Assembly (NCBI RefSeq): GCF_000300075.1
Contig: NC_018677.1
Location: 120,001 to 152,000 of the forward strand
DNA: 32,000 nt
Origin: Candidatus Saccharimonadota bacterium
GTDB taxonomy: Bacteria > Pseudomonadota > Gammaproteobacteria > Johnevansiales > Johnevansiaceae
Direction of reading: 5' to 3'
Of the stretch, positions 1 through 32,000 are shown in pieces (positions within the stretch are counted from its first letter, which is position 1; every line of letters starts with the position of its first letter). The position numbers and the translations under genes are program-made. The notes below the pieces were generated by a model, which saw only the letters and a program-made list of their open reading frames with translations, made no database searches and had not been told where the DNA came from.

Positions 1-740
<740 letters not shown>

Positions 741-783
741 AAAAAAAGTCTTTATGAATAAAGAAGTACTTAAAACAAGTAGT

Positions 784-856
784 GGGTCTGTAGCTCAGTT
801 GGTAGAGCACACCCCTGATAAGGGTGAGGGCGGTAGTTCAAGTCTGCCCAGACCCA
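784..856 (+). tRNA. tRNA-Ile (anticodon GAT) in the 16S-23S spacer; CCA not encoded
   Basis: Hand-folded cloverleaf: acceptor GGGTCTG/CAGACCC, D arm GCTC..GAGC, anticodon stem CACCC/GGGTG with loop CTGATAA, T arm GGTAG-TTCAAGT-CTGCC. Length 73 nt. No tRNA-Ala follows it in the spacer. Confidence 0.93.
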
Positions 857-880
857 AGAGTGAATGTATAAAATTAAAAA

Positions 881-3752
<2,872 letters not shown>

Positions 3753-3776
3753 TATATATGTTAAGTATAAAAAAAT

Positions 3777-3896
3777 AGCTTGACGAATATAGTTTGTGGG
3801 ACCAACCTGAAACCATTCCGAACTCAGAAGTTAAATCACCTAACGCCTATGGTAGTATGAGGTTCTCCTCATGTGAGAGTAGGTTATCGTCAGGCT
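3777..3896 (+). rRNA. rrf: 5S rRNA
   Basis: 120 nt that align by eye to E. coli 5S: ccgaactcagaagt.aaa, gatggtagt-like ctatggtagta, and catgtgagagtagg. Terminal helix gcttgacg/cgtcaggc. Confidence 0.9.
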
Positions 3897-4160
3897 AGTA
3901 ATTGTTAAGTACTTATGTTTGTATAATCATAATTTATATGTTTAATACTTATATACGTTTTTTATACGAAGATCTAAAAAATAAATACTAATTGCTTGTT
4001 TTATATTATATTTTTTTATAGTTATGTTTTTTTAGATTAGTTATGTGTTATTATTTTTCTGTTGTATAAAGTATTTAAATAATTGGTTTCATTTTTAATA
4101 AATTGTATCGTTAAAATTAATTTTATAGTTAATAAGATGTAGTTTTGTAGATGAAGTAGA

Positions 4161-4258
4161 GGAAAAAGCAAAAAGCAGAAAAAAGAAAGCAGGGGTAAGT
4201 GTGGAAAAAGCAGAAAAAAGAAAGCAGGGGTAAGTGTGGAAAAAGCAGAAAAAAGAGG
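4161..4258. repeat. 35-bp purine-rich tandem repeat, ~2.7 copies
   Basis: The unit gcagaaaaaagaaagcaggggtaagtgtggaaaaa is identical at 4175-4209 and 4210-4244. A partial third copy starts at 4245 and a partial copy precedes 4175. Confidence 0.9.
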
Positions 4259-5420
4259 AAGTTAGAAAAAAAAGAGGTGGAAAAGAAATATGTATTGTGG
4301 AGTGTGTTATGTAGTTAGAGTATGTGATTTGTGAAAAAAAATATATAATTTTATACTTATAAAATGTGTTTGTGATGTATATGTATAGTACTTGATATGT
4401 ATTATATTTACGGGTTTACGTTAAGTAGGTATGTACTGTATGTTATGATTTTTAACTTAATTATATGTTAATACATTGGTTATGTTTTCTTTATTAAAAG
4501 CTTTAATTAAATTTATTGTTGTATTATGTATTCTTAATTTATTTTTTAAAACTTTAAAGATTATTTTTTGTTGTATAAACTACATAAGATGATGTTTTAA
4601 CTTTTAACTTGTAATTTGTTTATTATTAGTAAGAGTTCGTTGTACAATAAGAAAAAAAAAATTCTCTTAACTTCTTAAGTTGGGTTAGTTGATTTTTTAT
4701 AACTCTTTATCTGTTGTTTGTTTTTAAAAACATTAAGATTGGGTGGTTTGATTTTGGATAGTTTATAAGTTGTTATCTGTTAGTTTATTTAGTATTTTGT
4801 TTTTAACTTCTTAAAATTCGTATTTGTCATATATTTATTTATATATAAACCATCCTCTTTTGTATTCTTAAGTTCATTTACCATAATAGTTGTATTCTTA
4901 AATGGAAGTTAGATAAGTAGATGTTGTTGGTATTGTTAGTTAGATGGGATTTGTTTAGTTAGTAGCATAATTGAAGAAAGAGTTGTATAAGAAAAATAGT
5001 TAAATGGTTAGAGAAGTTGATGTTAGTGTTTGTTGGTAAATTGGTTAGTAGAGGTTGGTAATTAGATGTTAGATGTTAGAGAAAAGTTGGTAGTTGGAAG
5101 CTTGTAATATTTATTAATTGGTAGATGTTTGAATGTTGGTTAGTTGATAGCATATGTTATTTAAACGTTAGTTTTGTGTACAGTTTAAAAATGTTATATG
5201 CAGTTTAAAAGTTAGTAGTAATAGGTGTTATTGTTGTAAAAATAAGAAAAAGTTATTTATTTTTGAAAACAAATTAGTTAGGATCAATAAGATGTTATGC
5301 TACATAATTATAAGTTTGTATTTAATAGACGATTATTGTTAGTTTGGTTTAAATTCGCTTTGTTTGTTAAAAGTGGTAATGTTGTTTATTTAAGATTTTG
5401 CTGTTATAGGTTATGTATAC

Positions 5421-5530
5421 GATGTTTGATGTTTGATGTTTGATGTTAGCTGTTAGCTGTTAGCTGTTAGCTGTTTACTGTTAGCTGTTTGCTGTTAGGC
5501 TTGGTGGTAGGTGGTAGGTGGTAGGTGGTT
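5421..5530. repeat. Contiguous period-7 arrays: (GATGTTT)x4, (GCTGTTA)x7 with variants, (GGTGGTA)x4
   Basis: Counted directly: GATGTTT units start at 5421, 5428, 5435 and 5442; GCTGTTA-type units run from 5449 to 5497; GGTGGTA units run from 5503 to 5530. Confidence 0.92.
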
Positions 5531-5576
5531 TATGGTTAGATGTTGATTGTTGATGTTTGTTCGATGTTTGTTAAAT

Positions 5577-5627
5577 GGTTAGAGGTTAGAGGTTAGAGTT
5601 GTTAGTTGTTAGGTGTTAGGTGTTAGG
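5577..5627. repeat. Period-7 arrays (GGTTAGA)x3 and (GGTGTTA)x2.3
   Basis: GGTTAGA at 5577, 5584 and 5591; GGTGTTA at 5612 and 5619, plus a partial unit. Confidence 0.88.
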
Positions 5628-5754
5628 ATTGTTTATTTGTTATTGTTTGTTAGATCTTTGTGGTAAAAAAAAGATGTTATATGGTTATTTAGAAAGTAGA
5701 GTAAAGATGTTGGTTGTTTAGAAAGTAGGTTGATTTGTAGATTTTATCTGTTAG

Positions 5755-5785
5755 TTGTTAGTTAGTAGAGGTTAAAGGTTGCTTT
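5755..5785 (+). repeat. Left copy of a perfect 31-bp inverted repeat (partner 7142-7172)
   Basis: ttgttagttagtagaggttaaaggttgcttt is the exact reverse complement of aaagcaacctttaacctctactaactaacaa at 7142-7172. The flanks (about 5742-5800 versus 7127-7195) continue to match imperfectly. Confidence 0.9.
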
Positions 5786-5803
5786 AAAGATTAAAGCTTT
5801 TAG

Positions 5804-5831
5804 AGTTTGTAGTTTGTAGTTTGTAGTTTGT
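5804..5831. repeat. (AGTTTGT)x4 heptamer array
   Basis: Units at 5804, 5811, 5818 and 5825. Confidence 0.9.
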
Positions 5832-6837
5832 TTTTGCTTTATTTATTTGAGTTTGTATTCTTGTTAATTATATTTGTATAAGGTTGTATTTATAGGTCGT
5901 ATAGTTGTATATTGTAGGTTTGTTGTTAGATGGTAGAGGATTATTAATTAGATGTTAGAGTTTTGTTTTTTATCTGTTAGAGGTTTGTTTTATGTTGTTT
6001 AAATGGTTGCTTTAAAAAAAGGTTTGGTAGTTGTAATTCTTAATACTACAAAACATTATATAAACAAATAGCAATTAATACGGTTTATAATAATAAAGTG
6101 TAATAGTATATAGTTATTACAAATGTAATTGATTCAACAGTTCTTTAACCAAAACAAAAAAAAACATAAATAACGCCACTTTTACATTTCAAAATAACAT
6201 TAAGCAACTAACATATTCCTAACACAACTATGTTTAATGTTCTCACTAACCTAACAACTTTTCCAACAAACATACCACAAATATAACATATTTTATCCTC
6301 TTTAAAGCAACAACTTTTTAACAAATATCAAACAACATCTAACAACTATTTCTATATTTTACTTACAACAACCTACATCTAATAAATAAATTTATATTTT
6401 ATATACAACACTAATTAGAGTTACTAATATACAACAAATAAAAAAGAAATACATAAAATTAGAAATTACATACAAAAAAAAAGTTAGTAGAATATATACA
6501 ACAATAAAAAATCAAAACAATAAACAAAAAGAACAGATAAGAAATAAAGATCTAACAAAAAAGAAAATACAAAAAGAATTAAAAAACTCTAACTTAACTC
6601 AAAAATCCAAACGGCAAAGAAAAAAGAGAATATCAAACCATCAAACTCTTAAAAAACAACCTCAAAACATCAAATAAATAAACCTCTAACAGACTTAAAT
6701 ACAAACTCTTACCTCTAACATCAAAACATATAAAATATAATAAGTAAACTCTAAAAAACAACAACTAACAGATAAAAAAAAACATCTTTAATCTTTAAAG
6801 CAACTTCTTTTAAATCTAATAAACAATAAAAGCAACA

Positions 6838-6899
6838 ATCAAACATCAAACATCAAACCTAACAACTCAAACCTCAAACCTAACAACTCAAACCTCAAA
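6838..6899. repeat. (ATCAAAC)x3 followed by a 21-nt (3x7) unit x2
   Basis: ATCAAAC at 6838, 6845 and 6852. cctaacaactcaaacctcaaa at 6858-6878 and 6879-6899. ATCAAAC is the reverse complement of the GATGTTT-array motif at 5421. Confidence 0.9.
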
Positions 6900-7016
6900 A
6901 GTCTTAAAAGCAAAAACAAACAAAAATCTAAAAAAACAACAAATTTAACAACAAACCTCTAATAATAAATAATACAAGCAAACATTTAAACAATTAAAAC
7001 TCTAACATCAAAACAA

Positions 7017-7107
7017 GCTAACCGCTAACCGCTAACCGCTAAACAACAAACAACAAACAACAAACAACTAACAACTAACAACTAACCGCTAACCGCTAAC
7101 CGCTAAG
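7017..7107. repeat. 13 consecutive in-register heptads with a drifting motif: GCTAACCx3, GCTAAAC, AACAAACx3, AACTAACx3, CGCTAACx3
   Basis: Read unit by unit from 7017. The register is never broken over 91 nt while the unit sequence changes stepwise. Confidence 0.9.
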
Positions 7108-7141
7108 CTCTAATAGATAAAACATCACCTCTTAAATCTTA

Positions 7142-7172
7142 AAAGCAACCTTTAACCTCTACTAACTAACAA
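7142..7172 (-). repeat. Right copy of the perfect 31-bp inverted repeat (partner 5755-5785)
   Basis: See the partner feature. The two copies are separated by 1356 bp. Confidence 0.9.
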
Positions 7173-7368
7173 ATAAGCTCTAATAGATAAAACATAATAA
7201 CAAATAAAAACCATAACAACTAAAAAGAAAGAACGAGTAATATAACAGAAACAGCTTTAAATAGACAAAAACAACAAAGAAATAAAAAAAAAGCAACAAA
7301 AACTAAAAGAAAAAATAACAGAATACGGCTAAAAACATAACAGCAAAGAAAAGAAAAACCATAATAAC

Positions 7369-7424
7369 TAAACAGTAAACAGCAAACAGCAAACAGCAAA
7401 CAGCTAACAGCTAACAGCTAACAG
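7369..7424. repeat. (TAAACAG)x2 (CAAACAG)x3 (CTAACAG)x3 heptamer array
   Basis: Units start at 7369 and continue in register to 7424. CTAACAG is the reverse complement of CTGTTAG, which is the GCTGTTA array at 5449-5497. Confidence 0.9.
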
Positions 7425-7925
7425 CTTAACACATAAAAACAAAAACAAAAAAAAGAACAGCTTAAAAAAAAAAAAGAAAAAAAAATAAGAATAAATTGTT
7501 TAAATCTTTTATCAGAAAAAGTACAAAATGTAGAGTTTAAGATATAACAGCAGTAAAAAAAAGAAAATGGTTAACAAGTATATATAAAAAAACAAAAAGT
7601 CAAAAAAAAACAGCAGTAAAAATTAAGAAGAGTAGAAAAGGATATAGTATAGTGAAAAGAAAACTGGAAGATATACAGAAGTGAAGTACAAAAAGAACAA
7701 TAAACTTGGTAAAAACATGTATTAGCAATGAACGTTGAAAAATGAAAAAATTAAAGGCATTAAGCATAAATCGTTATATAAAAAATATAGTGATAATGGA
7801 AAAACATAGCTTAGAAAAATTATAAGCAACGGGATAAAATACAAGAAGCTGAATAATGATAAAATTCGATAAAAAAAAAGCAACAGTATAGCCACAAATA
7901 GATTGTGAAGGAAATTAAGAAGATT

Positions 7926-9359
7926 ATGAAAAAAATACGCACACGTATTGCACCTTCACCTACAGGTACACCGCATATAGGTACAGCATATATTTCTTTA
8001 TTAAATTATTATTTTGCTCGTATAAACAATGGAAAAGTAATTCTAAGAATAGAAGATACAGATAGTAAAAGATCAAAAAGTAAGTTTGAAAACAAAATTT
8101 TAGAGTTATTACATTGGTTAGGGATTCAATGGCATGAAGGGCCAGATATCGGAGGAAAGTTCGGACCTTATCGACAAAGCGAACGGAACAATCTTTATAA
8201 TAAATATGTTGAGAAATTAATAAAAGTAGGTAAAGTATTTAAATGCTATCGTACAAGTGAAGAACTAGAAAAATTGCGTAAATGTAAAGTTGATAAAACA
8301 TTAAAAGAAAAAGATTTACAGTTAGATTATAAGGAATTAAAATTTCGTAAAAAACACAATTGGCCTTATGTAATAAGACTAAAGGTTCCTAATAAAGGAA
8401 AATGCGTATTTTATGATGTATTAAGGGGTAGTATAACAATGAATTGGGATCAGATTGATTCACAAGTCTTAATAAAATCTGACGGAACACCTACTTATCA
8501 TTTAGCTAATGTAGTAGACGATTATTTAATGGGGATTACTAACGTAATAAGGGGTGAAGAATGGATAACTTCAACTCCAAAACATAAGTTGCTTTATGAT
8601 TATTTTGGTTGGAAACAGCCAGAATTTTGTCACTTACCATTATTACGTAATCCAGATAAATCAAAATTATCTAAGAGAAAACAAAATAATTCTATTGAAT
8701 TTTATCGAAAAATGGGTTATTTACCCCAAACAATAATAAACTACTTAGGTAGTTTAGGTGGTGTAAAAACGACTAAATGGTATAGAAAAAATACAAATAT
8801 GAAAACTAAAGTTGATATAAAGAGTATATCATTAGGAGGTCCAATATTTGATTTAGACAAATTATCTTGGTTGAATGGAATTTATATACGGTCAATGAAA
8901 AATGAAACGTTAATTCAGGTTATGTATGAATGGGCTAAAGACTATATACATAAGATTTTACCAACAATTAAACCTCGTATAAAAATTTTAACGGATATTA
9001 TTCATTTATCAGAACAAGTGTTTTATGGATTACCTAAATTAAAAAAGGAAGATTTTAAAGTTATTGCTTTGAAAAAAAAATTACAAATAAAAGTACTAAA
9101 ACATTTATGGTTACAATTAGAATATATAGAAAAATGGGACAAACAAAATATATTATATAAGGTAAAACAAGTATCTAACCAGTTACAAATGAAAATGAAA
9201 ACAATAATAGCTCCAATTTTTATTGCGATAAATGGAAGATTAATTTCTACATCGGTTATTAACACTATAGTAATTCTTGGTAAAGATATAACTCGTATAC
9301 GCATAAAGCAGGCAATAAAATTAATAGGAGGTATAACACTAAAACATGAAAACAAATAA
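7926..9359 (+). CDS. gltX: glutamyl-tRNA synthetase
   Basis: MKKIRTRIAPSPTGTPHIGTAY matches the GluRS N-terminus and HIGH region (E. coli MKIKTRFAPSPTGYLHVG). A KLSKRK (KMSKS-type) motif is present. The ORF track starts at GTG 7905, but ATG 7926 aligns with GluRS N-termini. Confidence 0.93.
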   Translation: MKKIRTRIAPSPTGTPHIGTAYISLLNYYFARINNGKVILRIEDTDSKRSKSKFENKILELLHWLGIQWHEGPDIGGKFGPYRQSERNNLYNKYVEKLIKVGKVFKCYRTSEELEKLRKCKVDKTLKEKDLQLDYKELKFRKKHNWPYVIRLKVPNKGKCVFYDVLRGSITMNWDQIDSQVLIKSDGTPTYHLANVVDDYLMGITNVIRGEEWITSTPKHKLLYDYFGWKQPEFCHLPLLRNPDKSKLSKRKQNNSIEFYRKMGYLPQTIINYLGSLGGVKTTKWYRKNTNMKTKVDIKSISLGGPIFDLDKLSWLNGIYIRSMKNETLIQVMYEWAKDYIHKILPTIKPRIKILTDIIHLSEQVFYGLPKLKKEDFKVIALKKKLQIKVLKHLWLQLEYIEKWDKQNILYKVKQVSNQLQMKMKTIIAPIFIAINGRLISTSVINTIVILGKDITRIRIKQAIKLIGGITLKHENK

Positions 9360-9389
9360 AGAATATTATTCAAATAAGGTATAAAAAAT

Positions 9390-12038
9390 ATGAAAATAGC
9401 ATTAGATAATGTTAGTTATTTAGAAGAACTATACGAACAATACAAAAATAAAGGTAATGTTACTGAAGAATGGCGGCAAATTTTTGACTATATTACTAAA
9501 CAAGAATGCAGGTTTAAAACTATAAAAACATGTGAAAAAAACACAATAAAACAAATGAGCGTTTTGAAACTTATAACAAATTATCGCTATATGGGGCATA
9601 AAAAGGCACATATAAATCCAATAAGTGGTAAAAATAAAGTAAAGGCGATTCAATTGTCATTACACAAGTTAAATATAAAAGATTTAAACAAAGCATTTAA
9701 TAATGGAGTAGGTCAAAATAAATCAAAATTAAAAGAAATTATTGATGTTTTGGATAAAACTTATTGCAGCTCTATAGGATGTGAATTTAGGCACATTTTA
9801 AATAATGTGGAGATATTCTGGTTAGAGCAAAGTTTTGAATCTGTACTCAATAAATATTCACAAAAAAAAAATATAAGCTTGCATATTTTAGGATTAATTA
9901 CTGCAGCTGAAGCATTAGAAGCTTATTTATCTAGTAATTTTCCTGGTACTAAACGGTTTGGTATAGAGGGTGGAGAAACTTTAATTGCTATGTTGTATGA
10001 AACAATACAAAGAGCTGGTAATTATGGCATTAAAGAAATATTTATGGGTATGGCCCACAGAGGACGTATAAATGTATTAGTTAATATTTTGAGGAAGAGC
10101 CCAGCTGATATAATAAAGGAATTTGAAGGAAAACAAATATATGAAGCATATTCGGGTGATGTTAAATATCATCAGGGTTTAAGTTCAAATATAAAGACAA
10201 AAGGTGGTGATGTGAAGTTGAACTTAGCATTTAATCCATCACATCTAGAAATTGTTTATCCTGTAATAGAAGGAGCAGTTCGTGCTAGACAAGATTATAT
10301 GAATGATACGACAAAAGTATTACCTGTAGTGGTACATGGTGACACAGCATTTGCTGGGCAAGGTGTAGTAATGGAAACATTACAAATATCAAAAATAAAG
10401 GAATATAATACGGGGGGTACGTTACATATCTTAATAAATAATCAGATAGGTTTTACCACTTATAAACATAATGCACGATCTACGAAATATTGTAGTGATA
10501 TTGCAAAAATGTTTAATTATCCTGTTTTACATGTAAATGGAGATGATCCAGAAGCGGTTCAATATGTAACTCAAATAGCAGTTGATTATAGGAATAAATT
10601 CAAAAAAGATATGGTAATAGATATGATATGTTATCGGCGTAGGGGCCATAATGAAGCAGACGAGCCATCAATAACGCAACCAATTATGTACAAAAAAATA
10701 AAAAATAATCCAACAACACGTGAACTTTATTCAAAACATTTATTAAAACAAGGTTTAATATCAAAAAGTGATGTAAAACAAATGGTGAGTTTATATCGTC
10801 ATAAGTTAAATTATGATTCTAATAATAAAGCTTATAAAAAAACAACTGGAAGTATGTATAAATTTCATGAGGAGGATTTAAATGACACATCATTTTCAAT
10901 GAAGCGTATGCGTGAATTAGCTGTAAAATTGTGCGATTTAGGTGAACTGAAAGTTCAAAGTAAAGTTGCTAAGATTTACTCAAATCGGCGTAAATTGGTA
11001 AGTAGTAATAGTATAAAAATAAATTGGGGCTTTGCGGAGCTGTTATCATATGCCTCGTTATTGGATGAAGGATATGGAATACGTATAACAGGACAGGACA
11101 CAGGAAGAGGAACTTTCTCTCATCGTTTGGCAGTAATACATAATCAAAAAGATGGAGCGAGGTGGACGCCTCTGCAACATATAAAAAAAGGGCAACATAA
11201 GTTTACGATAGTAGATTCTTCTCTTTCAGAAGAAGCAGCTCTAGCTTTCGAATACGGTTATTCTACTACATCAAAAAATATGTTCGTAGCGTGGGAAGCT
11301 CAGTTCGGTGACTTTGCTAATGGAGCCCAGGTAGTTATTGATCAATTTATATCTTCAGGGGAAAATAAGTGGGGAAGTTTATGCAGTCTAACTTTATTAC
11401 TGCCGCATGGATATGAAGGTCAAGGTCCAGAACATTCTTCCGCGCGGATAGAACGATTTATTCAGTTATGTGCGGAACAAAATATGCAAGTCTGTGTTCC
11501 TACAACTCCTTCACAAGTATTTCATTTAATACGTAGTCAGGCAAAACGAAAAAACCGTAAACCATTAATATTGATGCAACCAAAAAGTTTATTGAGGCAC
11601 AAATATGCAAGATCAAGTTTTGAAGATTTATCTAATGGAAGATTTAAAACAGTAATTGGAGAAACGGAGAAGATCAAGCCAGATATAGTAAAAAGGGTAA
11701 TACTTACATCAGGTAAAGTATATTACGATTTAGTTGCTTATCGTAAAGAAAAAAATATTTATGAAACAGCTATTTTAAGAATAGAACAGATTTATCCTTT
11801 CCCAGAAAAAAGTATTATAAAAAAAATATCTATTTACTCTAAGTGTGAACATATTATTTGGTGTCAAGAAGAACCTAAAAATCAAGGCGCTTGGTATCAA
11901 ATAAAATACTTTTTAAATAAGAAACTTAAGATAAGACTAAAATTTGTAGGACGTACCTCTGCATCCGCACCAGCATCTGGTTATTTTGATGCACATCTTA
12001 AACAGCAGGCTAATTTAATAAAAGAAGCATTTTTTTAA
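9390..12038 (+). CDS. sucA: 2-oxoglutarate dehydrogenase E1 component
   Basis: 882-aa ORF with E1o signatures GMAHRGRINVL, HGDTAFAGQGVV, QFGDFANGAQV and LLLPHGYEGQGPEHSS. An aaggt sequence lies 9 nt upstream of the ATG. Confidence 0.95.
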   Translation: MKIALDNVSYLEELYEQYKNKGNVTEEWRQIFDYITKQECRFKTIKTCEKNTIKQMSVLKLITNYRYMGHKKAHINPISGKNKVKAIQLSLHKLNIKDLNKAFNNGVGQNKSKLKEIIDVLDKTYCSSIGCEFRHILNNVEIFWLEQSFESVLNKYSQKKNISLHILGLITAAEALEAYLSSNFPGTKRFGIEGGETLIAMLYETIQRAGNYGIKEIFMGMAHRGRINVLVNILRKSPADIIKEFEGKQIYEAYSGDVKYHQGLSSNIKTKGGDVKLNLAFNPSHLEIVYPVIEGAVRARQDYMNDTTKVLPVVVHGDTAFAGQGVVMETLQISKIKEYNTGGTLHILINNQIGFTTYKHNARSTKYCSDIAKMFNYPVLHVNGDDPEAVQYVTQIAVDYRNKFKKDMVIDMICYRRRGHNEADEPSITQPIMYKKIKNNPTTRELYSKHLLKQGLISKSDVKQMVSLYRHKLNYDSNNKAYKKTTGSMYKFHEEDLNDTSFSMKRMRELAVKLCDLGELKVQSKVAKIYSNRRKLVSSNSIKINWGFAELLSYASLLDEGYGIRITGQDTGRGTFSHRLAVIHNQKDGARWTPLQHIKKGQHKFTIVDSSLSEEAALAFEYGYSTTSKNMFVAWEAQFGDFANGAQVVIDQFISSGENKWGSLCSLTLLLPHGYEGQGPEHSSARIERFIQLCAEQNMQVCVPTTPSQVFHLIRSQAKRKNRKPLILMQPKSLLRHKYARSSFEDLSNGRFKTVIGETEKIKPDIVKRVILTSGKVYYDLVAYRKEKNIYETAILRIEQIYPFPEKSIIKKISIYSKCEHIIWCQEEPKNQGAWYQIKYFLNKKLKIRLKFVGRTSASAPASGYFDAHLKQQANLIKEAFF

Positions 12039-12071
12039 TTTAAAGCTAATAAAATAAAAAGGATAATAAAG

Positions 12072-13283
12072 ATTAAATATATAGAAATAAAAGCCCCTAG
12101 ATTTCCTGAATCTGTAAATGAAGGTACTGTTGCTACTTGGCATAAAAAACCTGGTGATAAAATTTCACCATATGAACTTATTGTTGAAGTAGAAACGGAT
12201 AAAGTTTTGCTTGAGGTTGTTTCACCAACTGAAGGGTTTCTTCAAATTATAAAGATACCAGTAGGTAAAAAATGCAAATCCGAGCAATTGTTAGGTATTA
12301 TTGTAGCACAAAAAGAAGAAGGTTTTTATAGTTCAGGTTCATCAAGCACAAGCACAAACATCAAACAGCAAAAATTGTGTAAAAAAGAGCAAAAGGTAGA
12401 TGAATCAGAAAAACAAGAATTAAAACAGTTTTATAAACAAGCAATAGAATTAGAAGAAAGTTATTCACCAGAGGTACGTAAGGCTAAGACTAGTATAGAT
12501 GTTGAAAACTTATTTGAGAATGGCACAGTACAAGATAAAAGGGTAAATATTAGAAAAGAAAATGTTAAATATAGTATTAATGAAATTGGAGTTAAAAGAG
12601 TACAATTAAGTCGTTTACGTCAGACGATTACTAAACGTATCGTGAAAGCTCAAAAAAATGCTGCAATGTTAACTACTTATAATGAAGTAGATATGGGTAA
12701 TATATTAGAAATACGCACAAAATATCGAGAACTATTTGAAAAGAAACATGGAACTAAGCTAGGGTTAATGGGATTTTTTGTAAAAGCTTGTACGGTGGCG
12801 CTAAAACAGTTCAAAAAAGTAAATGCAGTTATTGATGATAAAGAAATTGTTTATCATAATTATCAAGACATAGGAATAGCAGTTTCTACAAATAGGGGTT
12901 TAGTTGTTCCTATTTTAAGGCATACTGATTCTATAAAAATAGAAGAAATAGAAAAAAAAATTATGGATTTTAGGAAACGTGGTGTTGATGGAAAATTAAG
13001 TATTAAAGAATTAACTGGTGGAACTTTTACGATAAGTAATGGAGGAGTTTTTGGATCTCTGTTTTCTACTCCTATTATTAATCCCCCTCAAACTGCTATT
13101 TTGGGAATGCATAAAATTCAAAACCGTCCTGTAGTTTTAAAAGGAGAAATAGTTATACGGCCTATGATGTATTTAGCCTTGTCGTATGATCATCGTCTTA
13201 TTGATGGAAAAGATGCAGTTAATTTTTTATTTTTTGTTAAGGAGCTTTTAGAACAACCCATTCGTTTTATATTAAACATTTAA
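12072..13283 (+). CDS. sucB: dihydrolipoyllysine-residue succinyltransferase (E2o); start codon non-canonical and uncertain
   Basis: The catalytic domain carries [10 protein letters not shown]. The ORF track begins at TTG 12207, but the same frame is open from 12054 and encodes an intact lipoyl domain (..[20 protein letters not shown]...[12 protein letters not shown]). There is no ATG, GTG or TTG in frame upstream of 12207. ATT at 12072 sits 8 nt after an AGGA at 12060-12063. Confidence 0.85.
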
Positions 13284-13288
13284 CTGTA

Positions 13289-14722
13289 ATGAGAAAAACA
13301 AATATGGTATCTCTTTTTGATGTAATTGTCATAGGTTCAGGTCCAGCTGGTTACGTCGCTGCAATAAGATCTGCGCAATTAGGACTTAAAACTGCTTGTG
13401 TTGAACAATGGATGAATAATGGAAGAGTTGTTTATGGCGGTACTTGCTTAAATGTTGGGTGTATACCTTCAAAAACTTTATTAGAAATATCACATAAGTT
13501 TATTGATGCTAAGGCGAATTTCGAAAAAATAGGTATAAATTTTGAAAATATTAGTATAAATGTAAAAAAAATGATCAGGCATAAAAATAAAATTGTTTAT
13601 AGCTTAAATGATGGAATTGCAGCTTTGTTCAAAGCTAATGGTGTTGTAGTATTAAGAGGATCTGGTAAGATTTTAACAAAAAAAACAGTAGAAGTGTTAC
13701 ATAAAGGTAAGCTTTGTAATTTTAAAGCTAAGAATATTATTATTGCTTCAGGATCTATACCTCGTTGCCTAAATCAGGTCCCTTTTAACGGCGATACTAT
13801 AATAGACTCTGCAGCTGCTTTAAATTTACAAGAGGTACCTAATCGTTTAGGTATAATCGGAGCAGGTATTATTGGGATAGAATTAGGCTCAGTTTGGAGT
13901 CGGCTAGGTAGCAAAGTTACTATATTTGAATCTTTAGATAAGTTATTACCAGTTATTGACTTTTCTTTATCAAAACAAATATCGCAAATTTTAAAAAAAC
14001 AAGGGTTAAATATAAAATTTAATGTGCGTATTATTGGTAGTGAAATTGTAAATAACGAAGTAAAAGTTAGATTTATAGATCATTTTGGTGAGCATTGCTT
14101 AACTTTTGATAAGTTGATAGTTTGTATTGGTAGGATGCCTTTTACACAATCGTTAATAGATAAAGAGAGTGGTCTAGTTATTGCCACTAATGGCTTTATT
14201 AAAGTTGACAGACAATGCAAAACAAATTTATCAGGAATTTACGCTGTTGGAGACGTTGTTAGGGGTCCTATGTTAGCACATAAAGCGGCTCAAGAAGGCA
14301 TAATGGTGGCTGAGCTTATAGCAGGGAATCAGGTACAGTTAAATTATGATACTATTCCAGGGGTAATTTATACAAGTCCAGAAGTAGCTTGGGTTGGCAA
14401 AAATGAACAGCAGCTTATTTCATATGGCATAAAAAATTACAAAATAGGTATTTTTCCTTTTGCTAATTGTGGTAGAGCTAGGACAAGTAATGAAATACAA
14501 GGTCTTGTAAAAATAATTACAGATGTTAACGATATAATTTTGGGTGTGCATATTATTGGCCACAATGCTAGTGAATTAATTGCTCAGGGTGTTATTGCTA
14601 TGGAATTTAGTTCAAGTGCAGAGGATTTAGCTTTAACTTGCTTTGCTCATCCAACTCTCTCAGAAGCAATACACGAAGCAGCTTGTACTGCATCATTAGG
14701 CAATACGATTCATAATATTTAA
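13289..14722 (+). CDS. lpdA: dihydrolipoyl dehydrogenase (E3)
   Basis: Motifs present: VIGSGPAGY FAD-binding motif, redox-active disulfide GGTCLNVGCIPSK, a GAGIIGIELG NAD fold, and C-terminal HAHPTLSEA. An alternative start is ATG 13304. Confidence 0.94.
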   Translation: MRKTNMVSLFDVIVIGSGPAGYVAAIRSAQLGLKTACVEQWMNNGRVVYGGTCLNVGCIPSKTLLEISHKFIDAKANFEKIGINFENISINVKKMIRHKNKIVYSLNDGIAALFKANGVVVLRGSGKILTKKTVEVLHKGKLCNFKAKNIIIASGSIPRCLNQVPFNGDTIIDSAAALNLQEVPNRLGIIGAGIIGIELGSVWSRLGSKVTIFESLDKLLPVIDFSLSKQISQILKKQGLNIKFNVRIIGSEIVNNEVKVRFIDHFGEHCLTFDKLIVCIGRMPFTQSLIDKESGLVIATNGFIKVDRQCKTNLSGIYAVGDVVRGPMLAHKAAQEGIMVAELIAGNQVQLNYDTIPGVIYTSPEVAWVGKNEQQLISYGIKNYKIGIFPFANCGRARTSNEIQGLVKIITDVNDIILGVHIIGHNASELIAQGVIAMEFSSSAEDLALTCFAHPTLSEAIHEAACTASLGNTIHNI

Positions 14723-15232
14723 TTAATCTTAATTTCATAGAATGGAAATTAGTTGTTACATATACTTGTTGTTTATTATTAATAGAGTATATATTTCTCT
14801 TTCACAAATTTGGGTAAATTTTATTTTGTATTGTTGCCATTAGTTAATACAAAAAACTAAGAATGTACTAAGTTAAAAATTAACAGTTTATTTCTTTAAA
14901 GACTTTTTATAACAGGTTATTTATTGCTTGTACATTAAAAACTTTTGTTATTGATATATTAATTTTATTAACAGTTTGTTGTTAGAAGTAAAACGTTATT
15001 ATTAATAATTTTCATAATTTGGTTGATAACTATTTAAGATATTCTATGTTGTGTTTAAAATTTGTGCTTTTTTTTTTATTTTTTTTTGATTAAGATGTTA
15101 ACTGTTTTTTCTGTTTTGTTTGTTTTATGGTGTATGTTTATTTTGTGTTTTTTTTTGCTTTTGTTTTTTATGTAATATTTTTAAGTTTTGTTGTTAGTTT
15201 TTCTTCTTTGTTTTTATTGTTATGTTTTTTAT

Positions 15233-15263
15233 TAGAGGTTTTAGGTTGCTTTAAAGATTTAAG
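15233..15263 (+). repeat. Copy of the dispersed spacer module TAGAGGTT(NNAGGTT)GCTTTWAAGATTTAAG
   Basis: tagaggttttaggttgctttaaagatttaag. Compare 5766-5796 tagaggttaaaggttgctttaaagattaaag (+), 7131-7161 (reverse complement tagaggttaaaggttgcttttaagatttaag), 21004-21027 (reverse complement tagaggttgcttttaagatttaag) and the partial copy at 21074-21094. Confidence 0.8.
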
Positions 15264-15863
15264 CTGTTGTATTAAAGAGTTTTTTTTTGTGAGGTTGTTT
15301 AGAGTTTTGTTTTTTGTTATTACTTAGTAGTTGTTAGTTGTTAAAATTGGTTATTACTTATTAGTTGTATAGAGAAAGTGAAGTTGTGTATATTAGTATT
15401 GTTTGTAAATAAGGTTGTTGTAAATGTGGTATAAAGGTTGTTGTAAAAAATATTGTATTATTACTGTTGTTAATGATAGAAATATATAAAAATAGATGTT
15501 AAGTGATGGTATTTGGTATTACTAAATAGTTGTGTGTTTTGTGTTAGGCATAATTAGTAAAGGTATTGTGGTTGTGTATTATGTGAGATTGTAAAAGGTT
15601 GGTGGTTGTAAAACAGTTCGTGGTTAAATGAAAAAGTGTTGTATTATAAAAAGAAAAAAATAGTAACTTATTTGTATTTTTTATGAATGGAATTGGGTGA
15701 AAGGTGTATAATGTGTGTATTTGTATTACATGAAAAATGAAATTGTATTGTATTTAGTATTATTATTATTGTGTTAGGTGATGTGGTAATGTGTTGTAGT
15801 TGTGTATTTGATGATTTGTGTAAATGTGTTGTAGTAGTATATGGTGTAAGAGTTTTAAAAAGG

Positions 15864-15930
15864 TTGCTGGTTTGTGTAGTTGTTTTAAAAGAAAGTAAAA
15901 GATTGCTGGTTTGTGTAGTTGTTTTTAAAA
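15864..15930. repeat. Direct repeat, 39-nt period, 2 copies
   Basis: ttgctggtttgtgtagttgtttt..aaaa starts at 15864 and again at 15903. Confidence 0.85.
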
Positions 15931-15987
15931 AACAAGTAAGAAGTTGTAAAAAAAAAGAAGGAAAAGGAAAAAATTGGCAATTGGCAG

Positions 15988-16005
15988 TTGGGGTTGGGGT
16001 TGGGG
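15988..16005 (+). repeat. (TTGGGG)x3
   Basis: ttggggttggggttgggg read directly. It is followed by a gtagtttgtagt heptad motif. Confidence 0.9.
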
Positions 16006-16110
16006 TTTTGTAGTTTGTAGTCGTATGTTGTAGGTGTGATATGTATAAGATGTTAGAAGTTGTTGTTAGCTGGTAGGAGTTGTGCTAAATGTACTTTGTT
16101 ATTATTTATT

Positions 16111-16131
16111 AGCAGTTAGCAGTTAGCAGTT
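16111..16131. repeat. (AGCAGTT)x3 heptamer array
   Basis: agcagttagcagttagcagtt read directly. Confidence 0.9.
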
Positions 16132-16420
16132 TTGTGAGGTTGTTTTGTGTTTTGAAGTTTGTTAATTTGTGTAAGGTGGAAGAAAAAAGTTATAATTGTT
16201 AGTAAATAAATGTGTTATAAAATATTAAAAGAATTTATATAAGTGGTGATAAGTAAAAGGTAGGTTGTATAAAAGGGAAAAAAAAGTTGTAGTAAAAGTT
16301 GTAGTTAGTTTATTAATGGAAAAGATTTATAAAATAAACAGAAGGGATTTAGTTAATTGAAAAATGTAGAGGGTTAAAGTAAGATAATAGATTGGTGTTG
16401 TTGAAATAAGTAGTAAAATT

Positions 16421-16498
16421 AGTAATAGTAGTAAGATGTAAAAGAAGGGTTGTTAAGTTGGTAGTAATAGTAGGTAAATGTAAAAGAAGGGTTGTTAA
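16421..16498. repeat. 36-nt segment duplicated with a 42-nt period, ending 13 nt before the rpsF ATG
   Basis: agtaatagtagtaagatgtaaaagaagggttgttaa (16421-16456) versus agtaatagtaggtaaatgtaaaagaagggttgttaa (16463-16498): 33 of 36 positions identical. Confidence 0.85.
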
Positions 16499-16511
16499 TA
16501 AGGACAAAAAT

Positions 16512-16799
16512 ATGAATTATGAAATAAATATATTATTAAATGTAAATAATGACAATTTAACATCAGAAAATATAAAAAAGTTAATTAAAATTATTATTGA
16601 AAATAATGGAAGAATAACCAAGTTGGAAGACTTAGGGAATTTAAATTTATATTATTTAATAAAAAAGCAAAAACAAGCTAATATTATATTAATAAACATA
16701 GATTGTGAAAAATATGTTATAAAAAAATTAGAAAAAAGACTTAAATATAATGAAGTGATAATTAGATATATTATTATAAAAAATCTAAGGCAAAAATAA
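16512..16799 (+). CDS. rpsF: 30S ribosomal protein S6
   Basis: MNYEINILLN.. aligns with S6 N-termini (E. coli MRHYEIVFMV). aaggac lies just upstream. The ORF-track start at 16458 (TTG) adds 18 residues translated from repeat sequence. Confidence 0.85.
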   Translation: MNYEINILLNVNNDNLTSENIKKLIKIIIENNGRITKLEDLGNLNLYYLIKKQKQANIILINIDCEKYVIKKLEKRLKYNEVIIRYIIIKNLRQK

Positions 16800-16821
16800 A
16801 AGTTAATAAGTAGGAAAAAAT

Positions 16822-17061
16822 ATGTTATTTCGTAAAAAAAAATATTGTAGATTTACGGCTGAAAAAGTTAAAGAAATAGATTATAAAAAAAATGATATAT
16901 TAAAATTATATATTGCTGAAAATGGAAAAATAATTCCAAGTAGAATAACAGGTACTAAAGTAAGATACCAGAGAAAATTAACTAAAGCAATAAAAAAAGC
17001 AAGATACTTTGGATTATTACCTTATACTGATAAAAATTATAACAAAAATGGGGGTTGTTGA
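16822..17061 (+). CDS. rpsR: 30S ribosomal protein S18
   Basis: [20 protein letters not shown]...[32 protein letters not shown] closely parallels E. coli S18. Confidence 0.93.
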
Positions 17062-17066
17062 TAGAT

Positions 17067-17498
17067 ATGAATGTTATATTAATTTCGAAAAATAGTAACA
17101 GTGGAAAAAAAGGTACGATAGTAAGTGTAAATAAAGGTTATGCTAGAAACTTTTTAATAAGAAAAGGTTTTGCAATTATAGCAAAGAAAAAAAATATAGA
17201 ATATTTAAAACAAATGCGTAAGCACTATTTAAAGGAATATAAGCTATATATATACAAAATAAAAACAAAATTAAAAAATGTAAAGATAGAGATATTTTGT
17301 AAGTCAGGACAAACAGGAAAACTAGTTGGTTCGATAGGAAGGCGTTATTTATCAAAAGTTTTTTATGAAAAGTATGAAATTAAAATAAATAAAAAGCACA
17401 TAACCATAAAAAAAAATATAATAAAAAAGTTTGGAGAGTATAAAATAAGTTTATATGAACAAATAAATATAAAAATAAATATACAGAAATATAAATGA
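17067..17498 (+). CDS. rplI: 50S ribosomal protein L9
   Basis: MNVILISK...VNKGYARNFLIRKGFAI parallels E. coli L9 (MQVILLDK..VKAGYARNFLVPQGKAV). The ORF-track TTG at 17055 overlaps the rpsR stop, so ATG 17067 is preferred. Confidence 0.88.
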   Translation: MNVILISKNSNSGKKGTIVSVNKGYARNFLIRKGFAIIAKKKNIEYLKQMRKHYLKEYKLYIYKIKTKLKNVKIEIFCKSGQTGKLVGSIGRRYLSKVFYEKYEIKINKKHITIKKNIIKKFGEYKISLYEQINIKINIQKYK

Positions 17499-18853
17499 AA
17501 AAAATCATTAATGATAAAAAACAAACCAAAACACCTCCTCATTCAGTAGAAGCAGAAAAAGCACTACTAGGTGGTGTAATGCTTGATAATGCCGCGTGGA
17601 AAAAAATATCTGAAATTATTAAAAATGAAGATTTCTATAGTATAGAACATAAATATATATTTGATGCCATTACACATATAGCAGAAAAAAATAATAAAGT
17701 AGATATGGTAACGGTTGCGGAATCGTTAGAAACAAACAATAAATTACAAAAAATTGGTGGAATAAGTTATTTAACAGAATTATCTAGAAATACTCATTCA
17801 ATACATAATATTGTTGCTTATGCAGATATAGTTAGAGAATGTTCAAATTTGCGAAATTTAATAAGAATCTCAAAAAAAATAGCAGAAGAAGCTTTTAATA
17901 GAAATGGTAAAAAGGTGCAAGACATAATACACAAAGCTGAAAAATTAATATTGACAATGGCAGAATCGAGATATAGAGTTAAAAAAACAAATTTATTAAA
18001 TTTAAATGAATTATTAAATAAAACAATAAATAGTATAAATAAAATGTATAGTACAAAAAGTTCTATGACTGGTTTACTAACAGGATTTAATGAATTAGAT
18101 AATATGACTTCTGGCTTTCAAAAAGCAGATTTAATAATAATAGCAGGTAGACCGTCTATGGGTAAGACGAGTTTTGCAATGAATATCGTAGAATATATTA
18201 TAAAAACCAATAAATCTGATCCAGTAATAATCTTTTCTATGGAAATGCCTGCAGAGCAATTAATATTGCGATTGTTATCTTCAGTAGGACGTATAGATCA
18301 AACGAATATAAGAAAAGGTAATATAGGAGAAGAGGATTGGTTGAAATTAACGGAATCATTAAAGAAAATAAAGAATTGTAAATTATATATAGATGATACC
18401 CCAATGATTACCCCAATAGATATAAGAAAAACAATAAAAAAATGTATAAGAGATACGGGAAAAATAAGTTTAATAATGATAGATTATTTACAATTAATGC
18501 ATGTATCTTCTTCTTTTATATCATATAATCGTACGGCTGAAATTTCCGAAATATCTAGATCTTTAAAAAGTATAGCTAAAGAATTTAATTGTCCTATATT
18601 AGCTGTATCACAATTAAATAGATCATTAGAACAAAGAAACAATAAACGGCCAATAATTTCAGATTTAAGAGAATCAGGTGCAATAGAACAAGATGCAGAT
18701 TTAATTTTATTTATTTATAGAGATGAAGTATATAATAGTGATTGTTTAGATAATAAAGGTATTGCGGAGTTAATAATAGGAAAACAAAGAAATGGGCCAA
18801 TAGGTGTTATTAACATTAGATTTACAGGAAAATATACTAAATTTGAAAATTAA
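17495..18853 (+). CDS. dnaB: replicative DNA helicase
   Basis: 452-aa ORF with PPHSVEAEKALLGG, Walker A GRPSMGKTS, IDYLQLM, SQLNRSLEQR and RESGAIEQDADL. Its ATG overlaps the rplI stop (ATGA). Confidence 0.95.
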   Translation: MKKIINDKKQTKTPPHSVEAEKALLGGVMLDNAAWKKISEIIKNEDFYSIEHKYIFDAITHIAEKNNKVDMVTVAESLETNNKLQKIGGISYLTELSRNTHSIHNIVAYADIVRECSNLRNLIRISKKIAEEAFNRNGKKVQDIIHKAEKLILTMAESRYRVKKTNLLNLNELLNKTINSINKMYSTKSSMTGLLTGFNELDNMTSGFQKADLIIIAGRPSMGKTSFAMNIVEYIIKTNKSDPVIIFSMEMPAEQLILRLLSSVGRIDQTNIRKGNIGEEDWLKLTESLKKIKNCKLYIDDTPMITPIDIRKTIKKCIRDTGKISLIMIDYLQLMHVSSSFISYNRTAEISEISRSLKSIAKEFNCPILAVSQLNRSLEQRNNKRPIISDLRESGAIEQDADLILFIYRDEVYNSDCLDNKGIAELIIGKQRNGPIGVINIRFTGKYTKFEN

Positions 18854-19600
18854 AAAAACAAAAGAAGTAGGTTGAAAAAAGAATTTATAAGAAACAGGTA
18901 TAATAAACATTTTCATTTACACTTAAATAATTAATATAAAAATTTTGATTAGATTGTAGAATTAGGATCATGTTCCGTTTATGAGTATGTTTTATTTACG
19001 AACGAATCTTTTAACTACATACAACATAAACTGGTTATTTTATATATAACTAATACAGAACAGAAAGCAGTTATAAAAAAGTAACAAACATACTAGTTAT
19101 TCAATAGAAATTGATAATGAGATAAAAAAAAGTTATTAAAATTTAAAGTGATTGAAGTAACTTTAAAAGTATTTGAGTTATAGCAAGGTTTAATTATAAA
19201 ATATATGTAAAATTCACTAATAAATAAAATATATGGATAAAATTACGGTTTCAAAACGAAGTAGCACAGAAAGAGAGTTGTAGCTTTTATTGATAAAAGT
19301 TTGTGTAGTATTTCAATTAGTGATTGTACAAAAGTTTTGTAAAGTGTTTACAGTATTTACTTAAAGTTAATGCATTAAAAGTTTGTAAAAGAAGTTAAAA
19401 TAAAGTTAAGTTAATACCTTATAATAAATAAGATTAAACGATAATAAACAGTATATAAATTGTAAGAAAATATTCTTCAAAGAAACGGCAAACATTACAA
19501 AAGAAATTAAAGTGATAAAAAAATAGGTCAAACAAAAAACAACCAAGCAAAAATATTAACAATAAACTAATTTGTAAAACTAACAAAGACAATAATTGAA

Positions 19601-20623
19601 TTAAAATAAAGGATATTTAAGTTCTTCTAAACACCAAGTAGGGCGTATAAGAAGTTTGTTAGTTATTTTTTCTCCTGAAGTGAGCCTCAAAGCTCCGACA
19701 TAAGCAATCATTGCAGCATTATCTGTACAAAGAACTTGGTCAGGAAAAGTAATTTGAAAATTATTAAGTTTATTTTTAAAAAACAAATTAAAATGTTTAC
19801 GTAAAGTCTTATTTGCACTTACACCGCCTGAAATTAGAAGACAAGATCTACCATAATAAATTAAGGCTTTATAACATTTGTAGCTTAGCATATTAAGAAC
19901 ATATTCTTCAAAGGATTTTGCTAAATTAGCCTTATATTGATATTTATTAGTGTATTTGAATTGTTTTAAATAATTTAAAATATATGTTTTAAGTCCAGAA
20001 AAACTGAAAGTTATATTATTTCTTAATATTTTAGGAAAGTTTTGTTTTTTTATTTTACCAAAACAGGCTAAATGGGATAACCTTACCCCTCCGGGATAAT
20101 ACAGTTTAAGGACTTTTGCTATTTTATCAAAAGTTTCTCCAAGAGAAACATCTTTGGATTCTCCTAGTATTTTGTAATGGCCTATATTTTGAACATCAAT
20201 TAGTTGAGTATTACCTCCAGAAATTAATAAACAAATAAAAGGAAAATCAGGTTTTTTTTTATTGATCATAGCTGAAAATATATGCCCTTCTAAATGATTA
20301 ATTCCTAAAATAGGCAGTTTAAGTGTATAAGAAATGCTATAAGCAATATAGGCTCCAATAAGCAAAGATTGGTATAATCCAGGTCCCGCAGTATAGGCTA
20401 TTGCGTTGATATTAGTTGTATGAATTTGAAATTTAAAGAATAAAGATTTAATAATAGGAATTATTTTATTTAAATGATAAAATGAAGAAAATTTTGGTAT
20501 GACGCCTCCAAAAATAGTATGTATAGTTTGAGTATATTTTTTTGTTGTAATTAAACCAGACTTAGTATCATATATGGCAATGCATGTGTCATCACAAGAT
20601 GTTTCAATTCCTAAAATAATCAT
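19601..20623 (-). CDS. tsaD: tRNA N6-adenosine threonylcarbamoyltransferase (Kae1/Gcp family)
   Basis: [19 protein letters not shown] matches the TsaD N-terminus (E. coli [19 protein letters not shown]). NHLEGH and LISGGVSAN motifs are present. It is divergent from rpsU, as in many Gammaproteobacteria. Confidence 0.93.
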
Positions 20624-20663
20624 GTTACTATTATATTATATAAAACTTTTAAAAGGAAAAAAA

Positions 20664-20879
20664 ATGCCTTATATTAAAATAAGAGAGAATGAATCATTTG
20701 AGGTTGCTTTAAGACGTTTTAAAAGATCTTGTGAAAAAGGAGGGTTATTGGCAGAAGTACGTCGCAGAGAATTTTATGAAAAACCTACAACTGTTCGTAA
20801 ACGAAAAGCAGCTGCTGCTATAAAGCGTTATATTAAAAAGATTAAGCGTGAACATACCCGGTTTGAACGTAAATATTAA
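20664..20879 (+). CDS. rpsU: 30S ribosomal protein S21
   Basis: [43 protein letters not shown] is near-identical in pattern to E. coli S21. aaggaaaa lies upstream. The ORF-track start at 20574 lies inside tsaD on the opposite strand and is rejected. Confidence 0.95.
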
Positions 20880-20984
20880 TTTCGTTAAATTCAACAAACA
20901 TGGTATAATAAACACAGCTTATAACAGCAAATACTTTAAAAGCAACCTCAAAATTCTAATTAAAACAACAAAACAACATCTAAT

Positions 20985-21146
20985 AAATAAACCTCAAACA
21001 TAACTTAAATCTTAAAAGCAACCTCTAAAAGCTAAACTCTAAACTCTAAAATCTTAAATCTTAAATCTTAAATCTTAAAACTTAAAAGCAACCTAAAACA
21101 TCTACTAACAAATAAACCTCAAACATAACTTAAATCTTAAAAGCAA
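20985..21146. repeat. Perfect 37-nt direct repeat (20985-21021 and 21110-21146) flanking heptamer arrays (AAACTCT)x2 and (AAATCTT)x4-5 at 21034-21083
   Basis: aaataaacctcaaacataacttaaatcttaaaagcaa occurs twice, identically. AAATCTT units start at 21049, 21056, 21063 and 21070, with a variant at 21077. Confidence 0.9.
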
Positions 21147-21427
21147 AAAATAACCAACTAATAAAAAATAAAATGCAAGAAAAAAAAACATAACAGCTAA
21201 CATTAAAAGAAGATAACAGTAAACAAAGAACAAAGGTATAAACAAAAAAAACGGAATATGCAGAACATCAACTAAATATATTAATGTATGTAAATTATAC
21301 ACATAGAGTGCAATATAAAAATAGTTCAGGAGTAGAAAGTGGAAAGTAGTTGATTAAAGCAATATAAGTAATATTATAAAATTAGTGTGACAGAGAGAGT
21401 AAAAATAAAGATTATGTTGAGAAAAAT

Positions 21428-23164
21428 ATGTTTGAAATATTAGAGTTAAATATAAAAGAGTTAATTAATAAAGGTAAAGAACAAGGATTTTTGATAAATT
21501 CAGAAATTTGTGAGTTGTTTGATAATGAAAAAGTAGATGAGATCATATGTATCGTTAAAGACAAAGGAATAAATATCATTGACAAAATATCAGAAGTAGA
21601 AAATATTTATAAGAATGTTGAAGACAAAAATATTTGTAAAAAAGAAAATGATATTCGTCATTTTGATCCCGTGCGAATATATATGAGAGAAATGGGAAAA
21701 ATAGATTTATTAGATAGAAAAGGTGAAATCGAAATAGCAAAAAAAATAGAAGAAGGTACAAAAGAAATTATGGCAGCGCTAGTATATTTACCGGGAGCAG
21801 TTGATTATGTATTAGAAATTTATGATTTAATAATAAAAGATACAGAAGTAAATTTTTATGATTTGTTTACTGGTTTTATGTATTTTAAAAAAGTTAAAAA
21901 AGAAGAGAAATTAAAAGCAAAAAATAATGTATTAATTAGTGAAACGTATAATGAAGGACCAGATCATATATTGACAAAAAATTTGTTTGAAAAAATTCGT
22001 AAACAAAATAAACAAGTAAAAATAAACGTGTTAACATATGGTTATAAGTCAAAAGAAGCAAAAATGGAATTAAAACTTTTATCAAAGTACTTTTCAAAAA
22101 TAAAATTCTTGCCAAAACATTTTGAAGGGTTGTTAAGTAAGGTACGTTTAAGTATAAAAAATATAAGATTTCATGAAAATTTGATATTAAAATACATGGT
22201 AAAGATGGTAAAGTTATCAAGAAAGGAAATTATAAATAGTTTTATAGGTAATGAAGCAAATTTAAAGTGGTTAGATAAATTTATATTAAATACAGAGAAA
22301 ACAATTAGTAGAAAAAACTATAGAAGTAATATTCTAAAATCACAAAAAAAAATATTATTAGAACAACAACAAATAAATTTATCGGTTGTTGAATTAAAAG
22401 AAATAAATCGAAAGTTGTTAATAGGAGAATATAAGGCTCATAAAGCAAAACAAGAATTGATTGAAGCTAATTTGAGATTAGTAATTTCAATTGCAAAAAA
22501 ATATACAAATCGTGGATTACAATTTTTAGATTTAATTCAAGAAGGTAATATAGGTTTAATGAAAGCAGTTGATAAATTTGAATATCGCAGAGGATATAAA
22601 TTTTCTACATATGCTACATGGTGGATACGGCAAGCAATAACGAGATCAATAGCTGATCAGGCAAGAACAATAAGAATACCAGTACATATGATAGAAACAA
22701 TAAATAGATTAAAAAGATTATCAAGAAAAATGTTGCAAGAAAGAGGCATAGAACCTACTCCGGAAGAATTAAGCAATCGACTTGAAATTTCAGAAAATAA
22801 AATAAGAAAAATTTTGAAAATTGCAAAAGAACCTGTTTCTATTGAAACACCAATAGGGGAAGATGAAGATTATTATTTAAGTGATGTGATAGAAGATAAT
22901 ATTACAGCATCACCTATAGACGCAGCAACAGATGAAGGATTAGTGGAAGCAACAAGAAATGTATTAAGTGAGTTAACAGCTAGGGAAGCAAAAGTTTTAA
23001 GAATGAGATTTGGAATAGATATGTCTACAGATCATACATTAGAAGAGGTAGGTAAGCAATTTGATGTAACGCGTGAAAGAATTCGTCAAATAGAAGCAAA
23101 AGCATTGCGGAAATTAAGGCATCCATCACGGTCAGAAGCTTTAAGATCATTTTTGGAAGAGTAG
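21428..23164 (+). CDS. rpoD: RNA polymerase sigma-70 factor
   Basis: Region 2 [38 protein letters not shown], region 3 [13 protein letters not shown], and region 4.2 [29 protein letters not shown]. Confidence 0.96.
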
Positions 23165-23193
23165 TGAGAATGAAATTAATTGTGGAAATATAA

Positions 23194-24012
23194 ATGAATA
23201 AAAGAATATATTTAAGTTTATTACTTATTTTGATCTTAAATAAGGAAGGATATATACATGTATTAACTCCAGGTGGAAAAGTATGTTTAGAACAGAAGTA
23301 TTTGATCTTTATAGCAACTTTGTTAATGTTGATTATTGTACTCCCTGTTATATTGATGACAATAAAATTTAATTATAAATATAGAGAAACAAACAAAAAA
23401 ATAGAATATAAACCAGAGTGGGATTATTCAAAAAAAGTTGAGTTGATAGTTTGGGGTGTTCCCGTTATGATTATTTTAATTTTAGGGCTTATTACTTTGA
23501 AAAGTACTCATGAATTAGACCCTCAAAAAACACTTATCAACAACAAAAATAATGTAATAACAGTAGAAGTAATATCTTTAGATTGGAAGTGGTTATTTAT
23601 TTATAAAAAAATAGGAATAGCAACTATAAATCAATTAGTTTTACCAATAAATGTTCCTATAGATTTAAAAATAACTTCAGAAACAGTGATGAATTCGTTT
23701 TTTATACCTCAAATATGTAGTCAAATGTATGCTATGTCAGGAATGAAAACTATAAATTATTTATTGTCAAACAAAAAAGGTACTTATATAGGATTGTCTA
23801 CTAATTTTAGTGGAAAAGGATTTTCAGGTATGAAGTTTAAAGTATTAGTAGTATCATTAAAAAAATTTGAAAGTTGGATAAAAAAAATAAAAGAATATAA
23901 AAGAAATATAAACTATAAAATATTAGTTAAAGAAACAATAAATAATAAAATCGAATATTATTCGTCTTTAGAAAAAAAATATTTAAAATTATTAAGTAAT
24001 AAAGGAGTATAA
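23194..24012 (+). CDS. cyoA: cytochrome bo3 ubiquinol oxidase subunit II
   Basis: Parallels E. coli CyoA: LEQ..two TM helices, [42 protein letters not shown]. Confidence 0.9.
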
Positions 24013-24014
24013 AG

Positions 24015-25964
24015 ATGTTAGGTAGATTAAAATTTGAGTCTATACCTTATAAAGAACCTATAATTTTATTTACAGGAATATTCGTCTTTTTAGTTATTAT
24101 TTTAATTTTAAGTATCATAACGTATTTAAAAAAATGGATATATATTTGGAACTACTGGATAAGAACATTGGATCATAAAAAAATAGGTATAATGTATATT
24201 ATATTTGCATTAATTATGTTAATACGTGGTTTTACAGATGCAGTTATGATGAGATTACAACAAGTTATAGCTTATAAAAACAATATAGGTTATTTACCTT
24301 CATATCATTATGATCAAATATTTACAGTACATGGCGTAATAATGATCTTTTTTATGGCGATGCCTTTTATGTTTGGTTTAATGAATATAATAGTTCCTTT
24401 GCAAATTGGTGCAAGAGATGTTGCGTTTCCGTTTTTAAATTCATTAAGTTTATGGTTAACAGTTTTTTCAGGCGTGTTAATAAATATTTCTTTATTTATA
24501 GGTGAATTTGCTTCAACAGGTTGGTTAGCGTACCCACCTTTATCAGGTATTGAATTTAGTAAAGGAGTAGGGGTGGATTATTGGATATGGAGTTTACAAA
24601 TATCAGGTATAGGAACGTTAATCGCAGGCATAAATTTTGTAGTGACTATTTTAAAAATGCGTGCGCCAGGAATGGAATTTATGAGATTACCTATTTTCAC
24701 ATGGACAATACTATGTAGTAACCTTTTAATAATTATGTCGTTTCCTATTTTAACAGCTACGATTTCTTTATTAACTTTAGATAGATATTTAAATATGCAA
24801 TTTTTTACTAATCATTTTGGTGGAAACCCAATGATGTATGTAAATCTTATTTGGGCATGGGGACATCCCGAAGTCTATATTTTAATTTTACCTGCGTTTG
24901 GAATCTATTCAGAAATAGTCTCTACATTTTGTAAAAAAAAGTTGTTTGGTTATAATTTGTTAGTGTATGCAACTATTGTAATAACAGGATTATCATTTAT
25001 AGTATGGTTGCATCATTTTTTTACTATGGGTGCAGGTGCAGATGTAAATGCATTTTTTGGTATTTCCACAATGATTATTTCAATACCAACAGGCGTTAAA
25101 ATCTTTAATTGGTTATTCACCATGTATAAAGGCAAAATTGAATTTGGTATTCCAATGTTATGGACAGTAGGCTTTTTAATAGCGTTTAGTATTGGAGGTA
25201 TGGCAGGAGTTTTATTAGCTATTCCTGGTGTTGATTTTTTATTACATAACAGTTTGTTTTTAGTAGCTCATTTTCATAATGTAATAATCGGAGGTGTATT
25301 ATTTGGATATTTAGCAGGTTTAAATTATTGGTTCCCTAAAATATTTGGGTTTAAATTAAATGAAAAAATAGGGAAATATACAGTTGTTTGTTGGTTAATA
25401 GGTTTGTTTGTAGCATTCGTTCCTTTATATATTTTGGGAGTATTAGGAATGACAAGAAGAGTCAGTTATTATAATAATAAGATTTGGCATAGATTCTTAT
25501 TAATCGCAATGTTTGGAACAATAATAATTTTATTTGGCGTAATTGGTCAAGTATTACAAGTCATTAGAAGTATAATAGAAAAAGATAATAATAAAGATTA
25601 CTCAGGTGATATGTGGAATGGAAGAACATTGGAATGGAGTATATCTTCTCCTCCTAACAGTTATAATTTTGCAAATATACCCTACATAATAGATAGGGAT
25701 CAGGTTTTGTTGTTAAAAAAAAGACAATATGTTAAAAAAAATAAATATAAAAAAATAAAAATGCCTAAAGATACTTGTAAAGCGTTTTTTATATCTTTAT
25801 TTAGTTTAATTTTTAGTTTTTCAATGGTTTGGTACATATGGTGGTTATCTATTATCGGATTTGTAGGAATGATAAGTACGTATATGTTTTATTTGTATAG
25901 TACAAAGAAAGTTTCTTATATAAAGGTAGAGGAAATAAAAAACAATGAAAAAAGATTTATGTAA
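24015..25964 (+). CDS. cyoB: cytochrome bo3 ubiquinol oxidase subunit I
   Basis: Heme-copper oxidase subunit I motifs [26 protein letters not shown] and [12 protein letters not shown] strong SD (aaggag) at 24002-24007 precedes the ATG. Confidence 0.96.
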
Positions 25965-25981
25965 ACTTTAATGGTAATAAA

Positions 25982-26527
25982 ATGTATAAAATAGATAAGG
26001 TAAGTGAAAAGAATATTTTGTTAGGTTTTTGGATATATATTTTAAGTGATTGTATATTATTTTCTGTATTATTTGCTGTGTATGTTTTGTTAAGTAAAAA
26101 CACTATCCGTTATAATATGTGTCTGGTAAATATAGAAACATTAATCTTGTTATTAAGTAGTTTTATTATAGGCATAGTTTTTTTAAAATTTAAAAAGAAA
26201 CAAATTGTATTTAATTTATTTATAGTTTTATTATTAGGTGTATTATTTGTAATTTTAGAAATGAAAGAACTTATAAATTTAATAAACAACGGATTTACAC
26301 CGAAAACAAGTAGTTTTATTTCTGCGTATCTTACTTTAATAGGAACACATTGTATACACATTGTTGTAGGTATATATTGGGGAATATGTTTATTACTAAA
26401 TATTTTATTTAAAGGGTTAACTATAAAAAATAAAACGAGTTTATTATGTTTAAGTATTTTTTGGCATTTTTTACATATTATATGGGTGTGTATTTACACG
26501 ATAGTTTATTTAATAGGGGTATTATGA
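25982..26527 (+). CDS. cyoC: cytochrome bo3 ubiquinol oxidase subunit III
   Basis: LGFWIYILSDCILFSVLFA, TLIGTHCIHIVVG and LSIFWHFLHIIWVCIYTIVYL parallel E. coli CyoC. Position in the cyo operon agrees. Confidence 0.9.
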   Translation: MYKIDKVSEKNILLGFWIYILSDCILFSVLFAVYVLLSKNTIRYNMCLVNIETLILLLSSFIIGIVFLKFKKKQIVFNLFIVLLLGVLFVILEMKELINLINNGFTPKTSSFISAYLTLIGTHCIHIVVGIYWGICLLLNILFKGLTIKNKTSLLCLSIFWHFLHIIWVCIYTIVYLIGVL

Positions 26528-26528
26528 T

Positions 26529-26828
26529 TTGAATTTAATAAATCATCTAAAAGATTGTATATTTGGATTTTTAATTTCATTTATATTAACAACATTAGCA
26601 TATATGTTTGTAGTAAACATAAGTTTTCCAATATTAGTAATTAAACTAGTCACTTTATTATTTGCTGCAATACAAATATTTGTTCAACTTATATATTTTA
26701 TAAATATAAAAGAAGTTTCTAAGTTAGACAAAAATATATATATTGGATCTTTATTATTTACATTGATAATAATTTTTATTATACTAGGTGGTTCATTATG
26801 GATTTTTTATAATATTAATGGTAAATAA
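26529..26828 (+). CDS. cyoD: cytochrome bo3 ubiquinol oxidase subunit IV (TTG start)
   Basis: 99-aa ORF with three predicted hydrophobic helices, located between cyoC and cyoE. GFLISFILTTLAY parallels E. coli CyoD GFILSIILTVIPF. It starts 1 nt after the cyoC stop. Confidence 0.8.
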   Translation: MNLINHLKDCIFGFLISFILTTLAYMFVVNISFPILVIKLVTLLFAAIQIFVQLIYFINIKEVSKLDKNIYIGSLLFTLIIIFIILGGSLWIFYNINGK

Positions 26829-27672
26829 AAACTATTTAGTAATAGCAAAACCAAATATAATAATAGGAAATGTTATTTCAATTTTAGGGGGAATTTTTTT
26901 ATCTTATAAATGGAATATAAAAATATTAATAGGAAGTTTGTTAGGTATAATTTTAATTATAGTATTTAGTTGTATATTAAATAATTACATAGATTTAGAC
27001 ATTGATAGTATCATGTTAAGAACTAATACTAGAGTTTTAGTAACTAATTTTCTTTTTATAAAAACGGCTATAAATTATGCCTATATATTGTTTCTTTTAG
27101 GATTAGTTATACTGTATAAATTAACCAATATATTAGTTATCAGTTTGTCATTAATAGGAATTGTAATTTATATCTTAATGTATAGTTTATATTATAAAAG
27201 AAACTCACCTTATAGTACATTGATAGGTAGTTTAGCTGGTTCACTTCCTCCTTTAATGGGGTATTGTTCTATTAGTAACAATATAGATTTAGCAGCAATA
27301 ATAATTTTTTTAATTTATTGGTTGTGGCAAATTCCGCATTCTTATTCAATCGCTATATTAAAATTAAATGAATATATGTTAGCTTCAATACCAGTTTTTC
27401 CAATCAGTAAAGGTTTATTAACAACAAAAAAACATATTATAGTTTATATTTTTTGTTTTATAATTGCAGAATTTATGTTGTTTTTAAATGGTTATACCGG
27501 ATTGTTTTATTTTAGTTTAATGTCCTTACTTAGTTTTTATTGGTTATTTGTGGCAATATTAACTTATAAAAGTAATCGAGTTGAATTTGTTACTAAACAA
27601 ATTTTTTTTATATCAATACTTATTATTGTTTGTTTAAATTTAATGATATTTATTGACGTTAAAAACCCTTAA
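26818..27672 (+). CDS. cyoE: protoheme IX farnesyltransferase (heme O synthase)
   Basis: MVNKNYLVIAKPNIIIGNVISILGG parallels E. coli CyoE (..[23 protein letters not shown]). It is a polytopic UbiA-family protein. ATG 26818 overlaps cyoD by 11 nt. The ORF-track GTG at 26788 is a less likely start. Confidence 0.88.
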   Translation: MVNKNYLVIAKPNIIIGNVISILGGIFLSYKWNIKILIGSLLGIILIIVFSCILNNYIDLDIDSIMLRTNTRVLVTNFLFIKTAINYAYILFLLGLVILYKLTNILVISLSLIGIVIYILMYSLYYKRNSPYSTLIGSLAGSLPPLMGYCSISNNIDLAAIIIFLIYWLWQIPHSYSIAILKLNEYMLASIPVFPISKGLLTTKKHIIVYIFCFIIAEFMLFLNGYTGLFYFSLMSLLSFYWLFVAILTYKSNRVEFVTKQIFFISILIIVCLNLMIFIDVKNP

Positions 27673-27680
27673 TAGGAGTA

Positions 27681-27761
27681 GGAGAGATACCTGAGTGGAC
27701 AAAGGGAGCAGACTGTAAATTTGCCGCGTAAGCTTCGAAGGTTCGAATCCTTCTCTCTCCA
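27681..27761 (+). tRNA. tRNA-Tyr (anticodon GTA), class II with long variable arm; CCA not encoded
   Basis: Aligns almost base-for-base with E. coli tRNA-Tyr: ..GAGTGGACAAAGGGAGCAGACTGTAAATTTGCC...TTCGAAGGTTCGAATCCTTC. Acceptor stem GGAGAGA/TCTCTCC. It begins 8 nt after the cyoE stop. Confidence 0.93.
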
Positions 27762-28093
27762 TTTACATTAAAGTTTTTATCTCTCTTGTTTGATTTTTTA
27801 AAACCTAACTACATATCTCTTTTTGTTTTTGTTTTTATTTTTCTTTTTTAAAACTTAACGTGTTCCTTTTTTTATTCAGTTGTTTCTTTTTTTTTACAAC
27901 GTTACAATATTTTAAAATTAAACCCTTACATTCAACTCTTATCTTTAACCACAACCACAACCAAAACGTGCTTTAGATATTAAAATCTTTTCTTAAACCC
28001 AAACCCTCTTTAAATCAACAATTTTTAACGCCTCTACTTTAATATTACATCCTCAAACATTATATAATAACTAACCTCTACCTTTAAATCTTA

Positions 28094-28185
28094 TTATCTA
28101 ATCTAACAAATATCTACCTTCTTTTACTTGTTATCTAATCTAACAAATATCTACCTTCTTTTACTTGTTATCTAATCTAACAAAA
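28094..28185. repeat. 37-bp tandem repeat, ~2.5 copies
   Basis: ttatctaatctaacaaatatctaccttcttttacttg is identical at 28094-28130 and 28131-28167. A partial third copy starts at 28168. Confidence 0.92.
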
Positions 28186-28436
28186 TTCTATGAATTAACT
28201 CAACAAAACAATATCTAAATTCTAATTAATAAAACAAACAACTATTAAACAAAACTCTAAATTCTAAAACAACAAACCTCTAACTAACATCAAAGCATCA
28301 AATTAATAAACATCTAACAGACTATTAAACAAAACTCTTACCTCTAACAGACTAAAAAAATATAACATAAAACATCTAAAAGCTTTAAAACACCTCAAAC
28401 CTACAAACGCTAACTTCTTAAAAACAACATTAAAAA

Positions 28437-28487
28437 ACAAACATCAAAAAAAATAAAACTTAAAACAAACATCAAAAAAATAAAACT
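28437..28487. repeat. ~27-28-nt A-rich direct repeat, 2 copies
   Basis: acaaacatcaaaaaaa(a)taaaact starts at 28437 and at 28465. Confidence 0.75.
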
Positions 28488-28599
28488 CAAAAACAAATAA
28501 CATATAAAAGACTAAAAAAAAACAAAACATTATACAGTATACATCATAAGAGATTAACAGCCTAACATCTTATCATCCTAATATCATAAATTCATAAGA

Positions 28600-28623
28600 G
28601 CTTAACAGCTTAACAGCTTAACC
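28600..28623. repeat. (GCTTAACA)x3 octamer array
   Basis: gcttaacagcttaacagcttaacc read directly. The related string cataagag(c/a)ttaa recurs at ~28545, ~28593 and ~28658. Confidence 0.85.
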
Positions 28624-28932
28624 TTCAAAATTTCAAAGCTTTTAAATTTGAAAAACTCATAAGAGCTTAAGATTTTACAACACTACAATTCTTTACTTTT
28701 TTACAACAATTACTATTACTCACTTAACTTCTTACAAATTATTTAATATATATACAATCAACACATATTTCATTACAACTAAGCCTATAACAAACAACAT
28801 ATTTACTTTTCCCATAAACAATATTTTTTCTTACAACAAAACTTCTTGCAAAACCTAGCTTTTAACAACGTACATAAATTATAACTTCATACATCAATAC
28901 AACTATTCTTCTTTTTTTTTTATTTTCTTAAT

Positions 28933-28992
28933 TCAATACAATTCTACTTTTGTTTGTCAATACAACTCTACTTTTGTTTGTCAATACAACTA
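28933..28992. repeat. 24-bp tandem repeat, 2.5 copies, ~180 nt upstream of rpsO
   Basis: tcaatacaattctacttttgtttg (28933-28956), tcaatacaactctacttttgtttg (28957-28980), and the partial copy tcaatacaacta (28981-28992). Confidence 0.9.
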
Positions 28993-29173
28993 CCACGTAT
29001 ATACATATAAATTATGTTAAAAGAATAATACAACAAAAAGACAAAAAAGATTGTAAAAAAACAAACAGAAAAGGTAGAAAAATGTATATCAGAAAAAAAA
29101 ACATACAAAGACAGAAAAAATATATTATTAAAAGAAAAATAAGAAAAACAAGAAAAAATCGGAGACAAAAAAA

Positions 29174-29434
29174 ATGACAGGTAAAAATATCATAATAAAT
29201 GCATTTGGCAAAAATAAAATTGATACAGGGAATTCTGAAGTGCAAATTGCAATAATAACTAACAATATATATAAATTACAAATTCATTTAAAAAAAAATA
29301 AATATGATTATCATTCACAACTAGGAATGACTCGTATGGTCAATAAACGTAGAAAACTTTTAACTTATTTAAAAAAAACACAAGTTTCTCGTTATAAACA
29401 TTTAGTAAAAACACTTAAATTGCGTCATAAATAA
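29174..29434 (+). CDS. rpsO: 30S ribosomal protein S15
   Basis: DTGNSEVQIAIITNNI..L..H...K.DYHSQLGMTRMVNKRRKLLTYLKK parallels E. coli S15. Confidence 0.93.
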   Translation: MTGKNIIINAFGKNKIDTGNSEVQIAIITNNIYKLQIHLKKNKYDYHSQLGMTRMVNKRRKLLTYLKKTQVSRYKHLVKTLKLRHK

Positions 29435-29458
29435 AATACATAAAAAAGGATAAAAATA

Positions 29459-31588
29459 TTGAGTTCATTTGTAAAAAAACAGTTTAAGTATGGTGGAAAA
29501 ACTATTTGTTTAGAAACTGGTAAAATAGCTAAAAACACTAAAGGTAGTGTAGTTATAACAATTGACAAAACAATAGTGTTGTGTACAGTAGTTGTAAACA
29601 AAGTTTTAAAAAACAAACAGTGTCTTCCTTTGTCTGTATTTTATCAAGAAAAATATTATGCTGCAGGTAAAATTCCAGGTGGCTTTTTTAAAAGAGAAGG
29701 CCGCGCTACAGAAAAAGAAATATTAACATCAAGACTAATTGATAGACCTATAAGACCAAATATAAACAACTTTTATAATAATGAAATACAAATAATTTGT
29801 ACCGTGCTTTCTGCTAAAAAAAATACAGATATTACCGCTATGATTGGTACATATGCAGCTCTAGGTATTACTGATATACCTTTAAAACAAAGTATGGGTG
29901 TTGCTAGAGTAGGTTTTAATAAAGAGGTTGGTTTTTGGCTTGATATAACTAAAGAAAAATGTTCAGAACTAGATATAGTCGTAGCCGGCACAAAAAAATC
30001 CGTATTGATGGTAGAAACGGAAGCAAAACAAAAAACAGAGGCAATAATTATAGGTGCTATTAGTTTTGCACATCGAGAATTGCAAGTCGTTATAAAAAAT
30101 ATAAAGGAATTTAGTAAAGATTATAAAACTAAAAACATTAATAACAAATTAAAATCAAATAAACTAAAAGTTCATATATCTTCTTTTAAAGATTACTTAT
30201 TTAAAAAATTTAATCATAGTATTAATGATACTTTTTATATAGTTGATAAAATCAAAAGAAAAGAGGCATTGATAATTATAACTAACCAAGTGTTTGAAAC
30301 ATTTATAAATCACTTTTTAACACTTTTTTATATTTATGAAAATTTGAACTTAATAATTAAAAAAATCTTTATAAACTTTTTGTTTTCCATAAAAAAAAGA
30401 ATTGATGGTCGTGATTTTAAAACCATTCGTTCATTATCCATTGAATTATGTTGTTTACCTTGTACTCATGGCTCTGCTTTGTTTTGCAGGGGTGATACTC
30501 AAGCCATAGTTGCTCTAACTCTGGGAAGTTTACGTGATGCTCAATTTATTGAAGGATTAGAAGAAGACCGTTATGATAATATAATGTTTCATTATAATTT
30601 TACCCCTTATAGTGTCTGTGAAATAGGTTTTATAGGTATGCCAAAACGGCGTGAAATTGGCCATGGTAATCTTGCAAAAAGAGCAATACTTGGTGTTGTA
30701 TCTAAAGACGAGTTTCCATACTCAATAAGAATTGTTTCAGAAATTACTGAATCAAATGGCTCTAGTTCTATGGCGTCTGTATGTGGTGCTTCATTAGCAT
30801 TGATGCATGCAGGAGTACCATTAAGAACAACAGTAGCAGGTGTTTCTATGGGTTTGATAACAAAAAAAGAACACTTTTTCGTACTTACAGATATTGTAGA
30901 TGAGGAAGATAAATTTGGTGATATGGATCTAAAAATTGCTGCTACATTTAAAGGTATAACAGCCTTACAAATGGATATAAAGCAACAAGGCAGTAAAACG
31001 GATCAGAAAGAGATTTTACAAAGGACTTTGAATCAAGCTTTAGAGGCTATAAAACAGATTAGTGCGAAAATGAATGTAGTAATAAGTCAAAGTAGAAAAA
31101 GTATATCTATAAACGCACCTAGTTATGTTGTATTAAAAATAGAAACAGAAAAATTACGTGATGTAATTGGTAAAGGTGGTACTACTATAAAAAAAATATG
31201 TGAGTTTACCAATTCTGCTATAGAAATTCAAGATGATGGCAATATACATATTTATGCCAAGACTAAATTAAATTTACAAAAGGCAATAGAAGCTATAAAG
31301 TTGATTACTGAAGAAACAAAACTAAACAAGTTATATAGAGGTAAAGTTATACGCATCATGGAATTTGGTGCTTTTATTAATTTATTGCCTGGTATTGATG
31401 GTTTAGTTCATGTTTCACAAATTAGTTCTTGTCATGTTACAAATATAAGAGAATTTATTAGTGAAGGAGATATTGTGACGGTAAAAGTGTTAGAAAAAGA
31501 TCATAAAGGAAAACTTAAATTATCCATAAAAGAAATAGATCCTATTGAAAAATCAATATTTGAAGCTAAAATACAATCATTTATATAA
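29459..31588 (+). CDS. pnp: polynucleotide phosphorylase (TTG start)
   Basis: 709-aa ORF with two RNase PH domains (RLIDRPIRP, GRDFKTIRS, REIGHGNLAKRA, SNGSSSMASVCG), a KH domain (IGKGGTTIKKI) and an S1 domain (GKVIRIMEFGAFINLLPGIDGLVHVSQIS). AGGA lies 8 nt upstream of TTG 29459. E. coli pnp also initiates at UUG. Confidence 0.95.
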   Translation: MSSFVKKQFKYGGKTICLETGKIAKNTKGSVVITIDKTIVLCTVVVNKVLKNKQCLPLSVFYQEKYYAAGKIPGGFFKREGRATEKEILTSRLIDRPIRPNINNFYNNEIQIICTVLSAKKNTDITAMIGTYAALGITDIPLKQSMGVARVGFNKEVGFWLDITKEKCSELDIVVAGTKKSVLMVETEAKQKTEAIIIGAISFAHRELQVVIKNIKEFSKDYKTKNINNKLKSNKLKVHISSFKDYLFKKFNHSINDTFYIVDKIKRKEALIIITNQVFETFINHFLTLFYIYENLNLIIKKIFINFLFSIKKRIDGRDFKTIRSLSIELCCLPCTHGSALFCRGDTQAIVALTLGSLRDAQFIEGLEEDRYDNIMFHYNFTPYSVCEIGFIGMPKRREIGHGNLAKRAILGVVSKDEFPYSIRIVSEITESNGSSSMASVCGASLALMHAGVPLRTTVAGVSMGLITKKEHFFVLTDIVDEEDKFGDMDLKIAATFKGITALQMDIKQQGSKTDQKEILQRTLNQALEAIKQISAKMNVVISQSRKSISINAPSYVVLKIETEKLRDVIGKGGTTIKKICEFTNSAIEIQDDGNIHIYAKTKLNLQKAIEAIKLITEETKLNKLYRGKVIRIMEFGAFINLLPGIDGLVHVSQISSCHVTNIREFISEGDIVTVKVLEKDHKGKLKLSIKEIDPIEKSIFEAKIQSFI

Positions 31589-31885
31589 TACACTTCTTTG
31601 CAATTTACATCAATTAAAAGTTACTGTCTTGATTATTGTAGTTATGTTTGTTAAATAAAAAAATGTTGTATAAAGTGTAAAAGGCTCTTATAAAAGTTTG
31701 TTAAGTTAAATTAAGTCATGTTGAATTTATATAATATATTAATTATTAAAAATTAATGGATTTTTAAGTTACTAGATGGTTCATTTCTATATTTTTTTTG
31801 TTAGATAATTTTCGTTTTTATGCTGTTAGAGACTTTGTGTTAGTTGTGATTTTTATGTTGTTATTTATTAAAATCTGTTTTAAAT

Positions 31886-32000
31886 TTTAGAGTTTTGAGT
31901 TTAGAGGTTTGTTTTAAAGCTTTTAGAGGTTAGTTTTTAAAAGATAAAAGATTAAAGATTAAAGATTTTAGAGTTTGTAGTTTGTAGTTAGAGGTTAGAG
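31886..32000. repeat. Heptad arrays, (AAAGATT)x3 at 31947-31967 and (AGTTTGT)x2.5; includes a 34/35-nt copy of 5787-5821 at 31955-31989
   Basis: aagattaaagattttagagtttgtagtttgtagtt (31955-31989) versus aagattaaagcttttagagtttgtagtttgtagtt (5787-5821): a single mismatch. The window ends inside a GGTTAGA-type array. Confidence 0.88.

Follow-up and report, generated by a model that had tools for sequence, protein, structure and literature searches.

The DNA analyzed here, referred to as the window, is a stretch of 32,000 nucleotides from the BT-B strain of Candidatus Portiera aleyrodidarum, a whitefly symbiont. It matched CP003708.1 exactly where the two were compared (19459-32000 of the window contains no difference), and the window and CP016304 encode identical GltX proteins. 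The 5S rRNA gene and gltX are separated by a spacer of 4029 nt, and the locus comprises the following features:

3779..3895, + strand: 5S rRNA, the left boundary of the spacer (Rfam RF00001, 76.4 bits)
4026..6040, + strand: G+T(+A)-rich, C-poor polar block of '+' polarity (skew profile, block segmentation and base counts)
6041..6165, no strand: switch core, ~125 nt of nonrepetitive, unskewed DNA (GC skew of -0.07 over 6000-6199)
6166..7450, - strand: A+C-rich, G-poor block of '-' polarity, the reverse complement of the repeat family of the G+T block (skew, segmentation and word sharing)
7451..7925, + strand: purine-rich unique DNA with the 3' remnant of a helicase gene (blastn to L009; tblastn)
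7926..9359, + strand: gltX, the right boundary of the spacer (open reading frame with its ATG at 7926; Pfam tRNA-synt_1c is listed for the called gene)

An earlier note, made from the sequence alone, had called this spacer gene-free. As it stated, the interval from 5S to gltX contains no open reading frame that reaches 60 aa (the longest is 59 aa), but the description needs a qualifier, since the remnant of a DEAD-box helicase gene is located there. The note had also placed a sharp inversion of strand composition near 6040-6150. Calculated in 200-nt windows, GC skew indeed ranged from +0.3 to +0.97 in 4000-6040 and from -0.2 to -0.84 in 6150-7450, with the maximum of cumulative G-C at 6131 and that of cumulative keto-minus-amino at 6041. 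The composition is A 0.27, C 0.03, G 0.25 and T 0.45 in 4906-6006, and A 0.52, C 0.24, G 0.04 and T 0.20 in 6626-7186; the base counts given previously (three C in 4921-5160 and four G in 6841-7020) were exact.

Helicase gene remnant and comparison among Portiera genomes

In stable Portiera genomes, 5S is followed by the gene of a 434-aa DEAD-box RNA helicase and then by gltX; the rrn operon, the helicase gene and gltX are adjoining and co-oriented in PeMo, AD-CAI, L012 and L044. The 5S-gltX interval of PeMo consists of 65 nt, the 1.3-kb gene and 14 nt, and the spacer in BT is greatly expanded by comparison. Because the helicase gene occupies the same position in stable Portiera, we regard the spacer as the remains of that gene. 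An inversion breakpoint between synteny blocks was considered as well and was ruled out, since the flanking genes are adjacent in the ancestral order.

Helicase remnants detected by tblastn adjoin gltX in the Portiera of Singhiella simplex (SiSi, E 1e-21), in the Bemisia-type Portiera L009 (E 6e-8) and, weakly, in BT (E 0.38). The BT match, which aligns IA*KNYKQRDKIQE with ASRNYNQRDLVQE and places helicase residues ~388-401 at 7806-7847, is weak alone and is joined by DNA homology to the L009 remnant. Three anchors are colinear and on the same strand in BT and L009:

5637..5710, + strand: anchor 1, a unique, nonrepetitive island within the G+T block, orthologous to L009 8436-8511 in the same orientation
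7636..7694, + strand: anchor 2 (blastn to L009 8798-8856)
7808..7844, + strand: anchor 3, corresponding to helicase residues ~388-401 (blastn to L009 8976-9012)

The blastn alignment of anchor 1 reached 84% over 38 nt and 39.1 bits, compared with a best null match of 29.9±2.9 (p ~0.01 for this anchor alone), and its core word occurs a single time per genome. Anchors 1 and 2 are separated by ~290 nt in L009 and by 1.93 kb in BT, where the interval contains the core and the entire A+C block.

The polarity switch is present in all seven assemblies of the B. tabaci complex, lying 2175-2347 nt past 5S in the six others, and 5900-6400 is identical in CP016304. It is absent from SiSi, in which the orthologous spacer is all G+T, and from L009, in which it is entirely A+C and its vocabulary differs. 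The A+C block of BT, fixed throughout the B. tabaci complex, is likewise missing from both genomes, L009 being the single intermediate relative available for dating it.

Repeat arrays and the relation of the two halves

TRF detected many period-7 arrays in 5421-5831 and 6839-7431, with 7 bp as the dominant period, and found the arrays named in the earlier note where that note had put them. The main repeats are as follows:

4170..4256, + strand: 35-bp purine-rich tandem repeat, 2.5 copies (TRF score 174)
5421..5530, + strand: hypervariable 7-bp arrays (GATGTTT)n, (GCTGTTA)n and (GGTGGTA)n (TRF)
5751..5796, + strand: copy of a dispersed module (…GAGGTTAAAG-GTTGCTTTAAAG-ATTAAAG), the inverted partner of 7131-7176
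6838..6899, - strand: 7-bp arrays ATCAAAC/TCAAACC, the reverse complement of the 5421-5448 array (TRF; 21-nt exact match)
7016..7106, - strand: hypervariable 7-bp arrays (CTAACCG)n, (AACAACA)n and (ACTAACA)n (TRF)
7131..7176, - strand: inverted copy of the 5751-5796 module (46 nt at 93% complementarity; 31-nt exact match)
7370..7431, - strand: 7-bp arrays AAACAGC/TAACAGC, the reverse complement of the 5444-5498 array with variant units alike (TRF)

These arrays differ between strains. Between strains, 7-bp indels lie at 5421 and 5503 in the first hypervariable group and at 7082 in the second; across the seven assemblies, only 15% and 10% of the columns of these groups, respectively, are identical. 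CP016304 carries three extra copies of the 35-bp repeat (a 105-bp indel). Counted across the seven assemblies, the G+T half has 33 indel events and the A+C half 19, of which 9 and 8, respectively, are multiples of 7 (17/52 together). The differences between two MEAM1-type assemblies are confined to the spacer, with four 7-bp indels.

The earlier note took the halves for blocks of a single repeat family that lie in opposite orientations and meet head to head, and this was borne out by their sharing of reverse-complement sequence. Blastn between the halves placed 96 of 102 HSPs on the minus strand, and exact words of at least 12 nt were common to both in 41 cases as reverse complements versus 3 as direct copies, the longest being 31 nt. 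The number of 10-mers common to the halves was 196, compared with 57±10 in composition-matched shuffles. Among the arrays, 5424-5444/6838-6858 and 5448-5476/7398-7426 are reverse-complement pairs, and the arrays at 7370-7431 and 5444-5498 match over 53 nt at 92%. Only these two halves contain (GATGTTT)n and (GCTGTTA)n arrays, and they also have a 31-nt exact word in common. Additionally, the strand of the module ARGTTGCTTTWAAGWTTWAAG tracks block polarity (6 pattern hits versus 0 expected).

The order of the motifs is not mirrored, in agreement with the earlier note. The heaviest mirrored chain scored 116, compared with 118 when the order was flipped and 129±17 when 100-bp blocks were shuffled, and Smith-Waterman alignment against block shuffles gave z = 0.1. 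The spacer is no simple palindrome. Reverse-complement modules are numerous, reach 46-72 nt and are scattered; continuous arms are absent between the halves.

The blocks of BT belong to one genome-wide polar repeat family, one strand of which is G+T(+A) with ~3% C. When eight blocks were oriented G+T-up, they had 10-37 11-mers per kb² in common, whereas pairs with one partner flipped mostly had 0-5 (maximum 15). The left and right halves share 48 per kb², 2-3 times the value of a typical block pair, under a per-kb² normalization that favors small blocks. In SiSi, abutting blocks of opposite polarity are among each other's closest relatives (200 per kb² for a-b and 161 for f-g).

Origin of the polarity switch

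Two causes had been proposed in the earlier note: an inverted duplication or inversion, with slippage acting independently afterwards, and a strand-specific process that changes direction. The first is favored by the private arrays, the 31-nt exact word and the similarity of the halves, as well as by the position of the A+C block between colinear, same-strand anchors lying ~290 nt apart in L009 and by the 7-bp indels in both halves. The second found no support in the distribution of polarity, coding skew or substitutions, which we discuss below.

On balance, we lean toward a helicase-gene remnant that was inflated by slippage-prone repeat DNA and that acquired two opposite polar blocks through local inverted copying or inversion. 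The DEAD-box helicase gene between 5S and gltX would have decayed, and the known slippage-prone, low-complexity DNA would have inflated its remnant in the BT lineage. The A+C block is probably a local inverted copy of G+T-type repeat DNA within the spacer, which may have been generated by template switching or a small inversion. Later slippage, duplication and shuffling would have caused the halves to diverge until the mirror order was lost, and 7-bp slippage appears to be still ongoing in both. Since oppositely oriented polar blocks abut at the core, the skew inversion would be a block junction and not a replication or transcription landmark. With mirrored colinearity lost and no breakpoints identified, a single inverted duplication is not reconstructable.

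It is also possible, if somewhat improbable, that the blocks grew independently by slippage from small seeds flanking the pseudogene island, in random orientations; the skew would then represent an accidentally amplified founder motif, and the common vocabulary might have arisen via genome-wide exchange among spacers. The missing mirror order is consistent with such seeding, as are a polarity of ~60:40 unrelated to gene direction (~40% of the block DNA is in the A+C orientation, a large share if it consists of flipped copies), a vocabulary common to all blocks once they are co-oriented, and the SiSi genome, which likewise switches at complex islands. Additionally, the 5S-anchor 1 interval is G+T in BT and SiSi and A+C in L009, with lineage-specific vocabularies. 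However, independent growth does not readily account for private arrays whose variant units agree between the halves or for the exact word of 31 nt present in both, nor for halves that are more alike than typical block pairs. A random founder also leaves unexplained the coincidence of G- and T-richness on one strand, which holds for 18 of 20 large blocks from three lineages with different vocabularies; the other two are purine-rich yet C-poor.

The Portiera replisome has lost the clamp, clamp loader, proofreading subunit and SSB (Sloan & Moran 2013, Table 3, PMC3673631). In three lineages with three vocabularies, every expanded block is nearly C-free on one strand, which is usually the T-rich strand too, and arrays lacking intra-strand G:C complementarity cannot form hairpins. 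We venture a more doubtful speculation, namely, that the expanded DNA of replisome-crippled Portiera constitutes a distinct class of polar sequence, oriented irrespective of replication and transcription, that obeys a hairpin-avoidance rule and whose junctions stem from template switching. Under this rule, only non-hairpin arrays would expand or persist after the loss of SSB, clamp and proofreading. If this is true, head-to-head junctions would mark template-switch events, and the spacers would be a natural read-out of the effect of a minimal replisome on neutral DNA.

We consider it very unlikely that a strand-specific process reverses at ~6100, either at a replication terminus where forks converge or at the meeting point of convergent transcription, in which case each half would consist of neutral DNA that has reached the mutational equilibrium of its own direction. 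The skew does change sign abruptly and from positive to negative, as expected at a terminus. Moreover, + strand substitutions comprise 14 T>G versus 2 A>C (p = 0.002), and the stationary composition (A 0.32, C 0.00, G 0.30, T 0.38) resembles that of the G+T blocks. However, block polarity along ~44 kb reads + + − + − − + − +, with six flips that bear no relation to gene direction; three '+' and three '-' blocks lie between + strand genes, and '+' polarity returns 9 kb to the right, in the lpd-rpsF block. The genes to the left and right of the junction both have positive GC skew (+0.14 to +0.27 in the rRNA genes, +0.16 to +0.30 in gltX-sucA), SiSi and L009 each have an orthologous spacer of one polarity only, with opposite signs, and BT Portiera has been described as lacking a clear GC-skew pattern (PMC5322561). 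The substitutions of the A+C half include 2 T>G and 0 A>C, whereas mirrored rates predict 4.8 A>C (P = 0.0085); a same-strand model was preferred to a mirrored one by ΔlnL 6.4, a fit ~590 times better, on 9 events. Since four of the five B-lineage T>G changes yield an identical TTGGTT word, some of them may represent repeat homogenization and not point mutation. No deamination-type C>T excess was seen (0/63 intergenic events). The many flips irrespective of gene direction and the unflipped substitution spectrum together disfavor a change in the direction of replication or transcription.

A functional element in the blocks or core, such as an rRNA-operon terminator or insulator, a regulatory RNA or a selected recombination buffer, is more improbable still. 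The non-array parts of the spacer are 98-100% identical within the B. tabaci complex, and long intergenic regions were speculated to be perhaps selected for resilience (Santos-Garcia et al. 2020, PMC7821994). Nevertheless, the core is conserved no more than its flanks and gave no convincing homolog and no Rfam match even at E ≤ 1; promoter-like sites there fall below and terminator-like sites at the shuffled expectation. In folding, the dispersed module does not surpass shuffled sequence, and spacer content and polarity are wholly different among BT, L009 and SiSi. A false inverted junction misjoined from short-read repeats can practically be dismissed: short-read contigs do break at array edges ~490-730 nt upstream of gltX, but the same structure appears in seven assemblies, which represent several B. 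tabaci species, CP016304 has an identical junction sequence, and the core is unique sequence that is free of indels in all seven.

Comparison with known systems

Expanded, microsatellite-rich intergenic regions are known from Bemisia-lineage Portiera, as the earlier note had correctly stated (Sloan & Moran 2013, PMC3673631; Santos-Garcia et al. 2015, 2020, PMC7821994). We found no mention of repeat strand composition in PMC3673631 and PMC7821994, where the word 'skew' occurs 0 times. In the literature searched, the strand polarity, its flips and the head-to-head junction are apparently undescribed. The BT spacer resembles the known regions in its Bemisia lineage, expansion, 7-bp period and 7-bp indels between strains.

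Bacterial chirochore switches show a sharp sign change in (G-C)/(G+C), with a G-rich strand that is T-rich too, and the BT spacer is similar in both respects. However, its skew has a magnitude of 0.7-0.9, compared with ~0.2 in the coding DNA of the window, and is confined to repeat blocks. At an origin or terminus, the flanking coding DNA also changes sign, which is not so at the BT junction; such switches number two per chromosome, in contrast to six flips within the ~44 kb mapped; and the substitution asymmetry reverses, whereas the A+C half of BT shows no reversal (9 events).

In animal mitochondrial genomes, the strand skew is reversed when a segment or the control region becomes inverted, and inverted segments retain a 'fossil' skew against the present mutational bias. 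The BT spacer is comparable in having one strand extremely rich in G+T and the other in A+C, with a fossil skew that disagrees with the mutational strand bias. Mitochondrial skew is built by point mutation across whole genes, whereas that of BT is carried by amplified low-complexity repeats and lacks a C>T excess. Template-switch or fold-back inverted duplications and quasi-palindromes arise via error-prone replication. Although the BT spacer has neither mirror-ordered arms nor a symmetric center, its reverse-complement copies likewise lie close together, and such an origin would be plausible with a depleted replisome.

Composition of the rrn-gltX spacer

The earlier note described the spacer between the rRNA operon and gltX of Candidatus Portiera aleyrodidarum BT-B as two head-to-head blocks of one repeat family that do not form a palindrome, and reverse-complement matching together with chain and alignment tests indicated that this description is correct. 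The left end of the window holds the 3′ part of 16S, tRNA-Ile, 23S and 5S (annotated with Rfam), and gltX is the first gene after 5S. It is followed by sucA, sucB, lpd, rpsF, rpsR, rplI, dnaB, tsaD (− strand), rpsU and rpoD, and then by the cyo operon, tRNA-Tyr, rpsO and pnp. The GltX protein is identical between the window and Candidatus Portiera aleyrodidarum CP016304, and the BT-B genome of Sloan & Moran (CP003708.1) is identical to window 19459-32000.

Features of the spacer and its borders (window positions)
3779-3895, 5S rRNA
4026-6040, + block, G+T-rich and C-poor
6041-6165, core of about 125 nt, non-repetitive
6166-7450, − block, A+C-rich and G-poor
5751-5796 (+) and 7131-7176 (−), 46-nt inverted module pair
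7926, ATG of gltX

The longest open reading frame in 3897-7925 is 59 aa, in line with the claim that none reaches 60 aa. In 200-nt windows, the GC skew runs from +0.3 to +0.97 at 4000-6040 and from -0.2 to -0.84 at 6150-7450, and the AT skew is opposite in sign in each half. The sign change expected near 6040-6150 was recovered, with the cumulative G-C curve peaking at 6131 and the keto-minus-amino curve at 6041; the base counts read by eye (three C in 4921-5160 and four G in 6841-7020) were exact. Half against half, 96 of the 102 blastn HSPs lie on the minus strand, exact matches of at least 12 nt number 41 in reverse complement versus 3 direct, and 196 10-mers are common to the halves versus 57±10 in composition-matched shuffles, so the predicted reverse-complement excess over shuffles is present. 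Motif order is unmirrored, also as claimed: the heaviest mirror-colinear chain scored 116, versus 118 when flipped and 129±17 after 100-bp block shuffling, and a local-alignment test detected no mirror colinearity of the halves (z = 0.1). Chaining and block-shuffle tests thereby ruled out a decayed large palindrome.

The G+T half also contains a perfect 35-bp purine-rich tandem repeat, AAAAAGCAGAAAAAAGAAAGCAGGGGTAAGTGTGG, at 4170-4256 (2.5 copies; CP016304 has three more), which belongs to an A+G class unlike the remaining G+T block and is nonetheless C-poor. The core yielded no Rfam match at E ≤ 1 and no convincing homolog, the one match being a marginal one of 44 nt to another spacer; promoter-like sites (16 vs 26.6 expected) and terminator-like sites (1 vs 0.5 expected) were not in excess. 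These searches lend no support to the view that the core has a function or is a recognisable element. The module GCTTTAA-AGA-TTAAAGC+TTTT was likewise rejected as a terminator-like hairpin, with five copies scoring z -1.4 to +1.2 against shuffles.

Ancestry of the spacer and its continuing change

In stable Portiera genomes, the gap between 5S and gltX is occupied, on the same strand, by a gene for a DEAD-box RNA helicase of 434-472 aa. It is intact in Portiera of Pealius mori and Aleurodicus dispersus and in lineages L012 and L044, and its protein falls in the NCBIfam DeaD/CshA/DbpA group, below all equivalog cut-offs. A helicase pseudogene remnant adjoins gltX in Portiera of Singhiella simplex (SiSi; E 1e-21) and in L009, a Bemisia-type relative (E 6e-8). 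The remnant is weak in Portiera of the Bemisia tabaci type (BT), where 7806-7847 reads IA*KNYKQRDKIQE against ASRNYNQRDLVQE of the intact protein, and DNA homology connects it to the L009 remnant. The spacer flanks were therefore ancestrally adjacent and co-oriented, in the order rrn, helicase, gltX, which rules out a simple inversion breakpoint between synteny blocks. Judged by homology, the spacer is a gene graveyard holding a dead helicase, with a synteny breakpoint excluded.

We compared seven B. tabaci-complex assemblies (the window, CP016304, CP016343, CP016327, CP007563 and two JGI genomes). When orthologous spacers were aligned, the polarity switch of the earlier note recurred in all seven, which keep the composite spacer with the switch 2175-2347 nt after 5S; the 5900-6400 region of CP016304 is identical to the window. 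Therefore, the junction is real and predates the B. tabaci complex. The SiSi orthologous spacer is all G+T (skew +0.8 to +1.0 over 7200-9400) up to its helicase remnant. The L009 spacer is A+C directly after 5S (6646-8250, skew -0.6 to -0.9), in a vocabulary that differs from that of BT (ACAAAT, ACACAA and cttagacttagaaac units), and about 880 nt of unique remnant follow. The L009 sequence derives from ENA ERZ27294174 k141_137139 and is also found in Logan SRR10613586; it has BT-type gene order (gltX-sucAB-lpd-rpsF-rpsR-rplI-dnaB-tsaD), 89% GltX identity and its own repeat vocabulary.

Anchors shared by the BT and L009 spacers, all on the same strand and colinear
Anchor 1, BT 5671-5708 = L009 8472-8509
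Anchor 2, BT 7636-7694 = L009 8798-8856
Anchor 3, BT 7808-7844 = L009 8976-9012

These anchors are the three best BT-L009 matches (39.1, 39.1 and 37.2 bits), set against a null best match of 29.9±2.9 bits and with 39.1 reached in 1 of 100 shuffles; each genome has a single occurrence of the anchor 1 core word. Between 5S and anchor 1, L009 is A+C, and BT and SiSi are G+T. From anchor 1 to anchor 2, L009 has about 290 nt of unique DNA versus 1.93 kb in BT, where 330 nt of the G+T block, the core of 125 nt and the complete 1.3-kb A+C block lie in this interval. This difference argues that the A+C block was added in the BT lineage, and on the anchor alignment we regard it as a BT-lineage addition between uninverted landmarks.

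The spacer is a local hotspot of change. In the MEAM1-type pair of the window and CP016304, all eight differences in 19.35 kb (window 1-19350) fall in the rrn-gltX spacer, and none in the equally repetitive lpd-rpsF spacer. They comprise one 105-bp change (3 × 35 bp), two 1-bp indels, one substitution and four indels of a 7-bp unit, of which the G+T half has three and the A+C half one. Across the seven assemblies, the G+T half has 33 indel events, 9 of them multiples of 7, and the A+C half 19, 8 of them multiples of 7; the core is free of indels. Non-array spacer sequence is 98-100% identical, and conservation of the core is no higher than that of its flanks. In public run assemblies the spacer is unassembled from short reads, and contigs break at the array edge; the gltX-bearing Logan short-read contigs (L008, L011, L041-L043) all stop about 490-730 nt upstream, at the edge of a 7-bp array.

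A polar repeat family in many spacers

Defining a polar block as |GC skew| > 0.55 across at least 150 nt, we detected many intergenic blocks in BT, L009 and SiSi, and the same segmentation returned none in the intergenic regions of stable genomes. Over about 44 kb, the BT intergenic blocks read + + − + − − + − +. Blocks between + strand genes comprise three of each polarity, and the two BT spacers with − strand flanking genes carry one + block and one − block. In BT, S35/S37 was dropped as a further switch within one spacer, because a tRNA-Asp gene separates the two blocks.

Other blocks of the family in the window, all between co-directional + strand genes
15076-16526 (+)
20934-21164 (−)
27794-28964 (−)
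31674-32000 (+), extending to about 32844 in L037

Copies of a ~30-nt dispersed module
5776-5796 (+)
6786-6806 (−)
7131-7151 (−)
15243-15263 (+)
21004-21024 (−)
21074-21094 (−)

All eight BT blocks, oriented G+T-up, have 10-37 common 11-mers per kb²; flipping one partner leaves mostly 0-5. The module (GAGGTT-WWAG-GTTGCTTTWAAG-WTTWAAG), matched by ARGTTGCTTTWAAGWTTWAAG, has six copies in the window versus 0 expected, dispersed over several spacers, and its strand agrees with block polarity at every copy. Its copies show no stronger folding than shuffled sequence. All B. tabaci-complex loci carry the module at identical positions, and L009, SiSi and the stable genomes lack it; a scan of metagenome contigs for this BT-specific module gave 19 single chance matches on unrelated contigs and no Portiera. 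The 7-mer vocabularies of BT and SiSi correlate at r = 0.15, under the 0.43 expected from composition alone. In composition, BT and SiSi blocks nonetheless agree, C making up 2-4% of both. Among 20 large intergenic blocks of BT, L009 and SiSi, the G-rich and T-rich strands coincide in 18; the other two, window 4026-4426 and 176-1106 of CP016304 (L006), are purine-rich yet C-poor.

The two halves of the rrn-gltX spacer share 48 11-mers per kb², 2-3 times a typical BT pair and the highest value among large blocks. The (GATGTTT)n and (GCTGTTA)n arrays are confined to them, the latter with variant units TGTTTAC and TGTTTGC in both, and their 46-nt modules are 93% complementary, with 31 nt exact. 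In SiSi, intra-spacer switches occur at 636/886 and 19556/19806 (L001), each at a complex island of about 250 nt, and the abutting blocks of opposite polarity are among each other's closest relatives. The islands resemble coding remnant.

Abutting SiSi blocks
46-636 (−) and 886-2206 (+), divergent
18076-19556 (+) and 19806-20376 (−), convergent

The kinship of the two rrn-gltX halves, together with this SiSi parallel, is suggestive, short of proof, of local inverted copying. The most likely account, towards which we lean slightly, is a history in which a repeat family, polar and prone to slippage, overgrew the defunct helicase gene, and a local inverted copy or small inversion supplied the block of opposite orientation. 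That block would have arisen later than the split of the L009 lineage and earlier than the B. tabaci radiation, and both blocks would thereafter have evolved independently by 7-bp slippage. Independent seeding of two blocks in random orientation is possible but rather unlikely. Of the two causes offered in the earlier note, inverted duplication or inversion followed by slippage is the one we favour; the other, a strand process that changes direction, is disfavoured by the flips, coding skew and substitutions.

Direction of mutation and comparison with described Portiera genomes

Substitutions were polarised by parsimony in 17.6 kb of well-aligned columns of the seven assemblies (window 1-19360). 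Transversions account for 51 of 65 coding and 52 of 63 intergenic changes, and none of the 63 polarised intergenic substitutions is C>T or T>C. This transversion-heavy spectrum is unusual in a bacterium and may be tied to lost repair genes. Cytosine-deamination pressure mirrored at the junction is unsupported by this transversion-dominated spectrum with 0 C>T in 63, a comparison of low power. On the + strand, T>G exceeds A>C by 14 vs 2 (binomial p = 0.002), or 13 vs 2 (p = 0.004) without the odd CP016343 assembly. The A+C half has two T>G and no A>C, against a mirrored-rate prediction of 4.8 A>C (P = 0.0085), although counts are small; over its nine events, same-strand rates outperform mirrored ones by ΔlnL 6.4, with rates taken from G+T blocks only. 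Four of five B-lineage T>G changes create the word TTGGTT, so some may be repeat homogenisation. A true switch of replication or transcription direction at the junction is very improbable, since this same-strand fit, the positive coding skew on both sides and the many polarity flips all argue against a process changing direction at about 6100.

In the CP016343.1 assembly (L013), 275 sites of 23S, clustered in its first and last ~900 nt, set it apart from all other B. tabaci-complex Portiera; the 16S part differs at 61 sites, and gltX, sucA and lpd at only 6, 28 and 7, respectively. Aligned to window 1-3753, its rRNA operon nonetheless has BT as best match (90.2%), and its rRNA assembly looks chimeric or erroneous.

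Bemisia Portiera is the textbook example of genome instability following the loss of replication and repair genes in an ancient endosymbiont. Sloan & Moran (2013; PMC3673631) reported large intergenic regions, a 7-bp repeat spike and 7-bp indels, which bears out the remark in the earlier note on expanded, repeat-rich intergenic DNA in this lineage, together with the loss of dnaQ, dnaN, dnaX, holA, holB, mutL, ruvC and ssb. Santos-Garcia et al. (2015; PMC5322561) found the GC-skew pattern to be clear in other Portiera but not in BT strains, a difference that they put down to rearrangements. Our polarity findings suggest a cause of this lost genome-wide signal in BT-type genomes and point to plentiful inverted-repeat substrates for the characteristic inversions of the lineage. 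Strand-polar repeat blocks and polarity junctions are undescribed in PMC3673631, PMC5322561, PMC7821994, PMC12911140 and PMC10672337, an incomplete coverage of the literature that leaves novelty unproven. In practice the gain is modest: junctions of polarity and unique islands can serve as landmarks when expansions are dated or long-read tests for inversion isomers are designed. The deeper puzzle, and the one most worth pursuing, is the one-strand C-depletion of all expanded DNA in these lineages, whatever its orientation.

Repeat-rich Portiera spacers are already known and have been treated as undirected 'microsatellite' filler. What we add is that this filler is strongly strand-polar, that one polar family fills many spacers in both orientations, and that its polarity is decoupled from replication direction, transcription direction and present substitution bias; jointly, these properties constrain the modes of spacer growth. 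The polarity junction is real and sharply delimited, in a genome region that was famous already.

Follow-up and report, generated by a model that had tools for sequence, protein, structure and literature searches.

Why the spacers of a bacterial genome should carry tandem arrays whose unit is almost always seven nucleotides long, and whether that length reflects a specific slippage or exchange mechanism, common descent of the units, or the random drift of low-complexity DNA, is the question raised by positions 5421-5831 of the DNA studied here, a stretch of 32,000 nucleotides read on one strand (the window). A first-pass annotation, made from the sequence alone, had described the spacers as built from concatenated heptamers and had considered such a preference unusual for a bacterium.

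The window opens with an rRNA operon (partial 16S, tRNA-Ile, 23S and 5S) that ends at 3895, followed by gltX, sucA, sucB, lpdA, rpsF, rpsR, rplI, dnaB, tsaD (on the minus strand) and rpoD, and then by a cytochrome o oxidase cluster, tRNA-Tyr, rpsO and pnp. The sequences nearest to its 23S are of the Halomonas type, its named protein relatives belong to the gammaproteobacterial symbiont Candidatus Portiera aleyrodidarum, and its GltX is identical to that of Portiera BT-B-HRs, a genome of 358,242 bp. Because the rRNA operon and gene content fit and the GltX is identical to that of BT-B-HRs, the window is assigned to Candidatus Portiera aleyrodidarum, the obligate symbiont of Bemisia tabaci MEAM1 (biotype B), and it is collinear with five other B. 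tabaci-complex Portiera genomes. Its G+C content is about 25%. The gene holA, which adjoins lpdA in one compact Portiera, is missing from that position. The intergenic spacers are unusually long, the non-coding total being about 9.1-9.5 kb (9119 bases in the tract-coverage count). At gathering thresholds, Rfam recognises the rRNAs and two tRNAs in the window and no RNA family in the spacers. When all ORFs of at least 80 amino acids from three compact Portiera loci were searched against the window spacers with tblastn, nothing scored below E = 0.17 and no pseudogene remnant was recognisable, and the idea that the spacers are decayed genes was rejected on this evidence. The lone positional hint in that search is a 14-amino-acid match to the C-terminus of a DEAD-box helicase just upstream of gltX (E = 0.56).

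Perfect tandem arrays of at least three copies in the window spacers number 16 at period 7, against a mean of 0.01 and a maximum of 1 under a null of local first-order Markov resampling in 200-nt blocks, which approximates the local dinucleotide composition. There is one such array at period 6 (null mean 0.09), one at period 8 (null mean 0.01) and none at periods 4, 5 and 9–15 (null mean up to 1.5), so that with composition corrected for, seven nucleotides is far from being merely as frequent as its neighbouring lengths. The 17 kb of coding DNA in the window holds no array with a unit longer than 4 nt. All the heptamer arrays listed in the first-pass annotation were recovered in place, by TRF and by direct reading, and the 110 nt or so of continuous period 7 that it had reported at 5421-5530 is borne out by a lag-7 identity of 0.83 there, compared with about 0.25 at lags 6 and 8. 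Over the whole of 5421-5831 the lag-7 identity is 0.64, and of the 362 positions at which a sliding 56-nt window matches itself to 70% or more, 346 do so best at lag 7. To say that the spacers are built from heptamers is nevertheless an overstatement, as recognisable period-7 tracts make up only about 1150 of the 9119 spacer bases (13%); the bases outside the tracts show a weak but significant excess of identity at lag 7 (z = 5.7) and at lag 3 (z = 4.4). The contention that random low-complexity drift is not the source holds up, and whole-unit slippage is visible between strains (see below).

The period-7 observation is real and highly significant, and it is already known for the B. tabaci Portiera genome. 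Sloan and Moran (2013, Genome Biol Evol 5:783, PMC3673631) described for B. tabaci Portiera a "dramatic spike at 7 bp" in the unit lengths of tandem repeats, with the repeats concentrated in enlarged intergenic regions and 7-bp indels between strains, so that the genome-wide spike is the result of a published whole-genome analysis. [quoted passage not shown] Later papers repeat the point on 7-bp repeats and gene losses. The microsatellites that they described are the same phenomenon in the same organism as the window's, with no difference in kind: here too we see a Portiera of the B. tabaci complex, a sharp peak at 7, arrays outside coding DNA and 7-nt indels in tandem context. Nor is a heptamer preference unusual among bacteria, as the first-pass annotation had supposed. 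Two papers that cite Mrazek et al. (2007), PMC4692102 and PMC4679880, credit that study with the finding that heptanucleotides outnumber every other class among the long simple-sequence repeats of many prokaryotes; slippage has been proposed as their source, and the polymerase may be in contact with 7 nt of DNA. The class as those two papers present it comprises non-coding units of 5-11 nt, with 7 nt leading, in excess of what composition predicts, and the window has all of these properties. The finding of period 7 by itself therefore rediscovers a published feature of a well-studied symbiont and adds little alone. What is new relative to PMC3673631 is a single-step network of the units, a neutral rate for the flanks, a dispersed module, a switch in strand composition, and a comparison among lineages without functional dnaQ.

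The stretch 5421-5831 lies within the non-coding spacer between the 5S rRNA and gltX (3896..7904, unstranded), which was defined by Rfam, ORF/Pfam and composition and which is free of pseudogene remnants by tblastn. On the plus strand, a composite heptad array at 5421..5498 is made of GATGTTT (3.9 copies) followed by about 8 copies of TGTTAGC with TGTTTGC and TGTTTAC variants; it is lost within a block of about 100 aligned columns in CP016327 (a pairwise gap of 91 nt), and its unit types are reshuffled in MED strains. There follow, also on the plus strand, GGTGGTA (3.9 copies, 5503..5529), which has one more unit in CP016343; two copies of TGTTGAT and then degenerate heptads (5540..5572), with three copies of TGTTGAT in MED strains (+7 nt); and GGTTAGA (3.1 copies) succeeded by TTGTTAG and GTGTTAG, two copies each, and decayed heptads (5577..5651), from which four other strains lack five heptads, a block of 35 nt. 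TGTTAGT (2.1 copies) stands at 5749..5803 together with a copy of the dispersed module, TAGAGGTTAAAGGTTGCTTTAAAGATTAAAGCTTTTAGAG, a decayed composite heptad array, and it is followed directly by AGTTTGT (4.0 copies, 5804..5831), which has three copies in three other strains (-7 nt).

The arrays farther along the same spacer are read on the minus strand. At 6838..6899, three copies of ATCAAAC, the reverse complement of GATGTTT, precede 2.6 copies of a 21-nt unit, TCAAACCTCAAACCTAACAAC (6846-6899), confirming the reported unit of three times seven, and the array forms an inverted repeat with 5424-5455. A composite array at 7017..7106 (GCTAACC x 3.7, AAACAAC x 4, AACAACT x 3.4 and CTAACCG x 3.6) shows indels of 7, 35 and 57 nt between strains. 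An inverted copy of the dispersed module at 7131..7176 is 93% complementary to 5751-5796, and four copies each of AAACAGC and AACAGCT at 7370..7431 mirror 5444-5496 in inverted orientation, with 92% complementarity across 53 nt. It is at this last array that short-read contigs from other samples break. In other spacers, AATTGGC (2.9 copies), GTTGGG (3.5 copies, the sole period-6 array) and TTTGTAG (2.1 copies) occupy 15972..16021 on the plus strand, where sample DRR806962 has gained units of +7 and +6 nt, and TTAGCAG (3.3 copies, 16109..16131, plus strand) carries a 7-nt indel between strains. The AAACTCT and AAATCTT arrays (x 4.4) at 20999..21117 on the minus strand are flanked by two module copies, the sole period-8 array is TAACAGCT (3.5 copies, 28595..28622, minus strand), and AAAGATT (4.0 copies) with AGTTTGT (2.6 copies) at 31940..31989 on the plus strand shares 91% identity with 5784-5828 and is an inverted counterpart of 21034-21076.

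The turnover of these arrays was followed in the 5S-gltX and lpdA-rpsF spacers, aligned between the window and the five other complete B. tabaci-complex Portiera genomes. The positions of the arrays are kept across the six genomes, their copy numbers are unstable, and the changes are gains and losses of whole heptads. The alignments contain 79 distinct gap blocks, 61 of them multi-base. With 10 blocks, 7 nt leads the multi-base sizes, ahead of 35 nt (5 blocks), 42 nt (3) and 49 nt (2); multiples of 7 nt account for 22 of the 61, and a 7-nt unit is involved in 9 of the 15 indels that have a perfect tandem context. Two-copy duplications of 5, 9 and 12 nt have also arisen de novo between strains. 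Outside the tracts, spacer divergence is 0.15-0.25% for the MED strains and 1.1-2.0% for two further B. tabaci-complex genomes, matching four-fold degenerate sites of the adjacent genes (0.16-0.32% and 1.1-1.3%, respectively); apparent divergence inside the tracts is 4-19%. Because of this match the spacers look neutral, and the arrays look like turnover hot spots within them, a combination that argues against conserved function.

The heptamers are also related to one another. On the G+T-rich strand the tracts read as chains of heptads in which neighbours are one base apart, for example ATGTTTG x 3, ATGTTAG, CTGTTAG x 3, CTGTTTA, CTGTTAG, CTGTTTG, or ATTTAAG x 3, ATTTTAG, AGTTTAG x 2. The earlier statement that different heptamers abut without breaking the period is usually right, such neighbours differing by single substitutions, but at one junction, CTGTTAG-GCTTG-GTGGTAG, the homologous register is displaced by 5 nt. 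A single network of one-step mutations around (N)TGTTAG takes in 11 of the 13 distinct cyclic units, and in 2000 composition-matched random sets the largest network component averaged 3.3 and never exceeded 10, which supports the common descent that had been proposed for them. The test is weakened by the narrow G+T-rich alphabet, and related units could also result from long-term mutation of arrays that were born independently. The two arrays of other periods stand close to the same family: the period-6 array GTTGGG adjoins related heptamers of the ATTGGCA / GTTGGCA type, and CTGTTAAG, the reverse complement of TAACAGCT, differs from the family heptamer CTGTTAG by a single inserted A.

Arrays have also been copied from place to place. 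Large direct or inverted copies link 5425-5496 with 7378-7449, 5751-5796 with 7131-7176, 5784-5828 with 31952-31996, and 21034-21076 with 31941-31983. The core of the dispersed module, AGGTTGCTTTWAAGATT, has 10 matches on the two strands at no more than three mismatches, 9 of them in spacers, where 1.06 are expected, and the copies are always found among heptad arrays. Two copies differ by exactly one heptad, as had been noticed on first reading (TAGAGGTT-GCTTTT versus TAGAGGTT-AAAGGTT-GCTTT). Alignment of nine copies yields only a 45-nt core with heptad structure and no defined ends, and its two variable positions lie in neighbouring heptads, at the equivalent place in each (TTTAAAG ATTAAAG versus TTTTAAG ATTTAAG). 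On account of the absence of defined ends and the placing of the variable positions, the module is an old composite heptad array copied between spacers and not a hairpin element.

The main new result, and the one worth following up, comes from comparing unit length across Portiera lineages, again as perfect arrays of at least three copies counted by period. An rRNA operon adjacent to gltX, with a spacer of 2.6-4 kb between them, is common to the window, to a sister lineage (ENA assembly ERZ27294174, whose GltX is 89% identical and whose 42-kb contig is collinear with the window) and to the Portiera of Singhiella simplex. Six genomes of the B. tabaci complex (21–32 kb each) have 4 to 18 arrays of period 7 and, for each of the other periods between 4 and 12, no more than 3, and the sister lineage (42 kb) has 8 of period 7, 4 of period 6 and 1 of period 5, its heptamers including ATGTTTG and AACAAAC, both of which also occur in the window. 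In S. simplex Portiera (43.5 kb of the genome covered, compared with 32 kb of the window genome) period 5 accounts for 100 arrays, period 4 for 12, period 6 for 11 and period 7 for a single one. The pentamer arrays are found as 54 and 45 in the spacers of two loci, where the null gives about 0.7, and their units are diverse (ACGAT, GTGGG, ATTTC, TGTAA and others). Four compact Portiera lineages with the ancestral gene order (11–26 kb each) have no arrays of periods 5–7, and the other PNPase/GltX relatives retrieved were all compact genomes, none of them with expanded spacers. Between lineages, blastn of the spacers gave low-complexity matches only, apart from one stretch of about 300 nt, 66% identical, which adjoins gltX in ERZ27294174.

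The literature that we searched makes no mention of pentanucleotide arrays in S. simplex Portiera. Santos-Garcia et al. (2020) counted 3 tandem repeats in S. simplex Portiera against 111 in B. tabaci Portiera, and according to their supplement the scan was limited to units of 7-30 nt; pentamers were invisible to a census that started at 7-nt units, and the cut-off made it miss most microsatellites of the S. simplex Portiera genome. The same authors trace six losses of replication and repair genes to the ancestor that the symbionts of Singhiella, Aleurolobus and Bemisia share, and describe dnaQ as a pseudogene in S. simplex Portiera, so the pentamer and heptamer lineages have these ancestral losses in common. 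[quoted passage not shown] If this is true, Portiera genomes are a natural experiment on what determines repeat-unit length, one that speaks against a fixed 7-nt polymerase footprint.

Taken as a whole, the heptad arrays are probably neutral microsatellite DNA with fast turnover in expanded Portiera spacers, in which the length of 7 nt was inherited from a founder repeat family. Whole-unit slippage, point mutation with local re-amplification, and segmental copying between spacers are all directly shown, in neutrally evolving DNA. Arrays with just 3-5 heptads have both gained and lost whole units; point mutation has made variant heptads that were re-amplified beside their parents, giving in-register chains of one-base steps; and composite arrays have been copied, in direct and inverted orientation, into other spacers. 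The frequent slippage may be due to a poorly processive replicase without proofreading or mismatch repair, which would leave the slipped loops in place; that a replicase lacking clamp, proofreading and mismatch repair is the cause we infer from the published gene losses. The unit itself would derive from a founder family that was roughly (N)TGTTAG, its length kept by slippage and its arrays spread by duplication, and if slippage conserves unit length while duplication spreads arrays, the figure of 7 does not have to be set by the physics of the polymerase. Unit length would itself mutate only rarely, the period-8 array being a putative derivative by one-base insertion and the period-6 array lying beside related heptamers. 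We favour inheritance from a founder because the units are closely related, the arrays have spread with their flanks, and a sister lineage with shared losses stands at 5 nt. As to the mechanisms named in the first-pass annotation, whole-unit slippage is visible and descent within a heptamer family gains support, but a specific 7-nt slippage mechanism is weakened by that 5-nt lineage.

The chief competitor to a founder family is a mechanical preference, in which a crippled replicase slips by about 7 nt, the length of primer-template at the polymerase active site, and arrays arise independently at many sites. A heptamer excess and the polymerase-footprint idea have been reported for many bacteria, 7 nt is the commonest multi-base indel between our strains, one 7-nt indel may be a de novo duplication, since the repeat that holds it has only 2.3 copies, and ERZ27294174 favours 7 as well. 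We nonetheless hold this explanation to be unlikely, for S. simplex Portiera, with the same six ancestral losses and a dnaQ pseudogene, has 100 period-5 arrays to one of period 7, the window heptamers are far more related than composition-matched random ones and recur together with their flanks, and the duplications that arise de novo between strains include two-copy ones of 5, 9 and 12 nt. The proposal of Mrazek et al. (2007), at least as relayed by the papers that cite it, makes 7 nt a property of the polymerase, whereas within Portiera one lineage has 5 and others have 7; this difference favours inherited unit length over a fixed 7-nt footprint. The diverse pentamers of S. simplex, which suit frequent de novo births and so count on the mechanical side, could equally reflect a lineage-specific mechanical preference for 5-nt array birth, and a preference of this kind is possible if DnaE or its partners diverged between lineages. 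Sister lineages at 5 and 7 nt offer a direct way to test a polymerase footprint against founder families spread by slippage and duplication.

It is very improbable that the repeats are kept by selection for a function such as promoter spacing, phase variation, G-quadruplex formation or cold-shock-type single-strand-binding sites. Regulatory roles have been proposed for TAACTGA in Beggiatoaceae and for GGGNATC in Xanthomonas and Nostoc, and the GGTGGTA array does have repeated GG tracts, but these are the only GG runs in arrays that otherwise have isolated G or GG at most, with nothing like the four or more runs of at least three G of a G-quadruplex. No part of the spacers varies more than the arrays (apparent divergence of 4-19%, compared with about 0.2% for the flanks in MED strains), and some strains have lost whole arrays; the arrays occur in both orientations, about 480-2500 nt from the nearest listed gene start, and are absent from compact Portiera genomes with the same genes. 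Their single strands have essentially no predicted structure, and the spacers match no RNA family. Slippage stabilised by hairpins was likewise considered and rejected, the predicted DNA folding of the arrays being 0 to -5 kcal/mol. Phase-variable contingency repeats, as in Haemophilus and Neisseria (heptanucleotides in H. influenzae), lie in the ORFs or promoters of surface-structure genes and switch their expression. Like them, the Portiera arrays change in copy number by slippage of whole units; unlike them, they are far from gene starts, have no gene association and are neutral, with none inside the listed ORFs. Spread of the arrays by a non-autonomous MITE- or REP-like mobile element, which would be the dispersed 45-nt module, is equally hard to credit. 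In its favour, the 10 core copies against 1.06 expected occur in both orientations among heptad arrays, and one copy is predicted to fold into a 7-bp hairpin; yet the nine aligned copies share the 45-nt core only, without defined ends, terminal inverted repeats or target-site duplications. The two bases that vary in the putative stem do not compensate for each other, the module can be read as a heptad array in decay, and the ten large ORFs scanned against Pfam include no transposase. That the arrays are an assembly or sequencing artefact of low-complexity DNA is scarcely credible: they are where short-read contigs of other samples end, but five complete genomes other than the window's, each assembled independently, have the same arrays in the same places, and so do several Logan contigs.

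Three further systems resemble the arrays to different degrees. The pentamer arrays of S. simplex Portiera share with the window strand-skewed, expanded spacers, short perfect arrays, units related by single steps, the orthologous rRNA-gltX spacer and the lack of functional dnaQ; they differ in having a 5-nt unit with multiples of 10, 15 and 20 and in being much denser. In cyanobacteria, three tandemly repeated heptanucleotides (STRR) occur in Calothrix PCC 7601 and GGGGAYT occurs in Nostoc. The STRR units are CCCCAGT, TTGGTCA and CAACAGT. These repeats, too, are intergenic and tandem, with several related unit types per genome, but they belong to a free-living phylum with intact repair, have other units, and in some cases form G-quadruplexes; the window, with its (N)TGTTAG-family units in a gammaproteobacterial symbiont, falls outside the STRR class. 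The 'library' model of eukaryotic satellite DNA, reportedly due to Fry and Salser in 1977, has in common with Portiera a family of related short units whose variants are amplified in different places and lineages. Unlike the eukaryotic satellites, those of Portiera form tiny arrays of 20-60 bp within a bacterial genome of 358 kb.

Strand composition in the spacers is extremely skewed: in G+T-rich parts C makes up 3-4% of the plus strand, and in A+C-rich parts G makes up about 5-6% of it. Transcription direction was considered as the cause and rejected, as neither kind of skewed patch goes consistently with one orientation of the genes beside it. The 3896..7904 spacer is G+T-rich as far as about 6040, where the sign flips, and A+C-rich from there to about 7500, and the inverted copies that flank this switch suggest an inverted duplication or an inversion rather than an effect of transcription.

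In the Portiera of Singhiella simplex, the spacers are dense in arrays of period 5, of which 100 that are perfect and at least three copies long occur in the 43.5 kb covered by its two loci (L007 and L019). The repeated units include TGTAA, TGGTT, TAGTG and TAATG, and 10-, 15- and 20-nt composites are also present. The spacers packed with period-5 arrays lie at 7053–10018, 14179–15534 and 18003–20600 of L007 and at 12781–16577 and 18315–20256 of L019, and S. simplex Portiera spacers have an extreme strand skew like that of the window spacers. The published census of tandem repeats in Portiera genomes (Santos-Garcia et al. 2020), for which the minimum unit length scanned was 7 nt, gives three tandem repeats for S. 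simplex Portiera. The sole period-7 array in the two loci, TAAGATT in 4.3 copies (L007 17993–18022), overlaps the 3' end of lpdA and is similar to the AAGATTN units found in the window at 21049 and 31947.

Loci L011 and L020 form a single 42-kb Portiera contig (ENA ERZ27294174), 89% identical to the window in GltX and 84% in PNPase, which keeps the gene order of the window with expanded spacers and carries eight period-7 and four period-6 arrays. The Portiera of Pealius mori has a compact genome in which dnaQ is present, and its locus (L008) holds no arrays of period 5 to 7; 8-, 10- and 11-nt arrays do occur there, and its sucB contains long 9-nt coding repeats (L008 14319–14520).

Longer repeats are also found in the window. 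The stretch at 4170–4256 holds 2.5 copies of a perfect 35-nt repeat (five times 7 nt), whose copy number varies among strains of the Bemisia tabaci complex, giving indels of 35 and 70 nt. The units of three other tandem repeats are not multiples of 7, namely 37 nt (2.6 copies with 98% matches, 28090–28184), 24 nt (2.5 copies, 28933–28991) and 39 nt (2.2 copies, 15858–15946). Heptad arrays break de Bruijn assemblies, and the ends of Logan short-read contigs from six other samples fall within such arrays (window 7394–7420 and 16007–16057).

Within the spacer at 3896–7904, the forward strand flips in composition near 6040: it is G+T-rich, with 4% C, before this point and A+C-rich, with about 6% G, after it. 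Arrays on one side of this switch, and the dispersed 45-nt module, recur in inverted orientation on the other side, an arrangement that looks like an inverted duplication. The remaining window spacers each have a single polarity, either G+T-rich or A+C-rich, and the polarity of window spacers shows no relation to gene orientation.

Repeats are found at genes as well. The start region of rpsF is duplicated, since a 37-nt direct repeat (92% identical, copies 42 nt apart, 16420–16498) spans the start at 16458; the annotated length of rpsF differs among strains (113 versus 118 aa). An in-frame hexanucleotide repeat within sucB (CAAGCA, 2.5 copies, 12343–12357) has one unit fewer in two Logan samples (L002 and L003), and in the MED-type loci L017 and L018 the sucB product has this same reduced length (356 aa). 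The DNA at 12039–12206, where the mechanical ORF list leaves a gap, is not spacer; it probably encodes the lipoyl domain at the N-terminus of sucB, since in other strains the annotated product is 398 aa long and includes a Biotin_lipoyl domain. Finally, compact Portiera genomes have a DEAD-box helicase gene directly upstream of gltX, and a weak 14-aa match to the C-terminus of this helicase (57% identity, E = 0.56) at window 7806–7847 may be the final remnant of a lost gene.

Follow-up and report, generated by a model that had tools for sequence, protein, structure and literature searches.

A 50-bp block oriented along the C-poor strand recurs in the expanded intergenic spacers of Portiera from Bemisia tabaci

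Among ancient endosymbionts, the whitefly symbiont Portiera of Bemisia tabaci (Portiera BT) is known to be unusual in that its intergenic DNA is bloated and unstable. In the available portions of two published accounts (Sloan & Moran 2013, PMC3673631; Santos-Garcia et al. 2020, PMC7821994), the intergenic regions are large and rich in 7-bp repeats (PMC3673631), and the lineage is reported to have lost dnaQ, to undergo active gene conversion and to show a spike of both 7-bp indels and 7-bp tandem repeats (PMC3673631; PMC7821994). The repeats are described there as tandem repeats together with a few long perfect repeats (PMC3673631; PMC7821994), the 172-bp prfA/prfB repeat and a 349-bp pair are described as maintained by gene conversion, and the genes for replication, recombination and repair are given as dnaE, dnaB and mutS only (PMC3673631). 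The same portions make no mention of a short dispersed ordered block, of strand polarity in the spacers or of a palindrome-like spacer between 5S and gltX, and the word 'skew' occurs in neither (PMC3673631; PMC7821994).

The DNA analysed here, a window of 32,000 nucleotides, derives from Candidatus Portiera aleyrodidarum of Bemisia tabaci; it is 99.98% identical to CP016304.1, and its rpsO product is encoded unchanged in CP007563.1, CP016343.1, CP016327.1 and CP016304.1, all of them complete Portiera genomes. It represents the same organism and the same regions as the published intergenic DNA and, as far as the available text of those papers goes, shares with it the 7-bp periodicity, the 7-bp indels between strains and the association with rearranged or gene-loss sites (PMC3673631; PMC7821994). 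What is added here is that the spacers are one strand-asymmetric family in both orientations, that at least one of them is a decayed palindrome, and that a 50-bp block, referred to below as the module, may still be exchanged between loci. In total, about 49 kb of the ~352-kb genome was analysed, with a profile scan of 39.5 kb of the window's strain. We consider it likely that the module is the best-preserved block of a lineage-specific neutral repeat family that fills the expanded Portiera BT spacers and is shaped by slippage, inverted duplication and short-tract conversion.

The original prediction described a dispersed module in at least five spacers. Its recurrence is real, all of the copies placed by the prediction being recovered at their positions, and matches lie far above those in shuffled sequence. 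The 16-nt core GCTTTWAAGATTWAAG has 8 matches at ≤2 mismatches (at 5781+, 6786-, 7131-, 15248+, 21004-, 21067-, 21074- and 21129-) against 0.52 expected from whole-window shuffles, and within the spacers 6 exact and 8 near matches compare with 0.00 and 0.14 in dinucleotide-preserving spacer-only shuffles. A 31-mer at 5766+, 7131- and 15233+, with 29-31 of 31 positions kept across the three copies, compares with 0 expected. In the 39.5 kb, an nhmmer profile found 8 copies at E<0.01, all of them intergenic and lying in three intergenic regions. The best-preserved block is ~45-50 bp long and is the longest conserved between spacers; within the about 49 kb examined, full copies are confined to window positions 5751-21146. 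The individual features are as follows.

4900-6040, plus: C-poor (G+T-rich) arm of the 5S-gltX spacer; C 3%, G 25%
5751-5800, plus: full module copy TTAGTTGTTAGTTAGTAGAGGTTAAAGGTTGCTTTAAAGATTAAAG within this same G+T-rich arm; 44.5 bits, E 8.5e-13
6005-6016, plus: truncated piece GGTTGCTTTAAA, ending 25 nt short of the polarity switch (about 6040); weak, E 1.3
6041-7500, minus: G-poor (A+C-rich) arm of the 5S-gltX spacer, an inverted copy of the C-poor arm that has since decayed
6296-6311, minus: truncated piece GTTGTTGCTTTAAAGAG (minus strand) on the A+C side of the polarity switch; weak, E 0.38
6782-6829, minus: module copy with exact core at 6786-6801; 29 bits, E 5.9e-8
7127-7176, minus: full copy of the module within the A+C-rich arm (43.9 bits), complementary to 5751-5796 at 93%
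15221-15267, plus: module copy in the lpdA-rpsF spacer, at an orthologous site in all strains; 39.3 bits
20697-20724, plus: look-alike of the module core in the rpsU coding sequence TTTGAGGTTGCTTTAAGACGTTTTAAAAGA; p about 0.005, not exceptional under lenient scoring
20936-20961, minus: partial copy TTTTGAGGTTGCTTTTAAAG (minus strand), the nearest to rpsU; 14.5 bits
21000-21047, minus: module copy in the rpsU-rpoD spacer; 33.2 bits
21041-21117, minus: module copy (21071-21117) plus array, its 3' end entering the 7-bp array (AAGATTT)n at 21041-21087; 34.5 bits
21125-21146, minus: truncated copy, core only; 13 bits, E 0.0065
28372-28412, minus: degenerate relative GAGGTGTTTTAAAGCTTTTAGA (minus strand) before rpsO, read directly; weak, E 2
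31888-31989, plus: after pnp, a degenerate copy that includes an (AAAGATT)x4 array; profile match 31888-31929, E 0.32

The copies at 6782-6829(-), 20936-20961(-) and 6296-6311(-) and the degenerate one at 28372-28412(-) are additional to those predicted. The five spacers are really four intergenic regions, because the 5S-gltX spacer has two arms. The predicted copy after pnp is homologous, sharing its 3' flank with the copy at 5751 (5784-5821 against 31952-31989, 97%), but its profile score is weak.

All 8 copies at E<0.01 agree in orientation with the sign of the GC skew in their own 300-nt flanks, each copy lying along the locally C-poor strand, so the predicted association with strand composition holds; since copies in the same spacer are not independent, this concordance amounts to about 5 independent placements. 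For example, the flank skew is +0.87 at 5751-5800(+), where an (AGTTTGT)x4 array comes next, and -0.82 at 6782-6829(-). Random insertion would not give such a match, and this weighs against the copies being what is left of a small, non-autonomous MITE- or REP-like mobile element that inserted in either orientation, an origin we regard as extremely improbable. The module does resemble REP/BIME, ERIC and MITE elements in being short, dispersed, intergenic, multi-copy and present in both orientations, an extra copy is present in one strain, and 22-bp direct repeats TAAGCTCTAATAGATAAAACAT (7104-7125 and 7174-7195) bracket the gltX-upstream copy at 7127-7176. However, this bracket with its 70-bp spacing is better explained by tandem duplication of 10 x 7 bp than by duplication of a target site, and no flanking direct repeats were found at the other copies. 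Unlike those elements, the module has no palindromic body and, as predicted, no terminal inverted repeats, both on folding and on direct reading of the aligned copies; it has no apparent cognate transposase and sits in satellite-like arrays. The published repertoire of dnaE, dnaB and mutS alone (PMC3673631, available portions) also speaks against a mobile element, as does a pattern search of 185,579 genomes and a metagenome collection, which returned single chance matches only.

The orientation of the module is accounted for in the neutral repeat family because each copy would be embedded in homologous C-poor sequence and copied along with it. Indeed, the family is C-poor on one strand and has a 7-bp periodicity, and sharing of 11-mers is almost limited to segment pairs both oriented to the C-poor strand: the two 5S-gltX arms (A1 and A2) share 112 against 11.3 expected, segments A1 and E 52 against 8.9, and A2 and C 43 against 7.8. 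Within the 5S-gltX spacer, a nested and mirrored series of inverted repeats sets 5425-5991 against 7449-6636, and TRF finds the same 7-bp units in both arms in opposite orientation; together, the two arms amount to a decayed palindrome about 2 kb long. The strand-consistent 11-mers and the inverted 7-bp units bear out the proposal that the G+T-rich and A+C-rich spacers are one family in two orientations. The module is not the unique core of this family, as had been suggested, since several other blocks (e.g. TTAGAGGTTTGTT and TTAAAGCTTTTAGA) recur between spacers in the same strand-consistent way. A further proposal, that G+T-rich sequence follows 3' ends and A+C-rich sequence precedes 5' ends, fails as a general rule outside the window: the spacer between a 214-aa gene and hisI runs A+C first and then G+T in gene sense, and the sequence upstream of 16S is G+A-rich. 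G-poor sequence also directly follows rpsU and a tRNA.

Autocorrelation of the module-bearing segments peaks at lags 7, 14 and 21, TRF reports many period-7 arrays, some adjoining or overlapping the module, and the module itself splits into the 7-mers TAGAGGT, TAAAGGT, TGCTTTA and AAGATTA. Spacers so strongly 7-periodic, with shared units, could in principle yield copies independently, by chance assembly of a few recurrent 7-bp units, such as TAGAGGT and AAGATTW, which slippage and composition would favour. We find this very improbable: a non-periodic order of units over 31-46 bp recurs at 89-100% identity against 0 expected from composition-matched shuffles, and spacers have flanking blocks in common as well. 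The neutral repeat family resembles eukaryotic minisatellites and higher-order satellites, in which a short unit is amplified by slippage, diverges into higher-order blocks (about 70 and about 125 bp in the Portiera spacers) and is homogenised by conversion, although Portiera is a bacterial endosymbiont, its genome measures 0.35 Mb, and the strands are extremely asymmetric in G/C.

A functional cis-element kept by selection (for transcription termination, for RNA processing or for the binding of a protein to DNA or RNA), one of the original suggestions, would explain why the module is the longest block conserved between spacers, with 29-31 of 31 positions kept in three copies. Two copies carry GCTTTAA-AGA-TTAAAGC or a one-mismatch version of it followed by T-rich sequence, a small A+T-rich hairpin then Ts as in Rho-independent terminators, and plus copies lie downstream of genes within the window. 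Unlike those terminators, the module has no G+C-rich stem and is not at gene ends, and the hairpin is lost in other copies, whose folds differ and are no better than those of shuffles (z -2.1 to +1.4). Terminator-like sites were found at none of the copies. The distance between a copy and the closest gene end upstream is about 330-1870 bp, and minus copies are directed away from the genes that follow them. Rfam covariance models gave nothing in the spacers at the gathering score, nor at E<=1. A protein-binding site would be compatible with the lack of predicted structure, but the module varies in internal length and copy number between strains, and profile searches found it neither in the sister Portiera lineage nor in the compact genome of Portiera from T. 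vaporariorum, so the conservation in relatives that had been raised as a check is lacking. With no consistent fold, terminator, Rfam match or lineage conservation in so indel-prone a block, we judge selection on a functional site very improbable; sequence comparison and fold prediction gave no evidence that the module does anything for the cell, and its discovery does not reveal a new regulatory element.

Comparison of strains points to the processes that would maintain the neutral repeat family. Module copies occupy orthologous sites in all strains compared, and paralogous copies differ by 6-11%, more than orthologues diverge, which fits the prediction of neutral decay. In the rpsU-rpoD spacer the module is the most indel-prone part and point differences are few elsewhere; two 7-bp indels, a 6-bp indel and another of about 39 bp lie within its arrays, both 7-bp indels falling in the AAGATTT and TTTTAAG units of the module, and the length of the (AAGATTT)n array at 21041-21087 varies between strains. 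Two steps are demonstrated by these data and the palindrome: replication slippage builds and resizes the 7-bp arrays, the 3' end of the module, AAGATTW, being one such unit, and whole stretches are duplicated, sometimes inverted, as seen in the A+C-rich 5S-gltX arm.

Parallel changes in one strain suggest a further step, in which short tracts would be transferred from one module copy to another over distances of kilobases; this would keep the copies similar and now and then give rise to new ones. Both CP016343.1 and CP016327.1 carry a 6-bp insertion, GTTTGT, in the lpdA-rpsF copy. Only CP016327.1 has it in the rpsU-rpoD and gltX-upstream copies as well, although cross-mapping among these three paralogous copies in assembly or polishing is possible; its sister CP016343.1 carries it in one copy only. 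The gltX-upstream copy of CP016327.1 shows an additional switch from TAAAGG to TTTAGG, and an extra module-like piece GGTTGCTTTAAGCTTAAAGCTTTTAG lies inside the lpdA-rpsF spacer of CP016343.1 and is missing from four other aligned strains. The insertion in three copies of CP016327.1 and the extra copy of CP016343.1 suggest ectopic copying. Tremblaya princeps reportedly also shows concerted evolution of repeats. As in the gene-conversion repeats of that symbiont and of Portiera BT, paralogous copies of a single strain apparently share the same derived changes; the module copies differ from those repeats in being ~50 bp long, non-coding and in both orientations, with putative tracts of 6-16 nt seen in one or two assemblies. 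Such exchange, if true, would offer a sequence-level handle on how DNA is rearranged and homogenised when an organism's own replication and repair genes are nearly gone.

The copying may proceed by microhomology-guided template switching, in which case a G+T-rich 3' end would anneal only to an A+C-rich template and orientation would be forced to agree with composition. In the sister lineage, where pnp is 84% identical, gene order is the same and the rpsU-rpoD spacer is only 212 bp, the orthologous spacers keep their polarity although their sequence has turned over completely. Polarity conserved through such turnover counts against the repeat-family model and would be compatible with some local process at work there. 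We can entertain, tentatively, that the module is the footprint of ongoing copy-choice without a symbiont recombinase, which would move or homogenise ~6-50 nt tracts between spacers 6-14 kb apart in either orientation, with strand composition setting the direction and kilobase blocks staying C-poor or G-poor for millions of years during sequence turnover. If true, short-tract ectopic conversion that relies on DnaE, DnaB and MutS alone, or on factors from the host, could be studied in Portiera BT as a natural system.

As to where the module came from, its core may be a coding fragment of rpsU (ribosomal protein S21), duplicated in inverted orientation downstream of rpsU and then amplified and spread. 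This concerns origin and not a rival function, and it is compatible with the neutral-repeat explanation, in which the core look-alike in rpsU would be a possible seed. We consider such an origin rather doubtful: under lenient scoring other genes match the spacer as well or better, 17-nt exact matches between spacer and gene arise by chance in this A+T-rich genome, and the similarity ends within about 30 nt. Nevertheless, rpsU 20697-20710 TTTGAGGTTGCTTT and 20939-20952 are a perfect 14-nt inverted repeat, and gapped identity with the sister-lineage rpsU reaches about 23/26. The two best coding matches of the module profile are the orthologous rpsU sites (11.9 and 8.7 bits), 11.8 bits being reached in 1 of 200 shuffled coding sets, and the module copy nearest rpsU is the most rpsU-like.

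The recurrence of the module, a dispersed intergenic block of ~45-50 bp, in the spacers of the window was confirmed by counting: its 16-nt core matches at 8 places with ≤2 mismatches, where 0.52 would be expected, its 31-mer gave 3 against 0 expected, and dinucleotide-preserving shuffling of the spacers alone predicts 0.00 exact and 0.14 near matches, whereas 6 and 8 are observed. A search of 39.5 kb of the window's strain with a profile derived from six copies recovered eight module copies (E<0.01), and all eight agree in orientation with the sign of the GC skew of their flanks, which upholds the noted link between orientation and strand composition. Full copies lie in both arms of the 5S-gltX spacer and in the lpdA-rpsF and rpsU-rpoD spacers, three intergenic regions in all. 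Absent from the original prediction are the copy at 6782-6829, a partial one at 20936-20961 and a truncated piece at 6296-6311. The copy after pnp is degenerate, yet by BLAST it is homologous to the copy on the 5S side together with the 3' flank of that copy, and another degenerate relative lies before rpsO. The genes of the window are ordered as follows.

Partial rRNA operon: 16S (partial), tRNA, 23S, 5S
Past the rRNA operon: gltX, sucA, sucB, lpdA, rpsF-rpsR-rplI-dnaB, tsaD (minus strand), rpsU, rpoD, cox genes, cyoE, tRNA, rpsO, pnp

No full module was found in ~17 kb of additional sequence from the window's strain and another strain, a walk along the genome having extended coverage by ~9 kb on one side only. 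A pattern scan with GTTGCTTTWAAGATTWAAG returned 37 loci in genome_contigs and 57 in metagenome_contigs, with one match each; no Portiera sequence is among them and the titled loci of genome_contigs belong to unrelated organisms, so these matches serve as a chance baseline only.

The large spacer segments, when oriented to their C-poor strand, have near-equal composition (C 2-6%, G 19-25%), with the less extreme exception of F2, a short segment of 546 bp at the right-hand end (C 10%, G 16%). Those bearing the module show strong periodicity at 7, 14 and 21 nt and many period-7 arrays. The proposal that the module is the unique core of the family was not upheld, as TTAGAGGTTTGTT, TTAGAGTTTTGTTT, TTAAAGCTTTTAGA and TTTGTAGTTTGTAG also turn up repeatedly, in three or four segments and without exception in composition-consistent orientation. 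Shared 11-mers exceed expectation well solely in that orientation.

Shared 11-mers between spacer segments, composition-consistent orientation
5S-gltX, arm against arm: 112 (expected 11.3)
5S arm against the spacer after pnp: 52 (expected 8.9)
gltX arm against the spacer before rpoD: 43 (expected 7.8)
gltX arm against the spacer before rpsO: 46 (expected 12.3)

The inverted matches within the 5S-gltX spacer are arranged as mirror images, each pair roughly nested inside another.

Inverted matches between the arms of the 5S-gltX spacer
5425-5496 with 7378-7449
5751-5796 with 7131-7176
5813-5840 with 6907-6934
5899-5931 with 6943-6975
5931-5986 with 6636-6691

The spacer is therefore a decayed palindrome of ~2 kb, later distorted by local slippage, which explains why it is G+T-rich and then A+C-rich. 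Together with the strand-consistent 11-mers, the palindrome supports the view that the G+T and A+C flavours are one sequence family in two orientations. A palindrome was also considered for the spacer between a 214-aa gene and hisI and was rejected, its inverted matches being weak and non-colinear. Another two-armed spacer of 3 kb, G+T-rich then A+C-rich, lies between rpsA and dapA in strain CP016343.1 (locus L123, 2235-5241); it carries weak family blocks, e.g. GTTAGTTAGTAGAGGATTTAGG, in composition-consistent orientation, and no full module.

A relation to gene orientation had also been put forward, with G+T-rich sequence following 3' ends and A+C-rich sequence preceding 5' ends; it holds within the window but fails beyond it, conforming and non-conforming cases being about equally frequent among eight spacers. 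The rpsA-dapA spacer conforms, and the counter-examples are the spacer between the 214-aa gene and hisI, which in gene sense is A+C-rich then G+T-rich, a G+A-rich, C-poor region upstream of 16S, and G-poor sequence directly 3' of rpsU and of the tRNA. The 16S-upstream sequence, which lies immediately to the left of the window (L120, 200-1000), represents a third spacer flavour (C 2%, A 49%); on its antisense strand an ORF of 140 aa has been called spuriously. An excess of T>G on the C-poor strand in a first polarised count was discarded, because changes that could not be polarised and misalignments in clusters had entered that count; once these were filtered out, 8 + 8 polarised substitutions between strains remained in the skewed spacers, too few for an estimate of strand asymmetry. 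Homogenising substitutions, in which the derived base equals the base 7 nt away, gave no signal (39 derived against 42 ancestral). In coding DNA, polarised isolated substitutions between strains comprise 40 transversions, among them 9 A>C, 8 C>A, 11 T>A and 7 T>G, and only 4 transitions in the L006/L001-L005 and L110-L115 alignments, covering window ~6822-32000 and beyond; some of the T>A changes fall at T-run/A-run boundaries and may be homopolymer-length errors.

Module copies occupy orthologous sites in all the B. tabaci strains compared, the copy at 5751 lying outside this comparison since the gltX locus came from the window's strain only. In the rpsU-rpoD spacer, the indels between strains fall within the arrays of the module: two 7-bp indels affect the units AAGATTT and TTTTAAG, a third measures 6 bp, and the fourth is a block of ~39 bp. 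Outside the arrays, this spacer shows few point differences. One short-read contig has a single unit where others carry a duplicated unit of 125 bp, and this may be an assembly collapse. A 6-bp insertion, GTTTGT, stands between TAGAGGT and TTTAGGTTGC in the lpdA-rpsF copy, both in CP016343.1 and in CP016327.1, and in CP016327.1 alone the same hexamer is also present in the rpsU-rpoD copy and in the gltX-upstream copy. The latter has in addition changed from TAAAGG to the lpdA-type TTTAGG, while retaining its own downstream variants. Three independent insertions are unlikely because the hexamer is not copied from an adjacent unit. CP016343.1 further holds an extra module-like piece, GGTTGCTTTAAGCTTAAAGCTTTTAG, within the lpdA-rpsF spacer, which the four other aligned strains are without, in a region where the 7-bp arrays differ completely between lineages. 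The hypervariable part of this spacer (window 15960-16140; L128 ~5200-5330; L129 ~5300-5450) has at the same place per-lineage 7-bp arrays of GGTTGGG, GTAGGTT, GGCAGTT or TAGTTAG. The GTTTGT insertion and the extra GGTTGCTTTAAGCTTAAAGCTTTTAG piece could be assembly artefacts; taken as real, they suggest copying of the module between loci and fit short-tract ectopic conversion or template switching. Conversion of longer repeats in the Portiera genome is already described (PMC3673631).

Conservation in relatives was assessed in a sister Portiera lineage (L105), whose pnp is 84% identical and whose local gene order is the same; the module is absent from it. The polarity of its orthologous spacers is kept, A+C-rich before rpsO and G+T-rich after pnp, with GC skews of ~-0.8 and ~+0.8, respectively (L105 7750-9700 and 12250-14000; window counterparts 27950-29000 and 31589-32000). 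These spacers around rpsO and pnp retain no positional sequence homology, and they hold few perfect tandem arrays. The sister rpsU-rpoD spacer measures 212 bp (L105 1147-1358), and its alignment to the B. tabaci spacer is limited to the 165 bp nearest rpoD, which makes the A+C-rich block with the module an insertion of the B. tabaci lineage. The compact genome of T. vaporariorum Portiera has neither expanded spacers nor the module. The order rpsU-dnaG-rpoD is found in many bacteria, and in both lineages rpsU adjoins rpoD without an intervening dnaG (window 20880-21210; L105 1147-1358), which places the module-bearing block at a probable gene-loss site.

A functional site for termination, processing or protein binding had been suggested, and it gains no support from folds, terminators, Rfam, position or the sister lineage. 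Six copies fold differently (z-scores -2.1 to +1.4), no terminator-like site coincides with any copy, and Rfam gave no match in the spacers at the gathering score or at E≤1. Several hundred to almost two thousand bases separate the copies from the closest gene end. Most probably, the module is neutral repeat DNA of a type of genome region already known; it would have spread by slippage and inverted duplication, and short-tract copying would keep its copies alike. For B. tabaci Portiera, passages of PMC3673631, PMC7821994 and PMC5322561 describe an intergenic share of ~30%, a spike of tandem repeats and indels of 7 bp, many rearrangements, gene conversion involving a small number of longer repeats, the disappearance of a clear genome-wide GC-skew pattern, and the absence of dnaQ along with most genes for replication and repair, of which dnaE, dnaB and mutS alone remain; the passages searched make no mention of a short dispersed ordered block or of spacer strand polarity. 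The module is new descriptive detail inside a known phenomenon, the repeat-rich intergenic DNA of Portiera.

A tentative lead, which we consider rather doubtful, is that the module core may derive from the coding sequence of rpsU, where TTTGAGGTTGCTTTAAGA...TTTAAAAGA (20697-20724) resembles it. A perfect 14-nt inverted repeat links rpsU to the nearest module copy (20936-20961), 228 nt downstream. The sister-lineage rpsU (L105 965-990) is even closer to the module, with AGAAGA in place of AGACGT, and reaches a gapped identity of up to ~23/26 with the core. The best two coding matches of the module profile are the two orthologous rpsU sites, a result matched in 1 of 200 sets of shuffled coding sequence, but under lenient alignment other genes score equal to or above rpsU. 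No other convincing gene fragments were found in the spacers.

The window is 99.98% identical to CP016304.1, and the rpsO product is encoded identically in complete Candidatus Portiera aleyrodidarum genomes from Bemisia tabaci. An intact cox1 ORF of 649 aa (24015-25964) is uncalled in the near-identical CP016304.1 loci (L006, L112), which suggests an indel difference or a record error. The called start of lpdA differs from that of its 477-aa ORF. The sucB call varies from 356 to 401 aa among strains, with or without the lipoyl domain, and a 168-bp gap lies 3' of sucA at the sucB start (12039-12206); the 5' end of sucB may be degenerating or frameshifted. Two near-perfect tandem repeats of greater unit length bear no relation to the module: the one at 4170-4256 has a 35-bp unit rich in purines (2.5 copies, 100% identity) and the one at 28090-28184 a 37-bp unit (2.6 copies, 98% identity).

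Follow-up and report, generated by a model that had tools for sequence, protein, structure and literature searches.

The locus examined here is the spacer between the 5S rRNA gene, which ends at position 3895, and gltX, which starts at position 7926, of the 32,000-nt stretch of DNA analysed as a whole (the window; positions are those of the window unless given as genome positions). The nearest named relatives of its gltX are those of Candidatus Portiera aleyrodidarum, followed by those of Halomonadaceae, and the source genome, a single contig of 351,658 bp with 26% GC, is that of Candidatus Portiera aleyrodidarum, the whitefly symbiont, from the Bemisia tabaci complex. [quoted passage not shown] The spacer is 4030 nt long (3896-7925), has no credible ORF and lies in the place of a DEAD-box helicase gene that has been lost. 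Three other Portiera species with compact genomes have the ancestral order 5S rRNA-DEAD-box helicase-gltX (loci including L044:2933-4210 and L045:2904-4208), with a helicase of 425-434 aa lying in the same orientation between the two genes, whilst the helicase is absent from the B. tabaci Portiera genome (best tblastn E = 4.2). A weak relic of the helicase C-terminus lies close to gltX at 7806-7847 on the plus strand (tblastn, 57% over 14 aa, E = 0.16), placed relative to gltX as is a clear C-terminal relic in the sister lineage L014 (L014:8977-9045; 70% over 23 aa, E = 5e-7), and this weak match was the sole one, with no significant helicase match in the centre of the spacer. The helicase slot in relatives, the missing gene here and the relic near gltX together suggest that the 4-kb spacer is filler that replaced the lost gene.

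This filler has undergone complete turnover since the split from the sister Bemisia-type lineage L014 (ENA ERZ27294174), whose gltX protein is 89% identical to that of the window, as the orthologous 2.6-kb spacer (L014:6530-9133) has no detectable sequence in common with the window spacer. Its block order is also reversed, with an A+C-rich block beside the 5S rRNA gene followed by a purine-rich pseudogene remnant. Searches of other Portiera species for a homologous spacer returned just weak low-complexity matches, Rfam models found nothing in the spacer (matches in the window being limited to rRNAs and tRNAs) and six short spacer ORFs had no Pfam match. Across the genome, 53 spacers reach 600 nt or more, and in nearly all of these one strand has almost no C or almost no G. 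A switch from G-rich to C-rich occurs inside five spacers and the reverse switch in only one or two, and no rule tying polarity to the direction of the flanking genes or to chromosome position was found among these 53.

Variation of the 5S-gltX spacer between strains is almost entirely in the copy number of 7-bp units. Two mirrored heptamer arrays lie towards its outer parts, one of TGTTAGC units at 5444-5498 (plus strand) and its partner of AACAGCT units at 7370-7431 (minus strand), matching over 53 nt at 92%. The right-hand array is expanded only in the lineage of the window and CP016304 and is exact over 39 nt with arrays at genome positions 331567 (direct) and 337783 (inverted), a match that may possibly reflect ectopic templated transfer between distant spacers and not local slippage. 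At 4170-4256 the window also has a perfect 35-bp tandem repeat of 2.5 copies, of which CP016304 apparently has three more units; apart from this, the two genomes are distinguished in the spacer by nothing more than 7-bp steps, the lengths of two homopolymers and a single substitution.

Within this spacer, the 31-nt sequence TTGTTAGTTAGTAGAGGTTAAAGGTTGCTTT at 5755-5785 on the plus strand has its exact reverse complement at 7142-7172 on the minus strand, with no mismatches, and neither the window nor the rest of the 351,658-bp genome contains a third occurrence. The interval between the arms (5786-7141) measures 1356 nt and contains no gene. Extending the pair without gaps gives 5751-5796 and 7131-7176 (46 nt, 93%), and if one 7-nt gap is allowed the homology runs outward to a common TTTTATCT[G/A]TTAG, so that it exceeds the perfect 31 nt both inward and outward. 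The reference junctions read left flank-arm-AAAGATTAAAGC and, on the minus strand, TAGAGCTTAT-arm-TAAGATTTAAGAGG. The original prediction of a perfect 31-bp inverted repeat with imperfectly matching flanks was therefore accurate in its match, its distance and its extension. It was also right that the segment spans a switch in polarity: the left arm lies in a G+T-rich (C-poor) block, the right arm in an A+C-rich (G-poor) block, and the GC skew changes sign between them at about 6040-6150.

The arms belong to a dispersed spacer module of about 45-75 nt, of which they are the closest pair, and are not a unique sequence duplicated once. An nhmmer search at E<0.01 identified 17 copies, with both arms as the top two matches: the left copy at 5752-5822 on the plus strand (60.7 bits), which contains the 29-nt core GAGGTTWAAGGTTGCTTTWAAGATTWAAG with no mismatches, and the right copy at 7103-7175 on the minus strand (50.3 bits). 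The latter lies within a 76-nt direct-repeat unit, and in clade B loci (see below) the motif flanking it occurs twice, 76 nt apart. The core occurs seven times with at most 3 mismatches in the genome of the window and not at all in four other Portiera species, so that, with the genomes of five Portiera species searched, the module was seen in that of the window alone; a reversed control core likewise gave no occurrence. Every copy is oriented with the local strand skew. Within the 29-nt core, the left arm and the copy at genome position 319349 differ at one position and the two arms at two, whilst the 5' part TTGTTAGTTAGTA is common to the two arms only, and such mosaic similarity would be more in line with the transfer of patches than with one recent, clean duplication. 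The left arm ends, at 5778-5799, in GCTTTAA-AGA-TTAAAGC and TTTT, which make up a small hairpin and a run of T (z = -3.1, minus strand); this element is kept neither in the right arm nor in most other copies of the module.

The locus was compared with seven further complete assemblies of B. tabaci Portiera (CP016304, CM014390, CP003867, CP007563, one 357,472-bp record, CP016327 and CP016343) and with partial Logan contigs. A gltX-sucB/lpdA gene tree resolved two clades with moderate split support (83-85%): clade A, consisting of the window, CP016304, CM014390, CP003867, CP007563 and the 357,472-bp record, and clade B, consisting of CP016343, CP016327 with the Logan contig L034, and the contigs L035/L036. 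The eight assemblies, the window included, thus span both clades of the complex, and the arms are held at orthologous places in all of them, as a perfect 31-nt pair in all six clade A assemblies and as an imperfect pair in clade B. Since 31 nt are expected to be identical by chance over the divergence of the complex, the identity within clade A is by itself no proof of conversion.

Evidence that the arms exchange sequence comes from clade B, in which GAGG in the right arm is followed by an insertion of 5-6 nt that comes in three variants (that of L035/L036, that of CP016327 with L034, and that of CP016343). In CP016327, the left arm, read from a single GenBank assembly, has at the homologous site the same 6-nt GTGTTT as its own right arm, so that GAGGTGTTTGTT is present in both arms of this genome, whilst in the other strains it is confined to the right arm or missing altogether. 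The insertion is no tandem copy of neighbouring bases, and it lengthens the perfect inverted match of CP016327 from 17 to 25 nt. With non-array indels rare in the spacer and the insertion not tandem, an independent identical insertion is very unlikely (roughly <1e-5, a rough estimate), and the simplest reading of the shared GTGTTT is that the left arm received it from the right by templated transfer, through gene conversion or a template switch. The right-arm variant of CP016327 is backed by the independent contig L034. For the clade B left arm, independent contigs were sought via spurious spacer ORFs, of which one lookup returned another clade A genome and the other returned none. The start position of L034 was also considered as a sign of a fully converted left arm in that sample, a reading we dropped as it over-reads the behaviour of the assembly graph. 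CP016343, from the same accession range as CP016327, has a 16S segment only 91% identical to that of the window (compared with window 1-741) alongside protein genes 99.2% identical, and its heptamer arrays match those of the window (5415-5660) against the gene tree, which suggests either assembly or reference-guided artefacts in repeats and rRNA or striking homoplasy.

There is no sign, from the sequence features searched, that the repeat has a function of its own. The arms carry more changes than the adjacent non-array spacer, and the non-array parts of the interval are 96-100% invariant across six assemblies with the exception of one 84% bin. Promoter-like sites are fewer than in shuffled sequence (14 against 24.9 expected), no terminator was found at the arms (the single terminator-like match being a heptamer array) and the folding z-scores of the arm regions are unremarkable apart from the 7-bp left-arm hairpin.

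Taken together, we consider it likely that the repeat consists of two opposed copies of a dispersed module lying in filler that replaced the helicase gene, with occasional templated transfer between them, no function of their own and no fixed inversion, as part of an instability of the type already published for this symbiont. The rrn-gltX spacer has one copy in its G+T-rich block and one in its A+C-rich block, and occasional short-tract templated transfer would keep the arms similar or re-make their similarity. Such transfer would most likely proceed by RecA-independent template switching during replication or repair, a preference that follows from the gene content, as models for RecA, resolvase (PF00239) and phage/tyrosine integrase (PF00589) had no match in the whole genome whilst the controls were positive in 12-14 of 14 genomes. 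This mechanism is drawn from the missing recombination genes and from the literature on E. coli and organelles (PMC7202029, PMC4417113). A broader form of the argument, which we hold only tentatively and think has a minor chance of being correct, starts from a genome without RecA, RuvC, SSB and the proofreading subunit: inverted repeats of 31-46 nt lying 1.4 kb apart would be template-switching substrates, leading both to homogenised arms and to low-frequency inversion (U-turn) isomers in each insect, and genome-wide a shared pool of strand-pure modules would give rise to spacers built of abutting blocks of opposite polarity.

The original prediction had proposed that the repeat is a substrate for recombination or template switching and that the 1.36 kb between the arms could invert. 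The first part is borne out in so far as the arms exchange sequence, as the insertion shared in CP016327 indicates, whilst flipping of the interval 5786-7141 was not seen. The interval has one orientation in a fully collinear spacer in 8/8 complete assemblies (assemblies reporting the majority form only), the orthologous spacers of the seven further assemblies, to which the prediction had looked for the opposite orientation, included none that was inverted, and Logan contigs entering the interval from the right are collinear as well. A start at precisely 7142/7143, which a k=31 assembly graph is expected to produce where it branches at a 31-nt repeat, is seen in nine Logan contigs from further samples. 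As judged from these assembled sequences, there is no fixed inversion between the arms across the eight assemblies.

An ongoing flip-flop inversion driven by the arms, with both orientations coexisting within insects, would be compatible with their exchange of sequence, and would resemble both the repeat isomers of organelles and the alternative structures known at direct repeats of 349 bp and 172 bp in Portiera itself; alternative structures have been found within single insects at these longer repeats, with read-pair conflicts correlated with repeat-rich spacers (PMC3673631). Composition cannot exclude it, since an inversion of this interval would preserve the G-then-C skew pattern. However, the interval has the same orientation in every complete assembly (that of the majority form), the genome is without RecA or an invertase, and the repeat is only 31-46 nt long, where even the 172-bp prfA/prfB repeat yielded just 6.4% recombinant read pairs (PMC3673631), and we therefore regard ongoing inversion as unlikely.

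The opposed blocks raise the question of whether the whole spacer is a decayed large palindrome, produced by one inverted duplication through a fold-back or U-turn replication error, with the 31-mer as its best-preserved piece. Three inverted matches do nest in order (5444-5496 with 7378-7431, 5751-5796 with 7131-7176, and 5948-6013 with 6653-6718), and the excess of G-rich to C-rich switches over the reverse, five spacers against one or two, is in keeping with such an origin. However, further inverted matches violate the nesting order, and the outer right array is a recent expansion of one sublineage. When the left half was compared with the reverse complement of its own right half, the best anti-diagonal band held 34 k-mer hits, of which 21 stem from the 31-mer itself, and nine control C-rich spacers gave 3-29 hits in their best bands, so that the left half matches other C-rich spacers nearly equally well. 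Several pieces of the left half match better elsewhere, as does 5966-6007, which is identical over 42 nt to genome position 253369. The earlier suggestion that the repeat may itself have created or flipped the opposed blocks accordingly gains no evidence from this comparison, the match to the own half being only marginally above that to other C-rich spacers (34 against 29). A single inverted duplication seems to us quite improbable, and two abutting blocks that share one repeat vocabulary in opposite polarity would be the safer description of what the sequence contains.

A separate observation concerns genome positions 240171-243908, outside the window. The spacer there also turns from G-rich to C-rich, and its three inverted pairs, none of microsatellite type, are nested and have coordinate sums that scarcely vary. 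When its two halves are compared, the k-mer excess is larger than that of the 5S-gltX spacer but remains modest (62 hits against 6-37 in controls).

An origin by chance from low-complexity microsatellite sequence with a strand bias has in its favour that the genome contains 254 inverted pairs which match exactly over 20 nt or more (the longest 57 nt). The majority of them are heptamer arrays, and this abundance does make the pair at 5755/7142 less surprising. Against it, the 31-mer is non-periodic (maximum periodicity 0.5), 100 dinucleotide shuffles gave 0 matches to it, and both arms are conserved at orthologous places in the eight assemblies, which makes chance a highly improbable explanation. 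In a set of 37 inverted pairs that measure 22 nt or more and are not of microsatellite type, no other pair with arms at most 3 kb apart is as long as this one. The repeat is real and non-random, yet an ordinary product of a genome known to be unstable. Scarcely credible, finally, is a decayed insertion sequence or MITE with the arms as its terminal inverted repeats, or a pair of site-specific invertase sites, for although inverted ends of 31-46 nt around 1.4 kb are similar in form, the interval has no ORF of more than 43 aa and no Pfam match, resolvase and integrase are absent genome-wide, no direct target duplication flanks the ends (5742-5750 TTTTATCTG against 7177-7185 GCTCTAATA), the homology passes beyond the perfect part both outward and inward, and it is the arm module alone, and not the interior as a unit, that recurs elsewhere in the genome. 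With neither a transposase, nor a duplicated target, nor a further copy of the unit as a whole, a mobile element was accordingly ruled out.

The instability in which we place the repeat has been described in two studies (Sloan and Moran 2013, PMC3673631; Santos-Garcia et al. 2020, PMC7821994), which report that the Portiera of B. tabaci has bloated intergenic regions with a spike of 7-bp tandem repeats, and that gene conversion keeps its repeats identical even though nearly all genes for replication, recombination and repair have been lost. Indels between strains were found to be mainly 7-bp steps (PMC3673631). In word searches of the two texts, 'inverted' and 'skew' were absent from the former (PMC3673631), and in the latter 'skew' is absent and 'inverted repeat' appears once, in a genome-wide repeat count (PMC7821994). 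What the present locus brings to this picture is that sequence appears to be exchanged between very short inverted repeats outside genes despite the lost recombination genes, and that this exchange seems to have occurred without a resulting fixed inversion across the species complex, as represented by the eight assemblies. The spacer can also be dated, having replaced a lost helicase gene and having undergone complete turnover since the split from the sister lineage.

Four known systems offer comparisons. Invertible switches of the Hin, Gin and Fim type also have short inverted repeats around a segment of about 1 kb, but unlike them the interval here has no recombinase gene to act on it, no internal promoter or coding signal and one orientation in all strains, and so lacks the features of a site-specific invertible segment. 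Organelle genomes undergo microhomology-mediated U-turn inversions and have repeat-mediated isomers (PMC4417113), and the likeness lies in a small genome poor in repair, where replication can be misprimed at short inverted homologies in the absence of RecA; the organelle events, however, were seen as rearranged reads spanning <50 bp to a few kb, whereas the assemblies and contigs compared here contained no rearranged form. In lacZ reporters of E. coli, template switching at quasipalindromes copies a mutation of one arm from the other and makes the repeat more perfect (PMC7202029), which is what the CP016327 insertion does in bringing its arms nearer to perfection, from 17 to 25 nt. Classical quasipalindromes, however, are hairpin-sized with short loops, whereas the arms here lie 1356 nt apart, beyond hairpin pairing, so that a switch would require a template at some distance or a passage across the replication fork.

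The closest likeness is to the gene-conversion repeats of Portiera itself (PMC3673631; PMC7821994), with which the pair shares the organism, intergenic regions rich in 7-bp repeats, indels in 7-bp steps, copies identical within a genome and present across strains (the 31-nt pair in the six clade A assemblies and at the ends of nine Logan contigs) and a concerted change in both copies (the GTGTTT of CP016327, with its left arm from one assembly). The published recombining repeats of Portiera are direct, 349 bp and 172 bp long, with one pair genic (PMC3673631), whereas the pair here is inverted, 31-46 nt long, purely intergenic and has no isomer in the assemblies. The repeat is a new instance of the phenomenon described by Sloan and Moran (2013), which leaves the published picture unchanged and provides a defined site for the template-switch idea.
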